IMG/VR virus record: IMGVR_UViG_3300023208_000003 | Coordinates: 64,001 to 128,000 of that record | Source of the DNA: a virus | Direction: 5' to 3' (one strand) | Length of the DNA: 64,000 nucleotides | Shown: piece by piece, positions 1 through 64,000 of the stretch | How positions within the stretch are numbered: position 1 is the first letter of the stretch | Layout of the letters: each line of letters begins with the position of its first letter | Made by a program: the position numbers and the translations under genes | Notes under the pieces: generated by a model | Databases searched by the model: none | What the model was told of the DNA's origin: nothing | Seen by the model: the letters and a program-made list of their open reading frames with translations, nothing else

Positions 1-126
1 AATATCAACCATTACATCGACGGCAACAGGGTTTGGAAAATTATGTAAAATAGCCCAAGTATCACTAGGTGAAGCTTGTTCAAAATTTACTGTTTGAAGA
101 ACTGTGTGTTGTGCAAAGCTTGCCAT
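1..126 (-). CDS. Partial virion/tail accessory protein (runs off the left edge)
   Basis: ATG at 126 with GGAGA SD. Reads MASFAQHTVLQTVNFEQASPSDTWAILHNFPNPVAVDVMVDI with no stop, and carries the W-x-I-x-HN module of its neighbours. Not in the ORF track. Confidence 0.75.
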   Translation of the reverse strand, partial: MASFAQHTVLQTVNFEQASPSDTWAILHNFPNPVAVDVMVDI

Positions 127-139
127 ACATATTCTCCAA

Positions 140-742
140 TTAAATTAATTTTGCCACGCCTACTTGTGGGTCAGTAAAACCAATAGTAAGCTGATTGACT
201 GAATTATGTGTGATAACTTGAGGTTGAACTTCGACATTGCCAACGAAAACACGCACAATAGGATCATATCCAAGACCGTGATTTATTACCCAGCTAGATG
301 CGGCAACTGTTTGATTCCAGGTAAAAGCAATTGTTGGTCTAACATTGCCAGAGATAGCTCCAGCCATTAACACAGCTTTACCGGCCATCTGCATTCCTAA
401 CTTGACTTGAACTTGAGTATTATTAATTACATTAATTTCATCAGGAATAACCGCTTTATTTTCAGTATCCCAAATTTGAACAACTAAATCAGTACTATTC
501 AACGGATGAATGATCGTCCATGTGGTGGTGCCAGTTTGCTGAATATGAACGTACATATCAATCTCATTTGTAAGAGGAATCCAAATTGGAAGTCCTCCAA
601 CAATTGCCGCGCAAATATATACGATTTTATTTAAGAAAATTAAACGACCAACAACAGGTTCAGCTGGAAATTGTGTTTCAGTTTCCATTACGGCCTGTTG
701 AATGAAATTATTTTGTAGGTCTATATTGCCGAAGTATTTCAT
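140..742 (-). CDS. Tail fibre/accessory structural protein with two W-x-I-x-H-x-L modules
   Basis: Track ORF (TTG at 754). ATG at 742 (MKYFGNID) is the likelier start. Contains TWTIIHPLNS and SWVINHGLG modules. Confidence 0.65.
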   Translation of the reverse strand: MKYFGNIDLQNNFIQQAVMETETQFPAEPVVGRLIFLNKIVYICAAIVGGLPIWIPLTNEIDMYVHIQQTGTTTWTIIHPLNSTDLVVQIWDTENKAVIPDEINVINNTQVQVKLGMQMAGKAVLMAGAISGNVRPTIAFTWNQTVAASSWVINHGLGYDPIVRVFVGNVEVQPQVITHNSVNQLTIGFTDPQVGVAKLI

Positions 743-770
743 TGAAAGCTCCAATTGAATTGATTTTACA

Positions 771-778
771 TATTTATC
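771..778 (-). promoter_or_regulatory. T4-type late promoter (GATAAATA)
   Basis: Matches the NATAAATA motif that recurs in intergenic gaps just upstream of late genes. Confidence 0.6.
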
Positions 779-787
779 GCAAAGACA

Positions 788-818
788 AAGAAAAGGGGCG
801 CTTAAGCGCCCCTTTCTT
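788..818 (-). terminator. Rho-independent terminator
   Basis: AAAGGGGCGC-TTAA-GCGCCCCTTT stem with a U-tract on the minus strand, just downstream of the 831-aa gene. Confidence 0.85.
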
Positions 819-842
819 ACATCGATTTAATTAACTAGTGTC

Positions 843-3338
843 TTATGCAAGACCCATTACAACTGCCTTAATAGCAACTGCTACGTTGAAGGTAATTGTC
901 AAAGTAGAGCTGTTATTAAATACGATGCTCTGAGGAATGATAACTTCGTCTGAACTATCGCAAATGGTTACGTTGCAGAACTTCTGACCAAGGTTATGGG
1001 TAACAGTGTGAGAAGTTGCGGCACCGCCGGTGTACAAGTAGTACATTGCGGTGACACGGTTGTTGATCTGAGTATCAAGTGTCTTAAGAGCAGTATCAAG
1101 AGCAGAAACTGCAGCCTTGAACGTTGTTGATGCGTCAACATAATTGGTACCAGACCATGCGTTCAATGAACCGTCAGTGTTAAGACCAACAGAAGATTCA
1201 ACAGCGTTAACTTCAGCAAGTAAGCTAGATGCGCTGCTTTCAATTGAATCAAGACGAGTATCAACAGCTTCGATTGCAGCCTGAACAGTAGCAGGTGCGC
1301 CTGGAAGACTTGCAGTTGTGTTAACAAAGGTAATTGCAGATGCCTTGTGGGTGTGGTTACCAGGAGCCGCTTCGGTTGCACCGTCGCCCAAGGAAACACC
1401 GACAGCGTCAGCAGTAACAACGATAGTACCTACACCAGTCCAATCATTTGGATCGTCAAGACCTGTTGCACCAGTACCAGCAGCAGAAACAACTGCTAGA
1501 GCAGTACCGTTACCACCAATCAAACCAGCACCTGCAACGGAAGCGGTAAGCTCTGCTTCAGTGATAGTGTTTGTGGTTACCTTCAAGCCGTTTGCAGACT
1601 GAACGAGACGACCATTACCGCCGAGATCAAGCAAGAGGTGAACTTTTGCATTGGTAGCGGTAGAACGGGAAGTTGCGTTTTCAGTAAGAATAAGCGCAGA
1701 AGAAGTAGGATCGTAAAGATCAATACCAACTTCATCACCAGGAAGTTCTACGATACCTGCACCAAGGTTGACATTGAGCGTGTTGCCAGTCTTAGAAAGA
1801 CCAATACCAGCTGTTACACCAGAAGCACCGTTGAACTGAACAAAAGAAACTGCGTCAGTACCAACAGTAGTAACTGCGTTAATCTGTGTCCAAGCGGTGT
1901 GGGCGTATACAGTGCCGTTTTCAACAAGAACTGCAGAGCCTTCAAATTCGGCAGCGGCGTCAAAATCTGTTGTACGAACCCAGGTGCCGGCCTTTGCTAA
2001 ATAGATACCGTTTTCTGCAGCTGCAGTCTGAGCAGTAACAAGAACGCGCTCATCAGCAGAAAGCATGTGACCATCAAGAGTCAAAAGACCGCCAGTGGTA
2101 AGATCAACGTTTGCTGCTGCAAGAGCGGCAACTGGTTGCTTCCAAGAAAGACCAGTGATAGCTGCTTCCAACTGATTCTTGTTAATTGCGTCAGTACCTG
2201 CAACACCAGGAGCAAGGTTAGTAAGCTTGTAGCTGTTGAAGCTGATATCATGAGCAACGTTAGAAGAACCTGCATTATCCGCGCGGATGAACATTGATTC
2301 GTCAAGAACTGCAATGTTGCCAAGACCAAGAGAGGTACGAGCAGCAGCGCCGCGCTTAAGAGTCCAACGAGAACCTTCTGCACCACCAGTACCAACCATA
2401 ACGTCATTCTGACCGCCGTGGGTAACAGCAACTGTATTGATTGTAAGGGTTTCAGAAGAATCTGCAGCAGGTGCAAAACCAGCGATTGTATCAAGGTCTG
2501 CATCCCAAGCTTGAACATTTGAACCAAGGGCAACACCGAGTTCAGTACGGAAAGCGGCGGCGTCAATAATAGTGAAGGTGCCATCACCAGCAGAAACACC
2601 AATGATATAACGGTTAGATGCGGTTGGAGTAAGAGCTGCAAGAGAAGTAAGCTGAGCATCAAGTGGTTGCTTGTTATCTAACTGATCTTGAATTGCGGAT
2701 GTTACGCCATCAACATAGTTAAGTTCAACGGTCGTAAGAGTTGCGCCGGTAAGAATATTAAGCTCAGCAGCTGTAGAAGTAACAGCGTGAAGCTTAACTA
2801 AATCTGCAGTTACAACACCTGAAGTATGAAGCTGATTAACTTCAGAAGCGGTAGATGTAACATTAGAAACATCAGCAAGTACTAAAGTGTGATTATCCCA
2901 CTTTGAAGTAGTACCGTTGAACATTGCAACTTGACCAGTTGTGGCTGCGAGAACGTTAACGTCGTCAAGTTCAGCAAAAGTATTGTGTGCAGTCATTGCG
3001 GTCTGCAACAAGTTAATTGCGTTAGTTACTGAGGTAGCACCTGCAGCGTAACCAGAGAAAGCTGCGCTGTTGAAAGTACCATCAGCGTTAACTGCTGTAC
3101 CAAGAGAAGACTCAAGGTAATCAACTTCTTGCTGGAGAGCGGTAGCGTTACCACCAGTAGCAAAAGCCATCCAGGAGGTGCCGTTATTGTAGTAGTAGAT
3201 GTTATCTACTGTATTAAAATAGATACGGCCCTTTTCAGAAGATGAAACTGTAGGCGCTGTAGTTAAGCGCTCAATCACAAAATTCTGAACTTCACCCTGG
3301 CCGCCATTGTTAAGGGTAATATTACCATTTATTCTCAT
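843..3338 (-). CDS. Ala/Thr-rich virion fibre protein, 831 aa
   Basis: Strong SD (AAAGGAG). Fibre-type motifs LTNLAPGVAGTDAINKNQL and SWKQPV...DGHMLSADERVLVTAQTAAAENGIY, heptad stalk segments and a C-terminal VTHNLG module. Confidence 0.7.
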   Translation of the reverse strand: MRINGNITLNNGGQGEVQNFVIERLTTAPTVSSSEKGRIYFNTVDNIYYYNNGTSWMAFATGGNATALQQEVDYLESSLGTAVNADGTFNSAAFSGYAAGATSVTNAINLLQTAMTAHNTFAELDDVNVLAATTGQVAMFNGTTSKWDNHTLVLADVSNVTSTASEVNQLHTSGVVTADLVKLHAVTSTAAELNILTGATLTTVELNYVDGVTSAIQDQLDNKQPLDAQLTSLAALTPTASNRYIIGVSAGDGTFTIIDAAAFRTELGVALGSNVQAWDADLDTIAGFAPAADSSETLTINTVAVTHGGQNDVMVGTGGAEGSRWTLKRGAAARTSLGLGNIAVLDESMFIRADNAGSSNVAHDISFNSYKLTNLAPGVAGTDAINKNQLEAAITGLSWKQPVAALAAANVDLTTGGLLTLDGHMLSADERVLVTAQTAAAENGIYLAKAGTWVRTTDFDAAAEFEGSAVLVENGTVYAHTAWTQINAVTTVGTDAVSFVQFNGASGVTAGIGLSKTGNTLNVNLGAGIVELPGDEVGIDLYDPTSSALILTENATSRSTATNAKVHLLLDLGGNGRLVQSANGLKVTTNTITEAELTASVAGAGLIGGNGTALAVVSAAGTGATGLDDPNDWTGVGTIVVTADAVGVSLGDGATEAAPGNHTHKASAITFVNTTASLPGAPATVQAAIEAVDTRLDSIESSASSLLAEVNAVESSVGLNTDGSLNAWSGTNYVDASTTFKAAVSALDTALKTLDTQINNRVTAMYYLYTGGAATSHTVTHNLGQKFCNVTICDSSDEVIIPQSIVFNNSSTLTITFNVAVAIKAVVMGLA

Positions 3339-3374
3339 TGTTTAACTCCTTTAGGATAGATAGAAAATCTCTTT

Positions 3375-3605
3375 TTAGTATTGTCTACGAACACTTGTTG
3401 TTAGCGCTTTGATCGCGTTGTTAAACGCAACTGGTTCTACTAACAACTGCCCCAGATCATATAACTGAACAGTATCATCGCCAACATCTTCAAAAAAGAA
3501 GGTTCCTTTATTTCCAGTTTTTTCAATATGGTGCAACTTAAAGCCTTTAACTTTCAAGGCTGCAGCTAATACAATATCCTGTGTATTAATTAGTTTTTCA
3601 GTCAT
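3375..3605 (-). CDS. Small protein, DUF5659-like
   Basis: TQDIVLAAALKVKGFKLHHIEKTGNKGTFFF resembles the DUF5659 pattern as I recall it. It has an SD and its own late promoter. Confidence 0.55.
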   Translation of the reverse strand: MTEKLINTQDIVLAAALKVKGFKLHHIEKTGNKGTFFFEDVGDDTVQLYDLGQLLVEPVAFNNAIKALTTSVRRQY

Positions 3606-3638
3606 ATTATTTCCTATATCGTATGTTCGTTATGCCAC

Positions 3639-3646
3639 TATTTATG
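3639..3646 (-). promoter_or_regulatory. T4-type late promoter (CATAAATA)
   Basis: Motif match about 34 nt upstream of the start at 3605. Confidence 0.55.
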
Positions 3647-3659
3647 AAAATTCAATTTT

Positions 3660-4658
3660 TTAGAAGCAAATTAACATCGCATATCCACTTTGTGGAGCGC
3701 CGAATGTTATCTGTACAGTGTCTAAATCAATAACTTGAACTTTATCTGGCAGAATTGAAGTAAAACCACCATCATAAATTGACCATTGAATACGCATTGT
3801 GTGTTTGTTGTGTGTTACTACCCAAATAGTGGCAGCAACGTTTTGAACATGCTCATATCCCTGTGGGCCTGAGGCAGTTACGTGAATATTTTGTACGGTT
3901 GTCGCTAAGTTGCTAAGAGCTTGTTGAACATTAGTTGCGCCTGGTATTGAACTAATAGGTGTAATCGAAATTTCAGTAGCAGCGTGTTTAGCATTACCAT
4001 CATAAGTAAGGTGATTCTGAACTGAGTTGTTTAGTGTGGTAATGTTAACGTTGTTAATTGTTCCATTAACAGACATATTACCTGAAATTGACGCAGTTCC
4101 AGTAATAAGCGTTGCTTGGAGAAACGCGTTACCATCTTTGTCAATTCTAAATACTGGGGCACCGCCAAACGTTTTACGTACAGTAATTAAATCAACAGCT
4201 GGAACAACTCCGGCGTCAGGTTCAATTTTTAGCGGGGTTACGTTAGCATTTGATGGAGTAATTTGCCAGTGATCTGAATCTTGAATGTTTGTATTGACAA
4301 TAGTTGAATTGCCAAGAACATTTAAATCACCAGTAATAGTAACAGCGCCAGTGCTTGAATCAACCTTAAAGAAAATTGTGGAATTGTTATCATCATAGAT
4401 AACAAAATCCTTACCAGTATCGAGCTTAATTGAAGCATTGCCTTGATTATCATGAGATGCATCGTAAATTGTTTGTAAGTCTAGAGCATTGCCGTGATGA
4501 CCACTTGTTGATGAGCCATCATCAAATAAAAGTCCTCTACCGCCAACGGTAAACGTTGAATTACTTGTACCACCCGCATTAATCGTTTCACCATCACGAA
4601 GACGATCAAAAATACCATCTTCGCTAAGATAAATAACCCGTCTGATGCTTGTTGTCAT
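3660..4658 (-). CDS. Tail fibre/accessory structural protein, 332 aa
   Basis: Beta-helix-like repeats (ITGDLNVLGN, ISGNMSVNGTIN) and a C-terminal WVVTHNKH module. Confidence 0.6.
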   Translation of the reverse strand: MTTSIRRVIYLSEDGIFDRLRDGETINAGGTSNSTFTVGGRGLLFDDGSSTSGHHGNALDLQTIYDASHDNQGNASIKLDTGKDFVIYDDNNSTIFFKVDSSTGAVTITGDLNVLGNSTIVNTNIQDSDHWQITPSNANVTPLKIEPDAGVVPAVDLITVRKTFGGAPVFRIDKDGNAFLQATLITGTASISGNMSVNGTINNVNITTLNNSVQNHLTYDGNAKHAATEISITPISSIPGATNVQQALSNLATTVQNIHVTASGPQGYEHVQNVAATIWVVTHNKHTMRIQWSIYDGGFTSILPDKVQVIDLDTVQITFGAPQSGYAMLICF

Positions 4659-4667
4659 TATGGCACC

Positions 4668-5630
4668 TTAAATTGATAAACGCACTGCTGGCATTAAGTT
4701 CATAAAAACTGCATCTTTATCATAGACAAATCCAACTTGTTGCGATATACCAACTGCTGGTGGAGATAAAGTAATCTCTCCATTTGCTGAACAAAATAAT
4801 GGTTTACCAGCTGATGTCGATGCAAAATTCCATTGATCATTTCTAACGATGCCGTTTGCAACTACGTGCCCGACCTCTGTGGCGTATAAATCTTCCTGTA
4901 CGATACCATGAATTTGACGATTCGGTTGCGCTGATGAAGCTAACGCAATCTTACCAAAATTAACATATGAAACCAAGTGAAATTTTGGGATAGGTTCAAC
5001 TGCTTCTCCGAAAAGTTGAGCAGCTTCAAACTTAACATTTTCACTCGAAGTGTGAGAAATTTTTAAATCTGACTCAGTAGTAACAAACGTTCCATCATTA
5101 TTACGAAGCGGTTTATTGTTAGTACCGAATATGATGTTACCAGAATTTACTTCCTGATGCTTGTTGATCTGTGATCCAACAGGAAACGGAATAATGATGG
5201 CGTTGCTATCATAAGTTGCAGCAAAAAGACGAATTTTTGGAATCCACTTTGAGCCATTCCAAACTTTCATCGTCATTTCAGATAAATCAAACCAGTGCTG
5301 ATCCTTTGCAGGATTTACTGGCTGATTTGGAGTAATCATTGGCGGCAGCGTTGTAAAGCTGCGAGTCAAACTACCATCAAGAAAGCTAATATCCCAATAC
5401 AGATATTGCGTTATACCGTGAGGCGCAAACGGCCCCCAAGCGTGCGTTATAGTCTTCGTTTCTTCAATTAAATAGTTAGCGCCTTGATGCGCAATTGAAA
5501 TAATTGTTGGATCAGGTGATATAATTAAATCAATAAATTCACCACCAAGAGACGACTTACGTAAGAATGTTGGTGTTCCAGTGTAATCCGTTTGACAACG
5601 TACAATTCCGTGTCTAAAGCTTAGTCTCAC
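4668..5630 (-). CDS. Virion structural protein, 320 aa
   Basis: Intact ORF in the tail operon. Has a QHWFDLSEMTMKVWNGSKW motif and a C-terminal beta-rich domain. Confidence 0.55.
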   Translation of the reverse strand: MRLSFRHGIVRCQTDYTGTPTFLRKSSLGGEFIDLIISPDPTIISIAHQGANYLIEETKTITHAWGPFAPHGITQYLYWDISFLDGSLTRSFTTLPPMITPNQPVNPAKDQHWFDLSEMTMKVWNGSKWIPKIRLFAATYDSNAIIIPFPVGSQINKHQEVNSGNIIFGTNNKPLRNNDGTFVTTESDLKISHTSSENVKFEAAQLFGEAVEPIPKFHLVSYVNFGKIALASSAQPNRQIHGIVQEDLYATEVGHVVANGIVRNDQWNFASTSAGKPLFCSANGEITLSPPAVGISQQVGFVYDKDAVFMNLMPAVRLSI

Positions 5631-5648
5631 AGTTTAAATCCTCTATCC

Positions 5649-6305
5649 TTAAGAAACTGAAATAGTCAAACTGTAAGTAATTAACAGCTCACGATTAGCA
5701 GTTTTTTCAATTGGATTAAAAATCAAATGTGTTAAAAGCAGTCCGCCGGCATTTGCAGCACCGTTAGAAGCAGTATCTGCCAAGAGTGCTAGTTCATCGA
5801 AAGCAAAACTATATCCAAAATCAGTGCCGGGTCCATACGGAGGGTCTATTGACGGCGGATTTGCTAAAGCTTGATCTGGTCCCGTATCAGTTGATAGCTG
5901 TGTTGCAGGTTCATTGACAGCAAGTGTAAGCGTTGCAACCACAATTGATGTTAAATCGCCTGGAACAGAGCTTGCCGCAGAAATACAAGAATTACCTGAA
6001 CCAACAGACACTGAAGAATCATCAATAACTTCTTCATACGTTTGGTTGTAAAGCGTTGCATTTACGCCAGTCGTATTTGGTTGCAAGTAGTTAATTTTTA
6101 ACGCAGAGTCAATATAAGTTCCACCATTACCAAGCGCAAGCTTAAAAATTGTTCCATAAGGTTCATTTGCTAAACCACGGGCAATAGTGCGCGCCATGTT
6201 CTGCGGATGAACAGCGTTGCATGTCCAAGGAAGAAGGATTTCTCCAGTCTTCTTATCTTCTATCTTAACGCGTCCTTTTACAAAGGATGAAAATCTTTCG
6301 TACAT
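5649..6305 (-). CDS. Baseplate/tail-fibre attachment-type structural protein, 218 aa
   Basis: FKLALGNGG...FDELAL...LLTHLIFNPIEKTANRELLITYSLTISV pattern and operon position. Confidence 0.5.
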   Translation of the reverse strand: MYERFSSFVKGRVKIEDKKTGEILLPWTCNAVHPQNMARTIARGLANEPYGTIFKLALGNGGTYIDSALKINYLQPNTTGVNATLYNQTYEEVIDDSSVSVGSGNSCISAASSVPGDLTSIVVATLTLAVNEPATQLSTDTGPDQALANPPSIDPPYGPGTDFGYSFAFDELALLADTASNGAANAGGLLLTHLIFNPIEKTANRELLITYSLTISVS

Positions 6306-6343
6306 ATTAGATGTCCCTAAAAAGTTTAGTATTGCATTTGTGT

Positions 6344-6351
6344 TATTTATG
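6344..6351 (-). promoter_or_regulatory. T4-type late promoter (CATAAATA)
   Basis: Motif match in the gap upstream of 6305. Confidence 0.55.
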
Positions 6352-6357
6352 AAAAAA

Positions 6358-9300
6358 TTAAGTTATCGTTACTGTAATAGCTCTTGGTGCTGGTAGTTCA
6401 ATTAAAAATGCTTTATCCGTCAAAATAATTACCGTATAATCAGCAATGTCACCTAGCCAAATTGGATAATCAGTTAAAATTGCGTTCGTGTATGCGTCTT
6501 TTACTACAATTGTCGGTGTATTTGGTATATTATGATCCACTTTTACACGCATTATTTCTTTAGTTGGATTTTGATCAGGTGTATGATAACTCGGTAAATT
6601 TAAACAACTAAAAGTTTCATGTGCTTCTAAGTGAACCTCGACTTCAAAAGTGCCATTTAACAGCTTCATGTAAAATACGGCGCTGTCTACGATTCTACTT
6701 GTAGAAGATTCCTCTACTCCACCAATGTGAGCTGGAGTATTTAAAGGGTCATCAGAGATTGAAGTTAAATTCGCAAGTCCGTAATACGCCTGATCATCAT
6801 AACCACCAACAAAAAGAGAATTTGGGTCATCACCTGCGTGTGGTGGAACGGTTGTTGGATGTGGTGCTGCGTCATATGGCGCAACATCATACCCAACCGG
6901 CAGAATAAACGTAAATGGAACTCCAGGTACTACTTCATCATAAACCTTAACACGAATATCATCTTTCCACATTGGCATTATGCCACTGTCGATCTTAAAA
7001 TCATACTTTTCTGTTATTGCAACACTAGCGGTATCATAAAATCTATTTACTTCTGAAAAGCTAATAAAATCAGTAAATTTTATTCTTGGATGTTCAGTGA
7101 AAGTATCGCGTTGATCAACTTGGAATGAAAAATTTGTTCCAACGGGAACATAATTATCAACAAATGAAGTATCTAAATCAATGAATTGAATATCGTTGTT
7201 TGTAGTAGGGTCTGTTAGATAATGAATTGTGCCAAGACTTTCAAATGTTTTTCCGTCCTTCGTTTTATTTGAAAGATAAACATTCTGCTGGCGACTTTCA
7301 GTCGGAAAATATTTATTTCCGACCATATGAATAGGAACCCAGCTACTTTCAGATTCATTCGTAATTGCGTATTGATCACCATCACGCAATCCCTTAATCG
7401 TTACGTATTTTGTACTTGCTGTTTCTGTAACAAAAAAGTTTGTGTAAGTATGTCCATTGATAAAAACACCTGCTTCAACTACTGTTTTTGGAATAACAAC
7501 ATTTATAGTTGATGCGTGCGCAACGCCAGCTGGCAAATTGTACTCAACAAAACCGACTATTGAATAACGATCTCCAGGATTCAACGGTTCAGAAGTAAAT
7601 TGAAAATTAGTAAAAGTAAAATTACTATTAAATTCACCATTTACAAAAAATTGAATTTCTTTATACATACCTGGTATTCGCATGGTGATTGGACCACCTT
7701 TTGAAATACCATGCGCAAATGTTTTAGGAGTTGTTCCTAATTCTTCATGATTTTTAGCTGAATTTTGAATCCAAAATCTAAACGTGTCGCTTTCCGCACC
7801 ATCAATAATGATAGCTGAGTTTAAAGCTGGGCGTTCTTTAAATATTATTAAATCATGACCATACCAAAGATCAAAATCGTGTGCCTTTACGTTAAAGTCA
7901 AAACTATAATAAAGTGGAAAATCACCAGTTATTTTAAAGAAAACTTTTCCGGCGCCTCGATAATCTGTTCCAATCTTTAAAAGATCAGTGTAATCAAACC
8001 CTGGCACTGCTCCAGTTCCCGTTCCAGCAACTGAACGGTTTACGGAAAATACTTGATCAGCTTCATTAATCAGTTGAAGCGAATATTTTTCAGTTACTGA
8101 ATCAAGACGCGGTTTATGTGTAAACTCAATTGCGCGAGCACCATCTAGAATAACTGATGACGGCGTTTTTACTTCTGCTGTTGTAGTTTTATTATTTTCA
8201 ACGTGTTCAATTTGATAAAATGGTTCAGGAATAGTAAAGCCAATTTTACCGTTATAATAGCGTTTTCCAACAATTGCGGGGTCTTGCCAGCCAGAAACTG
8301 TTCCATAAACAAGATATGATGGTTTATCAGCAAATACCTCAAATTTAAAAACATCACCAGCTATAATGTCAAGACTTGCTGCATAAATTGTGAAACTTAG
8401 TAAATCAGAAAAATAAGTTTCTCCAACAGTAGCCAAACCTTGATCACCACTTACAGAACCAATTACCGTAAAAGTAGTACCATTAATTGCAGTAAGGGTC
8501 CATACCTGTGCAGGGCAGTTCCAGAATGTAGAAGCGTATAGTGAAATATAAGGGTTATTGATGGAGTGGACTTCAATAGGTGGTAACTCATTGGCGTCTA
8601 AACTATAATTTGTTATGTTAAATGAAATTTTATCGCCTTCCACAAAATGAGTTGGCGAAGTTCCTACAGTTGTTCCCCAAGATGAAAATGCAGAATACGG
8701 CGGAGTGTGGGCCGTTGGAATATCCTCATGTAGAATTGGAACAATTGTAAATCTTACTTTTCCATTATCGTATGGAATATCAACTGTTGCATCAGCAAAT
8801 GTTTCTATTAAAACAGTTTTTGAATTATCAGTGTATTGTTTAACTGAAAATGTTGTTGCTGTTTTCGCGTCAAGTTCCCAGAAGCTTGTTTCAACTAAGT
8901 CAGTAATTGTCCAAACTTGAAGCTCTGTTGGGTTATAAATTGCAGGTGTTTGAAAACCAAAATGTTCAGCATAACCGCTGTTAAATGTTGCATTACTAAC
9001 TTCAAGCTTTCTACCATTTTTAATGTAAGGAGTTGGATTATTCAGCGTAAATGAAAATTTTGACCCAATTGGAAATGCTGTAGGACCTGGCTGAATTGTA
9101 AAGCTAATAACTCCATTATCATAAGGTACCCCTAGAGTTGCTTGCGCAAAAGTTCTAGTTACCTGACCAAACGCTAAGTCTGCTTTTTCAATAACGTCAA
9201 ATTTTGTTGTTAAAAGTGGATCACGTGAAATTTCCCAATATCTTGTTGGAGCTCCTTGATCAACAATAGTTAAATTTAGCGAACTAAGATCATAATTTTG

Positions 9301-11478
9301 AAATGGCGTATTATATGGGTACGCGTCATAAAATTCAAAATCTTTAAAATTTGGAGTTGAAGGTTGAGCCGTTTTTAACCAATTAATAAAAGTCCAGATA
9401 TCATTTAACTGCGATTCAGTAAAAATAACAGCGTTGCTTAAATCAAAAAATGGTGCTTCTGCCGGCGCATCTGTTAAAAATAACTGGAATACTGGTCTAC
9501 CAATAGTTGTTAATTCATTGGAGATATCAACATATCCTAATGAAAAAAGATAACTCATGAACGCGGTAAAAACATCACTGTCAGTAAATGGCGATGGATC
9601 ATAACCATCAGATAAAGCTAACTTTTCAATTGTAGGCTTTGGATTTTCAATAAAAATTTCAAACCAATCAGTAACTCGAAAATCATAGGTTCCACTGTTT
9701 ATCGTAAAACCGATTTCAGAATTTGAATATGGGGTATCAATAAACGCATTTGCCATTGTACCTGAAATTTCACCAACGACCGTAAATTCAGTTGGTGAAA
9801 TTGCAGTTAATAACCAGCGTTGCGTTTTTACTGCAGCATGATTGATAATAACTGGATCCAAATAACCTAAATTTCTAGAAAGAAATAGTGGTCTAGAATA
9901 TGCTAAAGGGTCCGTCTTAATTAATGACCAAGTTTCAACAGGAGCTGTTGGATTTACATAAACTTTACAAACAGGTTCAAGAACAATTTTATCGCCAATT
10001 GTTAATTCATCCTGCTCAATTAATGGGTGACTTACTCTAAATGAAATTTTTGGTGACGTAAATTTTTTACCAGCAATCGCAACACCTTGATACCCACTTA
10101 CTTCACCAATTACATTAAACGCAACAAAGTCAACTACTGGCGCAGGCTCAGTAATAGTAACAATTTTACCGGTATATCCAGGAGAATCAATAATGTTAGT
10201 AAAATTGACAATAATATTATCATCAGTAACTGAAATCTTAGCTGGTATAATCATCTGTTGGCCTTCTGGACCATCGACATAAACTGAGATTACTGGAGTT
10301 GAACTGCCTGATTCATTAGGAAAAATCCAATCAAAAAGAGGAACTTGCTGATTATAAGTATGGCCAATTCCATTTGTACTTGACGCTAAAATAACCTTTC
10401 CAGCTTGTGGTGAGCTAAATTTTATTTGAGCGTGATACTTGTCAATGATAATTGTTTCAAGCGGAAGAATTGGAACATATTTTCCATCTTCTAAAACATA
10501 GCTTTGAATTATTACATCGGTTGTTCCTATATCATGCGGAATGCTCCAAGTAACCGAAGGAGTTGTTTGTTCAAATGTAAATATTTGAAGCTGAGTGTCT
10601 AGCGCGTTCAACGCACGAAGCACACCTTCTCGTGGTGAATTAAATTCAGCAATAACGTGATTTGAAGTTGTAATTACATTGTTTGGAAGCGCCGCAATTA
10701 GAGTTCCTGGATTTTCAGGATCATCAATATAAGTTTGAAAAACAACGTCAGTAATTTCAGCTGGTTTATTAATTACCCACTCAGTTAATGGATATGGTGG
10801 TGAAAGTATTGTTGCTGTTGGCGGTTGATAATTAGAGGAAATAATGTTAAAAATTTCCAACGTCCAATTTTCATAAACGTCACCAGGTGTTTCAATATGC
10901 GTTATTTTAAATAAATCAGAAATATAATTCTGAAAATAAACATTCGCATTTTCTTTTACCTCAAAGCCAGTTGAAATATAACTCGACGCAGTTGGACTGG
11001 TTTTCCAACGATTTTGTTCACGATCAAGCTGTGTCCACGTACGGTTGAGCGGATCAACTTTAAATGAATTAACGCCGTGAGATATAAAAAAATCAACGGA
11101 TTGTGATTGAGCAAATGAATTAACTTTAACAGTCGTTATTTCTTCGACAGCGCGCTGGCGCATTACTCCTTGTAAACCAGGAATATCTAATGTTTCACTT
11201 GCAACACCTTTAAAAATATGTTCACAAACACCTGTTGTAAATCGAGGAGTTAAAAATGGCGGAATTTGAAGTCTGGTTTGCCAGCCATCGGACGGAACAT
11301 TTATACGCCACTTACCATTAAGATGAACCCACGTATGATTCTGATCTTTAATATTAACGTCAACGTTATCAAAAAATTTATATTCATCTACTATTTCAGT
11401 TATTTTACAATGATATGGTTTAACGTCATTGATAAAATCAACAAGCGACTGAATATAACGCGCATTTTTAGTAGTCAT
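6358..11478 (-). CDS. Large baseplate/tail structural protein, 1706 aa, with repeated beta modules
   Basis: The N-terminus LVDFINDVKPYHCKITE is baseplate-wedge-like. Multiple W-x-L-x-A...F-x-V-x-G...FTI...GD-x-F modules follow. Confidence 0.6.
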   Translation of the reverse strand: MTTKNARYIQSLVDFINDVKPYHCKITEIVDEYKFFDNVDVNIKDQNHTWVHLNGKWRINVPSDGWQTRLQIPPFLTPRFTTGVCEHIFKGVASETLDIPGLQGVMRQRAVEEITTVKVNSFAQSQSVDFFISHGVNSFKVDPLNRTWTQLDREQNRWKTSPTASSYISTGFEVKENANVYFQNYISDLFKITHIETPGDVYENWTLEIFNIISSNYQPPTATILSPPYPLTEWVINKPAEITDVVFQTYIDDPENPGTLIAALPNNVITTSNHVIAEFNSPREGVLRALNALDTQLQIFTFEQTTPSVTWSIPHDIGTTDVIIQSYVLEDGKYVPILPLETIIIDKYHAQIKFSSPQAGKVILASSTNGIGHTYNQQVPLFDWIFPNESGSSTPVISVYVDGPEGQQMIIPAKISVTDDNIIVNFTNIIDSPGYTGKIVTITEPAPVVDFVAFNVIGEVSGYQGVAIAGKKFTSPKISFRVSHPLIEQDELTIGDKIVLEPVCKVYVNPTAPVETWSLIKTDPLAYSRPLFLSRNLGYLDPVIINHAAVKTQRWLLTAISPTEFTVVGEISGTMANAFIDTPYSNSEIGFTINSGTYDFRVTDWFEIFIENPKPTIEKLALSDGYDPSPFTDSDVFTAFMSYLFSLGYVDISNELTTIGRPVFQLFLTDAPAEAPFFDLSNAVIFTESQLNDIWTFINWLKTAQPSTPNFKDFEFYDAYPYNTPFQNYDLSSLNLTIVDQGAPTRYWEISRDPLLTTKFDVIEKADLAFGQVTRTFAQATLGVPYDNGVISFTIQPGPTAFPIGSKFSFTLNNPTPYIKNGRKLEVSNATFNSGYAEHFGFQTPAIYNPTELQVWTITDLVETSFWELDAKTATTFSVKQYTDNSKTVLIETFADATVDIPYDNGKVRFTIVPILHEDIPTAHTPPYSAFSSWGTTVGTSPTHFVEGDKISFNITNYSLDANELPPIEVHSINNPYISLYASTFWNCPAQVWTLTAINGTTFTVIGSVSGDQGLATVGETYFSDLLSFTIYAASLDIIAGDVFKFEVFADKPSYLVYGTVSGWQDPAIVGKRYYNGKIGFTIPEPFYQIEHVENNKTTTAEVKTPSSVILDGARAIEFTHKPRLDSVTEKYSLQLINEADQVFSVNRSVAGTGTGAVPGFDYTDLLKIGTDYRGAGKVFFKITGDFPLYYSFDFNVKAHDFDLWYGHDLIIFKERPALNSAIIIDGAESDTFRFWIQNSAKNHEELGTTPKTFAHGISKGGPITMRIPGMYKEIQFFVNGEFNSNFTFTNFQFTSEPLNPGDRYSIVGFVEYNLPAGVAHASTINVVIPKTVVEAGVFINGHTYTNFFVTETASTKYVTIKGLRDGDQYAITNESESSWVPIHMVGNKYFPTESRQQNVYLSNKTKDGKTFESLGTIHYLTDPTTNNDIQFIDLDTSFVDNYVPVGTNFSFQVDQRDTFTEHPRIKFTDFISFSEVNRFYDTASVAITEKYDFKIDSGIMPMWKDDIRVKVYDEVVPGVPFTFILPVGYDVAPYDAAPHPTTVPPHAGDDPNSLFVGGYDDQAYYGLANLTSISDDPLNTPAHIGGVEESSTSRIVDSAVFYMKLLNGTFEVEVHLEAHETFSCLNLPSYHTPDQNPTKEIMRVKVDHNIPNTPTIVVKDAYTNAILTDYPIWLGDIADYTVIILTDKAFLIELPAPRAITVTIT

Positions 11479-14400
11479 TGAATGGAATTACCTGCGGTGG
11501 CGAAATTGTTCTAACTGAGTGAACTGCTAATCTTGATGTTTTAAATAAATCAGTAAATTCAAAGTTATTAGCTAACGCGTCATTTAAAACTTCAAAGAAT
11601 AATGTGTTTATTTGACGTGGAGAAGCTAATCTCCAAATAGTATCAAGTGTCCTTCTTGTTGCAAAGGGAGTTGCAAACCAAAGATCCGCCTCAATAAAAT
11701 TCAAAGCTTCGATGTAATCTGGAATATTTATTCCTCCAATATTTTTTACTAATTTAGTGTTCAGGATAGCATCTCTCAAAGTCGCTAACACTAAATGTGT
11801 ATCAACCATTATTTGATCTTTTCCAAAACCATAACGTGTACGTGTATTGTGACGAGCATCATAATCAATTCTATTTTGAGATGGAAGTTGATCGCCTCGA
11901 GAATTTTGACCACATGCTGTGTCAGATAATTTATCCCAAAGTTGTTTTGGTATTTTATGTTTTTGATCTGGTCTAATCTGTGTCCATTCCGTGTGAGTAT
12001 TCTTAAGATCAAGCTCTTTAGGATCATCTCGTAAAGTAAAATCTTCAGTAAATCTTAATTTATATGAATCATCACTTGTAACAAATAAGTTCAAACCATG
12101 AACGCTTATCGCGTCGTAGCGCGCTGGTTTAGTCAAAGTGGCAGGTAACAAATTATGAAATGTTAGGTATGTACTTGGACCATTTCTTAGTTGAATTTCA
12201 GCTTGCTGGGCTGACATTAAATTATTTGTAGCAGCAAATGTTTTATTTCGTACCCAGAAAAAATAATTATTACCAATAATCGTTCCTTCAGAATCACGTT
12301 GAGGCACAATAACATATTGATAATCATTTTTAAATTGAGTTTGTATCGTTAAATCATCTTTGCTTTCTGGGTCAAATGTCAACTCAATAGCATTTGGTTC
12401 ATACTTTCGATACAAAACAACTACCTGTTGACCAGCTGGTATTTTATTTGTTAAATAAACAATATTTCCATTAACAGTAAAAATACTATTAAGCTGCAAA
12501 ATTCCATTTATGTAAACAGAAATTCGCTTCGAGTTCAATGTCTCGTCAAACGTGAATGTCAACTTATCATTATTTCCAGTTTTCTTTTGTAATAAATCAG
12601 TGAGAATAGCCCAAGAGGTCCATGATGACTTTATTCTGTTTACAATTTCACCGCTATTAAGAACCAAAGGAGTCTTATTTTCAGCAACGGCTTCTGCTAC
12701 AAGATCAGCAGTTGTTGCAACTTGAATCCAATCACCATAAAATGGTTGCCACGTATTGATAGGCGCATTCAAATCAGCCGAAAGTTGTTTTTGTGTAGGA
12801 ATTACCTGTGCTATCCACTGTGTTTGCGAAATTAAAGGATCATTTACAAGTTCTAATGAAGCAAATGGAAGATGAGTTGTTATTGAAATTTGCTCACGAA
12901 CTTTTACATTATGTCCAAGAGCAATTGCTTGCGCTATTTCAAGCGAATCAATATTATTAACTGCAGGAGTTAAAATTACTGCAATTCCAAGATTTGTAAA
13001 ATCATACTTGATAGGAGCTCCTATTTGTCCAAAGAAATCTTCAATATCAAGACGCTGAGACAAAGTATTTGAAATAGCAATAACTCCAACTGTTCCATCA
13101 AAAATATCAAGCTTAAATGAAATTTCGCCAATAGCATTTCCAATCGAAGACACTTTGGCAGACGGTACAAAGGCAATAGAACTAAATTCAGCAGGTAAAT
13201 CGACTAATCCTGGAAGCAACAATTCAAAACTTGAACCAATATCATAATTTAAAATTCCAGTTATCGTAGCTTCACCGACCGGTTTATCTTCATCCCATCC
13301 CCAAATTTTGACATTTGCATTTAATCCATGATCGCTAAATCTTCCATCATCAAGAGTTACATGTAAATCACTGATAAACAAGCGTGTAGAAGCACCAAGA
13401 AATTGAGTTACATTGCCTTCTGGAGGTGGGTTTGGAGTTCTTGACCAAGCAACTGGACGTTTCCACCAAATTCTATTACGAGAATAAGTTTCTTGACGAG
13501 CAACAGTTCCAGATTTTTTAAGACCACTTTCTATTTCTAATTTTCCTTCTTGTTCTTTTGCTTGCTTGTTATAAGTAAGAGGAGGAACATCTGATTGTAC
13601 CCACTCATAGACCTTTATGTCAGAATAATCCGCTAATGATCCCCAACGTGATAAACGCTCCTCAATGGTTGAAAAGATTGAAGTATCGTAATATGGAACG
13701 TAATCAAGCGTTTCAGTATCCCACCAGACTCTACCAACTTCACGTTCCCCCCAGGTAGAAACGGTAGAATAATTAGGATTATCAGTAATAAGCGTAGAGC
13801 AATTGTAACGCGCTAAGTCAGTAGGCGAAATAATATTCACTGATTCAAGTGGTAACGGATTATGAGAATCAAATGCTGGATGCCAAACACTAATATCTTC
13901 TATAAGCGTTTGGCTCTTATAATTAAATAATTTAATTGGTGAAAATTTTGGTTTAGCTGGAATAAAACCAACTAATTCAACAGTTCCAGCTGTTAAAACG
14001 CGAATAGTATCAGAATTCACCTTTTCAACATCAACTCTAAATGAAAATAATTGTCCATTCGTGAATGGATTTAAGCCAGCTTCAATTAAGAATCCAATTT
14101 TACCATTATCATAATAAGTTCCAACAGTTCCATAATCTGCTTGAGTTAAAGTATCTCCAATTACGCTAAACTGAGTAGCTGATAACATCGTGATTTGCCA
14201 ATTTTCGGCTGTTGCGTAGGGTCCATGAACTTTTATATCAGTAAGATTTCCATAACCTGTAACTTCCAGAGATGTTTTAACATTAGTTTCAAATACAAAA
14301 AAATCCTCGGCTACAAAAGCGATTTCACCGTTTATTAAGTCAAATTTAAATAAACCATTATCATACCTACCAAATCCAATATTTGTATCAATCACACCAG

Positions 14401-17400
14401 AAATTTCGCCTTCGAGTGTAAATGAATGTGGAGAGTTGGCACGCAATTTCCAAGTTTGAAATGGAATGCTATCTGAAATTGTTACGTTTGTTAATCTTCC
14501 GCTACCAAAACCAACCAACATTGGCTGCACAATTGTAGAAGTAAAAGCATCGCTTTTAAATGAAATAGGTAAAATAACATCAAGCTCTGTTCTAATTGTT
14601 TCAAATTCAAAAATATCAATTGAATCAAAATCCTGTGTTCCACTTTTAATTGATACAGTAAAATACCCGGGTAAAATAAGTGGTTCATCAACTTGTCCAG
14701 TTCCTATTAAGGTCGTTCCTTCATAAACATTGTAATGGTTAAAATCAATCGCTGTATCAAACTTGACTGAAAATATTGCTGCTTTCGTTATTTCATAAAA
14801 GTCATAAACATCAAAAATACCATTTCCAATTGTTGATCTGCTTATCAATTTCCACGTTGGTAGCACATTAAACATTGCCGTTCCAGCAAGTTCAGCTTCA
14901 AATGAAACATTAGCATTTAAATCGTCAATTAAAAACCAACGACTATCATCTAATGAGTCAATTCGCGTAAATGATGGATCAAACAATAATTTGTTTTGCT
15001 CATCTTCTGAAAAGAATTGAAAGCGACTCGTTTGAAGAGAGCAATCACTTTCAAAAAGTTTCATTTCTGGATATGCTTTTTGGCGCGCATCGCCGTATTC
15101 AGCTACTTTGTAAACCCAAAATTCATCAAGTTCGGCAGTATCAAACTTACTATTATTCGTAAATGCATTTATTGCAAAATTTGAGCCTTTAGCGCCTATT
15201 AAACCACGCCAAAATTGAAACTGTGTTGATTTACTTATGTCTAATTGGTCAAAATATTCTTTTTCATGATATCCAAATAATGACATTGCGTGCTGCGTAG
15301 TGTCATTATTTTGATAAACAAAATCAGAATCAAAATACTTAGCTACATTATCAACGCTTGCTTCAAGATTACGCTTTACTGAGTGACCTTGAAGATAAAA
15401 GCCGCCCATAGTTGGGCGTCGAGTTGATTTAACTTGACGTAATGTTTTAATTAAAAGCTTACTAATAATTAAACCTAAAAATGGATCATAAATTAAATTT
15501 ACCTTTTCAGCTGGAAGAGCGTAATTTTCAAACAGTACAATATGTTCATATTCATCGATGTGAATATGAGCTGAAAAAATTGGAATTTTTGATGAAACCA
15601 TTGTAATATCATCTTCACGAATCACTGTTAAAGCAGTCTTATCAAGCGCCTGACCTAACATGTCAAATACTAATTGACCACCACTAACGTCAGCAAATTT
15701 TGTAGAGTCAAAAGTTGAAACTAACCCCGTTTGTGTTTCAAACCAAAATGCTTTTGGAAATGGATTTAACACGTGACCTTGCCCAACATTTATCCCAGAG
15801 TATACAAAATCAATTAGCTTTTCTATTTCAAGTTGCCAATTTAAATTTCTACCTGTTAGATCGTCAATTTGAGAAACATCAGATTGATCAAAGCGCCAGC
15901 CGTCTTCCTCCAAGCGTTTAACATAGCCAAACATAATGTTTACTAAATTCTGAATACCCGTAACCACAAAAGGTGTAGACTGAGTTATTCTTGTTTCACC
16001 GTCAAGGTAGTGATTCCAATAAATGTCAGTATGACGTTTACTTAATGCGTGAAATGTTTGAAAATTTCCTGTAGCATTAAGATCAATGTACTCGATCACA
16101 GGATAATTCGGATTAAAAGTTTCAATTCGAAATTTCCAATCACTTCCATCAGTTGCAGGAATATACAGACCCTGTTCATTTAAAGCATAAGTGCCAATTT
16201 GAACAACCTGAATGCGAAATGCGTGTAACCATGATTCACGAACTATAGGATTCTGTTTAAATATTACAGAGCGAGCATTTGTTGTTACTTCATAAACGTC
16301 AGAACGAATTTCTAAATTATCCGTTTCAATCATTCCATCGCAACGATAACCAAGCTTTACGTCCCAATTTCTAAATGCAATTGACGCATAATTATTTCCA
16401 TTAACATCAAGAGAGTTATATCGTAAGAGATTCGTAAATGACTGGTTTAAACCATTAAAACGATACGCTGTAAATGGTATAAACTTAAACTCAAATCCAT
16501 CAAAAACAATTTGATCATTTAAAACAAACGGAATTCCAAGATCATCAACTTGTAGTTGACCATATGTGCCAATTGTTAAATCTTGACCTTCCACAACATA
16601 AAATTCACTATTTTCAATGCTTAATTTAAGTACAGTTACATTATTACCAACTTCACAAACTTTTAATGTAAACGGTAATGCAATATCAGTTATAACATTA
16701 TCTGAAATGTTTCTAAGTGGAGAAACGTAAGATTCTCCATGAAGCTTAAAATCGATATGTGATAATTTTTTTCCAAGATAACGATCAAATTCCCAACCAT
16801 TTACATCAAAAACAGTATTACCCCAAGTTTTTGCAAGGAACTCAAGAGGCGATAATTTAAAACCAATTCTTGTGATAGCGTGTTGAAATTCAATTGACTT
16901 TACCCAAAGTAATTCAGTTGGACCATAATCACCAATCACGTATGAATTTGCAATACCAGTTGGTATTGCATTCAATAAAGCGTCGCCGGAGTTCCATGCC
17001 GGAGGTGCAACATACGGCGGTAAAAGCTCATCAGTATGCACGTTTGTGCATACTTTAACAGTTGGATTTTGGGTTTTGATATAAACCCACATAGAGTCTT
17101 TCCACATTCTTACTTGCTCATAAATCATAGGATCAAGCATCGTAGTTGGATTAGACGTTAATTTCCAAACTGACCCATTCCAAGGTAACTCAGGACCATC
17201 GACAGTAACGTTGAACCCTGTTACTACTTGAGAAATGGTGTTAGCATCGTCCGCGCGCACGAGTGTTGCGGACGTTCCATTTATGGCGTGTACACGATAA
17301 ATGCCATTTTGATGTAAATCACTTTGCCCAACAAATAAGAGACGTTGATTTACTGACAAGGAATAACCATTTACCGTAGAATCAAAGCCATCAGTTATGT

Positions 17401-19996
17401 TGAATAATCCAGCTATGTTGTTTCTAAAAACTAAAGAAACAGGAACACGTGACATTGACGCGTCATAAAAATTTTCAGTGTTTGCCCAAGTAGAATCCCA
17501 GTTCGAAGGTTTAACAGCAAAGTTTAATAGCTTCCAAGGTTCCAAATTTGGGCGGACCGTTCCATAAAGTGACAAATAAATTTGATGCCAGCGAGCAATA
17601 CCTAAAGTTGATTCCGAATAGTTCCAAGAAAATGCATCTGTTGCTACATAATCAATGCCATATGGGTCATAGTTATATTTTGCAGCAAACTTTGCAAGTT
17701 CTTCCTCAAGCGCCGGCTTATTTAAATGTGCTGGTGTAAATGCGTCCCAGCTAGGAGTTGTTAAAATTACATTTTTTGAATTGAATAATTTTTGTTCCGC
17801 GGCAAGAATTAATGAGTTTTGAAGAGCAGCTATATTAATTTCTACCCACGCGTTGCTCAATGTTGTAACATTCCAATTATTTCCGTCCCACTGGAACAAT
17901 TGATTAGTAGAACGTTTATACCAAAAATCACCAATTTCAATTTCTGAAATTAGTGGAGCATTTGATAAATCACTAATTACCGCGAAACACATTAATTTAC
18001 CAGTTAAGCTGTTAAACCACAGTTGATTTTTATAGGGTTGTACTGGAGGTTGAGCTCCACTTGAACCAGAAACAATGTTACCGTCAGAACGTACAACTGG
18101 AAGATTAACTAGTTGATGTTCAAGCGTTATATTTCTTTCTTGTATTGGTGAAACATGACTGTCATGGTGACGAATTACATAAATTCCAAGTTCAAAATCA
18201 AACTCTATTCCTGGCTGAGTAAATGGAGAGATACCCAATACTGGAAGTGTGGCAGGCCAATTTGAAATAGGAGATGTAGTATCACGATAAACGCCAATAA
18301 CATCAGCTCTGTTTGATCTATTTTCTTCATATGAAGCAAGTAAACGAGCTACTAAATCAGCGTTCGGATCAATAACTGTAAATTCAGATATTTTTGTCGT
18401 TGAAAGAAATTCAATTGAATTTAATGCAACATAATCAACCAAAGAATTTATCGCACCTTCATATTGTGCTTCGATAAATGAAATTATTGATGTTGGTGAA
18501 AAATCACGCTGATGCGCAAGCGCAACTAAAATGTTAAAGGCCCCATTATAATCTTTAATTTTACCACCTAAGCCAAGATCATGTGAAATTTGACGATAAT
18601 TATTTCTGCCAAAAGGCGAACCATCAATTGCTATTTGATCCTTTATGACTGTCATAAAATGGTTGACTAAATCACCATGTAGTACGTCACGTCGATTTTC
18701 ATGATAAGGATTTAAATTTAACTGGTTTGGTGTCATCCACGCACCAATATTTTCAAAATCCTGAGATGGGTGTAGTGGAAAATTTATAACGTTTCCATTT
18801 CCATCAGCAGTTACGTATCTAAACCCCTCAATGTTGAAAACACTAGTGGTGATTGTGTCACCGTTCATAAATGGGATTGTCCCAGGTGTCACCAGGAACA
18901 CGCCAGCCTCAGTGATTAATGGTACATTGACTTGTCCATTGTGTGCAATCCCGGACTTTGAGCCAATCGCAGTAAAATTGGTTGCATCATCAAAGAATAG
19001 GCGCCACATTTCTGCGGAAGCTTGCGGATTAAGAGTTATTGAAAGAGTTCCATTGCCAATTCCTTGAATATCCGGATCACTGCATTGAACTGAAATTGGT
19101 CCCGGTGACCAGATACTTCTAATAGATGCTCCCTTTTTAAAAAACAATGTTCTTCCATTTTCATCAATTAAGCCTTGTGAAAAAATGAAATTGCCTGATT
19201 TATTTGTTTTAACACGTCTAAAAAGGTATTGATCTACTGAATAAGTTTGATCTTCAGTGTAATAAAAAATTGAAGAAACTTTATTCGTAGGAGTTCCATC
19301 GTAATAGTAAATGTTAAACAGTGGAATTTGATTTACGATTGAGCGAACTTGTCCTGAAAGCATTTCAATGTCAGCATCGAACTCAATGATAGGACGAAGA
19401 GCTTGAACAACTAATTTTTTATCAATAGCGTGAGACGCTACCCAATCATCAAGATCATCTTTATGCACCCAGTAATTTGAAGTAGACCAATCGCTTGACC
19501 CATTTGATTCAATAACATAAAACTCGGGTACACAGGCTGGATTCCAATCTAAGGTAGGACGGGTTGTCTCTGGAATTGCTGGAAGAACCCAATAATACTG
19601 AGCAAAATTATCAAATTTGTCAAGATTAATTGGCGGAATGAAATTAAATGATTGTTGTTTACTCCACTCGCGAGCGTTATCAATATCTATACCGGCGCTA
19701 CGCCATTTATTAATAATGTCCGAAAAACCGTAGGAGAATTCTTGCGAACCTACTTTCCAATATGTCATTGGTGACAGTTCGTTGACGACTCTTTCAATTG
19801 TTGACTGAGGAACCCAAGGACGAACTTCTGATGAATCTTCTACCTTATGGCCAATTAGCCCGTAAAGAGGAAGTACTTCTTCTTTGGTTAAAAAGCGATT
19901 AAAAAGATTTCGCGTAAGCGATAAATTTACCTTGTTTCTAAGATACTGCGGAAGATATCTTGTTAGATCGTGGTAAGGTGTTAAGTAGTCAGTCAT
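11468..19996 (-). CDS. Giant baseplate wedge/virion structural protein, 2842 aa
   Basis: The N-terminus LTRYLPQYLRNKVN...NFIPPINLDKFDNFAQYYW is wedge-like. Adjacent to the gp6-like gene, with inserted beta modules. Confidence 0.6.
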   Translation of the reverse strand: MTDYLTPYHDLTRYLPQYLRNKVNLSLTRNLFNRFLTKEEVLPLYGLIGHKVEDSSEVRPWVPQSTIERVVNELSPMTYWKVGSQEFSYGFSDIINKWRSAGIDIDNAREWSKQQSFNFIPPINLDKFDNFAQYYWVLPAIPETTRPTLDWNPACVPEFYVIESNGSSDWSTSNYWVHKDDLDDWVASHAIDKKLVVQALRPIIEFDADIEMLSGQVRSIVNQIPLFNIYYYDGTPTNKVSSIFYYTEDQTYSVDQYLFRRVKTNKSGNFIFSQGLIDENGRTLFFKKGASIRSIWSPGPISVQCSDPDIQGIGNGTLSITLNPQASAEMWRLFFDDATNFTAIGSKSGIAHNGQVNVPLITEAGVFLVTPGTIPFMNGDTITTSVFNIEGFRYVTADGNGNVINFPLHPSQDFENIGAWMTPNQLNLNPYHENRRDVLHGDLVNHFMTVIKDQIAIDGSPFGRNNYRQISHDLGLGGKIKDYNGAFNILVALAHQRDFSPTSIISFIEAQYEGAINSLVDYVALNSIEFLSTTKISEFTVIDPNADLVARLLASYEENRSNRADVIGVYRDTTSPISNWPATLPVLGISPFTQPGIEFDFELGIYVIRHHDSHVSPIQERNITLEHQLVNLPVVRSDGNIVSGSSGAQPPVQPYKNQLWFNSLTGKLMCFAVISDLSNAPLISEIEIGDFWYKRSTNQLFQWDGNNWNVTTLSNAWVEINIAALQNSLILAAEQKLFNSKNVILTTPSWDAFTPAHLNKPALEEELAKFAAKYNYDPYGIDYVATDAFSWNYSESTLGIARWHQIYLSLYGTVRPNLEPWKLLNFAVKPSNWDSTWANTENFYDASMSRVPVSLVFRNNIAGLFNITDGFDSTVNGYSLSVNQRLLFVGQSDLHQNGIYRVHAINGTSATLVRADDANTISQVVTGFNVTVDGPELPWNGSVWKLTSNPTTMLDPMIYEQVRMWKDSMWVYIKTQNPTVKVCTNVHTDELLPPYVAPPAWNSGDALLNAIPTGIANSYVIGDYGPTELLWVKSIEFQHAITRIGFKLSPLEFLAKTWGNTVFDVNGWEFDRYLGKKLSHIDFKLHGESYVSPLRNISDNVITDIALPFTLKVCEVGNNVTVLKLSIENSEFYVVEGQDLTIGTYGQLQVDDLGIPFVLNDQIVFDGFEFKFIPFTAYRFNGLNQSFTNLLRYNSLDVNGNNYASIAFRNWDVKLGYRCDGMIETDNLEIRSDVYEVTTNARSVIFKQNPIVRESWLHAFRIQVVQIGTYALNEQGLYIPATDGSDWKFRIETFNPNYPVIEYIDLNATGNFQTFHALSKRHTDIYWNHYLDGETRITQSTPFVVTGIQNLVNIMFGYVKRLEEDGWRFDQSDVSQIDDLTGRNLNWQLEIEKLIDFVYSGINVGQGHVLNPFPKAFWFETQTGLVSTFDSTKFADVSGGQLVFDMLGQALDKTALTVIREDDITMVSSKIPIFSAHIHIDEYEHIVLFENYALPAEKVNLIYDPFLGLIISKLLIKTLRQVKSTRRPTMGGFYLQGHSVKRNLEASVDNVAKYFDSDFVYQNNDTTQHAMSLFGYHEKEYFDQLDISKSTQFQFWRGLIGAKGSNFAINAFTNNSKFDTAELDEFWVYKVAEYGDARQKAYPEMKLFESDCSLQTSRFQFFSEDEQNKLLFDPSFTRIDSLDDSRWFLIDDLNANVSFEAELAGTAMFNVLPTWKLISRSTIGNGIFDVYDFYEITKAAIFSVKFDTAIDFNHYNVYEGTTLIGTGQVDEPLILPGYFTVSIKSGTQDFDSIDIFEFETIRTELDVILPISFKSDAFTSTIVQPMLVGFGSGRLTNVTISDSIPFQTWKLRANSPHSFTLEGEISGVIDTNIGFGRYDNGLFKFDLINGEIAFVAEDFFVFETNVKTSLEVTGYGNLTDIKVHGPYATAENWQITMLSATQFSVIGDTLTQADYGTVGTYYDNGKIGFLIEAGLNPFTNGQLFSFRVDVEKVNSDTIRVLTAGTVELVGFIPAKPKFSPIKLFNYKSQTLIEDISVWHPAFDSHNPLPLESVNIISPTDLARYNCSTLITDNPNYSTVSTWGEREVGRVWWDTETLDYVPYYDTSIFSTIEERLSRWGSLADYSDIKVYEWVQSDVPPLTYNKQAKEQEGKLEIESGLKKSGTVARQETYSRNRIWWKRPVAWSRTPNPPPEGNVTQFLGASTRLFISDLHVTLDDGRFSDHGLNANVKIWGWDEDKPVGEATITGILNYDIGSSFELLLPGLVDLPAEFSSIAFVPSAKVSSIGNAIGEISFKLDIFDGTVGVIAISNTLSQRLDIEDFFGQIGAPIKYDFTNLGIAVILTPAVNNIDSLEIAQAIALGHNVKVREQISITTHLPFASLELVNDPLISQTQWIAQVIPTQKQLSADLNAPINTWQPFYGDWIQVATTADLVAEAVAENKTPLVLNSGEIVNRIKSSWTSWAILTDLLQKKTGNNDKLTFTFDETLNSKRISVYINGILQLNSIFTVNGNIVYLTNKIPAGQQVVVLYRKYEPNAIELTFDPESKDDLTIQTQFKNDYQYVIVPQRDSEGTIIGNNYFFWVRNKTFAATNNLMSAQQAEIQLRNGPSTYLTFHNLLPATLTKPARYDAISVHGLNLFVTSDDSYKLRFTEDFTLRDDPKELDLKNTHTEWTQIRPDQKHKIPKQLWDKLSDTACGQNSRGDQLPSQNRIDYDARHNTRTRYGFGKDQIMVDTHLVLATLRDAILNTKLVKNIGGINIPDYIEALNFIEADLWFATPFATRRTLDTIWRLASPRQINTLFFEVLNDALANNFEFTDLFKTSRLAVHSVRTISPPQVIPFNDY

Positions 19997-20033
19997 ATTG
20001 AAAGCTCAAAGGTCGCAAATGTTAGCTATGATA

Positions 20034-20041
20034 TATTTATC
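20034..20041 (-). promoter_or_regulatory. T4-type late promoter (GATAAATA)
   Basis: Motif match about 38 nt upstream of 19996. Confidence 0.6.
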
Positions 20042-20072
20042 ACAAAAAACATTTGCTCCAAAATGAGCTTTC

Positions 20073-20486
20073 TTATAGTTTCGCGTACTCGCTTAGTCCT
20101 GTCTCAATAAGGTCAGCTTTGCAATCAAGCAAATCACCTGATCCGTCTTGTCGATAATGTTGATTTATAATTTCAATTGCCTTTTTTAATTTTTCTGGTT
20201 TATTACAAATAATGTTTTTTATATTTTTTATTAGCAAAAACTTTAAAATTCGTTTTAGAGATGTACAATCAGTGCAACTAAAATCACCGTCAACTGAAGA
20301 TGGCGCGCCTTGTAGAGATGTCAGTGACGTACAATCAGAGCAACTAAAATCACCAGTTAAATGACAACCTGGTGTATAACCAGGATATTTTTTTGGTAAT
20401 TTGGATAAATCTGTCCATTTGGCAGGTACTTTAATATTACCTTTATAAGTTGGGATTACATTTTCAAATAATTGATTTATTTTCAT
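20073..20486 (-). CDS. 'YAKL' paralog family member with 22-aa LRR-like repeats
   Basis: MKINQLFE leader, DFSC(S/T)DCTSL repeats spaced 66 nt apart, C-terminus DLLDCKADLIETGLSEYAKL. Confidence 0.8.
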   Translation of the reverse strand: MKINQLFENVIPTYKGNIKVPAKWTDLSKLPKKYPGYTPGCHLTGDFSCSDCTSLTSLQGAPSSVDGDFSCTDCTSLKRILKFLLIKNIKNIICNKPEKLKKAIEIINQHYRQDGSGDLLDCKADLIETGLSEYAKL

Positions 20487-23400
20487 TATGTTAGTCTTCC
20501 TTGTCTTAATACATCCCGCGTCAAATCTGCTACAATCTCAATATCAGTAATCTTAGCGGCAGATTGCAAAATCTCATCCATACCACACTGTACAGTAAAA
20601 AGTGAGCCAAATGAATTAGTTGAGAATACAGGCACAAGTACAACTGAAGAAATTTCAGTTGGAAGACGCTGGTGAATTAACGCGATAAGTTCAGTAGCAT
20701 AGAAACTATTACCAAAATCCCAATTAGAAATATCAAAATAAGTGTTAATTACATTTAGAACTTCTTGTTTAATAACTTCGGTTGAAAGTTTTGCTGTTGG
20801 AGCAATAACAACTTTAAAGCGCGCGCGTAGCTGCGGTTCTGCAAGTTCACCAAATAACAATCTAATTTTTCCTGAGTGAAGGACAATCGTATCTGAAAGC
20901 ATCTTATTTTCAAGCAGATAGCCATATGACTGACGAAGCTCAAGAGGCGTTGGTGGAACTGGAGGTACAGTTGACAAGCCACGAATATATGAAATTACGT
21001 TGTTGTAGTAACCGCTAGTTAAGATAAATGCGTCGTGTATGTTTGATGCTGATGGGTCAATCATATTTGTATGAGGAGCATAATGCTGCCACATAAAATC
21101 TAAGTTTTTACGCGTCATAAAGCGTAAATAATTACCAGTTGTATCAACCATTGAACCTGGATTAAAAGTAACTGATGGCCAACCAATAGGAATAGAATCA
21201 TAATAAATTGATGAAGGTGTAATTGGCACAGTTGTGTACACAAACATATTCGCTGAAAAATTTTCAAACTGCAAAAGCTTATCAGGAATAGTGTCTCCAG
21301 ATACTGAAAGCTTTAACGCATCTGATGGCATAATTTCAAGTGCGTGAATGTTAATAACGCCATCACCATCAACAACTGGACCAACAACATCATAATTTTC
21401 ATTATGACCAAGTGGTAATCCATTAGGCTTTAAGTTTGAGCGAAGAACACGAACAGTATCGTACACGCGATCTTTTGTCTCATTATCAAGAATTTGATCG
21501 GCTTGATTAAACCAAAACTTTGTATTTTGAGATGATGCCACAAGTTTCAGTGAGCGGTAATGAATTGTAAATCCAATTAAGTCATTTGTAACTGGCGCTA
21601 ATATTCGCTCGATCCAAAAAATCCACGAAGATATTGGATCAGTAGGATCAAATCCTAAAGAATCTGGATTTGCTGGCAGCGAAGTACCATTTATAAGTTC
21701 CCAGTAACCATTAAGATTAAAAGTTGAAATATAATCTGGAAGCAATGGGCCTGCGTAGCCAGCTGGTGGACGTAAAATAAAAGCGTCACCTTGTTTAAGA
21801 TCAACATTCGTTACTAGAAAATCAATTGGTGAACTAGTGTCAACTAATGAATACTGTTTATCAACAACGCCATTAGAAAGATTGCCGCGAATAGAACTTG
21901 TAACATAAAGAGTTTTTTCATCTGCTGCAACTTCAATAGTGAAAACTTCTAACTCAGCAATAGCGCTTGTTATTGAACCAGTTAATGTTCCTGAACCTCG
22001 CATTGCTGTTTTACGATTAAAGCGTAAACCAAAGCGTTGCTGAATAGCAACGGTCTGTAAGCGAGACCCACTATCACCATTTACGTAAGGTGTTACACCA
22101 TCAATTGTTCTTGGTAAGGTATCCTGCCAAATTTTGCCATCATCACTTGAACCTGACGTACCAGCTCCGCTTGGAATTAGCGCGTAAGTAACACCATTTA
22201 TGGTTGTCAAACCTAAAGGCTCACCGTACCAATGACGATCAAGCGCACCCTGTATCATTGTTTTTTCTAGAAGAGGGATTCTATTATCTTCAATAAAAAG
22301 ACGACGTGGTGATGAGATAACGCCTATTAAATCAGGATCTGTTGCTGAAATATGAAGCAACATATTCATAATAGAAGTTGAAGAAAGCAGCGGCTCAATT
22401 ACATTATCAATTAATGAGCGCGCTGAAACACTTGTATTTTGAACTTCAGTAGTTAAATTGTAACGAAGCTGAAGATCATCACCAAACAGTTTAATATTTT
22501 CATATGTTCCTGACGCGTCATTCCAATCAATCCATTTTGGCTGGCCAGCAAATGTGCGATTGATTGTAAATAATCGAAGAATTGACTGATCTTTTAACAT
22601 AAACGTATTATGATCAGCAGCGTTGACCATTCTGTTCTGAGCGTAATATGTAGAAGGCGCTGATTGACGAACATGATCAATTGTTTCAGACGCAGCAGAG
22701 TTTTGAATAGCTGATGTAAGTGAAAATGTTAAAGAGCAAGTTTCATTTAAACCTAAATTCGAAGTGTATGAAAATGAAATAGGTTGATTTTGAATTCTAT
22801 TTGCTTGAATTACAATCGGCTTGTTAATTGATTGACGAGTCCAAATTTGGAACGTTCCAATAGGCATATCACTATAGTCACCATCCCCAAACAACAACTT
22901 TACACGATCATTTTCTAATGTTTCAACTTCAAACTTTTTACGATTTGTAGTATTATTAAAAAACAAATTTTGTTCAGCTAACGTACTTACTTGTTCCCAG
23001 CGTTCAAGAACATTTCCATTTGTGTCAACACGTGAAAGCCAAACGTCTGTTTCATTAACATTTTGAAGAGCAAGCTCAAGTGTTCTGTTTGGAATCTGAG
23101 AACTAATAGTGTAATCAGTTCTAACGAGGCCGCCCTGTTTTACGAAAAGTAAAATTCCAGTGTAATCAGAGCCATCTCCTAAACCATCACTAGAGTAAAT
23201 AAATGAAAGAGATTGCGATGGATCAGGTGTTCTTTCAAATGGTCCATTTTCATCAATGTCAACAGGAACAATTTCCATTGGAAATTGTTCAGTTCCAGTA
23301 TCAGCAATAAATGGAAAAACACCATTTACAAATGTTGATGAAATATTTGCAAAGTTATACAATTGAAGACTAACATCGCCAACTTGCACTGACTTTTGAG

Positions 23401-23899
23401 GTTGCCCAAATTTTCCAGTTAAAACGTGATTTAGCACTAAGAAAAATTGTTCCTTCCAATTTGAATTATTAGGATCATTCCACTTAATCACTGTGTTTGC
23501 GAGATTAATACCTTGCGAGTCAATAATTCTTTCTGAAGTAACAATTGATGTTATTTTTACAAGGCCACGGCCTGGAATGTTTCGTGTCACCTTGTATGAA
23601 ATTAACTTAGCAAGACGAAGAATTGATTGTTTGCGCTGAGCAGTCGTAATAAAGTTTTCATGTGACAGCATATCAACACGATACGCGAGAACTTCTGCTA
23701 CATAAGCAAACATTTCAAGGAAAGCAATAAACTCAGATGACTCAATAAAGTCATTGAAACTTTCTGAATAGTACAACTTAACGTAATCAAGCAGAGCTGC
23801 TTTAACTGTATCAAAATCGTAGGAAACAAATGAGATATTGTTAAACGCCTCGTACACACGTTCCCAAGATTCTGCACTGTAAATATTTCGAATTGCCAT
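20486..23899 (-). CDS. gp6: Baseplate wedge subunit, gp6-like
   Basis: YDFDTVKAALLDYVK...NDFIESSEF...ENFITTAQRKQSILRLAKLISY is the typical gp6 N-terminus. Confidence 0.8.
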   Translation of the reverse strand: MAIRNIYSAESWERVYEAFNNISFVSYDFDTVKAALLDYVKLYYSESFNDFIESSEFIAFLEMFAYVAEVLAYRVDMLSHENFITTAQRKQSILRLAKLISYKVTRNIPGRGLVKITSIVTSERIIDSQGINLANTVIKWNDPNNSNWKEQFFLVLNHVLTGKFGQPQKSVQVGDVSLQLYNFANISSTFVNGVFPFIADTGTEQFPMEIVPVDIDENGPFERTPDPSQSLSFIYSSDGLGDGSDYTGILLFVKQGGLVRTDYTISSQIPNRTLELALQNVNETDVWLSRVDTNGNVLERWEQVSTLAEQNLFFNNTTNRKKFEVETLENDRVKLLFGDGDYSDMPIGTFQIWTRQSINKPIVIQANRIQNQPISFSYTSNLGLNETCSLTFSLTSAIQNSAASETIDHVRQSAPSTYYAQNRMVNAADHNTFMLKDQSILRLFTINRTFAGQPKWIDWNDASGTYENIKLFGDDLQLRYNLTTEVQNTSVSARSLIDNVIEPLLSSTSIMNMLLHISATDPDLIGVISSPRRLFIEDNRIPLLEKTMIQGALDRHWYGEPLGLTTINGVTYALIPSGAGTSGSSDDGKIWQDTLPRTIDGVTPYVNGDSGSRLQTVAIQQRFGLRFNRKTAMRGSGTLTGSITSAIAELEVFTIEVAADEKTLYVTSSIRGNLSNGVVDKQYSLVDTSSPIDFLVTNVDLKQGDAFILRPPAGYAGPLLPDYISTFNLNGYWELINGTSLPANPDSLGFDPTDPISSWIFWIERILAPVTNDLIGFTIHYRSLKLVASSQNTKFWFNQADQILDNETKDRVYDTVRVLRSNLKPNGLPLGHNENYDVVGPVVDGDGVINIHALEIMPSDALKLSVSGDTIPDKLLQFENFSANMFVYTTVPITPSSIYYDSIPIGWPSVTFNPGSMVDTTGNYLRFMTRKNLDFMWQHYAPHTNMIDPSASNIHDAFILTSGYYNNVISYIRGLSTVPPVPPTPLELRQSYGYLLENKMLSDTIVLHSGKIRLLFGELAEPQLRARFKVVIAPTAKLSTEVIKQEVLNVINTYFDISNWDFGNSFYATELIALIHQRLPTEISSVVLVPVFSTNSFGSLFTVQCGMDEILQSAAKITDIEIVADLTRDVLRQGRLT

Positions 23900-23904
23900 T
23901 TATT

Positions 23905-24282
23905 TTAACCGTTTGTCGAAATTTCGATTCGTAACGTATCCGTTACCTTAAATTCAATGTAATAAAGATCTGCTAATGCAAGAATCGCGTTATTATCAGG
24001 AAGTGAAACAACTGATATTGCAACAAGTTTAACTCGTGGATCATAATTAATAACTTCACGTAAATCAGCTTCTATAGCAGCTCTAGTGCGCTCATCATTT
24101 GGTTCAAACACCATAAGCGGTATTCTAGTACCAAAATTAGGCATCATGAGACGCTCACCTTTTATTGTGTAAATGTGATTTAACAAATCACGCTTTACAG
24201 TCTCGATATTTGAGGTGCTAAAACGAAAGCCAGTATCTAACCAGGCTTGCGTTGAAAATCCTCTGTAAGTTGCAGTTGTCAT
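23905..24282 (-). CDS. gp25: Baseplate wedge subunit, gp25-like
   Basis: DLLNHIYTIKGERLMMPNFGTRIPLMVFEP...YDPRVKL (GPW/gp25 pattern). Confidence 0.85.
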   Translation of the reverse strand: MTTATYRGFSTQAWLDTGFRFSTSNIETVKRDLLNHIYTIKGERLMMPNFGTRIPLMVFEPNDERTRAAIEADLREVINYDPRVKLVAISVVSLPDNNAILALADLYYIEFKVTDTLRIEISTNG

Positions 24283-24309
24283 TTACGTCTCGTTTTTTAT
24301 TTGCTTCAA

Positions 24310-24317
24310 TATTTATC
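24310..24317 (-). promoter_or_regulatory. T4-type late promoter (GATAAATA)
   Basis: Motif match upstream of the gp25-like gene. Confidence 0.6.
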
Positions 24318-24324
24318 CAAAAAA

Positions 24325-25521
24325 CTATTCACGCCAATTTTGATTTCTTTTCAATTCTGACGTTGGACGTTGCCACGGTTCATGCTCTGGAACCAATGGA
24401 GGAGGTACTGCTTTATCAGGACATTCGGGTGAATCAGCAGCTGGACCATTTAGATCTATTGAGGAACCAGTAACAAAGACTCCACCTTCTCCAGTTAGAT
24501 GCATTTCAGCGCCAGAAGCTAAAAATCCACCATTACCTGTTAAATTCATTTTAGAACATGCTGTTGCCAAAACTGAACCACCGGAGCTCAAATTAAAGTT
24601 TCCACCTGATGTTACTCGCGTAACTCCGCCAGATATTAAATCAATAGTGCCACCAGCTTCAAGGTGGATGTTCTGTCCAGCGGTCATGTTAATATCTTTT
24701 CCTGCGTGCACAGAAATAGAAGCACCACCAAAAATGTGAATGTGCCCATCTTCATCAAGTTCAATCCAGGTGTTACCGAGGGCAGATGAAATGTAAATAC
24801 GCTCATTTGTATCGTCTAAAATGACTTGAGCGCCTGCAGTAGTTTTTAGTCGGATTCTACAGTGAGCGTTATCATCAGTCATTATTAACGAGTGGTGACC
24901 TGGAGTAACAAAGCAATACGTTTGCGGATCTTTTATTTTTTGAGGGTCAGCAGCGGAAGGTGTATAACCATCGGTTCCATCTTTAAGAGTTTGTGCTTGC
25001 GATGCTTGTAGCTCAAAACCACCTCGCGAAATACATTGAGGACTTTCTACTTGATTCTGAAATTGAGCTCGAAGATTTGTATAGGCCGGTTGAAGAGGTT
25101 CATAGATATCTGTCCATGGGCCCGGTTGCTTTTGATCATTTACATTACGACCAGCAGGAAGCGAGCGATTGCGATGCAAGTCAAAAAATGAGGCAAAATA
25201 AAAGCGGCGGGCGGGGTTGCCGTTGAGTAAAAATACAAGAACTTGAGCGCCAATTTTTGGAATTGCCCAAAAGCCATAAGATGCCCAGCCTTTATTTGGT
25301 GCTGCATCTCGTCCAGCTGGAAAATCATTTGTTACTCCAGCTAACGGTGAGGCATACTCTGCCCATGGCAAAGTATCAATACTGTAAGTTTCACCATCTA
25401 AAGCTGGACACCAAATCTTACAACGACCCATTTGTGACGGGTCGTCAGTTGCCATTACAAATCCTTCAATTATAAAAGGAAATTGAAATTTTGCATTATC
25501 TAAAATATGTTTTTTAGCCAT
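24325..25521 (-). CDS. Baseplate spike, gp5/VgrG-like, without a lysozyme domain
   Basis: OB-fold start GFVMATDDPSQMGRCKIWCP...PWA...PKIGAQVLVF, a beta-helix C-terminus and a HEPW end. Confidence 0.75.
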   Translation of the reverse strand: MAKKHILDNAKFQFPFIIEGFVMATDDPSQMGRCKIWCPALDGETYSIDTLPWAEYASPLAGVTNDFPAGRDAAPNKGWASYGFWAIPKIGAQVLVFLLNGNPARRFYFASFFDLHRNRSLPAGRNVNDQKQPGPWTDIYEPLQPAYTNLRAQFQNQVESPQCISRGGFELQASQAQTLKDGTDGYTPSAADPQKIKDPQTYCFVTPGHHSLIMTDDNAHCRIRLKTTAGAQVILDDTNERIYISSALGNTWIELDEDGHIHIFGGASISVHAGKDINMTAGQNIHLEAGGTIDLISGGVTRVTSGGNFNLSSGGSVLATACSKMNLTGNGGFLASGAEMHLTGEGGVFVTGSSIDLNGPAADSPECPDKAVPPPLVPEHEPWQRPTSELKRNQNWRE

Positions 25522-27605
25522 TATTTTTGAGGAACTTTTTTATCGTCTGGACGAGCTTCTAAGTATTGACCGTAAAGGTCAAATGATTTTAAAAAAAGAT
25601 CTTGTGTAAAATGCCCATCAGAGGTAAAATGATTTTCTACTTCAGTTACCCAGTACCAGCCATTGTAAAAAAATTGTTCTGAAAAAAGCTTTTGATCAGC
25701 AATTGAATAAAGATAATCAGCAGGTTGAAAAATGTTAATCTTTACAAAAAGAGGCTCTGAAATTGCTGAGCTGCCGCCTTTGTGCTTTCCTTTATCACTT
25801 GCTTCATCAACAGTTGAAATAGCTTTTTTCGCCATTTCATCGACCCACTTACGATGCTGAGTTTTTGAAGCTTGAACTGAGGTTTGAACAGTAGAGTCAC
25901 TGAAATTCGTAATTTTTGTATAGTCTGCCAAATTTTCACGCACTTTAGTGTGCGCTGGAACAGCAGGAAGAACTGTCATACCTAGTAACTCTGGATTTCC
26001 TCTAATCTTAACCTTAGCGTTTACCATTGAGATAGCGTGAATCATACACAGCGCGGCGTGAAACTCTTGAGAATTTCTAAATCGCTGTTCAGAACCAGGT
26101 AATCCTTTATTAACTGCGGTAGAATTATTTTGCTGTTCTTCTTTTGAACGAGAAACTGGAATCATTGGCTGTCGTTTACGCGCGTAAGCTAACGTATTTT
26201 TTGGCGCAACCTTTTGTTTATCTTCTTGCTCTATTTGACCATTTTTAAATACTGTGGTTGCAGCAAGCTCTCCAATTTTGCTATTATCTTGAAGAGCAAA
26301 CATATAATCGTTCAACTTAATATCCATGTGAATGATGTCACTGTTTTTTCCAGAAAAAATATAATCATACACGTAATAATTTGAAGGGGTTTCATTTGCC
26401 TTCGGCATATTATTTTGTGTGTCTTCTTTCTTTTTACGCGCTTCTTGAAATCGTTGAACATCTGGTAAATTGTATTCTACTACATCACAGTGTACTAAAA
26501 TCGTATCATCATCAGATGTTACACTTGATACTGTTTTAAAAATCTTTGCTGTTCCTTTTGTTTTATTTTCAAGCGACGCCATAGCGTTTACTTCAGGGGT
26601 CGCTCTTAGCAAAGAATAAATTGCATCAAAAATATTCATGTTAACAGCTGAATTAAAATATTGACCATTAAGCTGTTCAACTTTTCCAGGTTCACCGGAT
26701 TCTCCTGTAGTGGCTGGAGTACCAGCATAAAGATTTTTAAAGTTTATTTCAGGCGAATTTTCAGGTGTTGTGTCAATCTTAAATGATTCCCAACTTTTTG
26801 GAATTGTTATCATGTATTGAACCAAGCGACCGTTTTGAAGATCCTTTGACTTCTTTACGTCATCTGAGTTATAAGCCTTTAAATCAGCATTAAAATTATT
26901 AAAATAATCTAACGAAATACGATTAAGATTATTTTCAAGCGATTGGATTGCTGCTCCAAGCGTGCTGTCTTTTGAAAAAATTGTTTTATCAGTATTAAAC
27001 TTTGCAAATGTTTCTACAGCGTCAAGTGACCCAATTGAGATTGGTAAAAATTCAATCTCATGATCTGAACCACGTTCAGTAACAGTCATGTCTCCTTTAA
27101 CAAAGATCATTGGAATATCAGTTACTTCAATTAACTCAGTTGTATTTTGGTCAGTATGACCTATAAACATAGTATGAAGCAAAAACATCATTCCTGTAAC
27201 ATCAGTTTTAAGTTTTTCATCAACTAAATATTGAAGATAATTTAAAAAGCCAACGCCTGAAACATCAGTTACTTCCATTTTAAGCTTACTACTATAAACG
27301 TGAGTATCACTTGGGCCAGACCCCGCCCCAAATAAAACGTTGTATGAAACACCTTTAATTGAAAAGTCAGAAGTTCGTCTAGTATCTATAATAAGATAAA
27401 CGTCACCACCTTCTTTAGAAGGCGATATATTTGATCCAATTCTTGCATTTTCAAGTTTTTCTAAAAAACTTTTTTCTGGTTTGCCTTTTTCTTTTTCTCC
27501 TTGTCCTAAAAACTTACGAAGAGATTCTGATGAATTACTTACCAACAAAATATGGTGAAAAGCGTATGAACGATACTTATCAAGAGGATTTAAAGGTAAA
27601 CCCAT
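25521..27605 (-). CDS. Baseplate hub protein, gp27-like
   Basis: Position between the gp53- and gp5-like genes. AKVKIRGNP...YNGWYWVTEVENHFTSDGHFTQDL C-terminus. Confidence 0.6.
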   Translation of the reverse strand: MGLPLNPLDKYRSYAFHHILLVSNSSESLRKFLGQGEKEKGKPEKSFLEKLENARIGSNISPSKEGGDVYLIIDTRRTSDFSIKGVSYNVLFGAGSGPSDTHVYSSKLKMEVTDVSGVGFLNYLQYLVDEKLKTDVTGMMFLLHTMFIGHTDQNTTELIEVTDIPMIFVKGDMTVTERGSDHEIEFLPISIGSLDAVETFAKFNTDKTIFSKDSTLGAAIQSLENNLNRISLDYFNNFNADLKAYNSDDVKKSKDLQNGRLVQYMITIPKSWESFKIDTTPENSPEINFKNLYAGTPATTGESGEPGKVEQLNGQYFNSAVNMNIFDAIYSLLRATPEVNAMASLENKTKGTAKIFKTVSSVTSDDDTILVHCDVVEYNLPDVQRFQEARKKKEDTQNNMPKANETPSNYYVYDYIFSGKNSDIIHMDIKLNDYMFALQDNSKIGELAATTVFKNGQIEQEDKQKVAPKNTLAYARKRQPMIPVSRSKEEQQNNSTAVNKGLPGSEQRFRNSQEFHAALCMIHAISMVNAKVKIRGNPELLGMTVLPAVPAHTKVRENLADYTKITNFSDSTVQTSVQASKTQHRKWVDEMAKKAISTVDEASDKGKHKGGSSAISEPLFVKINIFQPADYLYSIADQKLFSEQFFYNGWYWVTEVENHFTSDGHFTQDLFLKSFDLYGQYLEARPDDKKVPQK

Positions 27606-27980
27606 TTACACCACCACTGGCTCAAGAATTGTACCTTTTTCACGGGTTGAATTAAGCCCACCAATTTTTTCAGAAGTAAACATCATAACGCGATCAATTG
27701 CTGGAATTCGTAAAACTCTTCCAGGAGTAATTTCGTTAATAGGATCAAGAATAGCATTATACTGTGCTAGGAACCACCAAAGTCGAGGATTGTTATAAAA
27801 AGCGTTCGCTATTAAATCAAGTCGGCCTTCATAAAAATTTTCAACAGTATATTCTAAATCTGAAACGTCAAGATCAAGTTCTTTCGGTTGCCAAACTTCA
27901 AGACCAATTGAGCCAAATTCAGTCACTCCACCTTGAACATAACGAGAAATTTTTGATTTTATTGAATTAGTTTCTGTCAT
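27606..27980 (-). CDS. Baseplate wedge protein, gp53-like (LysM-like fold)
   Basis: EGRLDLIANAFYNNPRLWWFLAQYNAILDPINEITPGRVLRIP. Confidence 0.75.
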   Translation of the reverse strand: MTETNSIKSKISRYVQGGVTEFGSIGLEVWQPKELDLDVSDLEYTVENFYEGRLDLIANAFYNNPRLWWFLAQYNAILDPINEITPGRVLRIPAIDRVMMFTSEKIGGLNSTREKGTILEPVVV

Positions 27981-29404
27981 GATGTTCTTCTTGAACCTGT
28001 ACGATTAATTTGAAATTGAGGGTCACTCCCAGTAGAGCGAGACCCATTACGAATGATGTCAAAAACTGGTGCATTTGGAGTATCAAGCGAGCGGCCGCCG
28101 TCACGTTGAATCGTAAATACTGGATTACTACTTTGTGAACTTATAGCTCCAGCCGCATTATCCTTAACAGCGCCTTCGGCAACCGAGGGAGAGGGTGGCC
28201 CCATTATTTCAGAAACTGGGCTTGCCACTTGTGGTGTGGTTCCAGCATCTACTGATGGAACCACAGCATCTGAGCCAGTTGCTCCAGATTGTCCTTGTAT
28301 AGCACCTTCTTGATCTGTTATAGGAGCATTTGAAAATGCTTTTGAAAGATTACCAATACGATAATCAGCTAGACTAAAATTTGAATACTCACGAGGTGAA
28401 TATGCTTCCAGTAAATCTAAACTGATGTTAATTAAGACAGGAAATGGATCGCCGGAAGTCGTAGGTATGTAATCATATTCCTGTGGCCACTCCCAGCTGT
28501 AGCTAGTTAGAACTACTGGCAATGGACCAATGTTTCTATCACCGTACGCTTCTAAGATCAAAATATCCGGTGGGGCGCCTAGTTTTGATTTTAACTGCGT
28601 GTCCTTTCCAGTGCCATAACCGTAGTACGGCATAACCCAGGAACGAATTACTTGAATTATTTCTTGATTCTTAGTTGCCTCGCCAGTTGTTCGTGAAATA
28701 AGCTTCGCCTGCATTGACCAGTCGCGAGCGCGAGTTGTACGCCATTTTTGAATTTGTCCTGGATGATGAATAATATCAACACCAGCATAATCGGCCGAAC
28801 GCTTTTCGGTTATCGTTGGAGTAACGTTAAACATTACAACTTGATTGCTAATAGTGGAAGTCAATTTAACAAAAAAATCAGAACCATATTTTGACTTTTG
28901 CGTGTCGGCAGCTGATGGCATACACATTAAGTTTGATTCCATAGCGCCAATTTGACCAGGAACACCACCCATTACGGCGCCCGAAATGTCCTTAACACTG
29001 CTTATTCCGCTGTTTAAGAGGCCTGCTGCTGCTTTGCCTGCCATCTGTGATACTTGAGCAGTCATATTTGGCATCAATTGAGTTCCAATTAATGAGGAGA
29101 ACTGTCCAAGATTTCTACCAAGCGAACCAGTAAGGGCGCCAGTAGCATTTGAAATCAACGTTCCAGCACTTGCAGTGGAATAATTGACTAAGTTGTTAGC
29201 TATTGAAGTCGCTCCAGTTGCAAGTCCTGAAATACTTGGCAATGAAAATCCAGGAGTGTCAGTTGCTGGATTTACTTGCCCAGCAGCATTCGTATTTGCG
29301 CCAGGCAAGCCGCTTGCCGGTGTAGCTTGTCCTACTGTTCGCGTTGTTTCTCCATCCTTTATATCATATTGAGTTGGTGTGCGAATTATAACAAAATCAT
29401 TCAC
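27977..29404 (-). CDS. Tail tube initiator/baseplate-tube junction protein (gp48/gp54-like) with low-complexity extensions
   Basis: Core FNVTPTITE...LGAPPDILILEAYGDRNIGPLPVVLTSYSWEWP is typical of tube-like baseplate proteins. Confidence 0.55.
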   Translation of the reverse strand: MNDFVIIRTPTQYDIKDGETTRTVGQATPASGLPGANTNAAGQVNPATDTPGFSLPSISGLATGATSIANNLVNYSTASAGTLISNATGALTGSLGRNLGQFSSLIGTQLMPNMTAQVSQMAGKAAAGLLNSGISSVKDISGAVMGGVPGQIGAMESNLMCMPSAADTQKSKYGSDFFVKLTSTISNQVVMFNVTPTITEKRSADYAGVDIIHHPGQIQKWRTTRARDWSMQAKLISRTTGEATKNQEIIQVIRSWVMPYYGYGTGKDTQLKSKLGAPPDILILEAYGDRNIGPLPVVLTSYSWEWPQEYDYIPTTSGDPFPVLINISLDLLEAYSPREYSNFSLADYRIGNLSKAFSNAPITDQEGAIQGQSGATGSDAVVPSVDAGTTPQVASPVSEIMGPPSPSVAEGAVKDNAAGAISSQSSNPVFTIQRDGGRSLDTPNAPVFDIIRNGSRSTGSDPQFQINRTGSRRTS

Positions 29405-30173
29405 TTACGTTCTCCATTAATTTCCAGAGACGATTAGCAAGAGGCGCATTTTTTGAAAGTCCAGTCAATAAAGCAAAAACTTCTTTTTCACTTTTGTGGA
29501 CGGCGCGGCGAACAAGAGTTCCACTAACTTTAGTTATATCATCCGTTGATAATCTAAAATGCTTATCTTCTTTAAGTTTTTCTGAAAGTTCATCAATGTA
29601 AGTATCAAGTACTTCATCAGGAGCATCAATAAATAAGCTATTACGTGGTGGTAATTCAATTTTAAAATGCTTAATTTTTTCACCATTAGGTTTTGTAAAT
29701 TTTGAATCTAGCAATTCCTTATAACTATCGACTCTATCAGAACCTGCAGCGACTGCAATAGGTTCATAACCTGTTGGGGTCATTCCTTCCTCATACGATG
29801 TTCCAGGTGGAAGATAGCGGCGAACTTTTACAAAAGCGTCAAACGCGCTTTTTACAACAATAAAAGAATCTTTTGGAATAACGCCGGTATGACCTGAATT
29901 TTGCATAATGTATACTCGTTCTTTTCCAGGAATTGGATTACGATCAGTATCGTGAGAGCTTTTTTCACCTTCAACAACTGCCACAAAAAGTCGGGTTATG
30001 TTTAAGTCATTGTGTTCTTTAATAAACTTTACCATTTTGCCAATTAACGTATAGTGCGCGATTGTTGGTGGCTGCATACGTCCTATCATTATTACACAAT
30101 TTTGTGAAAGTTCTGGATATTTAGTTTTGTTTTCTATTAAAACTAATTCAGCTTCATTATAATCAAAAAGCAT
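29397..30173 (-). CDS. Cytidylyltransferase-like (HIGH-motif) nucleotidyltransferase
   Basis: IGRMQPPTIAH, NP(I) motif, VAAGSDRV, VSGTLVR. AGGAG SD lies inside the 3' end of the upstream gene. Confidence 0.75.
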   Translation of the reverse strand: MLFDYNEAELVLIENKTKYPELSQNCVIMIGRMQPPTIAHYTLIGKMVKFIKEHNDLNITRLFVAVVEGEKSSHDTDRNPIPGKERVYIMQNSGHTGVIPKDSFIVVKSAFDAFVKVRRYLPPGTSYEEGMTPTGYEPIAVAAGSDRVDSYKELLDSKFTKPNGEKIKHFKIELPPRNSLFIDAPDEVLDTYIDELSEKLKEDKHFRLSTDDITKVSGTLVRRAVHKSEKEVFALLTGLSKNAPLANRLWKLMENVSE

Positions 30174-31044
30174 TTTCTATTCTCCTAATTAAAAAACCAT
30201 TTAATGGAAAATCATTTCCTCTTTTTAATTGGATAGGAATTTCATTTTTTATAAATTTAGAAATATTTCTAAAAGGAATGTTTGATTCAATGAAAAATTT
30301 TTTAAGATTTTTTATAATTTGCTTATTACCGTTTAAATCGACAATTTCAAAAAATCTTGAATTATTCTCTAATCCCTTGCGTGATTCTTTCCACAACATA
30401 CGAGTTTCCAAATTGTGTTTTTTTCCATAAAATCCATTTTTTTTACCAAGCACTGCATTTGACATATTCTTAGAATATTTTTCAGTTTTCATATAATCTC
30501 TATTTTTTGGTCCTTTACCAAAACTTTTTTTAAGTCTTTCTTCACGTTTTTTATCTGAAAGCAGATTCCATTGATTTTTAGATGCTATACCAACATTACG
30601 TTTCCATTTTTCTTTTTGTTCATATGTCATACTTTCAACAGTATTTCCGCCAGCAGCGTATTTTTTAAGATTATAATATTTTTTTCCCAATTCTTCATTT
30701 TTAATTTTAGAAAGCCATTTTTGTTCTATTGTCAAGGTTTGTTTTTTACAATTTTCAAAATTAAATTCTAATACATTAAATCTAAATGTTTCAGGTCTTT
30801 TTAAAATAGCTCGTTTACAATTAATAGAAGAAGTTAAATATCCATCAGAAAGCTTTCCATGATGTGAGCCGATGCAAAATTTATTTCTGATTGTATCAAA
30901 CCAAATATAAACGTATCCAAAATATGGAACATTCGGCGGCTGAAAGCGCCCGACAGCAACTGCAGCATATTGTTTAAGCTCAGGAAATTTTTTATCTTCT
31001 AAAAGAGTAAGAGCGAGATATTCGTCGTAATCGTTATAAAGCAT
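30163..31044 (-). mobile_element. GIY-YIG/NUMOD3 homing endonuclease fused in frame to a 37-codon nucleotidyltransferase N-terminal fragment
   Basis: GYVYIWFD...FCIGSH...GY-x-TSS and KNGFYGKKHN motifs. The first 37 aa end in GRFQPP. Markedly more AT-rich than its flanks. Confidence 0.8.
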
Positions 31045-31078
31045 TAGGTAGGCCTGTTAAATAATTAATTGCTTTTCA

Positions 31079-31086
31079 TATTTATA
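31079..31086 (-). promoter_or_regulatory. T4-type late promoter (TATAAATA)
   Basis: Perfect T4 late consensus upstream of 31044. Confidence 0.7.
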
Positions 31087-31098
31087 CCCAACAGAACT

Positions 31099-31128
31099 AT
31101 GTACAAAATCAAAAATTTTGTGTATAAT
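31099..31128 (+). promoter_or_regulatory. Sigma70-type promoter for the gp55-47-46 operon
   Basis: ATGTAC-N18-TATAAT, the same type as at 38327, 40360 and 41049. Confidence 0.55.
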
Positions 31129-31166
31129 GTAGTTATGGGTAAGGAATAAACTCGAAAAACTACAAT

Positions 31167-31652
31167 ATGGAGAAACGTTTAATGTCTGAAACTACTATTG
31201 AAAAACCTAAAAAATTAAAAAGAGAAAGATCAACCACCACCAAAGGTCATTATGTAACAAACGCAAAGCTACTTCCAGCAATTGAAAAATCAAGAGCTGA
31301 AGGGCGAATTACCCATGAGCTAGCGGTAATGCTTAAGCAAATAGCTGAGCGCTATTCACTAAAAAGCTGGTTCATTGGTTATTCATATCGTGAAGATATG
31401 ATTGCGTACGCGCTGTTAAATTTATGCGCTAATGCGTTAAAATTTGACCCATCAAAAGGCTCAAATCCTTTTGCTTATTATACAACCTGCGTTCACAATT
31501 CTTTTCAACAATTTAAAATTGACGAAAAGAAACATCGTGATATAAGAGATAAGCTTATGATTGATGCTGGAGCTAACCCAAGTTATGGGTATTCTGAGCG
31601 CGAACATGAGCATTTTAAAAATGAACATCAAGACTTTTTTGAAAATTATTAA
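31167..31652 (+). CDS. gp55: Late-transcription sigma factor, gp55-like (start may be 31182)
   Basis: HYVTNAKLL...GYSYREDMIAYAL...FDPSKGSNPFAYYTTCVHNSF. Next to gp47/gp46 as in T4-like phages. Confidence 0.8.
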   Translation: MEKRLMSETTIEKPKKLKRERSTTTKGHYVTNAKLLPAIEKSRAEGRITHELAVMLKQIAERYSLKSWFIGYSYREDMIAYALLNLCANALKFDPSKGSNPFAYYTTCVHNSFQQFKIDEKKHRDIRDKLMIDAGANPSYGYSEREHEHFKNEHQDFFENY

Positions 31653-32725
31653 TGAGCTTAGAAATTCAAGAACTTTCAATGGGAGACTACCCCATTAAAA
31701 GAATTTTGATGTTTACTGACATCCACTTTGGAGCCAGAAACAACGGAATTCAACATAATCAAGATTGTCTAAATTATCTCGACTGGTTTACATACTTAGT
31801 CAAGAAAGAAAAAGCAGATGCAGTCGCCTTTATGGGCGACTGGCATGAGAATAGAAATTCAATAAATGTGCTCACACACAAATATTCAATACAGGGTTTA
31901 CGAAAACTCGAGGAACTTAATATTCCTATTTTCTTCATCATAGGAAATCATGACCTTTATCACCGACATACGCGTGATGTTCACTCACTTGAAATTTTTA
32001 AAGGACGAGAACATTTTATTTTAATTGAACATCCTGTTTCAGTTGATAAGAAAATGTTATTTTGCCCTTACCTTTTTAAGGACGAGTACCCTGCAATGGT
32101 TCCTCACGTAATAAAACATCGTTATGTGTTTGGTCACTTTGAATTTAGAAACTTTGTACTGACAGGCAGTAACACAATTGCTGAACATGGCCCTGATCAC
32201 ACAATGTTTAAAGGTTGTCGCTTTTTATTTTCTGGTCACTATCACGCTCGTCAAACCAAAGACAACATCATTTACATTGGAAATACTTTTCCAACTAATT
32301 ACGGTGATGTTGATGACATTAGGCGAGGAGCGTGTCTTCTTAACCTAGAGGAAGATGATTTCAAATTTTTTGACTGGCCAGATTGCCCATCATTTCATAA
32401 AACAACCTTATCAAAGGTAATAAATGAAGAATGGGAACCTAGAAGAAATGGAAGAGTTCGCTGCTTAATTGATGAAGAAATTAGCTACACTGAAGTTCAG
32501 CAGCTACGAGAAGATTTACTTGAGCTTTATGGGCTACGAGAGTTCACTATTGAAGAAAATATTCTTGAAAAAAAGGATGCTATGCTTGAAGGAGCTGATG
32601 TTGCAATTAATTCTCTAGAATTAAGTGATTTAGATGAAACGGTTCGAATATTAATAAAAGAGGGTGTTCAAAATACAACAACAATTTCATCAGACAAGTT
32701 AATTGAAATTTACAACGAGCTATAA
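31652..32725 (+). CDS. gp47: Recombination endonuclease subunit (Mre11/SbcD-like)
   Basis: Phosphoesterase motifs TDIHFG, MGDWH, GNHD, GHFE, SGHYH. Confidence 0.9.
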   Translation: MSLEIQELSMGDYPIKRILMFTDIHFGARNNGIQHNQDCLNYLDWFTYLVKKEKADAVAFMGDWHENRNSINVLTHKYSIQGLRKLEELNIPIFFIIGNHDLYHRHTRDVHSLEIFKGREHFILIEHPVSVDKKMLFCPYLFKDEYPAMVPHVIKHRYVFGHFEFRNFVLTGSNTIAEHGPDHTMFKGCRFLFSGHYHARQTKDNIIYIGNTFPTNYGDVDDIRRGACLLNLEEDDFKFFDWPDCPSFHKTTLSKVINEEWEPRRNGRVRCLIDEEISYTEVQQLREDLLELYGLREFTIEENILEKKDAMLEGADVAINSLELSDLDETVRILIKEGVQNTTTISSDKLIEIYNEL

Positions 32726-34474
32726 ATGTCACGTAAAATAACTTTTAAATGGATGTCCTGGAGGAATTTCACCTCATTCGGTGAAATTGAAACTTTCATT
32801 GATCTTACTCAAATTGGCACTATCTTTTTATATGGCGTTAATTTAGACACGGGTTCAGCCAATGGAACTGGTAAGTCATCAATCATAAACGCTTTTTGTT
32901 ACGCTGTTTATAATAAGCCACGCGATTCAATTTCATTGCAGCGACTTATAAATTCCACTAACGCTTGTAAGAATACACTAATGGAAGCGCGTATCGCTTT
33001 CTCAAAAGGAGAAGATGAGTATGAAGTCTATCGTTGTAGGGGGGCGGCTTACAACATATTAATTACAAAAAATGGAGTTGACATAACTCCTGACTCAGTA
33101 AGTGAGTCAGATAAGTTAGTTGAAGAAATTATTGGAATCAGTTATGAACTTTTTACAAAGGTAATTGTGTTCTCTGGTTCAGCAATGCCATTTCTTGAAA
33201 TGCCTGTTGCTTTTCAACGTAATTACATTGAGGAGCTTTTTAAGATAACATTGCTTAGTGAAAAAGCAATTATCTTAAAGAAAAAAATACAGCAAACAGA
33301 AAATGACATTCAAATAGCTCAGGTTATTATTTTAGAACAAGAAACAGCTGTAAAGCTTCACGCAAAAAGAATCAAAGATGCAACAGAACGAGCCATAACC
33401 TGGGAAAATAATAATGAAAAGCAGATCAAAACGATTACTGCAAAGCTTGCAAGCATCGAAGGAGTTGACTTTGACCGTGAGCAAGAGCTGCATTTAGCCA
33501 AATCTGAGTTAAACAGTATTAAAAAGGAATTGGAAAGCGAACAAGCTTTAAAGCGTCAAACGCTAACTACTATTGAAAAGAAGATAAAGAAAAACAATGA
33601 AGAGCTAAGTCACTTACGAGATGATAAGTGCCCTTATTGTTTACAAGGAATGCCAAACGCTAACGATAAAATTCAGTCACTTAAACTTGATAATAATACC
33701 CAATATCAAAACAAACAAGTTATTGAGAAACAGTTAGCAAAACTTCAAGCTGAAATTCAAACTATTGGAGCAGAGTTTGTAGAAATATCTGAGGAAATAA
33801 AATACCCCGATCTTCAGCAGCTTCTTAATATTAGAGCTCAACGAGCAACTTTTGAAGCGCAACTAGATGAGTACGCTCATGCTGTTAACCCTCATACTGA
33901 AACCATTGAAACTCTCACAAAAGAAAATGTCGCTGATATTGATTACGAATTGATTGACAGGTTAAAAGCTCAACAAGAGCACCAACAATTTCTGTTAAAG
34001 CTTCTTGTTGATAAAAATTCCTTCATAAGACGTAGAATCATAAATCGCACAATTCCATTTCTTAATGAACGCATTAATTACTATGCTAAGGAACTTGGCT
34101 TACCACATGTTGTAAAATTTGATGACAATATGAGTTGTACTGTTTCCGAATTTGGTAGAGAACTTGACTTTGGTAACCTATCAGGCGGCGAAAAGAAACG
34201 TGTTAATTTGGCTATTGCTATCGCGTTTAGAGACGTGCTTCACAGGCGACACGCTTTTATTAACGTGCTATTCTTAGATGAGATAGATGCCTCGTTAGAC
34301 GCAACTGGAACTGATGTTTTAATTAAGCTGATCAGAAACAAAGCTAACTCTGATAATCTTGGTATCTGGGTTATTATGCATCGACCAGAAGCTGAGGGTA
34401 AGTTTGATAAAACTATGCTAGTAATTAAAGAAGGTGGCTTTTCTCGCTTAGAAGAGTTACAGTTAAATACGTAA
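32726..34474 (+). CDS. gp46: Recombination ATPase subunit (Rad50/SbcC-like)
   Basis: Walker A NGTGKSS, coiled coil with CPYC zinc hook, LSGGEKKR signature, FLDEID. Confidence 0.92.
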   Translation: MSRKITFKWMSWRNFTSFGEIETFIDLTQIGTIFLYGVNLDTGSANGTGKSSIINAFCYAVYNKPRDSISLQRLINSTNACKNTLMEARIAFSKGEDEYEVYRCRGAAYNILITKNGVDITPDSVSESDKLVEEIIGISYELFTKVIVFSGSAMPFLEMPVAFQRNYIEELFKITLLSEKAIILKKKIQQTENDIQIAQVIILEQETAVKLHAKRIKDATERAITWENNNEKQIKTITAKLASIEGVDFDREQELHLAKSELNSIKKELESEQALKRQTLTTIEKKIKKNNEELSHLRDDKCPYCLQGMPNANDKIQSLKLDNNTQYQNKQVIEKQLAKLQAEIQTIGAEFVEISEEIKYPDLQQLLNIRAQRATFEAQLDEYAHAVNPHTETIETLTKENVADIDYELIDRLKAQQEHQQFLLKLLVDKNSFIRRRIINRTIPFLNERINYYAKELGLPHVVKFDDNMSCTVSEFGRELDFGNLSGGEKKRVNLAIAIAFRDVLHRRHAFINVLFLDEIDASLDATGTDVLIKLIRNKANSDNLGIWVIMHRPEAEGKFDKTMLVIKEGGFSRLEELQLNT

Positions 34475-34487
34475 AATAATCCATAAA

Positions 34488-34495
34488 AATAAATA
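34488..34495 (+). promoter_or_regulatory. T4-type late promoter (AATAAATA)
   Basis: Motif match 29 nt upstream of 34524. Confidence 0.55.
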
Positions 34496-34523
34496 GTGGT
34501 ATCAACAATGAAAAGGTGCCACT

Positions 34524-35045
34524 ATGAACCTCCTGCAAGAAATAGACCTCATCGCTGAGGAAACCAAAACCGAGAAAGACTTGGTAAAGATGTTCAAGGA
34601 CGCCAAAGACAGCGGCGCACTTAAGAACTATGTCCTTTCTGAAACCTATGACGTTCGTCCACTCAAGATAGACGAAGAAGTCAAAGTAAAATTCCCAGGA
34701 TTTACCTCTAAAACCGAAAAAGCGCAGGAAGGCGAGAGCTTGTTGCGTGTTCACGATAAACCAAATCTTCAACGCATTATTGATGAGGAAGAACTTGAAG
34801 ATAGTTACGCTCCTATTCGTCCAAATGAAAAACCAGATGCAGAAGGATTTACGCTTTATCGTAGCGTTAAAACACTTCAAGCTTTTCAATATACTGAGGA
34901 CCAACCTCTGGTCTTCCAGGGTAACGTAGGAGGCTCATTGCATGTTAAAATGAATGACTATATCGCTCGTGACGTAGCTAATCCCAAGAGAGTCCTAGTG
35001 TTTCCTGGTCCAAAGTTTGAAGACAAATATACTGAAACCAAATGA
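34524..35045 (+). CDS. Hypothetical protein, 173 aa (MNLLQE leader)
   Basis: Intact ORF with AAGG SD. First gene of the late array. Confidence 0.7.
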   Translation: MNLLQEIDLIAEETKTEKDLVKMFKDAKDSGALKNYVLSETYDVRPLKIDEEVKVKFPGFTSKTEKAQEGESLLRVHDKPNLQRIIDEEELEDSYAPIRPNEKPDAEGFTLYRSVKTLQAFQYTEDQPLVFQGNVGGSLHVKMNDYIARDVANPKRVLVFPGPKFEDKYTETK

Positions 35046-35692
35046 AAGTTCAAAAGCTAATTTCTGAGAGCCCTGGTTCTGGTTCTTTTACTATTATGTG
35101 CACTAAGCAAGTAAAAAGTAATGTTCAAATTGATATGTTTGAGCAAAATTTTAAATATCTTGCGTCACAAAATTTTAAAGATGAAACTGTTAGATTGGAT
35201 AGTTCCTCTGGTAGAATTAATGTCGGAATACAATTTAACAATTCTTCACGAACAATTTTTCCTAAAAAAGTAGCAGAAATAATTTTAAAATTTGTAACAA
35301 ATTATACTGGAAGTTCCGTGTTTCCACCAGTAAAAATGCATGTAAATTATCCAACGTTGATTTTGTTAGATTTTAGTGATCAAGATGATCGAATTGTTGA
35401 TCAAACAGTCGACAATGAACATTTAATGATTAATGGATTTACGCTCAAAGACATTCATAAACACATTAAAAATATTGATTCGATTTATTGTAATGATAAA
35501 ATCACAGATAGCGTTTTAGGTCTATTATTAATTGAACACAGTCTTCGTTGTTTTGAAGAAGTTGTAGGCGTTCCATCTTTAAATGAAGACTGGATGGAAA
35601 TAGTTAATAAACACTTAAGTGGCGATAAAGATGTTCTTGAATGTAAAACAGATTTAATTGAAAAAGGATTTCCAAAGTTGGCAAAAATATGA
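35042..35692 (+). CDS. 'YAKL' paralog family member
   Basis: MKVQKLISE leader, C-terminus LGLLLIE...IVNKHL...DVLECKTDLIEKGFPKLAKI. Confidence 0.8.
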   Translation: MKVQKLISESPGSGSFTIMCTKQVKSNVQIDMFEQNFKYLASQNFKDETVRLDSSSGRINVGIQFNNSSRTIFPKKVAEIILKFVTNYTGSSVFPPVKMHVNYPTLILLDFSDQDDRIVDQTVDNEHLMINGFTLKDIHKHIKNIDSIYCNDKITDSVLGLLLIEHSLRCFEEVVGVPSLNEDWMEIVNKHLSGDKDVLECKTDLIEKGFPKLAKI

Positions 35693-36359
35693 AAGTCAAG
35701 CAACTTCTTCAAGAAGCTCAGCGTGGAATGTTTTACTTTACATTCAACTCAGCTCAGCTCAAACAACGTATGAAAATTCTCTCCTTCTGAAAGATGATTT
35801 ACAGGTTGCAGCAGAAAAGCTCGGTGCTGAAGTAGAGTTCATTGGACGTACTGAAGATGATGACGATGAAGGCAGACTCACGAGTAATTATGGGTTCAAG
35901 ATTTATCATCACTCAGGTGATCTTCACCCGAAACAACTTGGTATTGTTCTCAATAATCTTTATGTAAAATACACAAATGGAGATGTTGATGTAAGTAACA
36001 CAATGGTAACTCCAACAATGGGACTTCACTTGCCAGTCAATTTTCTTGTTGACTTTTCAGATGGCACAGCTACATTTGTAAATCAATTTATAAATCAATA
36101 TTTCGTAAATATTGCAGGAACCGATTTACATAATATTCACAAGCAAATTCAGCACATTGACGCAATATTTATAGATGATGATGTGAAATCGGGTGGGCTT
36201 GGACTTATGCTAGTTGAAGATTTAGTAAATGTTTCTGGGATAAAGCAAACACTTCAGTGGCGAAACATTATAACCAAGCATCTCAAAAATGAGCGCGATG
36301 TGCTTGATTGCAAAGCAGAGTTAATTGAGAAAGGGTATTCAACGCTCGCAAAACTATAA
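35689..36359 (+). pseudogene. Frameshifted 'YAKL' family member
   Basis: The ATGA-coupled start MKVKQLLQE stops at TGA 35788-35790. The family body and C-terminus (DVLDCKAELIEKGYSTLAKL) are in another frame. Deleting one CTCAG unit fuses the two. Confidence 0.75.
35748..35761 (+). repeat. Pentanucleotide tandem repeat CTCAG x2.8 at the frameshift site
   Basis: ctcag-ctcag-ctca read directly. Confidence 0.85.
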
Positions 36360-36371
36360 AAGAGAATTCAT

Positions 36372-36917
36372 ATGATAGAAGAAGAAAAAAAGAAAAGAAA
36401 GAATAGTAAAGCAAAAGGAAATGGCTTTGAAAGTAAAGTTGCAAAAATTTTAGCAGAGCACCTAGCGCCTTTAAAATTTATTCGTACCCAAAGTTCTGGA
36501 GCTCGTGTAGGTGGAAAAAACTTTGGAACAACTGGACAGCTTTTTAATCAACAGACACTTTCGCTTTTCGTGGGTGATGTGGTTGCCACAAATGATGGCG
36601 AAGACGGTCACTGGTTTAGGTTTGTAGTTGAATGCAAATTTTATAAGGAACCTGATACATTAGATCAGCTGCTTACTCGTAAAGCAAAGGTATTTGGCTG
36701 GCTGAATGAAGTTGATGTTGATAAAGTAAAGGTTGGTAAAGAAGGAATTGTCATAATGAAGTTTAATGGAAAAGATCCATTGATAGCCGTTAGACCTGAA
36801 ATTGAGCTACCTTTTAAGAATTACTTAACAATTGGGAATGCAAAGATTGGTTATCTTGCAGACGCACTAGAACACCCGGAATTCTGGTTAAAAAATGAAA
36901 ATACAACAGCTACTTGA
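36372..36917 (+). CDS. Holliday junction resolvase-like PD-(D/E)xK nuclease
   Basis: NSKAKGNGFESKVAKIL...RTQSSGA...GDVV...VECKFYK. Confidence 0.7.
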   Translation: MIEEEKKKRKNSKAKGNGFESKVAKILAEHLAPLKFIRTQSSGARVGGKNFGTTGQLFNQQTLSLFVGDVVATNDGEDGHWFRFVVECKFYKEPDTLDQLLTRKAKVFGWLNEVDVDKVKVGKEGIVIMKFNGKDPLIAVRPEIELPFKNYLTIGNAKIGYLADALEHPEFWLKNENTTAT

Positions 36918-37567
36918 AAATCAAGAAGTTAAATCTCACTTTACAATGCATGAGATTTATCCTGAAATGTCAAAAATAAAAAGTGAGTTTGTAAATATGC
37001 CACAAGGTAAAATTTCAAAATTAATTGAAAAGAAACTCAAACTATTAAAGACGAAATATGGATTTGACGCTATTCCGACAGCTTTTTTTTAAAACTCATT
37101 CTAATGACTTTTTTTTTGGAGAGTATGGAATTACGTTTACTTTCAGTGACAGAACAGCAACAATTGATCTTACAAAACTTAGAAATGAAACCAATTTAAC
37201 TTTAGGACTATCTTCTAGAAAAAATAATTACACTACGCTCGAATTTAATTGTCCACTAAGTTTAACATTCAAAACTGATAAATCATTTAGTGAAGCATTA
37301 TGCGAATTCGCAGCAAACGGAAAAACTCTGCAGAATATTCATAAAATTATTCCTGACGTTTATAGTTTACGTGTAGTTGATACAATTGAAAGCAACGTGT
37401 TAGGGCTTGTTTTAATGAAAAAATTAGAAGCTGGGTTTATTGATTTTGGAGCATCAAATAAAGATTGGTCATTAATAGTCTGTCGTTATCTTCACAGCAA
37501 TCGTGACCTGCTTGAATGCAAAACTGAGTTAATTGAAAAAGGATTTGGAGCTTACGCAAAGCTATGA
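36895..37567 (+). pseudogene. Frameshifted 'YAKL' family member (T8 tract)
   Basis: The MKIQQLLE ORF ends GCT TTT TTT TAA (37081-37092). The family C-terminus (DLLECKTELIEKGFGAYAKL) continues in the +1 frame. T7 would restore one ORF. Confidence 0.75.
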
Positions 37568-38325
37568 AAATAAATCAATTATTTGAAGAAGTTAATCACT
37601 ACGCCACCATTCGCTTTCGTCTGAGTCCCTTTGTGGTTGATGATGAAACTGGCGAGCTTTTACCGATTAAGCGCTGGCAAAAAGACGGGGTTGACGCCTT
37701 TAACGTCGACAGTGATGCTTGGAAAGAAACACTGCAGTTGGTTAAAAACGCTAATGTTGATGGTTTAAAAATGTTCAGAATGTCTGCCCAATCAAGAAAT
37801 AATAGTGATCTTGGGTATGATTTTATTTTTTACGTGACAAAAGCAATCAACGTTGATCAAGCGCTTTTAGAGCTTCACAGTAAGATCGCTTATTACGATT
37901 CTCATTCGGAACCTAAGAAAGGGAGTGCGATGTATGTGAACTCCATCGTCTTTATTTCTCCTATTCCAGCTGGTCTTACCTTTGATGAGGAAAAAACTCG
38001 AGACTTGCAGAAGTGGAACTGGGACGGTATTGCGCTTGGCGGAAGAAGTGCTTCTGCTGCGCAAAATGAGCTTTCACTTGCAAATATCAAACACATCAAG
38101 TGCTTCAATTTATTTTTGTTCGGTAAGGTAGTAAGTAACGCGTTAGGCATTTTGCTAAATCCTACAATACGAACGCTAACTTCAGCATCAGGATTTAAAT
38201 CGCCTAATCAAGTATGGAATCCTTGGATCCCAATAGTCACTAAGCATTTAGATGGCGATAAAGACATTCTTGAGTGTAAAACAGATTTGATAGAAGCTGG
38301 TTACAAGGAACTCGCGAAAATCTAA
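37564..38325 (+). CDS. 'YAKL' paralog family member
   Basis: MKINQLFEE leader, C-terminus DILECKTDLIEAGYKELAKI. Confidence 0.8.
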   Translation: MKINQLFEEVNHYATIRFRLSPFVVDDETGELLPIKRWQKDGVDAFNVDSDAWKETLQLVKNANVDGLKMFRMSAQSRNNSDLGYDFIFYVTKAINVDQALLELHSKIAYYDSHSEPKKGSAMYVNSIVFISPIPAGLTFDEEKTRDLQKWNWDGIALGGRSASAAQNELSLANIKHIKCFNLFLFGKVVSNALGILLNPTIRTLTSASGFKSPNQVWNPWIPIVTKHLDGDKDILECKTDLIEAGYKELAKI

Positions 38326-38326
38326 A

Positions 38327-38356
38327 TTGTACTTTTTCTTACTTTGATGTTATAAT
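38327..38356 (+). promoter_or_regulatory. Sigma70-type promoter
   Basis: TTGTAC-N18-TATAAT with a TGn extended -10. Confidence 0.7.
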
Positions 38357-38378
38357 TTGCATTAAAATAGGGTGATTT

Positions 38379-39038
38379 ATGTCTGCTGAAGCTCCATTAC
38401 TTGGTTACGGTGCGCGCTACGCCGTAATGATAAAAAATCCGTATGAAAAAAACCCGGAACAGTTTTTATCCAAAATCTTCAAGCAGCTTGAAGTAAACGT
38501 TACTGCTGCACTTCAAGATTATCCTATCTATTCAATCAGTTTCAATGTTGAAACTGCCGGCAAATTCGTTTCATTAATAATTTTCTTTGACGATGCAGCT
38601 TTTACTATTGATATTGAAAAGCTGCACGCAACTATTTTAGATAACCTCAAAGCTTTAAATTTAAAAGTAGCAAATTCTGATAAATACTACGGAATGACGA
38701 ACTTGTATTTGCCTACAAGCATTTCAATATTTGTTTCAGATAAGATCTTTGAAACTGATAATGGAATAGTGCTGGTTTCTGGCAGGTCCCTTAGTGGAGT
38801 TCATAAACAGCTGATAAATGTCAATTGTATTATCTTACAAGACACAATCAAATCAAACATTTTAGGATTGCTTTTGATTGATAATTTAGTAGAACTTAAC
38901 TTTACAAGTAAAGAAGTTCGAGAAAGCAATCGTACTTGGACAGAGCCTTACAAGCTGGCTAGATTGGAAAAAATGGATTTGCTCGAGTTTAAAGCGATGC
39001 TCATTGAAAATGGATTATCACAATACGCGAAACTATGA
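38379..39038 (+). CDS. 'YAKL' family member without the MK..LLE leader
   Basis: Starts MSAEAPLLG, C-terminus LLEFKAMLIENGLSQYAKL. Confidence 0.8.
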   Translation: MSAEAPLLGYGARYAVMIKNPYEKNPEQFLSKIFKQLEVNVTAALQDYPIYSISFNVETAGKFVSLIIFFDDAAFTIDIEKLHATILDNLKALNLKVANSDKYYGMTNLYLPTSISIFVSDKIFETDNGIVLVSGRSLSGVHKQLINVNCIILQDTIKSNILGLLLIDNLVELNFTSKEVRESNRTWTEPYKLARLEKMDLLEFKAMLIENGLSQYAKL

Positions 39039-39697
39039 AAGTACAAACATTATTAAAAGAAAACACTAATTTTGAAGGGTTTAAATACAGCTTCAGAGTG
39101 TCTGAAGAATGGCCTAGTCAGCCCCAAGATAAAGAAAAAAATATCAGTAACAGTGTTAATAGCGTAATTAAAGAACTTTATTCATTGTCGTTTTCAATAA
39201 AAGAAATTCTTTTTAATTTTGATGGAACCGAGAGAAAATTCAAAATTGAGTTTAAAGATGTTTCAGAAGTTGTTAACTTAGGTCATTTTCACGATGAAAT
39301 CAAAAAAATACTTAAGAACAATAATTTAATATTTACCATGAGTGATGAATATATTGCTAATATGACAATGATGTTTCCAGGCAAAATCGGTGTTCGTATT
39401 AGCGCATTTCAGAGAAATAACGGGTGGGCTACAGTCGTCGTATACGGTAATTCATTAAAAGATGTTCATAAAAGAATTCTTAATGCTGAAGAGCTCGTTA
39501 TTCAAAATGAAATTAACTCAAGTGTCTTAGGACTTATCTTAATGTCTGGAACGTCTATACGTTTTAGATCAAATCAAATCATTGAAGATAATCCTTGGCT
39601 TGATTTATATGTTGAAGCAATGGAGCAAAAAATGGACGTGCTTGAGTTCAAAGCGATGCTCATTGAAAATGGAATGTCACATCTGGCAAAATTATGA
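39035..39697 (+). CDS. 'YAKL' family member
   Basis: MKVQTLLKE leader, C-terminus VLEFKAMLIENGMSHLAKL. Confidence 0.8.
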   Translation: MKVQTLLKENTNFEGFKYSFRVSEEWPSQPQDKEKNISNSVNSVIKELYSLSFSIKEILFNFDGTERKFKIEFKDVSEVVNLGHFHDEIKKILKNNNLIFTMSDEYIANMTMMFPGKIGVRISAFQRNNGWATVVVYGNSLKDVHKRILNAEELVIQNEINSSVLGLILMSGTSIRFRSNQIIEDNPWLDLYVEAMEQKMDVLEFKAMLIENGMSHLAKL

Positions 39698-40359
39698 AAG
39701 TTCAAACATTACTAGAAAGTGAAGAAAGTTTACTAACCACTCCAGGCTACGCGTATGTCACATACATCTGTTCTAGTGAGTACCCAAAGGGGCTAAAAGA
39801 AATTATTGAAGAGCTCAAACATAAGATACCTTGTACAAAATTTGTAGAAAATAAAGATAGCTACATTAATGCAGAAGAAGGTGTTGAAACGTGTAAGCTT
39901 ATCTTTCACTTTGCTTCAGGTAATGTTAGTATCAAACAACTACAAACTGACATTCGAAAGATTGTTTTCAATAAATTTGATTGGAATTTCATTAGAGGGT
40001 TTGGTAGAATTGGACTTTCTTATATTAATTTTCCAACTAGTGTAGTTGTAAATTCCGATTACATTGAAATTGATGACAATGAAAACATTGATTATGCAAC
40101 TTCTTCAACTACTCTCAAAAATATTCACAAGTCAATAAAAGGAGAAATCACGTTTCTAGAACTTCATAGAGAGATTGAAGACTCAGTTTTAGGCTTATGT
40201 CTTTTAGAACACCGTGACTTTAAAATTATGTCATCAAGTTCAAAAGTAGCCGGCACAAACGTATCTTGGGTTAAGCTTTACAGAGAACATAAAGATGATC
40301 TTCTAGAGTTTAAAACTGCTCTCATTGAAGCTGGACTTCCACATCTCGCAAAAATTTAA
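39694..40359 (+). CDS. 'YAKL' family member
   Basis: MKVQTLLE leader, C-terminus LLEFKTALIEAGLPHLAKI. Confidence 0.8.
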   Translation: MKVQTLLESEESLLTTPGYAYVTYICSSEYPKGLKEIIEELKHKIPCTKFVENKDSYINAEEGVETCKLIFHFASGNVSIKQLQTDIRKIVFNKFDWNFIRGFGRIGLSYINFPTSVVVNSDYIEIDDNENIDYATSSTTLKNIHKSIKGEITFLELHREIEDSVLGLCLLEHRDFKIMSSSSKVAGTNVSWVKLYREHKDDLLEFKTALIEAGLPHLAKI

Positions 40360-40388
40360 TTGTACCTTTTTTACGCTTATGTTATAAT
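40360..40388 (+). promoter_or_regulatory. Sigma70-type promoter
   Basis: TTGTAC-N17-TATAAT with a TGn extended -10. Confidence 0.7.
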
Positions 40389-40394
40389 AGTAAT

Positions 40395-40985
40395 ATGAGC
40401 GTAAAACTTAAGTTAACATTTTCAGCAAATGTAGATTTTTACCCATCATATACGGTAAAAATCGCGGCGGCGCTTCTTAAAGAGTTTAATGTTTCGCCTG
40501 ATCTTTGGATTTATGGTAACGCAAATTTAAATCTTGACGTTACATTCACCGATGTGCAAACTGTTAACATCAGTGAGCTAATTCATAATTATAAAAGATG
40601 TATTTTAAAAGCATTAAATCCACCAGCATCATCTTATTTAGTCTTAACCGTGATCGCGCGTAGTATCGAACTTCATGTTCCTAGCGTTACAAAAATCATA
40701 ATGGATGATAAACTTTCTGCTGGGCACAATCTTTTAAAGCTGTTTGGCACTGACTTTCATAACCTTCAAAAGGTTGCCGATCTCAACTCAACGATAGTCG
40801 TTGACATCAAGGATCACGTTAAGGCTAACGTTCTATCAATGTGTCTTCTTTCAAATTGCATGTTTAAAGTTGAAAATATTGAAAATTTAAAATGGCTTAA
40901 TTTATTTTATGATACTGATAGAGATTTATTAGCATTTAAAGCTGCTTTAATTGAGAATGGATTTTCACAATTGGCAAAAATATGA
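40395..40985 (+). CDS. 'YAKL' family member without the MK..LLE leader
   Basis: Starts MSVKLKL, C-terminus DLLAFKAALIENGFSQLAKI. Confidence 0.8.
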   Translation: MSVKLKLTFSANVDFYPSYTVKIAAALLKEFNVSPDLWIYGNANLNLDVTFTDVQTVNISELIHNYKRCILKALNPPASSYLVLTVIARSIELHVPSVTKIIMDDKLSAGHNLLKLFGTDFHNLQKVADLNSTIVVDIKDHVKANVLSMCLLSNCMFKVENIENLKWLNLFYDTDRDLLAFKAALIENGFSQLAKI

Positions 40986-41048
40986 ATATTGCTAAAGATA
41001 GTATTTTTAAACTATAGAATTTGTTCCAAAGCAATACGCTAAATTTTA

Positions 41049-41078
41049 GTGTACTTCTTCTGATTTCCTTGTTATAAT
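41049..41078 (+). promoter_or_regulatory. Sigma70-type promoter
   Basis: GTGTAC-N18-TATAAT with TGn, upstream of 41114. Confidence 0.65.
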
Positions 41079-41113
41079 GTTATCTGATAATAACAGACAA
41101 GGAGAGCACTCTC

Positions 41114-41362
41114 GTGAATCTAAAGAAAGCAAAGGCTCTACGCCGAGCCGCAAAAAATATCATTACAGGTTTAACTCAGGCCGGTCAAACTATTGAGCCA
41201 ACTGGGTACGTTGAAATTGAAAAGAACCGTAAGACCATGATGGTTGATGGCGCGTTAATTCCAATTTCAGTAGGAACCATCTTAAACGCCAAGAATACCT
41301 TCCGCGGCATCTACCGTAACCTTAAGCGCTCTGCTCGTAACCAGCGCATATTAGGCCTATAG
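41114..41362 (+). CDS. Small basic hypothetical protein
   Basis: GTG start with a strong AAGGAG SD. Confidence 0.75.
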   Translation: MNLKKAKALRRAAKNIITGLTQAGQTIEPTGYVEIEKNRKTMMVDGALIPISVGTILNAKNTFRGIYRNLKRSARNQRILGL

Positions 41363-41375
41363 GGAGACTATAAAT

Positions 41376-41585
41376 ATGCTTATTTATGATAAGATAATGT
41401 CCCTCAAGTCAGGCGACATCTTTATCGTACACGTTGACACCTATGATTTACCAAAGCCAAAGGCTCGTCAGCTTTTGCGCAAGCACCTTGTTGTGCTACG
41501 GGAACTTATTCCCAATAAAAAAATTAGAATTTTAGTGTTTGCAAAAAAATCCGTTTCGTTTTCAGTTATTCGTTCAGAAGTTTAA
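41376..41585 (+). CDS. Small hypothetical protein
   Basis: ATG with a GGGAG SD. Confidence 0.7.
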   Translation: MLIYDKIMSLKSGDIFIVHVDTYDLPKPKARQLLRKHLVVLRELIPNKKIRILVFAKKSVSFSVIRSEV

Positions 41586-41604
41586 AAGTTTAAGCCGTTT
41601 ATTT

Positions 41605-42630
41605 GTTTTGATTCTGTTTTTATAGAGGTGCTTGTGGGTTCCGGGACTTTTGTTCGCACCTCTCAAATCAAAACCTTAAAAAGGACTGCACGGTTAGATC
41701 AACAGTACAAGAACTGCCGTCCCCAATGATCTCACACTGCAATTAAGTGCGCGCTGAAGAGCTGACTAAAAAGATATAATTCGTAGGTGTTGCGAGCCTA
41801 TAGTTAAGTTTCTCGTTATTTTGCTAGAGAAATTAATATCGCACCAGAATGGGTTTACCAACTGGTAAAGTGGGTCTTGACAATGTAGCCTTGCCGCGAG
41901 AGCTGCCTGTAGAGGTTTGGAGGGGCTAATTCTTACACGCTGAAAGAAGCGTAAGGAATTAATAACTTAAAAAGAAGACATTGGTGCCTGGACTTGCCCT
42001 TGAGAGCCAATAGCTTGGGGCGCCGCAAGGCGAGGCCTGATAGTATCAGGTTGAATGGCAGGATAGACTAGCGCTTCCGTAAAGCCGACACGAGAAAGAA
42101 AGGATTTCTTTCAAGCTCATAAACGACCATATCGCGACAACCGTAAGGACTTTTTAATAAGAGCTTTTACGGTTGTCGTTCTGAATTTAATTCAGTCCGC
42201 CAAATCGTTCTTAGTGTGGAACGTAAAACGACGGGGATAAGTATCGAATTAGTAGTCGTCCACAAAAACCAGTCGAGAGATTGGTGTAGGCTACCTGGCA
42301 TAGCAAGCCAGCTTAAATAAATTTTGGTCGATAAACGCTTACTATTGTCACTCGATTAATCACTGAGGTAATCAGCTTGATTGGGTTCTACTGAAAATCC
42401 TGTTAATGGGTTTGGGCCGTCTTTATCTAAAAGACTTACAATAATGTCCCTATAATCCAATAACTACATAAAGCTAATTAAAAAGCTTCAATGCAGTGAT
42501 AAACGGGAGAGCGGTAGAGAGGTAGAGATATGTCCCGAGGAAGGTTATAGCTATATTCCTCAATCAGTTTTTAACAAAATAGATAAATTATCAAAAGAGC
42601 TTTGTTTAAATTAACCATTTTATTGGTTAG
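41605..42630 (+). ncRNA. Candidate large structured non-coding RNA, family unassigned; strand and ends inferred
   Basis: No ORF of 60 aa or more on either strand. More than a dozen stems with G-U pairs and GNRA loops (CGCC-GCAA-GGCG, ACCAGTC-GAGA-GATTGGT) that read as GNRA on the plus strand. Confidence 0.6.
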
Positions 42631-42671
42631 GCTTAAAAATTTGATATACTTCAAAAATCCTCAATCTTTCT

Positions 42672-42679
42672 GATAAATA
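42672..42679 (+). promoter_or_regulatory. T4-type late promoter (GATAAATA) inside an inverted repeat
   Basis: Motif match 28 nt upstream of 42707. Confidence 0.6.
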
Positions 42680-42706
42680 AGTCATCACCTTTATCAGATT
42701 GTCTTA

Positions 42707-43375
42707 ATGAAAACATTCAAGCGCTTTCTAACAGAAGCACCCAAAATTTATAATTCAGATCGTCATTATCCAAACGAGGATTCTGAAGATCTAATCATAA
42801 AAGGTAATATTGAAGATAGTCCTGTTATTGATTTTAGTGACTGGGTAGAGTACGATGAGCAGTATAGTCCAGGCTGTATTGTAGAAGGAAATGTTACTGT
42901 CAGTAAAATTGATTCATTTAAAACTTGTGTTGGCGCTCCAAGTAAAATTAAAAAAACTTTAACAATTCAATATTGCAAAAATTTTATTTCATTAAAAGGG
43001 TTACCTGAAAAGATCGGCGGAAATCTTTATGGATTAAACATTCGTGGTTGTACTGCGTTGACAACTTTAGAGTATTGTCCAAAACAACTTGGCGCTTATT
43101 TTAACCTTGACGGTTGTACGAGTTTAATTAGCTTGAAGTATATGCCGAAGAAAATGGATGGAGATCTGTTTTTAACGGATTGCAAAAATTTAAAAAACAT
43201 TCTTCACGTTTTTCTAACCATTGGTATTGATGAAATTCATTACGATGCTAATCAATCTAATCTAGAACAAGCGCTTTATATTATTTGTGATCATTACTTT
43301 AAAAAAGATAGGGATTTACTTGAGTGCAAAGCTGAATTGATAGAAAGAGGATTATCAGAATATGCAAAGCTTTAA
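42707..43375 (+). CDS. 'YAKL' family member, LRR-like
   Basis: MKTFKRFLTE leader, 22-aa C-x-x-L-x-(S/T)-L-x-x-x-P repeats, C-terminus DLLECKAELIERGLSEYAKL. Confidence 0.85.
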   Translation: MKTFKRFLTEAPKIYNSDRHYPNEDSEDLIIKGNIEDSPVIDFSDWVEYDEQYSPGCIVEGNVTVSKIDSFKTCVGAPSKIKKTLTIQYCKNFISLKGLPEKIGGNLYGLNIRGCTALTTLEYCPKQLGAYFNLDGCTSLISLKYMPKKMDGDLFLTDCKNLKNILHVFLTIGIDEIHYDANQSNLEQALYIICDHYFKKDRDLLECKAELIERGLSEYAKL

Positions 43376-44000
43376 ATCATATCTTCAGGAAGAAGATCCT
43401 CCAAGAATTTTCTTTGATCCTAATTATACTTTTTACGATAAGAATGACATTCATTCAATGCGTGATTTAATTCACATACAGCCTGATTATGTTACAGGGT
43501 GCATCATCAAAAATGATTTTGATATCAGCGGTTTGAAAAATATTAAGAGTTGGGATGACGGTCCATCGTATATAGCAGGAACGTTATATGCTGCAGACAC
43601 TGGTTTTACTACGCTAAAAGGAATGCCAAAATATATTGGTTCTGATATTAATCTTCGTATGTGTATGGGATTAACTACTCTTGAAGGGTGTGTTCAAGAG
43701 TGTAATGGGTATTTTGCTATTTCAAATTGTGTTAATCTAGTTTCATTAAAGTGGATGCCTAAGAAAATAACAGGAATTTTATTAATACGATTCTGTCATT
43801 CGCTAAGAGGTATTCTTTCTATTTTACTCTGTGATGGAATAATTGCAATCAAAGATGAAATTACAACAAATCAAAATAACGCGCAGCTACGTGAAGCCAT
43901 GCGAATTGTAAAAGATCATTATTTTAATCAAGATAGAGATATTCTTGAATGTAAAGCAGAACTAATTGAAAATGGATTAGGTGAGTATGCAAAGCTTTAA
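43362..44000 (+). CDS. 'YAKL' family member, LRR-like
   Basis: MQSFKSYLQE leader, LRR-like repeats, C-terminus DILECKAELIENGLGEYAKL. Confidence 0.85.
   Translation: MQSFKSYLQEEDPPRIFFDPNYTFYDKNDIHSMRDLIHIQPDYVTGCIIKNDFDISGLKNIKSWDDGPSYIAGTLYAADTGFTTLKGMPKYIGSDINLRMCMGLTTLEGCVQECNGYFAISNCVNLVSLKWMPKKITGILLIRFCHSLRGILSILLCDGIIAIKDEITTNQNNAQLREAMRIVKDHYFNQDRDILECKAELIENGLGEYAKL
43938..43976 (+). repeat. 39-nt perfect direct repeat, copy 1
   Basis: GATATTCTTGAATGTAAAGCAGAACTAATTGAAAATGGA, identical to 44557-44595. Confidence 0.9.
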
Positions 44001-44619
44001 ATCATTCCTAAATGAAGAAACTCATACAATTCGCTTTGATATTGGCGTTCCTGAATCTGTTGAAGATTTAGCTGAACTTACTGAGGTTTATAATAAAGGA
44101 CCTCAAATATACGTTCCTGGCTGTAAAATTGAAGGTGCATTTTTTGCTACTAATTCTAAAATTAAAAATTTTAAAAATGGTCCATCATACGTTCGTAAGG
44201 AAATTATGGCTGATAGATGTCGAGAGCTTGAATCTCTTGAAGGTATGTGCGATTCAGGTAGCTATGTTTCGCTTGAACGTTGTGATAAGCTTACAACGCT
44301 CGAACATATTCCAAACGTAATTCAAGGCTGGTTGAATATTAATTTTTGCTCAAGCTTAGAAACTCTCAAGCATTTTCCAAAAGCGATTATGGGTGCACTT
44401 TACATTCGTGAGTGCAACGAGATTAGAAATGTGATGCGGCTTTTGATGTGTCATCAAATTTTTAGATTCGATTTTGAAAAAGACTTTCCAGAAAATCCTC
44501 AACTGTCCGAAGCTCTTACAATTATAGCAAAAAATTATAAAAAGTCAGGCGATGCTGATATTCTTGAATGTAAAGCAGAACTAATTGAAAATGGACTAAG
44601 TGATTACGCGAAACTATAA
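43987..44619 (+). CDS. 'YAKL' family member, LRR-like
   Basis: MQSFKSFLNE start at 43987 (14-nt overlap, as for 43362), C-terminus DILECKAELIENGLSDYAKL. Confidence 0.85.
   Translation: MQSFKSFLNEETHTIRFDIGVPESVEDLAELTEVYNKGPQIYVPGCKIEGAFFATNSKIKNFKNGPSYVRKEIMADRCRELESLEGMCDSGSYVSLERCDKLTTLEHIPNVIQGWLNINFCSSLETLKHFPKAIMGALYIRECNEIRNVMRLLMCHQIFRFDFEKDFPENPQLSEALTIIAKNYKKSGDADILECKAELIENGLSDYAKL
44557..44595 (+). repeat. 39-nt perfect direct repeat, copy 2
   Basis: Identical to 43938-43976. Confidence 0.9.
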
Positions 44620-44644
44620 AGGGCAACCGAAGCTGCCCTTTATA
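44615..44644. terminator. Hairpin terminator between convergent genes
   Basis: TATAAAGGGCA-ACCGAAGC-TGCCCTTTATA inverted repeat. Confidence 0.7.
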
Positions 44645-44677
44645 ACGTCGCTAAAAGTATCTGAACTCACGACTTGA

Positions 44678-44902
44678 TTAAAACACTGGGTGCATCATTT
44701 TACCAGCAGCTTCTAAACGCTCATTTACTATTTCAATTGCAAGATCTCGCTCACCTGCAGACATTTGCAGTACTTGATCATAATCCCACCCACCCCTAGA
44801 AAACCACGCTATTTCTAAACACGTCTTAATCAGCGATCTGATTTCTTTTCCTAAGAAATTGATGTGCTGACTAACCATATTCATATCCCCAGTGTGCATC
44901 AT
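44678..44902 (-). CDS. Baseplate hub assembly protein, gp51-like
   Basis: SRGGWDYDQVLQMSAGERDLAIE, directly after the gp26-like gene. Confidence 0.65.
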   Translation of the reverse strand: MMHTGDMNMVSQHINFLGKEIRSLIKTCLEIAWFSRGGWDYDQVLQMSAGERDLAIEIVNERLEAAGKMMHPVF

Positions 44903-45693
44903 TCGGTGAAAAAAGACACTGGATTAATTGGAATTTCAGTATCAAAACTTTCACCACAATCTCTACACTCAAGCTTAACTTCAAGCTTTGGTCCCCAACT
45001 ATTTGTATTTTCAATTGCTGTGGCAATTTTACTAATGTAAGGAGCAGGTACTACCTTTAACCACTCTCTAATCATCTTCTTATCTTCAACATTATCGACG
45101 CTCTTGATAATGTTGAGAAGATTTGTCATTAACGTTTTCTGCATATCATCAGCAGTAAATTCCTTTTTAGATTCGTTAAGCTTTACAATTTCTAGCAAGT
45201 GACGATAGCGCACGGGTTGAATTAAAACCTGTTGCTCATTTCCAAGATCCACAGTATACTGTTGTGTGATAATTGCTGGATCAAGATACTCCATTGTTTG
45301 GAGCTGTTGCTCTAAATTAACCGCGTAGCTATGAGACTTTGCATTATCGCAGGTATGAATTCTATGAAGTTCATAGTTACTTCCATATGTAACTAGTCGT
45401 AAGAACAACATCACCGCATCAACGTCACGTCCAAACAATTCGTGCGGTTTAACGATATCGGGAACACAAGTTTTAAAAACTGTTTCGATAGCTGAACCAT
45501 TGAAAAGAAGATCTGGATTCTTAATTACGATTTCATCAAGCGCCGACATTGGATGCACGTGAATTTCACCGTTTGTCACACTTGACGCAAGCTCTCCATT
45601 CGTATATAAAGCCCCACGTGAAGGGAGCTGAAAGACTCGACCTGGAAGTTTGACTTTCGCAAGGAGAGGATTTGATTGAAAATTTTCTGACAT
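44899..45693 (-). CDS. Baseplate hub assembly chaperone, gp26-like
   Basis: QLPSRGALY...HPMSALDE...DVDAVMLFLRLVTYG...C-x-x-C...INPVSFF. Confidence 0.75.
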   Translation of the reverse strand: MSENFQSNPLLAKVKLPGRVFQLPSRGALYTNGELASSVTNGEIHVHPMSALDEIVIKNPDLLFNGSAIETVFKTCVPDIVKPHELFGRDVDAVMLFLRLVTYGSNYELHRIHTCDNAKSHSYAVNLEQQLQTMEYLDPAIITQQYTVDLGNEQQVLIQPVRYRHLLEIVKLNESKKEFTADDMQKTLMTNLLNIIKSVDNVEDKKMIREWLKVVPAPYISKIATAIENTNSWGPKLEVKLECRDCGESFDTEIPINPVSFFTE

Positions 45694-45712
45694 TTTTGTA
45701 TTCCTTTATGCG

Positions 45713-45720
45713 TATAAATA
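45713..45720 (+). promoter_or_regulatory. T4-type late promoter (TATAAATA) for the tape measure/portal operon
   Basis: Perfect consensus. Confidence 0.7.
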
Positions 45721-45728
45721 GACAATAC

Positions 45729-45736
45729 TATTTATC
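45729..45736 (-). promoter_or_regulatory. T4-type late promoter (GATAAATA) for the gp26-like gene
   Basis: Motif match about 36 nt upstream of 45693. Confidence 0.6.
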
Positions 45737-45756
45737 TTTGTGAGAATAACACAAAA

Positions 45757-48700
45757 ATGGCAGCATCTGACAACACCGAACTTTTAAAATCACTTGATAG
45801 ACTTCGCGGCACTATAGAAAGTTTATCAAGAATTACTGAAACATCAGAAACGCGCCGTCGCCAGCGCGTTGAAGGGGGTGGTGGTGAATTCAAACCAAAA
45901 GATGTAAAGAAGACATTTACTGAATTCTACGTGAGCGTTGGCAAAGCTTCTAAGAGTTTCAAAGATACTGCTGAGGCGATGACTGATCTTCACGAAGCAG
46001 CACATTTAACATCAGAGGAACACGATAAACTAACTGCTTCAATTTTAAAAAGCTCAAATATCATTGAACTGTATAATGATCAGACGCATAAAACAATTCG
46101 ATCAATGCGTCAATTTGATGAAGAGAATAGAAGAACGGCTGCTAATTTAGATGATGTTTTTTCGATGCTTGACAAAGAAATTAATGGTAGCACGAAAAAA
46201 TATGCTGAGCTTATAAAGCATATTAAAGACGCTAATGGTGATTATAAAAAAATACGCGGAACTGCGCTAACATATATGATGGCAATAAATGACGCAAAAG
46301 ACTCGATTAAAGGTTTTGAAAAAGGTTTAGATTCTTCACTAGAAGAAATTCAAAAAGCTTATGATGCAGCTGCAAAAAAACAAAAAGCAATTCAAGAGAA
46401 TACAAAACGTAATTATGCAGCAGCTCAGGCTGCTTCAAATATTCAGCAAAAATTTGGAGTATTTGGTGAAGCAATAACAGGTGTAGCTTCAAAAGCGGTA
46501 ATTGCTGGTGCCATTTTAACTGAGCTTTGGAAAGGCGCAAAGCTTGCGTGGGATCAATTGACGATTTTAGGTAAGGCTGGGTTAGCCTCAGAATTTGGTA
46601 ATATTTGGAATTCGTCATTTCATCTCGGTGTAAATTTTGAAAAAATGACGGCTATTACTAAAGATAGTATGGCCGCAATGCGTTTATCAAAAAAGAATAT
46701 AGATGAATTTACAAAAGAAGTGAGCGCCAATCAAAACGCACTAACTGCCTTTACTTACAGTACCGAAGATTCTGCTGCCGGGTTAATGGCAATGCGCTCA
46801 GACTTGCTTGATATGGGCGCGGCGTTTGATAACACTCCAACTCTTAACAAAGCAATGGCGTCTCAGACTGCTTCGTTTGCTAAATTGAATGCGATGACCG
46901 GCGCGTCAATGGAAGAGTTTATTCGTTTGAATAAAGAGCTTGGAACGTCATCTTCCGTTCAAATGATGCTTTTAGGGCTTGATAAAAAAGCTCGTCTTCA
47001 AAAAATTGAGGACTTAAAACAAGCACGTGAATATTATGCCACGATGGGAATGAGCGCGCAAGAAGCTCAGGAAATGGTAAAGCGCATTCAAGACATTGGT
47101 AAGGAAAAAGTAGTTGATCGTTTTGAACAAGCTGCGCAGCTTAGACGCTCTATGACAATGCTTGGAATAGCTGGAGGAGCAGAAGCTCAACAAAATTTAT
47201 TAAGTGGAAAGTTTAGAAATGATCCAGAAGCTGCTAAAAAATTGCAAGCAGCGATCCAAGCTACGCAAGTAGGGTTAGATCGCTGGAAAATGTCGAATAA
47301 TATTCAAAAAGAATTACAGGCTGACACTTTAATTGCTACTCTTGGGCCATTATTCAATCAATTTAGCGATAGCAATCGTCAAAATCAGTTACGTCAAGAG
47401 GCCGCAGACGACAAGCGTATAATTGCAGATGCCGAAGCTCGTAAGCAACAGGCGAGTGATGGAACTTTATTTTTAAAAGAACTTGGTGGTAAGTTTGACG
47501 CAATAATGAGCGGTCCTCTAGGCAATATTATTAAAGCTGGAGGTTTTGCAGCTGCAGGATTATTCGGTGGGAAACTTTGGAGCAAAGGCAAGGATTGGTT
47601 TGTAAATCGTGGCGCAAGTAAAACTGCAGAGGGCGCAGCCGAAGATGCAGGAAAAATTGCTAAAAAATCTGGCGGAAAGGTGTTAGGATTTTTAGGACGC
47701 TTCGGTGAAGCATTTGGAAAAATAGCAACTAAAATTCCGTGGGAAGGAATGGGTAGAATGCTTGGAAAAACTTTAGGCCCAATAGCAATTATAGGAGAAA
47801 GTCTTTTTAATATGTCAAAAACGGCAGAAATTTTTGGCAAGGAGGCAAATAATGTTTCTTTTAGCCAACTTCTGACTACCTACTTTATGGGTTTCCCAAA
47901 AATGATCGGTAAGATCATTGACAGTATCTTTGGAACAGATGCAGAGTCTCTTTTTGACACTTCAACAATTGTAATTTCACGATTTTTTACTGATCTTTAT
48001 GATGGGGTTGTTGACTTTTTTCAATATTCGTGGGACTTAGTGACTGGTCACGGCTCAGATTTGTTTGATAAACTTTCACTTGTTATGAAACGTGTTATTC
48101 ATTCATTCGGCAATATTATGTCAAATATTGCTGATATGATGCAAGAAGCACCTGACACAATTTTCTCAATGTATGATCGTTATTTTGGTGATGATGAGGC
48201 AAAAGAACGATCACGAAAATATGATGAAGTAAGAGCTAAAGCTAAAACCGAAAGAGATGCTCAGCACGCTCAAGATAATAAAGCGTTTGAAGATTCAATA
48301 AAAGCAGAAATGCAAAAAATAACACAAAAGCGCGCAGAATCTGACGCTGCATTTAAAGCGCAACAGGCTTCAAAAAAATCTGAAAAAGATAAACAGCGTG
48401 CTCAAGAAGATGACGCATTTGTTCAAACAATGGTCAACAGAAATAGAAAGAAAGCAGCCGATGCAGCGAAAAAGGATGCTGAAGAAGCAGCAGCTAAGAA
48501 TAAAAATGCCAACAACGCACTTAGTCAGCTAATGTCAGACCCTAAATCATTCCTTGGTTTGACAAACTGGGCAAATTTGAGTAACAATTTAGCTCAAACT
48601 GTAACTTCTGGAGGAACTACAGGAATTTCAGGTGGGCCGACTATAAATAGCAACGTAGCTCCAATAGTTGCCGCTCAAGCAGCAACTTCTTCCGGAAATG

Positions 48701-48933
48701 CATCACCAACAGCGACAACTGAAAAAACAGAAGAAACTACACTCGCGGATGTTGCTGCACTCTTACAAAAGCTTGTCGATATTGAGCAGAAAAATCTTAC
48801 TTCTCAACAGGATCAGTTTGACTATATGAAAAGTCTGAAAGGATCTGGTTTAGCAGGAGCTGCTGCCGCCACCGTGCTCGACGCTTTCGGTAATTCTTTT
48901 TCTTCAAAATTTGACATGTCACAGAGGGCATAA
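45757..48933 (+). CDS. Tape measure protein
   Basis: 1058 aa, Ala/Lys/Glu-rich and helical with a Gly/hydrophobic central segment. Adjacent to gp26/gp51-like genes. Confidence 0.7.
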   Translation: MAASDNTELLKSLDRLRGTIESLSRITETSETRRRQRVEGGGGEFKPKDVKKTFTEFYVSVGKASKSFKDTAEAMTDLHEAAHLTSEEHDKLTASILKSSNIIELYNDQTHKTIRSMRQFDEENRRTAANLDDVFSMLDKEINGSTKKYAELIKHIKDANGDYKKIRGTALTYMMAINDAKDSIKGFEKGLDSSLEEIQKAYDAAAKKQKAIQENTKRNYAAAQAASNIQQKFGVFGEAITGVASKAVIAGAILTELWKGAKLAWDQLTILGKAGLASEFGNIWNSSFHLGVNFEKMTAITKDSMAAMRLSKKNIDEFTKEVSANQNALTAFTYSTEDSAAGLMAMRSDLLDMGAAFDNTPTLNKAMASQTASFAKLNAMTGASMEEFIRLNKELGTSSSVQMMLLGLDKKARLQKIEDLKQAREYYATMGMSAQEAQEMVKRIQDIGKEKVVDRFEQAAQLRRSMTMLGIAGGAEAQQNLLSGKFRNDPEAAKKLQAAIQATQVGLDRWKMSNNIQKELQADTLIATLGPLFNQFSDSNRQNQLRQEAADDKRIIADAEARKQQASDGTLFLKELGGKFDAIMSGPLGNIIKAGGFAAAGLFGGKLWSKGKDWFVNRGASKTAEGAAEDAGKIAKKSGGKVLGFLGRFGEAFGKIATKIPWEGMGRMLGKTLGPIAIIGESLFNMSKTAEIFGKEANNVSFSQLLTTYFMGFPKMIGKIIDSIFGTDAESLFDTSTIVISRFFTDLYDGVVDFFQYSWDLVTGHGSDLFDKLSLVMKRVIHSFGNIMSNIADMMQEAPDTIFSMYDRYFGDDEAKERSRKYDEVRAKAKTERDAQHAQDNKAFEDSIKAEMQKITQKRAESDAAFKAQQASKKSEKDKQRAQEDDAFVQTMVNRNRKKAADAAKKDAEEAAAKNKNANNALSQLMSDPKSFLGLTNWANLSNNLAQTVTSGGTTGISGGPTINSNVAPIVAAQAATSSGNASPTATTEKTEETTLADVAALLQKLVDIEQKNLTSQQDQFDYMKSLKGSGLAGAAAATVLDAFGNSFSSKFDMSQRA

Positions 48934-50582
48934 TGGCAACTTGGGTAAATTATTGGCGAATTATTACGCCAGCTTCTAAAAAGCAGCAATACACGCATTT
49001 AGCGACAGATACTCTATCAAACACAAATCCAAACGCTGTAGCGTCAATTTCATGGTACTCGCAGATCATGAAAGGCGCTGGAACTCGTTTACAACGTTAT
49101 ATCCAATACGAAGGCATGGATGGCGACGTTGACGTATCACGCGCTCTTGATATTATTGCCGAAGAAATTTCAAATGATGACGAACGTACAGGTTTGCCAT
49201 TTTTAATTGAGTATCAAAATGAAGAAGATGAGGAAGTATCAGAAACTATTGTTTCAACGCTAAGAGCGGCTGTTCGACATTGGGCAAGAATACAAGATTT
49301 AAACAATAGAATTTTTAGAACTGCCCGCACGATGGTTAAGTACGGAGATTGCTTCTTTAGAAAAACTACTGACTTTAAGAAATGGGATTTTGTTGACCCA
49401 TCAAAAGTTTTAGGCATTGAAATTAACGAAAAAAATGAGCGAGTTGCGTATCACTTAAAAAAGGGTGAGGGCACTGTAACAGTAGGCGGGCGCAACGATA
49501 ACGTTGAAATTGTTCCAGCTGACGCAATAATTCACTTCTCACTTTCGGATGAAATGGAAGATATGGCTCCATTTGGTGAGTCTGTTCTTCAACCAATTTT
49601 TAGAACATTCAAACAGCTTTCAATGCTTGAAGACTCAACAATCATTTATCAGATTGTTCGCGCGCCTGAACGTCGAGTATTCTACATTGACGTTGGTAAC
49701 ATGCCACAGCAGCGCGTGGCAACTTATTTAGAATCTATTAAGAATCAAATTCGTCAAAAACGTCAACCAAATACAACCGCTGGAAAGGAAAATGTTGACG
49801 GTGTATACAATCCAAACTCCATTCAAGAGGATTTCTTTTTTCCTGTAACGACATCTGGACGTGGTTCGCGCGTTGAAACTCTTCCTGGCGGCGAAAATCA
49901 AGGGCAAAATGAAAATCTTCTTTATTTTCAAAAGAAGATGTTTAGAGGCCTTCGTATTCCAACTTCATATATGGTTGGCCAGGATGGTCAACAAGCTCAA
50001 TATAACGATGGTAAGGTTGGTATTGCTTATATTGAAGAACTTCGTTTTGCAAACTTTATTAAACGTCTTCAAAATAAGCTTGAAAGCGTTTATGATTATC
50101 AGTTCAAAATATATCTGAATGCCGCAAACATTATTGTAAATGAGGAGCTCTTTCTTTTAAAACTTCCTGATCCACAAAATTTTGCTCTTTATAGACAAGC
50201 CGCACTTGACACTGATCTTATAAATGCGTTCAAGTCTGTTGAAGATGTTGAGTATCTTTCACGTAGATTTATTTTAGCTCGTTACCTTGGTTTAACTGAG
50301 GATGAAATTCAAATGAATGAAGCAATGCTTAAGCAAGAACGCGCTATTCGTGAGGATGTTAATCTTTCTGATCTACAGCAAATATATGACAAAAAGGTTT
50401 ATGAAAATCGTCCAGAACAAAAAGTTGAAGAGCCAGAAGCTGAAGGTGGTGAAGAAATGGGTGGCGGGGAACCTGGTGGTGAAGAAATGGGTGGAATGGG
50501 TGGCGCGCCTGAAGAAATGGGTGGCGGAGGAGCAGAATTACCACCAGGAGGACCTGGTGGTGAAGAAAATTTAACAATTTAG
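48933..50582 (+). CDS. gp20: Portal protein
   Basis: LEDSTIIYQIVRAPERRVFYIDVGNMP...EDFFFP...LPGG...YFQKKMFRGLRIPTS. Confidence 0.95.
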   Translation: MATWVNYWRIITPASKKQQYTHLATDTLSNTNPNAVASISWYSQIMKGAGTRLQRYIQYEGMDGDVDVSRALDIIAEEISNDDERTGLPFLIEYQNEEDEEVSETIVSTLRAAVRHWARIQDLNNRIFRTARTMVKYGDCFFRKTTDFKKWDFVDPSKVLGIEINEKNERVAYHLKKGEGTVTVGGRNDNVEIVPADAIIHFSLSDEMEDMAPFGESVLQPIFRTFKQLSMLEDSTIIYQIVRAPERRVFYIDVGNMPQQRVATYLESIKNQIRQKRQPNTTAGKENVDGVYNPNSIQEDFFFPVTTSGRGSRVETLPGGENQGQNENLLYFQKKMFRGLRIPTSYMVGQDGQQAQYNDGKVGIAYIEELRFANFIKRLQNKLESVYDYQFKIYLNAANIIVNEELFLLKLPDPQNFALYRQAALDTDLINAFKSVEDVEYLSRRFILARYLGLTEDEIQMNEAMLKQERAIREDVNLSDLQQIYDKKVYENRPEQKVEEPEAEGGEEMGGGEPGGEEMGGMGGAPEEMGGGGAELPPGGPGGEENLTI

Positions 50583-50650
50583 TAACAAAAGTTTGAAAAA
50601 CGCTAAATATAACTAACTAGAATTTTCGCCTATTTAAAGGAATTACAACT

Positions 50651-51262
50651 ATGGCAAAAGAAATTTTGATTGAAAACATTTCGCCAATTCAGGCAAATTT
50701 AGTTGAATCAATTGATACTGAAAAAAATTATTTTTTGACAGGTATTTCAATGCAGGCCAATATTCGTAATGGCAATAATCGCATTTATCCACTTGAAGAA
50801 ATCTCACGTGAAGTTCAACGAGTACAAGAAAATTTAAAAAAAGGAAGCTATGTGCTTGGAGAACTTAATCATCCAGATACCTTAGCAATCAATCCATACA
50901 ATGCGTCTCACGCAATTATGGAAATTAACATGGATGGTGAAAATGCTGTTAGTAAGATGAAACTTCTTGATACCCCTGCTGGTAATATTGCACGTGCAAT
51001 TTTAGAAGGCGGTGTTCGCTTAGGTGTTTCATCTCGTGGTGCCGGTAATGTTGGAAATGATGGAAGCGTTTCTGATTTTCAACTTGTAACAATTGACATT
51101 GTTCATCAACCATCAGCACCTAACGCATATCCAAATTTTGTTCGTGAAGCTCAAGAGAACACAAAGATTGTAACTCTTGCTGAGTCTGTTGTTCACGATA
51201 AAGCTGCTCAAAAATATTTAGCAGCGGAGATGAAAAAATTTATCAAAAGCATTTTGAATTAA
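50651..51262 (+). CDS. gp21: Prohead protease
   Basis: NGNNRIYP...LGELNHP...LGVSSRGAG...DIVHQPSAPNAY. Confidence 0.95.
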   Translation: MAKEILIENISPIQANLVESIDTEKNYFLTGISMQANIRNGNNRIYPLEEISREVQRVQENLKKGSYVLGELNHPDTLAINPYNASHAIMEINMDGENAVSKMKLLDTPAGNIARAILEGGVRLGVSSRGAGNVGNDGSVSDFQLVTIDIVHQPSAPNAYPNFVREAQENTKIVTLAESVVHDKAAQKYLAAEMKKFIKSILN

Positions 51263-51288
51263 AAATATAACACATAGGAGCATAAAAA

Positions 51289-51474
51289 ATGAGTGACGAA
51301 AATAAAGAAAAACTTCATTCAGTACTTCGTGATCTAATTAAAGATGAATCGACTACTGCGTCAGCAACTCTTCATGATTACTTTTCGTCCAAGTCTAGAG
51401 AAGTTCTAGGTTTTGGTGAAAAAGATGCAAGTAGTTCAAGAATCGATGACAAAAATGACTTAGAAGACGAATAA
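51289..51474 (+). CDS. Small prohead core protein (gp67-like, tentative)
   Basis: AGGAG SD, acidic tail, position between protease and scaffold. Confidence 0.5.
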   Translation: MSDENKEKLHSVLRDLIKDESTTASATLHDYFSSKSREVLGFGEKDASSSRIDDKNDLEDE

Positions 51475-51507
51475 TTACTCATTTTTTACACTGCATTTTT
51501 GAACCTG

Positions 51508-51515
51508 TATAAATA
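51508..51515 (+). promoter_or_regulatory. T4-type late promoter (TATAAATA), distal
   Basis: Perfect consensus. Confidence 0.7.
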
Positions 51516-51574
51516 ATAACAAATCAAAATGCGGAAAACGCAATTTGCAGTTGTAAAGATTTTGATTTTCACCT

Positions 51575-51582
51575 TATAAATA
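51575..51582 (+). promoter_or_regulatory. T4-type late promoter (TATAAATA), proximal, abutting the SD
   Basis: Perfect consensus followed directly by GGAG. Confidence 0.5.
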
Positions 51583-51595
51583 GGAGATTAGCACT

Positions 51596-52495
51596 ATGGA
51601 TGAAATCCTTAATAAATTATTGGAATCCGAGTTGCTAAGCGACGAAACGAAGACTGAAGTTTCAACTCTCTGGAACTCTGCCGTATCAAAGAAAATGGCA
51701 GAAATTAAAGAAGAAGTTGAATTGGAAGTTCGCGCAGAACTCGCCGAGCAATGGACAAAAGACCGTGAAGCCTTCATTACGAAGGTTGATACATTTGTAA
51801 CCGAGCAGCTTACTACTGAACTTGCAGACTTACGTGGCGATATTGAGCGCTTCCGTGATCTAGAGGTTGAGTACAGCGAGCGTCTCGTAGAAGAAAAGAA
51901 GAAAATTGCAGAAGAAGTTGCAAAAGAAATGGATACTCTTGTTGACAAGATTGATGCATTCTTTGAGCTTCGTATTGCAGAAGAGATGGCTGAATTCAAG
52001 GAAGACCTTGAAATCGTTAAGCAGAACGAGTTTGGTCGTAAAGTATTTGAGGCATTTGCTTCAGAGTACGCGAACTCCCACGTTGATGAAGAAAGCAACT
52101 CTACTAAGCTTTCAATTGCTGAAAGCAAAGTTGCTGATCTTACCAAGCGCCTAGCGGCACTTGAAACTGAAAAGAACAAAATGATTCGTGAATCTAAAAT
52201 GGCTGAAGTTCTTAAGCCACTTTCTGGCGAAAAACGTGAGTCAATGGCATTCATCCTCCAAAACGTTGAGACCAACAAACTTGAAGAAGCTTACAAGCAC
52301 TTCATTGGTCGCATCTTAAAGGAAGAAAAGCCTGCTTCTGAAAAGAAGGAAGAGGTTCTTAAAGAGTCAACCACTAAAGTTGTAACTGGCGAAGAGAAGA
52401 ATGCAGAAATCATCAAAGAAGAAAAATCTGCAGCAGCTCCAGCCTCCAGCAGCAATCTTGATAGTATCAGACGCTTAGCTGGTATCAAGAAATAA
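51596..52495 (+). CDS. gp22: Prohead scaffold protein
   Basis: Glu-rich coiled coil directly upstream of the major capsid gene. Confidence 0.85.
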   Translation: MDEILNKLLESELLSDETKTEVSTLWNSAVSKKMAEIKEEVELEVRAELAEQWTKDREAFITKVDTFVTEQLTTELADLRGDIERFRDLEVEYSERLVEEKKKIAEEVAKEMDTLVDKIDAFFELRIAEEMAEFKEDLEIVKQNEFGRKVFEAFASEYANSHVDEESNSTKLSIAESKVADLTKRLAALETEKNKMIRESKMAEVLKPLSGEKRESMAFILQNVETNKLEEAYKHFIGRILKEEKPASEKKEEVLKESTTKVVTGEEKNAEIIKEEKSAAAPASSSNLDSIRRLAGIKK

Positions 52496-52520
52496 TTTCC
52501 AAGTTAGAGGAGAATTTACT

Positions 52521-53747
52521 ATGGAACTATTTGAAAATTGGCAAGAAACTAAAGAAGTATTGCTTGAAGGCGTACCTGAGCACAAGAAGAGCTATGTTGC
52601 TTCTGTAATGGAAACTCAGAAAAAGTACCTTACTGAAACTGCTGCCGCTACTGCCAGCAACTCAACCGCTATCAGCAATTTCCAGAAGATCGTCATTCCG
52701 ATGATCCGCCGTATTATCCCAGCAACTATTGCTACTGAACTCGTTGGTATTCAGCCAATGCCTGGTCCAGTATCTTTGGTTTATTCATTACGTTTCCTCT
52801 TTTCTGAGAACGTAACAACCGTACCAGCACAGACACCATCTGAAGACATCGTTGGTCTTTCTACTGAAGTTTTCTCAAACAACAGTAAGACAAAACGTTG
52901 GTATTCTACTTCTAATGTCTCTGCACCGAGCGGTGGCCCAGCAGCTGCTACTTCAGCAGGTGAAGCTGCTCTTACCTCTGATTACGAAAGTTTCGGCGGT
53001 CGTGCAATGCAGCTCGAAGTTCTTAAGCAGACTGTAACTGCTGGTTCACGTAAGTTACAAGCTAAGTGGACTATCGAAGCTATGCAGGATCTTTCTGCGC
53101 AGCACGGTCTTGATCTTGAAGCTGAAATTACTGCAGCTCTTTCTGCAGAAATCGTATCTGAAATTGATAACGAAATCATCAACAACCTTATCCAGCTTGC
53201 TGGTACTTCCGACAGCTTTGATATGTCTGGTACTTTTACTGGCGTACCTAACTACGTTGGTGATCGTCACGCAGTTCTTGGTGTATTGATTAACAAGGTT
53301 GCTAATGAGATTGGACGTAAGACACGTCGTGGTCCTGCTAACTGGATCGTTGTTTCCCCACTTGTTGTTTCTATCCTCCAGTCAGCTGCTAAGTCTGTCT
53401 TTGCTCCTGCTGTTTCTGGTTCTTTTGAAGGTCCAAACAACACCAAGTTGGTTGGTACTTTGAATGGAAATATCAAGGTTTACACCTACTTGTACCATGA
53501 CACTGGCGTTGAGCCAATTCTTCTTGGTTACAAGGGTGGTAATGGTGAGTTGGATGCAGGTTATTTTTACTGCCCATACATCCCATTGATGGCTTCTCAG
53601 GTTATTACTGATCCATCTACCTACAACCCACAAATCAGCTTAATGACCCGTTACGGAAAAGCAACTTTCCTTAACAGCACAACAAGCCTTGGGAACTCAG
53701 CCGACTACTACGGAAAAATCACTGTTTCGAATTTGACTTTCCTCTAA
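52521..53747 (+). CDS. gp23: Major capsid protein
   Basis: IRRIIP...VGIQPMPGPVSLVY...SRKLQAKWTIEAMQDL...EIDNEII...FYCPYIPL...MTRYG. Confidence 0.97.
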   Translation: MELFENWQETKEVLLEGVPEHKKSYVASVMETQKKYLTETAAATASNSTAISNFQKIVIPMIRRIIPATIATELVGIQPMPGPVSLVYSLRFLFSENVTTVPAQTPSEDIVGLSTEVFSNNSKTKRWYSTSNVSAPSGGPAAATSAGEAALTSDYESFGGRAMQLEVLKQTVTAGSRKLQAKWTIEAMQDLSAQHGLDLEAEITAALSAEIVSEIDNEIINNLIQLAGTSDSFDMSGTFTGVPNYVGDRHAVLGVLINKVANEIGRKTRRGPANWIVVSPLVVSILQSAAKSVFAPAVSGSFEGPNNTKLVGTLNGNIKVYTYLYHDTGVEPILLGYKGGNGELDAGYFYCPYIPLMASQVITDPSTYNPQISLMTRYGKATFLNSTTSLGNSADYYGKITVSNLTFL

Positions 53748-53776
53748 TTCGACTCTGTAATTTACAGGATGTAAGC

Positions 53777-53807
53777 AAAAAAGCCAACCCGAAGGTTGGC
53801 TTTTTTT
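53777..53807 (+). terminator. Rho-independent terminator after the major capsid gene
   Basis: AAAAAAGCCAACC-CGAA-GGTTGGCTTTTTTT. Confidence 0.9.
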
Positions 53808-53828
53808 GTTTATAAAAGTTGATAAAGA

Positions 53829-53837
53829 TGTTATAAT
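53829..53837 (+). promoter_or_regulatory. Extended -10 promoter element (TGTTATAAT) just upstream of the denV-like gene
   Basis: TGn-TATAAT with the ATG 7 nt downstream and no SD, suggesting a leaderless mRNA. Confidence 0.55.
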
Positions 53838-53843
53838 AAGCAC

Positions 53844-54350
53844 ATGAATATTTTTGTACTAGATGAAGATGTTGAAGTCTGCGCGCGTTATCACTGTGAT
53901 GCGCACATTCGAAAAATGATTATTGAATATGCACAACTTCTTTCATTTGCTTTTTATTCAGTTCCTGAAATAGGCGCAGCGTTTTATGATTATGGCTTAA
54001 TTTATAAGAACAGTAAAGCTCATTTTAATCACCCTTGCGCTGTTTGGGTACGAGAATCATTAGCTAACTGGGAATGGTTGCAGCAACTTGCAATTCATTT
54101 ATCGCTTGAGCATTGGTACCGATACGGGCAGTATTCAGGAAACTTTCATAAGTCTGGAGTAATGTTAAATAATATGCCAACTCCAGAGCATTTACCTAAC
54201 AAGGAACTTACTGAGCAACCAAAGTGCATGCCTGACCAATTTAAGGATGAGACAGTTATAACATCGTATCGTAATTATTATCGCTACGATAAGGTAAGAT
54301 TCGCTACATGGAAAAACCGTTCAATTCCATATTTTATGAAAATACAATGA
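53844..54350 (+). CDS. denV: Pyrimidine-dimer DNA glycosylase family protein
   Basis: MNIFVLD...HCDAHIRKMIIEYAQLLS...HFNHPCAVWVRES..NWEWL. Confidence 0.75.
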   Translation: MNIFVLDEDVEVCARYHCDAHIRKMIIEYAQLLSFAFYSVPEIGAAFYDYGLIYKNSKAHFNHPCAVWVRESLANWEWLQQLAIHLSLEHWYRYGQYSGNFHKSGVMLNNMPTPEHLPNKELTEQPKCMPDQFKDETVITSYRNYYRYDKVRFATWKNRSIPYFMKIQ

Positions 54351-54535
54351 AAATTTTAGCCAGTATTTTACTTTGGATGCTAGCTTCTTTTTTAGGAATG
54401 ATTTTAGCAAGTGAGCTCTTCTTTAGCAACTTAAAACAAATGGCACCTGAAAAGCTAAAGTGTTATGAAAAACGTTTTTTGATTTATCAAGTAAATCCTA
54501 CAATTCCTGGGTGTGAGGTAAAAAACAATGATTGA
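54347..54535 (+). CDS. Small membrane protein
   Basis: ATGA-coupled start (MKILASILLWML) with a hydrophobic N-terminal helix. Confidence 0.65.
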   Translation: MKILASILLWMLASFLGMILASELFFSNLKQMAPEKLKCYEKRFLIYQVNPTIPGCEVKNND

Positions 54536-54695
54536 ACAACTTGTTGATGATCTTCAGTATGGTCAACTTTGGTTAACCATCAATCGAAATTTTTTTATAC
54601 TTTACTCGTATGAAGGTGAACGTTTGTTTGAAACAACTGACTTTAATGAGCTAAATGCATGGTTGAAATCTTTTATTCAGCCTTTAAAAGACTAA
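54528..54695 (+). CDS. Hypothetical protein, 55 aa (not in the ORF track)
   Basis: GAGG SD, then MIEQLVDDLQYGQLW...QPLKD*. Confidence 0.6.
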   Translation: MIEQLVDDLQYGQLWLTINRNFFILYSYEGERLFETTDFNELNAWLKSFIQPLKD

Positions 54696-54739
54696 CAGAT
54701 TTAATTTGCGGTCAATCAATACTTATAGAGGGGCAAAAA

Positions 54740-54952
54740 ATGAGCCACCCGTTTTCAGAAGAGCGTTTAGCGGAGTTAAACGCAGAAATTGATTTTCTAA
54801 CTGAGGTAATTTCAGCTACACGTGATAGACCAACACGCTACAATGCGGTTATATCAGGTTCAAATATTTACGCGATCATTCAGCAGCTTGAACTTCAGCG
54901 TTCTGAATTACAGGTAAAAGCTGCTGTTCTTGAGGATTATCTTCAAGAATAG
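54740..54952 (+). CDS. Small coiled-coil hypothetical protein
   Basis: GAGGGG SD before ATG 54740 (MSHPFSEE). Confidence 0.6.
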   Translation: MSHPFSEERLAELNAEIDFLTEVISATRDRPTRYNAVISGSNIYAIIQQLELQRSELQVKAAVLEDYLQE

Positions 54953-55115
54953 GAACCCAGTATGTTTCACCTGCTTTAGGCACAACGTTTTGATTTGCTA
55001 TGTTGAATAAGTTTTGAAGTTCATCAAGTTTACTATGATCGTTGTTTTTGAGCTTTAAAACAGCATCGACTGTGTGACCTGGTAGAAAGCACCAGGCTTC
55101 ATATCTAATTACCAT
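54876..55115 (-). CDS. Small protein, possibly LysM-like
   Basis: PGHTVDAVL...N..ANQNVVPKAGETYWVP pattern. Coupled to the upstream minus-strand gene. Confidence 0.55.
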   Translation of the reverse strand: MVIRYEAWCFLPGHTVDAVLKLKNNDHSKLDELQNLFNIANQNVVPKAGETYWVPILEDNPQEQQLLPVIQNAEVQAAE

Positions 55116-55116
55116 T

Positions 55117-56238
55117 TTAGTAATACCAATTCGCTGATGAACTTGTTTGAAGGCTAATTTTTAATGGAACAATTTTATTTCCATCCATTTTTACAAAAAC
55201 ACGAAATGAAGGAGGCGGAACGCCGTAATCTGTTGTAATAGCATTTAAAGTAGAATCATTCCATTTATCAATACTTTTCATCTTATTTTTTATTTCATTT
55301 TTAATATTTTTTACTTTTGTGGTATTTTCATTAATCTCGTATTCAATATATGCTTCACCGCTTAAAAGCGATTTAAATGAAAAGTTGCTGTTATTATTGA
55401 ATAATGTGTAATCATATCCATCAATTTTTAGCTTTTCTAATGGTCCGTGTTCTTGAAAAAGACCTTGGACCTGGTCGATATTATCAACTCCTTTTGATTT
55501 TGACGCTTTAAAGTTATCAAGACGTTTTGCTAACTCAAGTCTGGCATTTCTTTTAAATTCATTTTGTTTTTTAACATTACTATCAGGTATTGATGGCGCA
55601 AATGTAGCGCCAGCCCGAGTTGACTTACGTTCGCGTTGCTTTTCATCTCGTTTTTCATCTCGTTGAATAGCATAAACAATTGGTTTGTGTGCTTTAAAAA
55701 TTGTTTTGTTTAAAGCTGCCATAATCTTGCTAAGCTGACTAAAATCAAGATTATGTAAAAAGTGAACTCCGCTTCTTGAGTTTTCTTTATGAAAGCTAAG
55801 ACTAGTTTTTTCTATTTGCGGTTTTAAAAGCTTATATTGGTCATCAGTAAAAGCCTGAGCGTCAATTCCTACCTTCCAGTATTTCCAGTCAGAGGCAACA
55901 ATTATAAAACATTGTTTATTGTTTGCGGAATTTAAGAAGACGTAAACGCCTGACGCGTTAGGATAAACACGCGTTTTATCATCATTTGTTTTTAAAGGCT
56001 CTTTTAAAAGTTCAAGAAAATCTGCGCCACTTTTGTAAGTAATCTGAACGAATTCAGAATCTCTGCCAAGCGTTGATTTAAGCTTATCAGCAGGATTAAA
56101 CGTGTTTGAATCGATATTCTTCTTTCTAGTTGGGTCAGTATCCGTTTTTAAAGCGTCTAAAAATTTTCTATCAAGCTTTATTAAGTTACCAAGGTGCTCT
56201 ACAAGAAGAGCTGATTGTAAAAGTTCAAAAAGTTTCAT
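55117..56238 (-). CDS. Hypothetical protein with an MKLFELL..LLVE leader
   Basis: GAGG SD before ATG 56238, with a late promoter upstream. Confidence 0.7.
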   Translation of the reverse strand: MKLFELLQSALLVEHLGNLIKLDRKFLDALKTDTDPTRKKNIDSNTFNPADKLKSTLGRDSEFVQITYKSGADFLELLKEPLKTNDDKTRVYPNASGVYVFLNSANNKQCFIIVASDWKYWKVGIDAQAFTDDQYKLLKPQIEKTSLSFHKENSRSGVHFLHNLDFSQLSKIMAALNKTIFKAHKPIVYAIQRDEKRDEKQRERKSTRAGATFAPSIPDSNVKKQNEFKRNARLELAKRLDNFKASKSKGVDNIDQVQGLFQEHGPLEKLKIDGYDYTLFNNNSNFSFKSLLSGEAYIEYEINENTTKVKNIKNEIKNKMKSIDKWNDSTLNAITTDYGVPPPSFRVFVKMDGNKIVPLKISLQTSSSANWYY

Positions 56239-56275
56239 TCTTATCCTCAAAAAGAAACAGATTTTATATTGTTTC

Positions 56276-56283
56276 TATTTATC
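56276..56283 (-). promoter_or_regulatory. T4-type late promoter (GATAAATA)
   Basis: Motif match, back-to-back with 56292. Confidence 0.6.
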
Positions 56284-56291
56284 TCAGGATT

Positions 56292-56299
56292 GATAAATA
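56292..56299 (+). promoter_or_regulatory. T4-type late promoter (GATAAATA) for the neck genes
   Basis: Motif match 33 nt upstream of 56332. Confidence 0.6.
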
Positions 56300-56331
56300 G
56301 TTGAACATAACCACATAATTTGGAAAGTTCA

Positions 56332-57864
56332 ATGATCAATCCGCCAATTGAAAGCAGCACATTCGACTTATGGAGTGAAAGTCGTGAAGTTTCAATTTCA
56401 CTAGTAAGAGCAACTCCAACAACATTAACACTTAATTGGTCGACACCACCTACAACAAAAGCGTATGCTGGTTTTATAGTAACACTTTCAACAGCTCCAA
56501 TTTCATCGTTAAATCACCCAGTAGATGGCCAGCGTTATGTTGCTTCTGCTGATCTTGCTGTTCCAGCTGACACAATTGGTGGCGCGCAAGTAGTTGCTGC
56601 AAGATATTCGGCGTTTGACGGTCCAACGGCTACCGCCGCCGGCTCGATCACAATTACGAACGCGTCCCCAACAACGATTTATTATGCTTCGATTCATGGT
56701 GCATCCAATGTTCTTCAATATTATCCAGTTGGCGTTCAGTCTTACCCGCTAGAAGCCGGTAGAGTTGAAACAAACATTAATGCGTATGCAGGTTCAATCC
56801 CTGAAGCTGATTCTCCACCTCTTAATCCATTTACTGGGCAGGTTTTTTACAATCCAAATGATAATACTGTTAAGATGTGGAATGGAGCTGCCTGGATTAA
56901 CGCAAGTAATGATACTCCAGGAACAGGAACTATTGATCCTGACCCATTAACAGCAAGTCCAGCGTTAATTGCTGGTCAATTCTTTTATAATTCAGCGCAG
57001 CGCAAATTAAAAGTTTGGAATGGATCGTCTTGGATTGATGCAAACACAGATCAACCAGGTACACCAACAACTGATAAAATTCCTATTGGAAATGATGGAT
57101 CGTATGATGAACGTGTTCGCTTAATTAATGTTTTAAAAACTCAGCTTGGTTGGCCGGCCGTTTGTGTAGAACTTTCTGAAGAAAGCTTTAACATTGCAAT
57201 TGATAATGCATTAGATGAATTTAGACGACGTGCTGATAATGCATATCAACACCGTCACGTTTTATTTACTGTTAAAAATGGACAAACAAAATACTTTTTG
57301 AATGACCCAACAACTGGTACAAATCGTATTGTTGACATTATAAAAATTCATCGCGTAAATACTCTTGGTATGAACGCTTTAGGTGGTGATAACGGAATTT
57401 ACGCGCAAATTTTCTACAATCAATTTTTTTACGGTGCCATGATTGATGTATTGTCAATTCATTTGGTACACTCACTCGGAGAAGAATATGAGCGCCTTTT
57501 TGCTGGTAATTTAATGTTTGAGTGGATTGAAAGTTCTCGTGAACTTAACATTCTTCGTAGATTGTATAGAGATGAACGAGTTGTTTTAGAGTGTGTTATG
57601 GAACGAACAGAGCAAGAATTACTTGTTGACCGCTGGGCAAAACAGTGGCTTCAAGGGTGGGCACTAAGTGAGTGCTTTGAACAACTTGGAATGATTCGCT
57701 CTAAGTTCTCAACTTTGCCAGGCGCTGGTGGCGGTTTATCATTAAATGGGTCAGAGCTTCTTTCACTAGCGACAGAACAACAAACTGAGCTTTTAAGACA
57801 GATTCAAGATTTTGAAGTTGGCAATGGTCTTAGCGTTCCTGCCGGCGCCTTATTGATAGGTTAA
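56332..57864 (+). CDS. gp13: Neck protein gp13 with a long N-terminal extension
   Basis: C-terminal half LKTQLGWPAVCVELSEE..IAIDNAL...WLQGWAL...LGMIRSKFSTLPG...LNG. ATG 56332 preferred over the TTG at 56320. Confidence 0.8.
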   Translation: MINPPIESSTFDLWSESREVSISLVRATPTTLTLNWSTPPTTKAYAGFIVTLSTAPISSLNHPVDGQRYVASADLAVPADTIGGAQVVAARYSAFDGPTATAAGSITITNASPTTIYYASIHGASNVLQYYPVGVQSYPLEAGRVETNINAYAGSIPEADSPPLNPFTGQVFYNPNDNTVKMWNGAAWINASNDTPGTGTIDPDPLTASPALIAGQFFYNSAQRKLKVWNGSSWIDANTDQPGTPTTDKIPIGNDGSYDERVRLINVLKTQLGWPAVCVELSEESFNIAIDNALDEFRRRADNAYQHRHVLFTVKNGQTKYFLNDPTTGTNRIVDIIKIHRVNTLGMNALGGDNGIYAQIFYNQFFYGAMIDVLSIHLVHSLGEEYERLFAGNLMFEWIESSRELNILRRLYRDERVVLECVMERTEQELLVDRWAKQWLQGWALSECFEQLGMIRSKFSTLPGAGGGLSLNGSELLSLATEQQTELLRQIQDFEVGNGLSVPAGALLIG

Positions 57865-57866
57865 TT

Positions 57867-59639
57867 ATGGCAGAACCTACATCTTACGTTCCATCACAAC
57901 TTTGCATTGGACAGTGGCGTCTTCAAGACAATGCTGGTTGTAACAACGATTCTTCAACTCTTGAACAATACGTAGCTGAATCAATTGAGATAGCTGGTGC
58001 TCCAATGAATGTCTTTAAATTGCTAGGCGTTCACGAGCAAGGTCGTCTAATGGATTTAACTGGTTTTGGAACACCACTTTCGAGCGGCTCTTTAGCTGGT
58101 TCTGACGTAACAAACGCGTTTGATATTTCAGCTGATAGCTGGAAATCCGCGCAAGTAGGGTCTGCTGTAGTTGCAACTCCTGCTTGGATTGGTTACTTTT
58201 TTGGAACAAAAAAGACTAGCTTTGGAATGGATAAGTATAAACCTTCCAGCCCAATTCTTCAGCATATAACAACACTTAAAATTCAACAAGGCCCGAATAT
58301 TCAAAATCGCGCTTTACAAGTGCGTGTTGATCGTTCGGATGGAAAGCTTGATGCGAGACTCGTCTCACAATTTATTACGAGCGCAGCTGTTTTATCTAAC
58401 ATAAGGGCCGCGCAAACTGCAAAGTGGGGAACTGTTTACGTTACTGCAACAAGTTCTACTCAAATTTCTGTTTCTGGCCCTTCTGGAATCGAAACAGGGA
58501 CGATCGGTTCTTTTAAAGGCACTGACGTTCTATTTGACCTTCAAGGTCCAATGAATACCGGTGATATTTTTAGAATTGAACTAGACGTGAGGTGGAAACG
58601 TGCAGACATTATCAACCTTCCTAATACTAGCAATCTTGAACAAATTGCCATCAGACAGACCGCCCCATCCTCGTACTGGCGCATCGTCCCACTTATCTTT
58701 AATGGTGGAGCGACCGATTCGTGGGAAATTGTCAAGCTCGAACTCATTGATTTTCAATCGACCTCAATTGACAATATTGAAGATACCTTATTTCTCGAGA
58801 ATCGAGACAGAGATTATTCAAATACGTCAATTGAACTCAAGGCCCAATATCAACCAGTAGATTCAATTGGAGATTTAGGTAAATTTGGTTTTAATTTATT
58901 AGATCAATATGCTTTTAGTGTTTCATTTAGTCGAATGGTTGAGCTTCTTGGTAGGCCTATTGTTGTCGGTGACGTTATTGAAGTTACACCTGAGCTTGCC
59001 TATGATCAAAATTTAAAACCGATCAAGAAATTTTTAGAGGTAATCGACGCCTCATGGGCAGCTGAAGGATTTACCCCCGGCTGGAAGCCATTGATCTATA
59101 GATTTACAGCAGTCCCGCTTTTGCCATCGCAAGAACATCGTGATCTATTTGGAACGCCTGATGAGCAGCTTTACAAAGTTGACGATGGAACCTTTTTTAA
59201 CAACATTGGTCAACATCAAAACGCTCAACTAACTGTTGCTGAAGACGCGGCAACAGTTGCGCTTGACCAGGTTCCAGAGATAGGAGCTGACCCACAGGAA
59301 ATTGCTAGTGGTGCTCCACTCCTTAATAACGTAAACAAACTTGGTGAAAGAACTGACCAGCAAGATATGTATGTTCAGGACGCTATTCCACCTGATGGTT
59401 TACCTTACAAAGAGGGGTATACGTTTCCTGACGCAAATACCGCGTTGGACGGAGATTATTTCCGGCAAATTTATCCGCCTGACACCAGAATACCCGCTAG
59501 ACTGTACAAATTTAATGCAATCAAGCACCGCTGGATCTACCAGGAGACTGATATGCGTGATAGCTATAGTAGCCATAAGCCATCCATCCGCAGTGCCCTG
59601 GTGTCATTAGGGTCTAAGAGTTTAAAGAGTGACCTATGA
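57867..59639 (+). CDS. gp14: Neck protein gp14 with inserted domains
   Basis: SIEIAG...LFLENRDRDY...DLGKFG...RPIVVGDVIE. Confidence 0.75.
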   Translation: MAEPTSYVPSQLCIGQWRLQDNAGCNNDSSTLEQYVAESIEIAGAPMNVFKLLGVHEQGRLMDLTGFGTPLSSGSLAGSDVTNAFDISADSWKSAQVGSAVVATPAWIGYFFGTKKTSFGMDKYKPSSPILQHITTLKIQQGPNIQNRALQVRVDRSDGKLDARLVSQFITSAAVLSNIRAAQTAKWGTVYVTATSSTQISVSGPSGIETGTIGSFKGTDVLFDLQGPMNTGDIFRIELDVRWKRADIINLPNTSNLEQIAIRQTAPSSYWRIVPLIFNGGATDSWEIVKLELIDFQSTSIDNIEDTLFLENRDRDYSNTSIELKAQYQPVDSIGDLGKFGFNLLDQYAFSVSFSRMVELLGRPIVVGDVIEVTPELAYDQNLKPIKKFLEVIDASWAAEGFTPGWKPLIYRFTAVPLLPSQEHRDLFGTPDEQLYKVDDGTFFNNIGQHQNAQLTVAEDAATVALDQVPEIGADPQEIASGAPLLNNVNKLGERTDQQDMYVQDAIPPDGLPYKEGYTFPDANTALDGDYFRQIYPPDTRIPARLYKFNAIKHRWIYQETDMRDSYSSHKPSIRSALVSLGSKSLKSDL

Positions 59640-60361
59640 GATTTAAACAATTTTTAACAGAAGCCAAAATTCCAGAATTTGTAATACCTGCATTCTTTTG
59701 GTTTTCAGATGATTTTGCTAATTCAGTTTCAATGACGTTAAATTCAGCCATAGAAATATGGATGTCTGAAGACTCAATACAGAAGTTAATGATGCTAGTC
59801 AGAGGAGGCGTAACGCTAAAATGTACAAATTATGAACGTCAAACTAAAGCAGCTGTTAAAAATGGTTGGACGCTATTTGAAGAAGAGCACAATTTTGATA
59901 GTTATGAAGGAATACTTTATAAGAAGAGTCAAGAAATTCAATATCCTAAACTTTACTATTATCAATCTCAAAATTTATCAAAAATTCCAGCTGGTATGAA
60001 TATGGACGCAACTATAGTTGCAAATTTGGCGTTTAATAATTTATCTGACTTTGAAAACTTGCCGCATAATACTGCGCATTGTTTCTTAAATTCTAACAAA
60101 TATACATCACTCTCAGGAATACATAAGCAACTTAAGGATTGTTATCAACTTGATATTGAAAAGAACCCGATTAAAGAATCTGTTTTAGGATTGCTCTTAA
60201 TTAAAGGACTTTATGATTTTTCATTTGAAGGAGTTCCAGCAAAAGCTTATGACGCAATTTACTTAATTATGAAACATCATAGACATGAAGAAGCTGGAGA
60301 TGTTCTCGAAGCAAAAGCAGAACTAATAGAAAAAGGATTTAGCCAGTATGCGAAGCTTTAA
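59636..60361 (+). CDS. 'YAKL' family member
   Basis: MRFKQFLTE leader, C-terminus DVLEAKAELIEKGFSQYAKL. Confidence 0.8.
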   Translation: MRFKQFLTEAKIPEFVIPAFFWFSDDFANSVSMTLNSAIEIWMSEDSIQKLMMLVRGGVTLKCTNYERQTKAAVKNGWTLFEEEHNFDSYEGILYKKSQEIQYPKLYYYQSQNLSKIPAGMNMDATIVANLAFNNLSDFENLPHNTAHCFLNSNKYTSLSGIHKQLKDCYQLDIEKNPIKESVLGLLLIKGLYDFSFEGVPAKAYDAIYLIMKHHRHEEAGDVLEAKAELIEKGFSQYAKL

Positions 60362-60920
60362 GCAATTTATACGTGAAAATATCGACGGCGTAAAAAATGG
60401 AATCTGGTGTACCTCACCACCAGAAAATCCTCTTGAGTATAATGCTACAGATTTAAGAACAATTTTAGATTTCAATAATTATGAAGAAGACCATCTTTAT
60501 AATGATGTTGAATTTGCGTTCTACAAAAAGCTAAATACTCTTGAAGGCTGTCCTGAAAAAGTTATTAATTATTTTTATCTAAACTTTTTACCTGAACTTA
60601 AAACGCTTGAGTATGCTCCTAAATTTGTCGGAAATTCAGCTTATCTTTCATCATTAGATCTTTCAACGTTGTCTGGCATTGGTAAGCGCTTTTTCAATGA
60701 AATTAAAGTTATGCTTTCATTTGATAATTGCACAATTGATTCATCTATTTTAGGGCTCTTATTGATTAAGGGGCTTTCATCCTGTGTTTCAGTTTTTAAT
60801 GGCGGTAAAGATTTAGAACGTGCGATAATCGTAATCAACAACCACTTACCTGATCGTGATATTTTAGAAGCAAAAACAGAACTTATCGAACTTGGATATT
60901 CACGATACGCAAAGCTATGA
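60348..60920 (+). CDS. 'YAKL' family member, LRR-like
   Basis: MRSFKQFIRE leader, LNTLEGCPEKV/LKTLEYAPKFV repeats, C-terminus DILEAKTELIELGYSRYAKL. Confidence 0.8.
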   Translation: MRSFKQFIRENIDGVKNGIWCTSPPENPLEYNATDLRTILDFNNYEEDHLYNDVEFAFYKKLNTLEGCPEKVINYFYLNFLPELKTLEYAPKFVGNSAYLSSLDLSTLSGIGKRFFNEIKVMLSFDNCTIDSSILGLLLIKGLSSCVSVFNGGKDLERAIIVINNHLPDRDILEAKTELIELGYSRYAKL

Positions 60921-61573
60921 AACTATTAGAAATTACATCTCCTACATACAAACACTCAGATGTTGAATTAGCTTTTTACACAGCCGATGTTAAACGCTTG
61001 TATCAACTTGTGGATGCTGTTACAAAAGAAAAAATAATTAAAGAGATGCTTGATGTTAAAAAATACGGGGTTTATTTTTTAGGCGAAGATTATCATAATG
61101 AAGCATGCTCGATCTTTTACTCATTTGGGTGTGAGGATCCAATATCTTCAGCCGGGGTTAAAGAAATTTATCGCAGTGTTGAAAAAATATTTGAATCTTA
61201 CGGAATTAACACAGAAGAATTATTGGCCGGTCTCAATTTTTATAAAATGCCTGATAAAGTTTGGGTTAAAAGTGATCATTCTTCTCCAAATTTTTATCTT
61301 TCAGCAAATGAAGAATTTACCAGCTTATGTGGAATTTCCAAAAAGATTAAATATGAAGTTGTTGATGATATTGACATTGAGCACGTAGAACGCATCACAG
61401 AAGGTGGTCTAGGATTTTTATTAATTGATAATCTTAGAACAATTTATACTCTTCCTGCAAAAAAAATATTATGGCTGAGCATTATAAATGAGCATCTTAA
61501 AGGAGAACGAGATATTCTTGAATGTAAAACCGCTCTTATTGAACAAGGACAAGGAGCTTTTGCTAAAATATGA
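60917..61573 (+). CDS. 'YAKL' family member
   Basis: MKLLE leader, C-terminus DILECKTALIEQGQGAFAKI. Confidence 0.8.
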   Translation: MKLLEITSPTYKHSDVELAFYTADVKRLYQLVDAVTKEKIIKEMLDVKKYGVYFLGEDYHNEACSIFYSFGCEDPISSAGVKEIYRSVEKIFESYGINTEELLAGLNFYKMPDKVWVKSDHSSPNFYLSANEEFTSLCGISKKIKYEVVDDIDIEHVERITEGGLGFLLIDNLRTIYTLPAKKILWLSIINEHLKGERDILECKTALIEQGQGAFAKI

Positions 61574-62310
61574 TAACAGAATATTTTTATGACGCGCAGC
61601 TGCGCTCTTATCTGCAACAATTTTGCGCTATATTTTACGGTCTACAGGTTAAAACAGGTAAAGGTGAAGATGGAACAGAAGCTTTCATAAGCGTTCCAAC
61701 TCACGTAGGCAATCGTGATCGAGTTGTGGCGGCCATCATGCAGTCAAACACGCACAACAAGCCATTCTCTCTTCCTATCATGGCGGCCTCAATTACTGGA
61801 ATTGATTTATCCCCAGAACGTCGAAAAGGCATCGGTGTTACTGATACTCGCGTCTTTATGCCGCAAGGCGGTGTATTTCCTGATGATCTTGCTACAGCAA
61901 GTCGCATCATGCCAATTCCATACAATATGAATGTGCAACTTACGTTATACGCATCGAATACTAATCAGCTTCACCAGATAATCGAGCAGATTTTAATGTT
62001 GTTTGACCCTATCCTGCAGATTCAGACAACTGACGCGCCATTTGACTGGACAAAGATAACCACAGTAGAGCTAACTGGAATAGCCAATGAGGAAAATTAT
62101 CCAGCCGGACAAGACCAGCGCATTTTAAATTGGTCATTTGATTTCTTAATTCCGATTTGGATTTCAGCGCCAATGGATGTCAAGGATAGACTGGTTCGTA
62201 AAATTATTGTAACTATCGGTGATAAAAGCTCAATGTTATTTAATGAATTTGATGAAAATGGCGAGCTTGTACCATTTGAAGTTGTATTTGGGCAGAGTGT
62301 TACACAATAA
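61570..62310 (+). CDS. gp15: Tail terminator/sheath stabiliser
   Basis: YFYDAQLRSYLQQFCAIF...LPIMA...MPIPYNMNVQLTLYASNTNQLHQIIEQIL..FDP. Confidence 0.8.
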   Translation: MITEYFYDAQLRSYLQQFCAIFYGLQVKTGKGEDGTEAFISVPTHVGNRDRVVAAIMQSNTHNKPFSLPIMAASITGIDLSPERRKGIGVTDTRVFMPQGGVFPDDLATASRIMPIPYNMNVQLTLYASNTNQLHQIIEQILMLFDPILQIQTTDAPFDWTKITTVELTGIANEENYPAGQDQRILNWSFDFLIPIWISAPMDVKDRLVRKIIVTIGDKSSMLFNEFDENGELVPFEVVFGQSVTQ

Positions 62311-62353
62311 AAACCAAAAAGCAACAAAATTTAGCCAGAAAAACTCCTATTTG

Positions 62354-62361
62354 AATAAATA
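62354..62361 (+). promoter_or_regulatory. T4-type late promoter (AATAAATA)
   Basis: Motif match upstream of the sheath gene. Confidence 0.55.
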
Positions 62362-62407
62362 TCATCAAGAAAAAATCTTCTCAACATTTTTATAAGGAGA
62401 AAAACAT

Positions 62408-64000
62408 ATGGCTACACTCGTGAGTCCTGGAGTGTCAGTTCCAATAACTGATGAATCCTTCTATATCCCTGTTACCGCACCCACGGTGCCTTTATTTTTT
62501 ATTGCGACGCGCAAGAACAAGCGTCAGCCAAACGGCGTAGATATTGCAACTGCTACTAACGAAAGTTCTGTAGTTCGTACAGTTACTTCGCTTGGTCAGT
62601 CAACGCAGCTTTACGGCATTCCATACTTTTGGCAGGATGCCGGTAAGAATCAATTTCACGGCGACGCTCGCAATGAATATGGTTTGTTTGCGCTTAATCA
62701 ATTTCTTGGAGTTGGTAACCGTGCTTTCGTAGTTCGCTCAAACATTGATTTGTCTGACGCGACAACAAATTTTATCGGTATTACTAACACTAACGGCTCA
62801 CAGCCACCACTTGCCACTGTTCCTAATTTGATTGGAGCTGGCAATGGAACAATGACGACACCTACTGTAGCGAGCGCTTTAGTTCAGCCAGATAACTACA
62901 GTGTTGTTTGCATTACACCAGCAGTTTACGATATTAACAACGTAAAAACCAAAGCAGCTAAATTTAATGTCTTGAGCTCACGTGGTTTTATTGGTATTGC
63001 AACTGAAGGCACTGCTTTTAGCACTCCGTTGACTCCTGAAGTTGCTTTCACGATTACTGAAGGTACAACGCATTTTGCAGCAGGCGATTACTTTACGTTT
63101 TCAACTTACTATGTTCCATTGACTTCACCTTCAGGTGCTGGTAAAGGAACAATGTCTGATCTTCTTCCAGCTGAGCTAGCAGTTGAAGAAACTTGGACAA
63201 TTACATTTATCACTCCGACAACGTTTGATGTTTCAGGTTCTGTTTTTGGTCCATCTACTCCTGGTACAGTTGGTGTTCCATACGATAACAATTACATTAA
63301 TTTCATAGTTAATGACGGAACTACTCCGTTTGTTGTAGGTGACACGTTTACTGTTGTCTTTAAGAGCCTTTCACACTTTAATCCATTAGGTTCTACAGAT
63401 GCCCAGAAACGCGTTACCATCGCTACTGCGCTTCAAGCGGAAATTAACTCAAACACTGAAGTTCGTTCCGAAATGTATGAGTATAATTTGATTTTGGCTC
63501 CTGGCTATTCAGAAGTTGTTGATGAGCTTCTCGCGCTTTCAACCGCGGTTAATGATGAAGCTTTCGTAATTGCAGATACTCCAGTTGATAAGACACCTGA
63601 ACAGGTTGCGACTTGGGCAAATACTTCAGATCGTTTCAACAGTCACAATGCTGCATACTATTACCCTTGGGGTCTTGCTTCAAACTTGGATGGAACTGAT
63701 GTCGTGGTTGCTCCATCTGGCATTGCTCTTCGCACCTACGCATTCTCTGACAACGAGAGTTACGTGTGGTTCGCGCCAGCAGGTCCTAACCGTGGTCTTG
63801 TAACAGGCGTTTCAAAAGTTGGTTACGTTACTGGCGAGCTTGGTACTCCAACGACCTTTATTGAAGCAAACCTCAACCAAGGTCAACGTGATAACCTTTA
63901 CGAATTCTACAAGAATATCAACCCAATTGTGTACTTCACTGGCCGCGGAATGATGGTATTTGGACAGAAAACAGCAGCTCCTGTTGCTTCTGCACTTGAT
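62408..64000 (+). CDS. gp18: Tail sheath protein (partial, runs off the right edge; not in the ORF track)
   Basis: AAGGAG SD, then MATLVSPGVSVPITDESFY...NEYGLFALNQFLGVGNRAFVVR...YYPWG...VVAPSG...WFAPAGPNRG. Confidence 0.92.
   Translation, partial: MATLVSPGVSVPITDESFYIPVTAPTVPLFFIATRKNKRQPNGVDIATATNESSVVRTVTSLGQSTQLYGIPYFWQDAGKNQFHGDARNEYGLFALNQFLGVGNRAFVVRSNIDLSDATTNFIGITNTNGSQPPLATVPNLIGAGNGTMTTPTVASALVQPDNYSVVCITPAVYDINNVKTKAAKFNVLSSRGFIGIATEGTAFSTPLTPEVAFTITEGTTHFAAGDYFTFSTYYVPLTSPSGAGKGTMSDLLPAELAVEETWTITFITPTTFDVSGSVFGPSTPGTVGVPYDNNYINFIVNDGTTPFVVGDTFTVVFKSLSHFNPLGSTDAQKRVTIATALQAEINSNTEVRSEMYEYNLILAPGYSEVVDELLALSTAVNDEAFVIADTPVDKTPEQVATWANTSDRFNSHNAAYYYPWGLASNLDGTDVVVAPSGIALRTYAFSDNESYVWFAPAGPNRGLVTGVSKVGYVTGELGTPTTFIEANLNQGQRDNLYEFYKNINPIVYFTGRGMMVFGQKTAAPVASALD

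Follow-up and report, generated by a model that had tools for sequence, protein, structure and literature searches.

T4 head proteins carry N-terminal propeptides (CTS) of 10-20 residues, and gp21 cuts after Glu, for example at ITE-6 and LTE-619 in Alt (PMC5694885). The internal proteins of T-even phages are diverse anti-restriction proteins with only the CTS in common (PMC3012670). Similar sets among the ejection proteins of giant phages are SPN3US gp53/gp54 and the inner-body proteins of phiKZ: these paralogues have diverged from one another but keep conserved propeptides at the N-terminus, a gp21-related protease trims them after Glu, and they are packaged in the head (PMC5694885). The gene family analyzed here, found in a 64,000-nucleotide stretch of viral DNA (hereafter the window; Table 1), resembles the T4 set (IPI, IPII and IPIII, along with Alt and gp24) in having a short leader of nearly the same wording with an (L/I)-x-E end, highly diverse and putatively mature parts behind that conserved leader, and a family relative in virions, and the same DNA encodes a gp21-type protease, a scaffold, a portal and a gp23-type capsid protein. 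It differs in gene number (34 here versus three in T4), in a common C-terminal module and leucine-rich repeats (LRRs) that the T4 proteins lack, and in the mostly acidic character of its members; beyond the leader there is no homology, and the module profile matched nothing in T4 even at E <= 10. For the present family, packaging and cleavage are predicted. The SPN3US and phiKZ sets are unrelated families with far fewer copies, and most of their propeptides exceed 100 residues, the sites being of A/S-x-E type.

A profile built from the 94 C-terminal residues matched exactly 15 window genes, with E-values from 7e-34 to 3e-22 (far beyond chance), and 19 further copies elsewhere on the 197-kb contig of this large uncultured T4-type phage, giving 34 in total. 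All 15 genes listed in the initial annotation are present, in the four loci it described, and the C-terminal block that they were said to share extends over about 90 residues in every one of them. By arithmetic from gene lengths, the family makes up ~12%, about an eighth, of the recovered contig. Metagenomes contain more than 1,700 clusters (50% identity), all viral and of an unnamed family. The statement that no characterized family could be recognized agrees with our searches of Pfam, PHROGs and PDB sequences, in which the block corresponded to no known domain: Pfam and PHROGs scans of ten window members returned nothing meaningful, no match of the module profile to PDB sequences was better than E 0.07, and a search of the literature found no paper describing the family. 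In tblastn of the C-terminal module against 50,697 phage records, RsoM2USA was the sole match, and tblastn matches to Lak phages covered LRR turns alone. The RsoM2USA genome has four members, while the module profile, with the present contig and RsoM2USA as positive controls, detected no member in XacN1, Atu_ph07, SCTP-2, RAS14 or T4.

Table 1 Family members in the window and relevant neighboring genes. For the minus-strand gene, 20073 is the low coordinate; arrows mark the T4 cut site or its counterpart.
Feature	Position	Strand	Leader	Remarks
Member, 137 aa, short LRR type	20073-20486	-	MKINQLFEN	start overlaps stop of baseplate-wedge gene 20486-23899
Member, 216 aa	35042-35692	+	MKVQKLISE	opens main array
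Frameshifted member	35689-36359	+	MKVKQLLQE, in one frame	remainder in frame of ORF 35658-36359
Frameshifted member	36895-37567	+	MKIQQLLEN, plus ~60 codons in one frame	remainder is ORF 37058-37567
Member, 253 aa	37564-38325	+	MKINQLFEE	L004 orthologue, dN/dS 0.11
Member, 219 aa	38379-39038	+	without leader (MSAEAPLL)	TTGTAC-N17-TGTTATAAT upstream
Member, 220 aa	39035-39697	+	MKVQTLLKE	alpha/beta-type N-domain; AlphaFold-modelled
Member, 221 aa	39694-40359	+	MKVQTLLESEE	
Member, 196 aa	40395-40985	+	without leader (MSVKLKL)	TTGTAC-N17-TGTTATAAT upstream
Member, 222 aa, LRR type	42707-43375	+	MKTFKRFLTE↓A	GATAAATA late-type motif 35 nt upstream; AlphaFold-modelled
Member, 212 aa, LRR type	43362-44000	+	MQSFKSYLQE	leader encoded in 14-nt overlap with upstream YAKL-stop
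Member, 210 aa, LRR type	43987-44619	+	MQSFKSFLNE	last of third locus; ATG at 43987 is the better start, GTG at 43981 the alternative; L004 orthologue, dN/dS 0.12
Member, 241 aa	59636-60361	+	MRFKQFLTE↓A	start overlaps stop of virion structural gene 57867-59639
Member, 190 aa	60348-60920	+	MRSFKQFIRE	
Member, 218 aa	60917-61573	+	MKLLEITSP	stop overlaps start of tail-sheath-stabiliser gene 61570-62310
gp21-type prohead protease (context, non-member)	50651-51262	+		presumed leader trimmer; phrog_207
Scaffold-like gene (context)	51596-52495			
Major capsid protein (context, non-member)	52521-53747	+		KKYLTE39↓T aligned with T4 gp23 SFLTE65↓A maturation site

Judged from sequence, the likelier delivery signal is an N-terminal decapeptide absent from the initial annotation. 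A T4-like leader opens 25 of the 34 family copies, as against 2 of 180 other contig ORFs of at least 80 aa (Fisher p = 6e-23). Compared with T4 sequences taken from record NC_000866, the leader of 42707 resembles IPI (MKTFKEF) and IPII/IPIII (MKTYQEFIAE↓A), and that of 37564 resembles gp24 (MAKINELLRE↓S). Leaders are 6-11 residues long and fall into class A, M-x-(N/S/T)-F-K-x-(F/Y)-L-x-E, and class B, M-K-(L/I/V)-x-E-(L/I/V)-(F/L)-E; among 171 full-length family proteins from the contig and metagenomes, 51 belong to class A and 81 to class B, so that 132 of the 171 have a leader. The leader ends in an (L/I/F)-x-E motif: Glu is residue 10 in 29 of 41 leaders of class A, and residues 5 and 8 in class B. 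This region is floppy in AlphaFold models (pLDDT 45-57). Nine of the 34 contig copies, including 38379 and 40395, are leaderless. Sec or lipoprotein signals were considered and rejected, since the N-termini are charged rather than hydrophobic.

The machinery that would read such a leader is encoded nearby. The product of 50651-51262 is 28% identical to T4 gp21, and alignment of the capsid protein's YLTE39 with gp23 FLTE65 indicates that the phage's own capsid protein carries the leader-end motif at the T4 cut site. All family-bearing genomes of sufficient size for a judgement have a gp21/S77 protease (the present contig, RsoM2USA as ORF379, and the genomes G001 and G002). Our preferred explanation, to which we assign a probability of about one half, is that the family consists of head-packaged, injected binders with a T4-type leader, a variable core and a constant LRR cap. 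The leader would dock each protein into the prohead scaffolding core, and the gp21-type protease would then cut it off after (L/I/F)-x-E; the trimmed proteins would remain alongside the DNA in the head and be delivered into the cell at infection. Once inside, the variable cores might bind different host proteins, with defence proteins the obvious guess, though the role of host-protein binder or anti-defence effector is one that we purely infer. The constant module would serve as a folding and capping nucleus onto which very different cores can be grafted.

The leader could also be simply inherited family sequence, given its tight co-occurrence with the C-terminal module, and the M-Q-S/N-F-K of class A is partly dictated where the gene overlaps the upstream Y-A-K-L-stop by 14 nt, so class A conservation is not wholly independent evidence. 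These points bear on a different reading, which we regard as unlikely: the proteins would be made in the infected cell, would never be packaged, and would bind host proteins in its cytoplasm for host takeover or anti-defence, and their T4-like N-terminus would result incidentally from gene overlap, translational coupling and shared ancestry. The fixing of M-Q-S/N-F-K by the overlap fits this reading, as does the switching of leader class inside tree clades, which is expected if junction type decides. So does the acidity of the proteins (median pI 5.7 for the mostly acidic family, whereas T4 IPII and IPIII are basic). However, the leader also occurs without an overlap, for example in 42707 (after an intergenic region) and 59636 (after a structural gene), and the part that resembles T4, F-L-x-E, lies in residues 6-10, outside the overlap.

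Promoter-like motifs bear on both sides of this question, though statements about promoters here rest solely on position and shared wording. The sigma-70-like TTGTAC-N17-TGTTATAAT lies directly ahead of the leaderless copies 38379 and 40395, suggesting that some copies may be early and unpackaged, which favors the unpackaged reading for them. A (T/G)ATAAATA motif precedes the 42707 array and is also found upstream of structural genes, and the position of several copies within late structural operons argues against a purely cytoplasmic role. A generic scan for sigma-70 promoters and terminators showed no enrichment, exact TATAAATA occurred 7 times in the window against 5.3 expected, which is no enrichment, and an Rfam search of the ORF-free gap returned nothing.

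A physical link to virions comes from the cultured relative. RsoM2USA ORF89, a family homologue, is one of 10 major virion bands identified by LC-MS/MS (PMC8504454), an identification at the gel-band level that is mute on head-internal location and N-terminal trimming; its computed mass (28.56 kDa) agrees with the published value (28.57 kDa; PMC8504454). This band counts against binders that are never packaged, but it fits equally well with external virion parts, such as small LRR adhesins or decoration proteins on the neck, baseplate or fibres that diversify for host-surface recognition. We consider such a placement quite unlikely, even though adhesins often have an LRR fold, family copies are flanked by baseplate-wedge, neck and sheath-stabiliser genes (four copies are overlap-coupled to baseplate or neck genes), and in another lineage the array adjoins gp13 and gp15 homologues. 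Pfam and PHROGs revealed no attachment domain in common with known fibre or neck proteins, at least 34 different small, monomer-size proteins are many for defined structural sites, and a leader ending in a protease motif would be left unexplained.

The initial annotation placed a delivery or assembly tag in the constant C-terminal block. The virion link lends some support to the delivery part of that idea, but the block does not look like a detachable tag: in AlphaFold models of 42707 and 39035 it is folded into the solenoid at pLDDT 85-98, forming the last LRR turns and a two-helix cap. Window copies of the block end in D-x-L-(E/D)-(C/F/A)-K-x-x-L-I-E-x-G-x-x-x-x-A-K-(L/I)-stop, with D, L, K, L-I-E, G and A-K invariant. 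The invariant tail residues are encoded by 4-6 synonymous codons, showing that selection works at the protein level. Gene conversion at the DNA level, or overlap alone, was rejected as the cause on these grounds and because copies with no gene behind them have an equally conserved tail. It is quite unlikely, in our estimation, that the module is nonetheless an assembly or delivery tag, either a scaffold- or shell-binding helix hairpin or a C-terminal propeptide cut at L-I-E, possibly acting jointly with the leader. This idea draws on the near-invariant L-I-E (31 of 33 copies scored), which fits (L/I)-x-E, on the position of the module at the extreme C-terminus in all of the best 150 of 1,722 matches, and on the loss of 63 C-terminal residues by T4 Alt at LTE-619 (PMC5694885). 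Yet a well-packed piece of solenoid would be a poor protease substrate, unlike a free peptide tag, and T4 has nothing similar. The explanation in terms of head-packaged binders leaves the invariant free C-terminus, -AK(L/I), without a function of its own. Its likeness to the peroxisomal PTS1 signal (-AKL) was treated as coincidence in a T4-type bacteriophage with bacterial-type genes.

Between leader and module, the proteins are as variable as originally described: residues 13 to -92 of 33 contig copies form 22 groups without mutual BLASTP similarity (frameshifted 35689 was left out, its truncated reading being too short). The proposed architecture, a constant module joined to a variable LRR or other domain, is supported, and LRR-like arrays are clearly predicted in some members. 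The model of 42707 (pLDDT 83.8) is a right-handed solenoid, as in the LRR superfamily, with beta strands about every 22 residues, and its top 50 structural matches by VIA-align were all LRR or L-domain proteins (Z 10-12.6 for the top matches; the best had rmsd 3.3 over 142 residues). Foldseek against the PDB gave weak LRR/L-domain rows only (E at least 0.09), the fold being visible with VIA-align, and no Pfam LRR model matched ten window copies at E <= 1. Among metagenomic relatives, one carries PF12799, two are named 'LRR protein' by JGI, and in one Atlas cluster 21% of the proteins carry LRR_4. The alpha/beta domains reported for other members are less secure: the corresponding region of 39035 was modelled at pLDDT 55-70, with generic ferredoxin/ACT-like matches (best Z 5.6). 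As part of our preferred explanation, and at the same even odds, the core would be a fast-evolving segment, different in each copy, that consists either of additional LRR turns or of a small unrelated domain.

In their predicted solenoid, these proteins resemble LRR binders such as the LRR domains of XopL, SspH1 and IpaH and the F-box/LRR adaptors, and the logic would be similar as well, a constant module with a variable LRR face and, as proposed here, delivery into another cell. They differ in that no Pfam LRR model reaches threshold on window copies, the constant module is a modelled cap rather than a domain with catalytic (NEL) or adaptor (F-box) function, the family is confined to viruses, and many copies swap most LRR turns for an unrelated domain.

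One known case of the internal-protein strategy is IPI*, which blocks the GmrSD restriction enzyme. If the present proteins are loaded and injected, that strategy, which uses three genes in T4, would widen to a repertoire of dozens built on a modular LRR scaffold, and a sizeable share of jumbo-phage 'dark matter' would be pre-made, first-minute counter-defence or takeover cargo. The family would then also amount to a naturally occurring collection of small proteins that bind bacterial proteins, and the short leader might serve for loading foreign proteins into large capsids. More tentatively, and with considerable doubt, we suggest that T4-type jumbo phages in general may carry a large, fast-turnover repertoire of 12 to more than 34 head-packaged and injected members per genome. 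All would be built on one portable chassis of clip-off leader, exchangeable recognition core and constant LRR cap, each directed against a different defence or takeover target at DNA entry, with the tail -L-I-E-x-G-x4-A-K-L dedicated to docking or release. RsoM2USA, with its four members, offers a direct testing ground.

Selection and decay are both visible within the family. Orthologue dN/dS of 0.11-0.12 indicates purifying selection (neighboring genes, 0.04). The initial annotation had named a match of the block to a characterized domain, or genes neither expressed nor under purifying selection, as grounds for refutation; the block matched no known domain and the orthologues are constrained, so it stands unrefuted on both counts. 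Our preferred explanation would make this a multigene family evolving by birth and death in a T4-type jumbo phage, with proteins of ~200 aa. The two frameshifts noted in the initial annotation are real in the present assembly. Copy 35689 switches frame at a CTCAG/CAGCT repeat (~35749-35761), where its intact orthologue P0006 has no frame break. In copy 36895 the break falls at a T8 run (37083-37090), removal of one T would join both frames, and the counterpart in the related phage L004 has decayed too.

All 15 genes in the window to which the initial annotation had assigned a common C-terminal block are real: a profile built on the 94 C-terminal residues retrieved exactly these genes in the window (E 7e-34 to 3e-22), and a further 19 copies on the contig outside it, giving 34 copies that occupy ~12% of the recovered DNA. 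The diversity described for the parts ahead of the block was also borne out, with 22 BLAST-unrelated groups among 33 copies (the truncated reading of the frameshifted copy at 35689 being too short to group). In our best reading, to which we give about even odds (roughly 0.5), the family consists of binding proteins that are packaged in the head, trimmed by the prohead protease and injected.

The source is a linear IMG/VR viral contig, of which the window covers bases 64,001-128,000; it has 197,099 bp and a CheckV completeness of 55%, which implies a phage genome of ~360 kb. The phage is a distant T4 relative whose closest cultured phage is the Ralstonia jumbo phage RsoM2USA, and the window holds a set of structural genes.

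Structural genes of the window
Feature	Position
T4-type portal	48933-50582
gp21-type prohead protease	50651-51262
gp23-type major capsid protein	52521-53747
Scaffold-like protein	within the window
Baseplate wedge protein, neck proteins, sheath stabiliser	within the window

The portal (549 aa) has no intein, unlike that of the related phage assembly L004 (13127-14596), where Pfam Intein_splicing lies between two Portal_T4 matches. L004 is contig JAWBPO010000001.1, a 219.5-kb phage contig inside GCA_038824965.1, an assembly deposited as a genome.

The N-terminal decapeptides (leaders) of the family, such as MKTFKRFLTE, MRFKQFLTE, MQSFKSYLQE, MRSFKQFIRE, MKINQLFEE and MKVQTLLKE, resemble the N-termini of the T4 proteins that bear a capsid-targeting sequence (CTS); in the T4 record, IPII and IPIII begin MKTYQEFIAE, IPI MKTFKEF and gp24 MAKINELLRE. 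Two simple leader patterns match 25 of the 34 family genes versus 2 of 180 non-family ORFs of the contig (p = 6e-23). Among 171 full-length family proteins, 51 leaders belong to class A, 81 to class B and 39 to neither, and Glu predominates at position 10 in class A and at positions 5 and 8 in class B. When the phage capsid protein is aligned with T4 gp23, its KKYLTE39 falls on SFLTE65, the site at which gp21 cuts gp23; from this correspondence, the local protease very probably follows the (L/I/F)-x-E rule with which the leaders end. T4 head proteins carry N-terminal CTS propeptides of 10-20 residues, which gp21 cuts after Glu (PMC5694885), and the T-even internal proteins are a diverse anti-restriction set in which the CTS is the only common part (PMC3012670).

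Where copies stand in tandem, the second gene begins within the tail of the one before it: TATGCAAAGCTTTAA encodes Y-A-K-L-stop and, in the next frame, M-Q-S-F-K, with CTATGA (L-stop/M) as an alternative junction. The overlap dictates no more than the first five (or two) leader residues and leaves out the T4-like F-L-x-E, and the leader is present without overlap too (e.g., at 42707 and 59636). The likely tag is the N-terminal leader.

Family-like leaders also begin two adjoining ORFs without the C-terminal module outside the window (MITFRQFINDD and MKLSLKEFLEQ; G000:C1:16555-18466, minus strand), which could be further cargo with a leader tag. A 173-aa ORF without the module lies immediately before the array (34524-35045) and begins MNLLQEIDLIAEE, in which hydrophobic-x-E motifs occur; its conservation relative to the related phage is very high (92% identity, dN/dS 0.04).

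The earlier proposal that variable binders share a tag is partly right, though the C-terminal block on which it placed the tag was modelled as a structural cap. In AlphaFold models built on a 132-sequence alignment, the block forms the final LRR-like turns and a pair of C-terminal helices (pLDDT 85-98), both in the LRR-type copy 42707 (overall pLDDT 83.8) and in the alpha/beta-type copy 39035. Since every top structural match of the LRR-type model was an LRR protein (Z up to 12.6), the block is, as modelled, a folded cap and chassis and not a loose peptide tag. It had no match in Pfam, PHROG or PDB sequences. Invariant tail residues use 4-6 different synonymous codons, and the tail stays conserved where no gene follows, indicating selection on the protein. 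In a rival reading, the module serves for docking or is cleaved.

The sole experimental datum on the family comes from RsoM2USA, for which SDS-PAGE and LC-MS/MS identified ten major virion bands, one of them, of unknown function, being 'ORF89, 28.57 kDa' (PMC8504454). The family profile recognises locus tag RsoM2USA_89 as a member (E 2e-10); it begins MKTFKQFLSE and has a computed mass of 28.56 kDa. This shows that one homologue is virion-associated, but does not place it within the virion. One rival reading makes the proteins external LRR parts of the virion. Overlaps couple four of the window copies to baseplate or neck genes, and a GATAAATA motif ahead of the 42707 array has similar counterparts preceding structural genes.

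The copies 38379 and 40395 sit behind TTGTAC-N17-TGTTATAAT motifs, and exactly these two have no leader. This split suggests that the family is probably not uniform, in that a subset may be made early and not packaged. A rival reading, against which the RsoM2USA band speaks, is that of unpackaged cytoplasmic binders. A (T/G)TGTAC-N16-18-TGTTATAAT motif, which resembles a phage-specific early promoter of sigma-70 type (extended -10), is common to window positions 38327-38356, 40360-40388 and 41049-41078 and recurs at contig positions 155942 and 195764. Of the three sites in the window, two lie ahead of the leaderless members and the third ahead of a small basic ORF (41114-41362). Between the two arrays lies an ORF-free stretch of ~1.1 kb (41586-42706) that has neither an Rfam match (E <= 0.1) nor a tRNA-like annotation; L004 has a shorter gap at the equivalent place (7048-7938).

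The module profile, run over 1.84 billion cluster representatives, matched 1,722 proteins at E <= 1e-3 (239 at E <= 1e-10). In nearly all of the best 150 of these the module forms the very C-terminus, and their length is mostly ~200 aa. The source names of the relatives go no further than 'hypothetical protein' or 'LRR protein', the closest Atlas clusters are viral and nameless, and a search of the accessible papers turned up no account of the family. RsoM2USA (four copies) is the sole carrier among 50,697 phage records, the module profile finding none in XacN1, Atu_ph07, SCTP-2, RAS14 or T4. Copies number 12 in a complete IMG/VR phage of 359.5 kb and 2-13 in other fragments; in a different lineage, ten tandem copies adjoin gp13 and gp15 homologues and a terminase gene.

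Three orthologous pairs with the syntenic L004 gave dN/dS of 0.11-0.12 versus 0.04 in neighbouring genes, values that are rough as dS is near saturation. The paralogues are very deep in the family tree, where adjacent copies are often sisters and some sisters occupy separate loci. Both frameshifts claimed initially were found, in the 35689 copy at a short CTCAG repeat (~35749-35761), where the frame of an orthologue in another assembly stays intact, and in the 36895 copy at a T8 run (37083-37090). The counterpart of the latter has likewise decayed in a related phage, which fits gene birth and death; each break may mark a pseudogene, an assembly error or slippage. Between the two frameshifted copies, inside the array, lies a PD-(D/E)XK-type nuclease gene (36372-36917) that is conserved in the related phage (dN/dS 0.04) and whose orthologue matches PF24608.

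Follow-up and report, generated by a model that had tools for sequence, protein, structure and literature searches.

The largest gene-free gap of a lake-water T4-like phage contig is best read as a composite spacer with one small conserved non-coding element and probably not as one large structured RNA

Introduction

Phages of the T4 type carry small and stable RNAs that derive from 3′-UTRs or are embedded in operons, such as T4 species 1 and 2 (rnaC and rnaD), both of which lie within the tRNA cluster. Among large RNAs, GOLLD is frequently found adjacent to tRNA genes in phage genomes. GOLLD and ROOL, the large ornate RNAs, are Rfam families whose structures have been solved by cryo-EM (bioRxiv 10.1101/2024.12.08.627333). 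The hyperplastic regions of T4-like phages hold yet other non-coding units, the PeSL promoter/stem-loop cassettes (Arbiol et al. 2010, PMC2839356; Comeau et al. 2014, PMC4122927), for which crossover inside a repeated promoter is the mechanism described (PMC2839356, PMC4122927).

Here, we compare a non-coding locus of an uncultured phage with these systems. The window, a 64-kb stretch of a longer virus contig, contains a gap of about 1 kb that an earlier note had proposed, from its stems, as a large non-coding RNA recalling GOLLD and ROOL. Were the gap a structured RNA of 1 kb, this freshwater jumbo phage would carry a new molecule of the GOLLD/ROOL class, but comparison with relatives speaks against that. 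Because only the first ~137 bases of the gap are strongly conserved, one large new structured RNA is unlikely, and we favor a composite spacer in which a single small element is maintained.

Results

A gene-free gap in a T4-like contig

The source contig is a 197-kb IMG/VR virus record, estimated to be 55% complete, whose genes include those for a portal, major head protein, prohead protease and baseplate hub of the T4 type; its relatives are jumbo phages of 343–360 kb. Near-identical DNA is present in ten lake-water metagenome DNA runs. The contigs of four runs and four further assemblies, all essentially identical, show 0 differences across the gap, so that population variation offers nothing usable there.

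The gap (41586–42706, 1121 nt) holds no ORF of at least 50 aa under table 11, table 4 or TAG=Q, shows chance read-throughs only and no hidden gene under TAA=Q, and is interrupted by 18–36 stops per frame in all six. No other ORF-free gap of the 197-kb contig is longer than 467 nt, and the description of the region in the earlier note as ORF-free and by far the largest non-coding gap therefore holds under four genetic codes. That it is less AT-rich than its flanks was also seen correctly: GC at 41600–42350 is 0.42–0.46, the paralog genes on either side have 0.29–0.35, and toward its 3′ end the gap turns AT-rich (GC 0.30 at 42424–42706). Its placement between two blocks of a paralog family stands with one amendment, as two small unrelated genes, p82 and p69, directly precede it.

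Several candidate identities were tried and rejected. A gene hidden under another genetic code (table 4, TAG=Q, TAA=Q) was ruled out; for a pseudogene or decayed paralog, six-frame read-through translations of the gap gave no Pfam or PHROG match at E ≤ 1; for a paralog remnant, blastn and tblastx of the gap against the rest of the contig returned nothing. Nor did blastn find a match to the gap among 50,697 GenBank phages.

Searches for known RNAs were negative throughout. cmscan with Rfam 15 gave 0 matches at gathering score across the whole 64-kb window and no match at E ≤ 10 within 41586–42640; the families covered by these models include GOLLD, ROOL, OLE, HEARO, group I and II introns, RNase P and tmRNA, and none was found. 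ARAGORN and Rfam detected no tRNA or tmRNA gene in the 64-kb window. The earlier note could not match the region to a known class, suggested cmscan against Rfam as a check and named a confident Rfam hit as the result that would make the RNA a known one; the search returned no such hit in the gap, in agreement with that part of the note.

One close relative shares the gene order

A protein search with p82 led to one closer homologue, P0003, on a locus termed L130, the only close relative found. L130 lies on a 219.5-kb NCBI MAG contig (JAWBPO010000001.1) labelled Candidatus Nitrosotenuis; this is evidently a phage contig, and the label is probably a binning error. In the same order as here, it carries an early promoter, p82, p69, an ORF-free stretch of ~775–890 nt, a broken version of the paralog that comes next, and the genes for hub and portal. 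The L130 counterpart of the gap likewise has no Rfam match. The features upstream of the gap are:

41050–41078, + strand: early-type promoter TGTAC ... TGTTATAAT, conserved in L130 at 6512–6542
41114–41362, + strand: p82, a small basic protein, 78% aa identity to P0003
41376–41585, + strand: p69, a small ORF, 60.5% nucleotide identity to L130

p82 is a member of an unnamed family found widely in phages, for which a profile search retrieved 113 representative clusters (E ≤ 1e-3), and its homologues in this clade always lie between a PDDEXK_15 gene and the baseplate hub. Family members have a conserved N-terminal MNxKxAKxLRK and C-terminal RGIYRNxKR, and include 41114–41362 of the window, L002 1747–2070 and L133 6195–6455, with others in L137, L138, L140 and L141. 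For p69, the sole homologue is that of L130, with no other among 5.8 billion proteins.

Two side observations concern L130 itself. The counterpart of the gene at 42707 is broken there (7824–8213), with a stop after ~31 codons and a 91-aa C-terminal remnant called as a gene. Its portal gene (13127–16039) encodes 970 aa including an intein (PF14890), which is absent from the 549-aa portal here.

Transcription signals around the gap

K-mer enrichment in intergenic DNA yielded an early motif, TGTAC(T)TTTTT followed by TGnTATAAT; in the form TGTA[CA]-N17-21-TA[TC]AAT it has 19 sites in the contig, including 38328, 40361 and 41050, and none inside the gap. The promoter at 41050 is the nearest one upstream of the gap and likely the source of any + strand transcript entering it. 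Scans for sigma-70 promoters and terminators found no + strand site inside the gap, and no + strand intrinsic terminator was predicted in 40900–43000. Since these scans place no promoter or terminator in the gap, any + strand RNA there would most simply continue the p82–p69 early transcript. A T4-like late motif, ATAAATA(G), is 14–20-fold enriched in the intergenic DNA of the genome, and one copy precedes the next gene:

42673–42680, + strand: late-promoter motif GATAAATA, 27 nt before the next gene

A further perfect late-promoter octamer, TATAAATA, overlaps the p69 ATG at 41369–41376 and is conserved in L130; a late transcript from it would be without the p69 start codon and would enter the conserved element described below.

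Structure of the gap is at the genomic background

All 20 stem arms that had been listed by eye are present in the sequence, each at its exact position. The characterization of the region as densely structured, in contrast, did not hold, because both its inverted-repeat density and its folding z-score are at the background of ordinary coding windows of the same genome. Perfect local inverted repeats of at least 6 bp number 16 in the gap and 15.9 ± 5.1 in same-size windows elsewhere in the 64-kb window, 29 of the 54 background windows having 16 or more. Folded as a whole, the gap has an MFE z-score of −3.7 (+ strand) and −2.95 (− strand); its central 690 nt score −2.7. Fifteen random 690-nt control windows of the genome gave a mean of −1.27 (sd 1.22, minimum −3.4), with four at z ≤ −2.58; set against that minimum, we judged the gap values of −2.7 to −3.7 to be within the control range. 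The GNRA loops, G–U pairs and nested helices that had been taken to indicate RNA show no excess over background either, and GNRA/UNCG-closed hairpins are not enriched in the gap (2 distinct vs ~1 expected per kb, P ~0.04–0.1). Stem lists read by eye in AT-rich phage DNA thus call for caution, as they do not exceed the yield of coding sequence.

In a scan with 200-nt windows only 42000–42300 stands out (z −3.4 to −3.9, both strands), and it does so because of a single hairpin:

42134–42179, + strand: strong hairpin of 20 pairs that includes a perfect 12-bp core, mean pair probability 0.94

This hairpin is the only one clearly above chance, and L130 lacks it; exact searches for its 12-bp arms returned 0 matches in viral and prokaryote genome collections. 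A partly U-rich tract comes directly after the hairpin, but the terminator scan does not report the site. The hairpin might separate the early unit from the late genes, as a terminator or an insulator.

Conservation is graded along the gap

Comparison with L130 resolves the gap into segments of very different conservation:

41597–41733, provisionally on the + strand: ultra-conserved non-coding element of ~137 nt, ~92–94% identity to L130, with nested stems GTTTTGATT/AATCAAAAC and AGAGGTGC/GCACCTCT, a hairpin CCTT-AAA-AAGG and a 3′ hairpin
41734–41900, + strand: weakly conserved extension, with short blocks at ~41790–41802 and 41868–41898
41901–42423, no strand assigned: lineage-specific unconserved middle with most of the listed stems, unalignable to L130 7344–7646
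42424–42510, + strand: weakly alignable block, best local alignment to L130 7647–7735
42622–42706, + strand: conserved upstream region of the next gene, nhmmer match to L130 7744–7822

At the nucleotide level, identity to L130 is 84% for the promoter and leader, 71.5% for p82 and 60.5% for p69 (L130 6839–7048), after which it rises to 92% at 41601–41735, including a perfectly identical run of ~70 nt. Within the gap, nhmmer aligns only 41593–41896 and 42622–42703. The alignment of the extension (L130 7196–7343) has a low posterior probability, 0.1–0.77, and the score of the 42424–42510 block, z 4.5, is not above the best of 200 shuffles. Between them, ~41901–42423 and L130 7344–7646 differ in length and share nothing alignable (global z 1.6); a middle of ~520–690 nt is replaced in L130 by shorter, unrelated DNA. 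No Pfam or PHROG remnant was found in any frame of the middle, and no paralogous DNA or protein in the contig. Identity recovers to 77% over 42622–42952 (42624–42952 by blastn), and the last ~85 nt of the gap read, from their motif and alignment, as the conserved late-promoter region of the next gene.

The contrast is sharpest when all alignable DNA is taken together. Among 9590 windows of 120 nt (9.6 kb), mean identity to L130 is 76% and the best portal segment reaches 93%; the most conserved window of all is 41613–41732, at 94%. The element is thus more conserved than the portal gene, despite having the least conserved gene on one side and unalignable DNA on the other, and by this measure it appears to be under much stronger constraint than the neighboring genes. 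Its high identity could instead stem from a recent recombination patch, not from selection.

The gap is thus not one unit: constraint is strong over a short 5′ block, the middle is specific to the lineage, and a conserved promoter region closes it. Its likening to the GOLLD/ROOL type of large RNA is not supported, as the middle that holds most of the stems (~520–690 nt) has no counterpart in L130. The same comparison bears on another proposal, a lineage-specific long ncRNA of ~0.3–1 kb on the + strand that would join a conserved 5′ domain (41597–~41900) to a fast-evolving, structurally plastic 3′ domain. In its favor, both phages keep an ORF-free, GC-enriched (0.435 vs 0.34–0.39 in the flanks), negative-z stretch after the conserved block; the two unrelated middles each have a GC of 0.435, with MFE z-scores of −2.7 here and −3.8 in L130, and folding of the whole gap is slightly favored on the + strand (z −3.7 vs −2.95). 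Two differences from L130, one at 41874 and one at 41692 (the only position that differs in the 70-nt core), also fall in one predicted helix, a 4-bp long-range pairing that both keep, each by a one-sided change from wobble to Watson–Crick, which we take as a weak hint of an RNA helix. We nevertheless consider such an RNA unlikely: the middle is unalignable and of different length although neighboring genes are 60–80% identical, whereas known large ornate RNAs retain conserved cores; stem density, z-score and GNRA counts are those of the genome background; the gap has no promoter and no canonical + strand terminator was found; and the sequence has no Rfam match and is absent from the complete relatives. 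Somewhat less doubtful, and still tentative, is the wider reading in which 41597–~41900 would be the 5′ domain of a new phage ncRNA whose 3′ part (to ~42200–42600) keeps only composition and foldedness, or, in a weaker form, in which the 137-nt block alone would be a new small RNA or riboregulator of the p82–p69 early operon.

The conserved element

RNAalifold predicts for the element a three-way junction consisting of a long hairpin (the nested stems), the short CCUU/AAGG hairpin and the hairpin that follows, and the element's own MFE z-score is ~0. Covariation among homologues, whose lack the earlier note had named as counting against an RNA, did not appear: there are zero compensatory pairs, a comparison of low power between only two sequences with too few differing positions to test the fold. 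The element is single-copy in the 197-kb contig by nhmmer (~55% of the genome). A covariance model built from it matched only its two source sequences in 935 kb of relatives; exact scans gave 0 matches for a 19-mer in a viral contig collection and 0 for a 34-mer in a metagenome contig collection, and the element has no Rfam match.

A frame of 31–33 aa (41628/41634–41729, GTG start) is open in both phages, which raises the question of whether the block encodes a small protein. Its first 24 codons are identical save for one synonymous substitution (ACT → ACC), and a Shine–Dalgarno-like GAGG lies 5 nt upstream of the second GTG. Two 1-nt deletions in L130, however, alter the last third of the frame and shift it to an unrelated C-terminus; conservation extends ~30 nt upstream of the start and to nearly all third positions, in a neighborhood where genes are 60–72% identical; and the frame matches no Pfam or PHROG family. 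A coding role is therefore very unlikely in our estimation. Constraint at the nucleotide level is favored because conservation covers third positions and upstream bases and because the L130 deletions change the frame, and we regard the element as a concrete candidate small RNA or cis-regulator of the phage.

The locus in other relatives

A portal-based search retrieved two complete relatives, G001 (359,550 bp) and G002 (343,229 bp), with portals ~60% identical, as well as fragments. Against five relatives, including the two complete genomes, blastn of the gap gave chance matches only, and in G001 and G002 neither blastn, nhmmer nor the covariance model found it; the ORF-free gaps of more than 350 nt checked in these genomes, including all the largest, lie in tRNA arrays.

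The locus of the gap is a hyperplastic island. Among relatives, the interval from the PDDEXK_15 gene to the 74-aa/hub genes ranges from ~2 to 7.8 kb, and four paralog genes at 38357–41040, a 2.7-kb block, are absent from L130. Since L130 matches upstream of the 38328 promoter and downstream of the 41050 promoter, the crossover falls inside the repeated early promoter. Seen against L130 6504–6541, the paralog-block indel has its crossover within the repeated early promoter and a gene 3′ end.

Gene-free DNA of 0.8–0.9 kb follows the p82 homologue and a canonical terminator in two other lineages (L002/L131 and L133), whereas genes follow the homologue directly in three further lineages (L137, L138/L139 and L141). 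With ours, gene-free DNA of 0.8–1.1 kb after the p82 gene is thus seen in three lineages. These gaps (ours, L002/L131 and L133) show no detectable homology: neither local alignments nor counts of near matches exceed those of shuffled sequence, and the strongest case, with P ~0.007 from a restricted search, is uncorroborated. They more probably reflect recurrent turnover at a single junction than a conserved RNA gene.

The other gaps have features of their own. That of L002 (2071–2977) has a z-score of −6.75, a UUCG-loop terminator, several 10–13-bp hairpins and four CCGTTT repeats; L002 and L131 differ at 12 positions, all within 2237–2381. The L133 gap has a z-score of −0.8, an inverted repeat of 101 nt (6787–6887 / 7260–7360, 97% complementary, 372 nt apart) and a direct repeat of 99 nt (77%; 6606–6704 / 6899–6997), repeats that could be an invertible or mobile element.

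This setting makes it necessary to ask whether the 137-nt block is conserved as DNA, as a PeSL-like recombination anchor or a patch of recent gene conversion bordering a swapped cassette, with no RNA function. The block does lie exactly at the boundary between conserved genes and the replaced segment, promoter-bounded cassette indels occur 0.5 kb upstream, and L002 and L131 show mosaic divergence patches in their gap. We hold this to be distinctly unlikely, as the block lacks an early promoter and is single-copy in 197 kb, whereas PeSLs are repeated promoter/stem-loop units (PMC4122927), and a converted patch would more likely reach into p69, the least conserved gene here (60%).

A DNA-level site of another kind, a replication origin or protein-binding region, would suit non-coding DNA of this length that is AT-rich toward its 3′ end (GC 0.30 at 42424–42706) and has z-scores similar on both strands, and the CCGTTT at the start of the conserved block recurs four times early in the L002 gap. 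It is highly improbable, given that the gap has no iterons or tandem repeats and no promoter of the kind used by T4 origins, that its middle is not conserved and that nothing comparable exists in the complete relatives.

Discussion

We interpret the gap, with moderate confidence, as a composite hyperplastic-region spacer and not as one large RNA gene; the one small conserved non-coding element that it carries would most likely act in the early p82–p69 transcript. In this view, early transcripts started at 41050 would extend past p82 and p69 and include the conserved element, a 3′-UTR-borne module with a role at the RNA level, perhaps as a small RNA released by processing or as a structure that controls stability or translation. 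In the predicted fold its AGAGG pairs with CCUCU in the main hairpin, and the GCCGU/ACGGU/GCCGU segments could form alternative helices. The unconserved middle would be left-over or imported filler from cassette turnover, and the 20-pair hairpin may insulate the early unit from the downstream late genes.

Some observations fit the composite spacer less comfortably. Filler does not explain well why GC-rich (0.435), negative-z non-coding DNA occurs at one place in both phages despite unrelated sequence, and no recognizable gene remnant supports the idea that the middle is left over. The element itself is thermodynamically ordinary (z ~0) and shows no compensatory change, which also speaks against our reading. 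The locus nonetheless exemplifies promoter-bounded, PeSL-like cassette shuffling in an uncultured jumbo T4-like lineage and shows that long gene-free filler can persist in hyperplastic islands.

Set beside GOLLD and ROOL, the gap is alike in its phage and lake context, its size order (0.6–1 kb), its ORF-free sequence and a GC above that of the flanks. It is unlike them in having no Rfam match at E ≤ 10, no conserved multi-helix core and structure at background; unlike GOLLD, it has no tRNA gene in the 64-kb window around it. The 42134–42179 hairpin, for its part, differs from a canonical intrinsic terminator, its tract being only partly U-rich, whereas canonical ones follow the p82 homologues of L002 and L133.

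The locus also resembles the hyperplastic regions of T4-like phages. Here too a variable island lies between core genes (SbcCD/PDDEXK on one side, baseplate hub/portal on the other), a gene block has been gained or lost by crossover in repeated early promoters, and unrelated sequences are swapped between conserved regulatory boundaries. The 137-nt element departs from a PeSL in that it has stem-loops but no early promoter; it is single-copy in 197 kb (~55% of the genome), yet it sits at the boundary of a replaced segment, and nearby early promoters bound the 2.7-kb indel. Gene-free filler of 0.5–0.9 kb is not described for PeSL cassettes.

The element may be compared, finally, with T4 species 1 and 2. 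It has no sequence or Rfam similarity to them and lies outside any tRNA cluster. It may share with them the character of a highly conserved, structured non-coding segment of ~140 nt that directly follows small early genes and lacks a promoter; a processing product of a longer transcript would resemble the 137-nt element.
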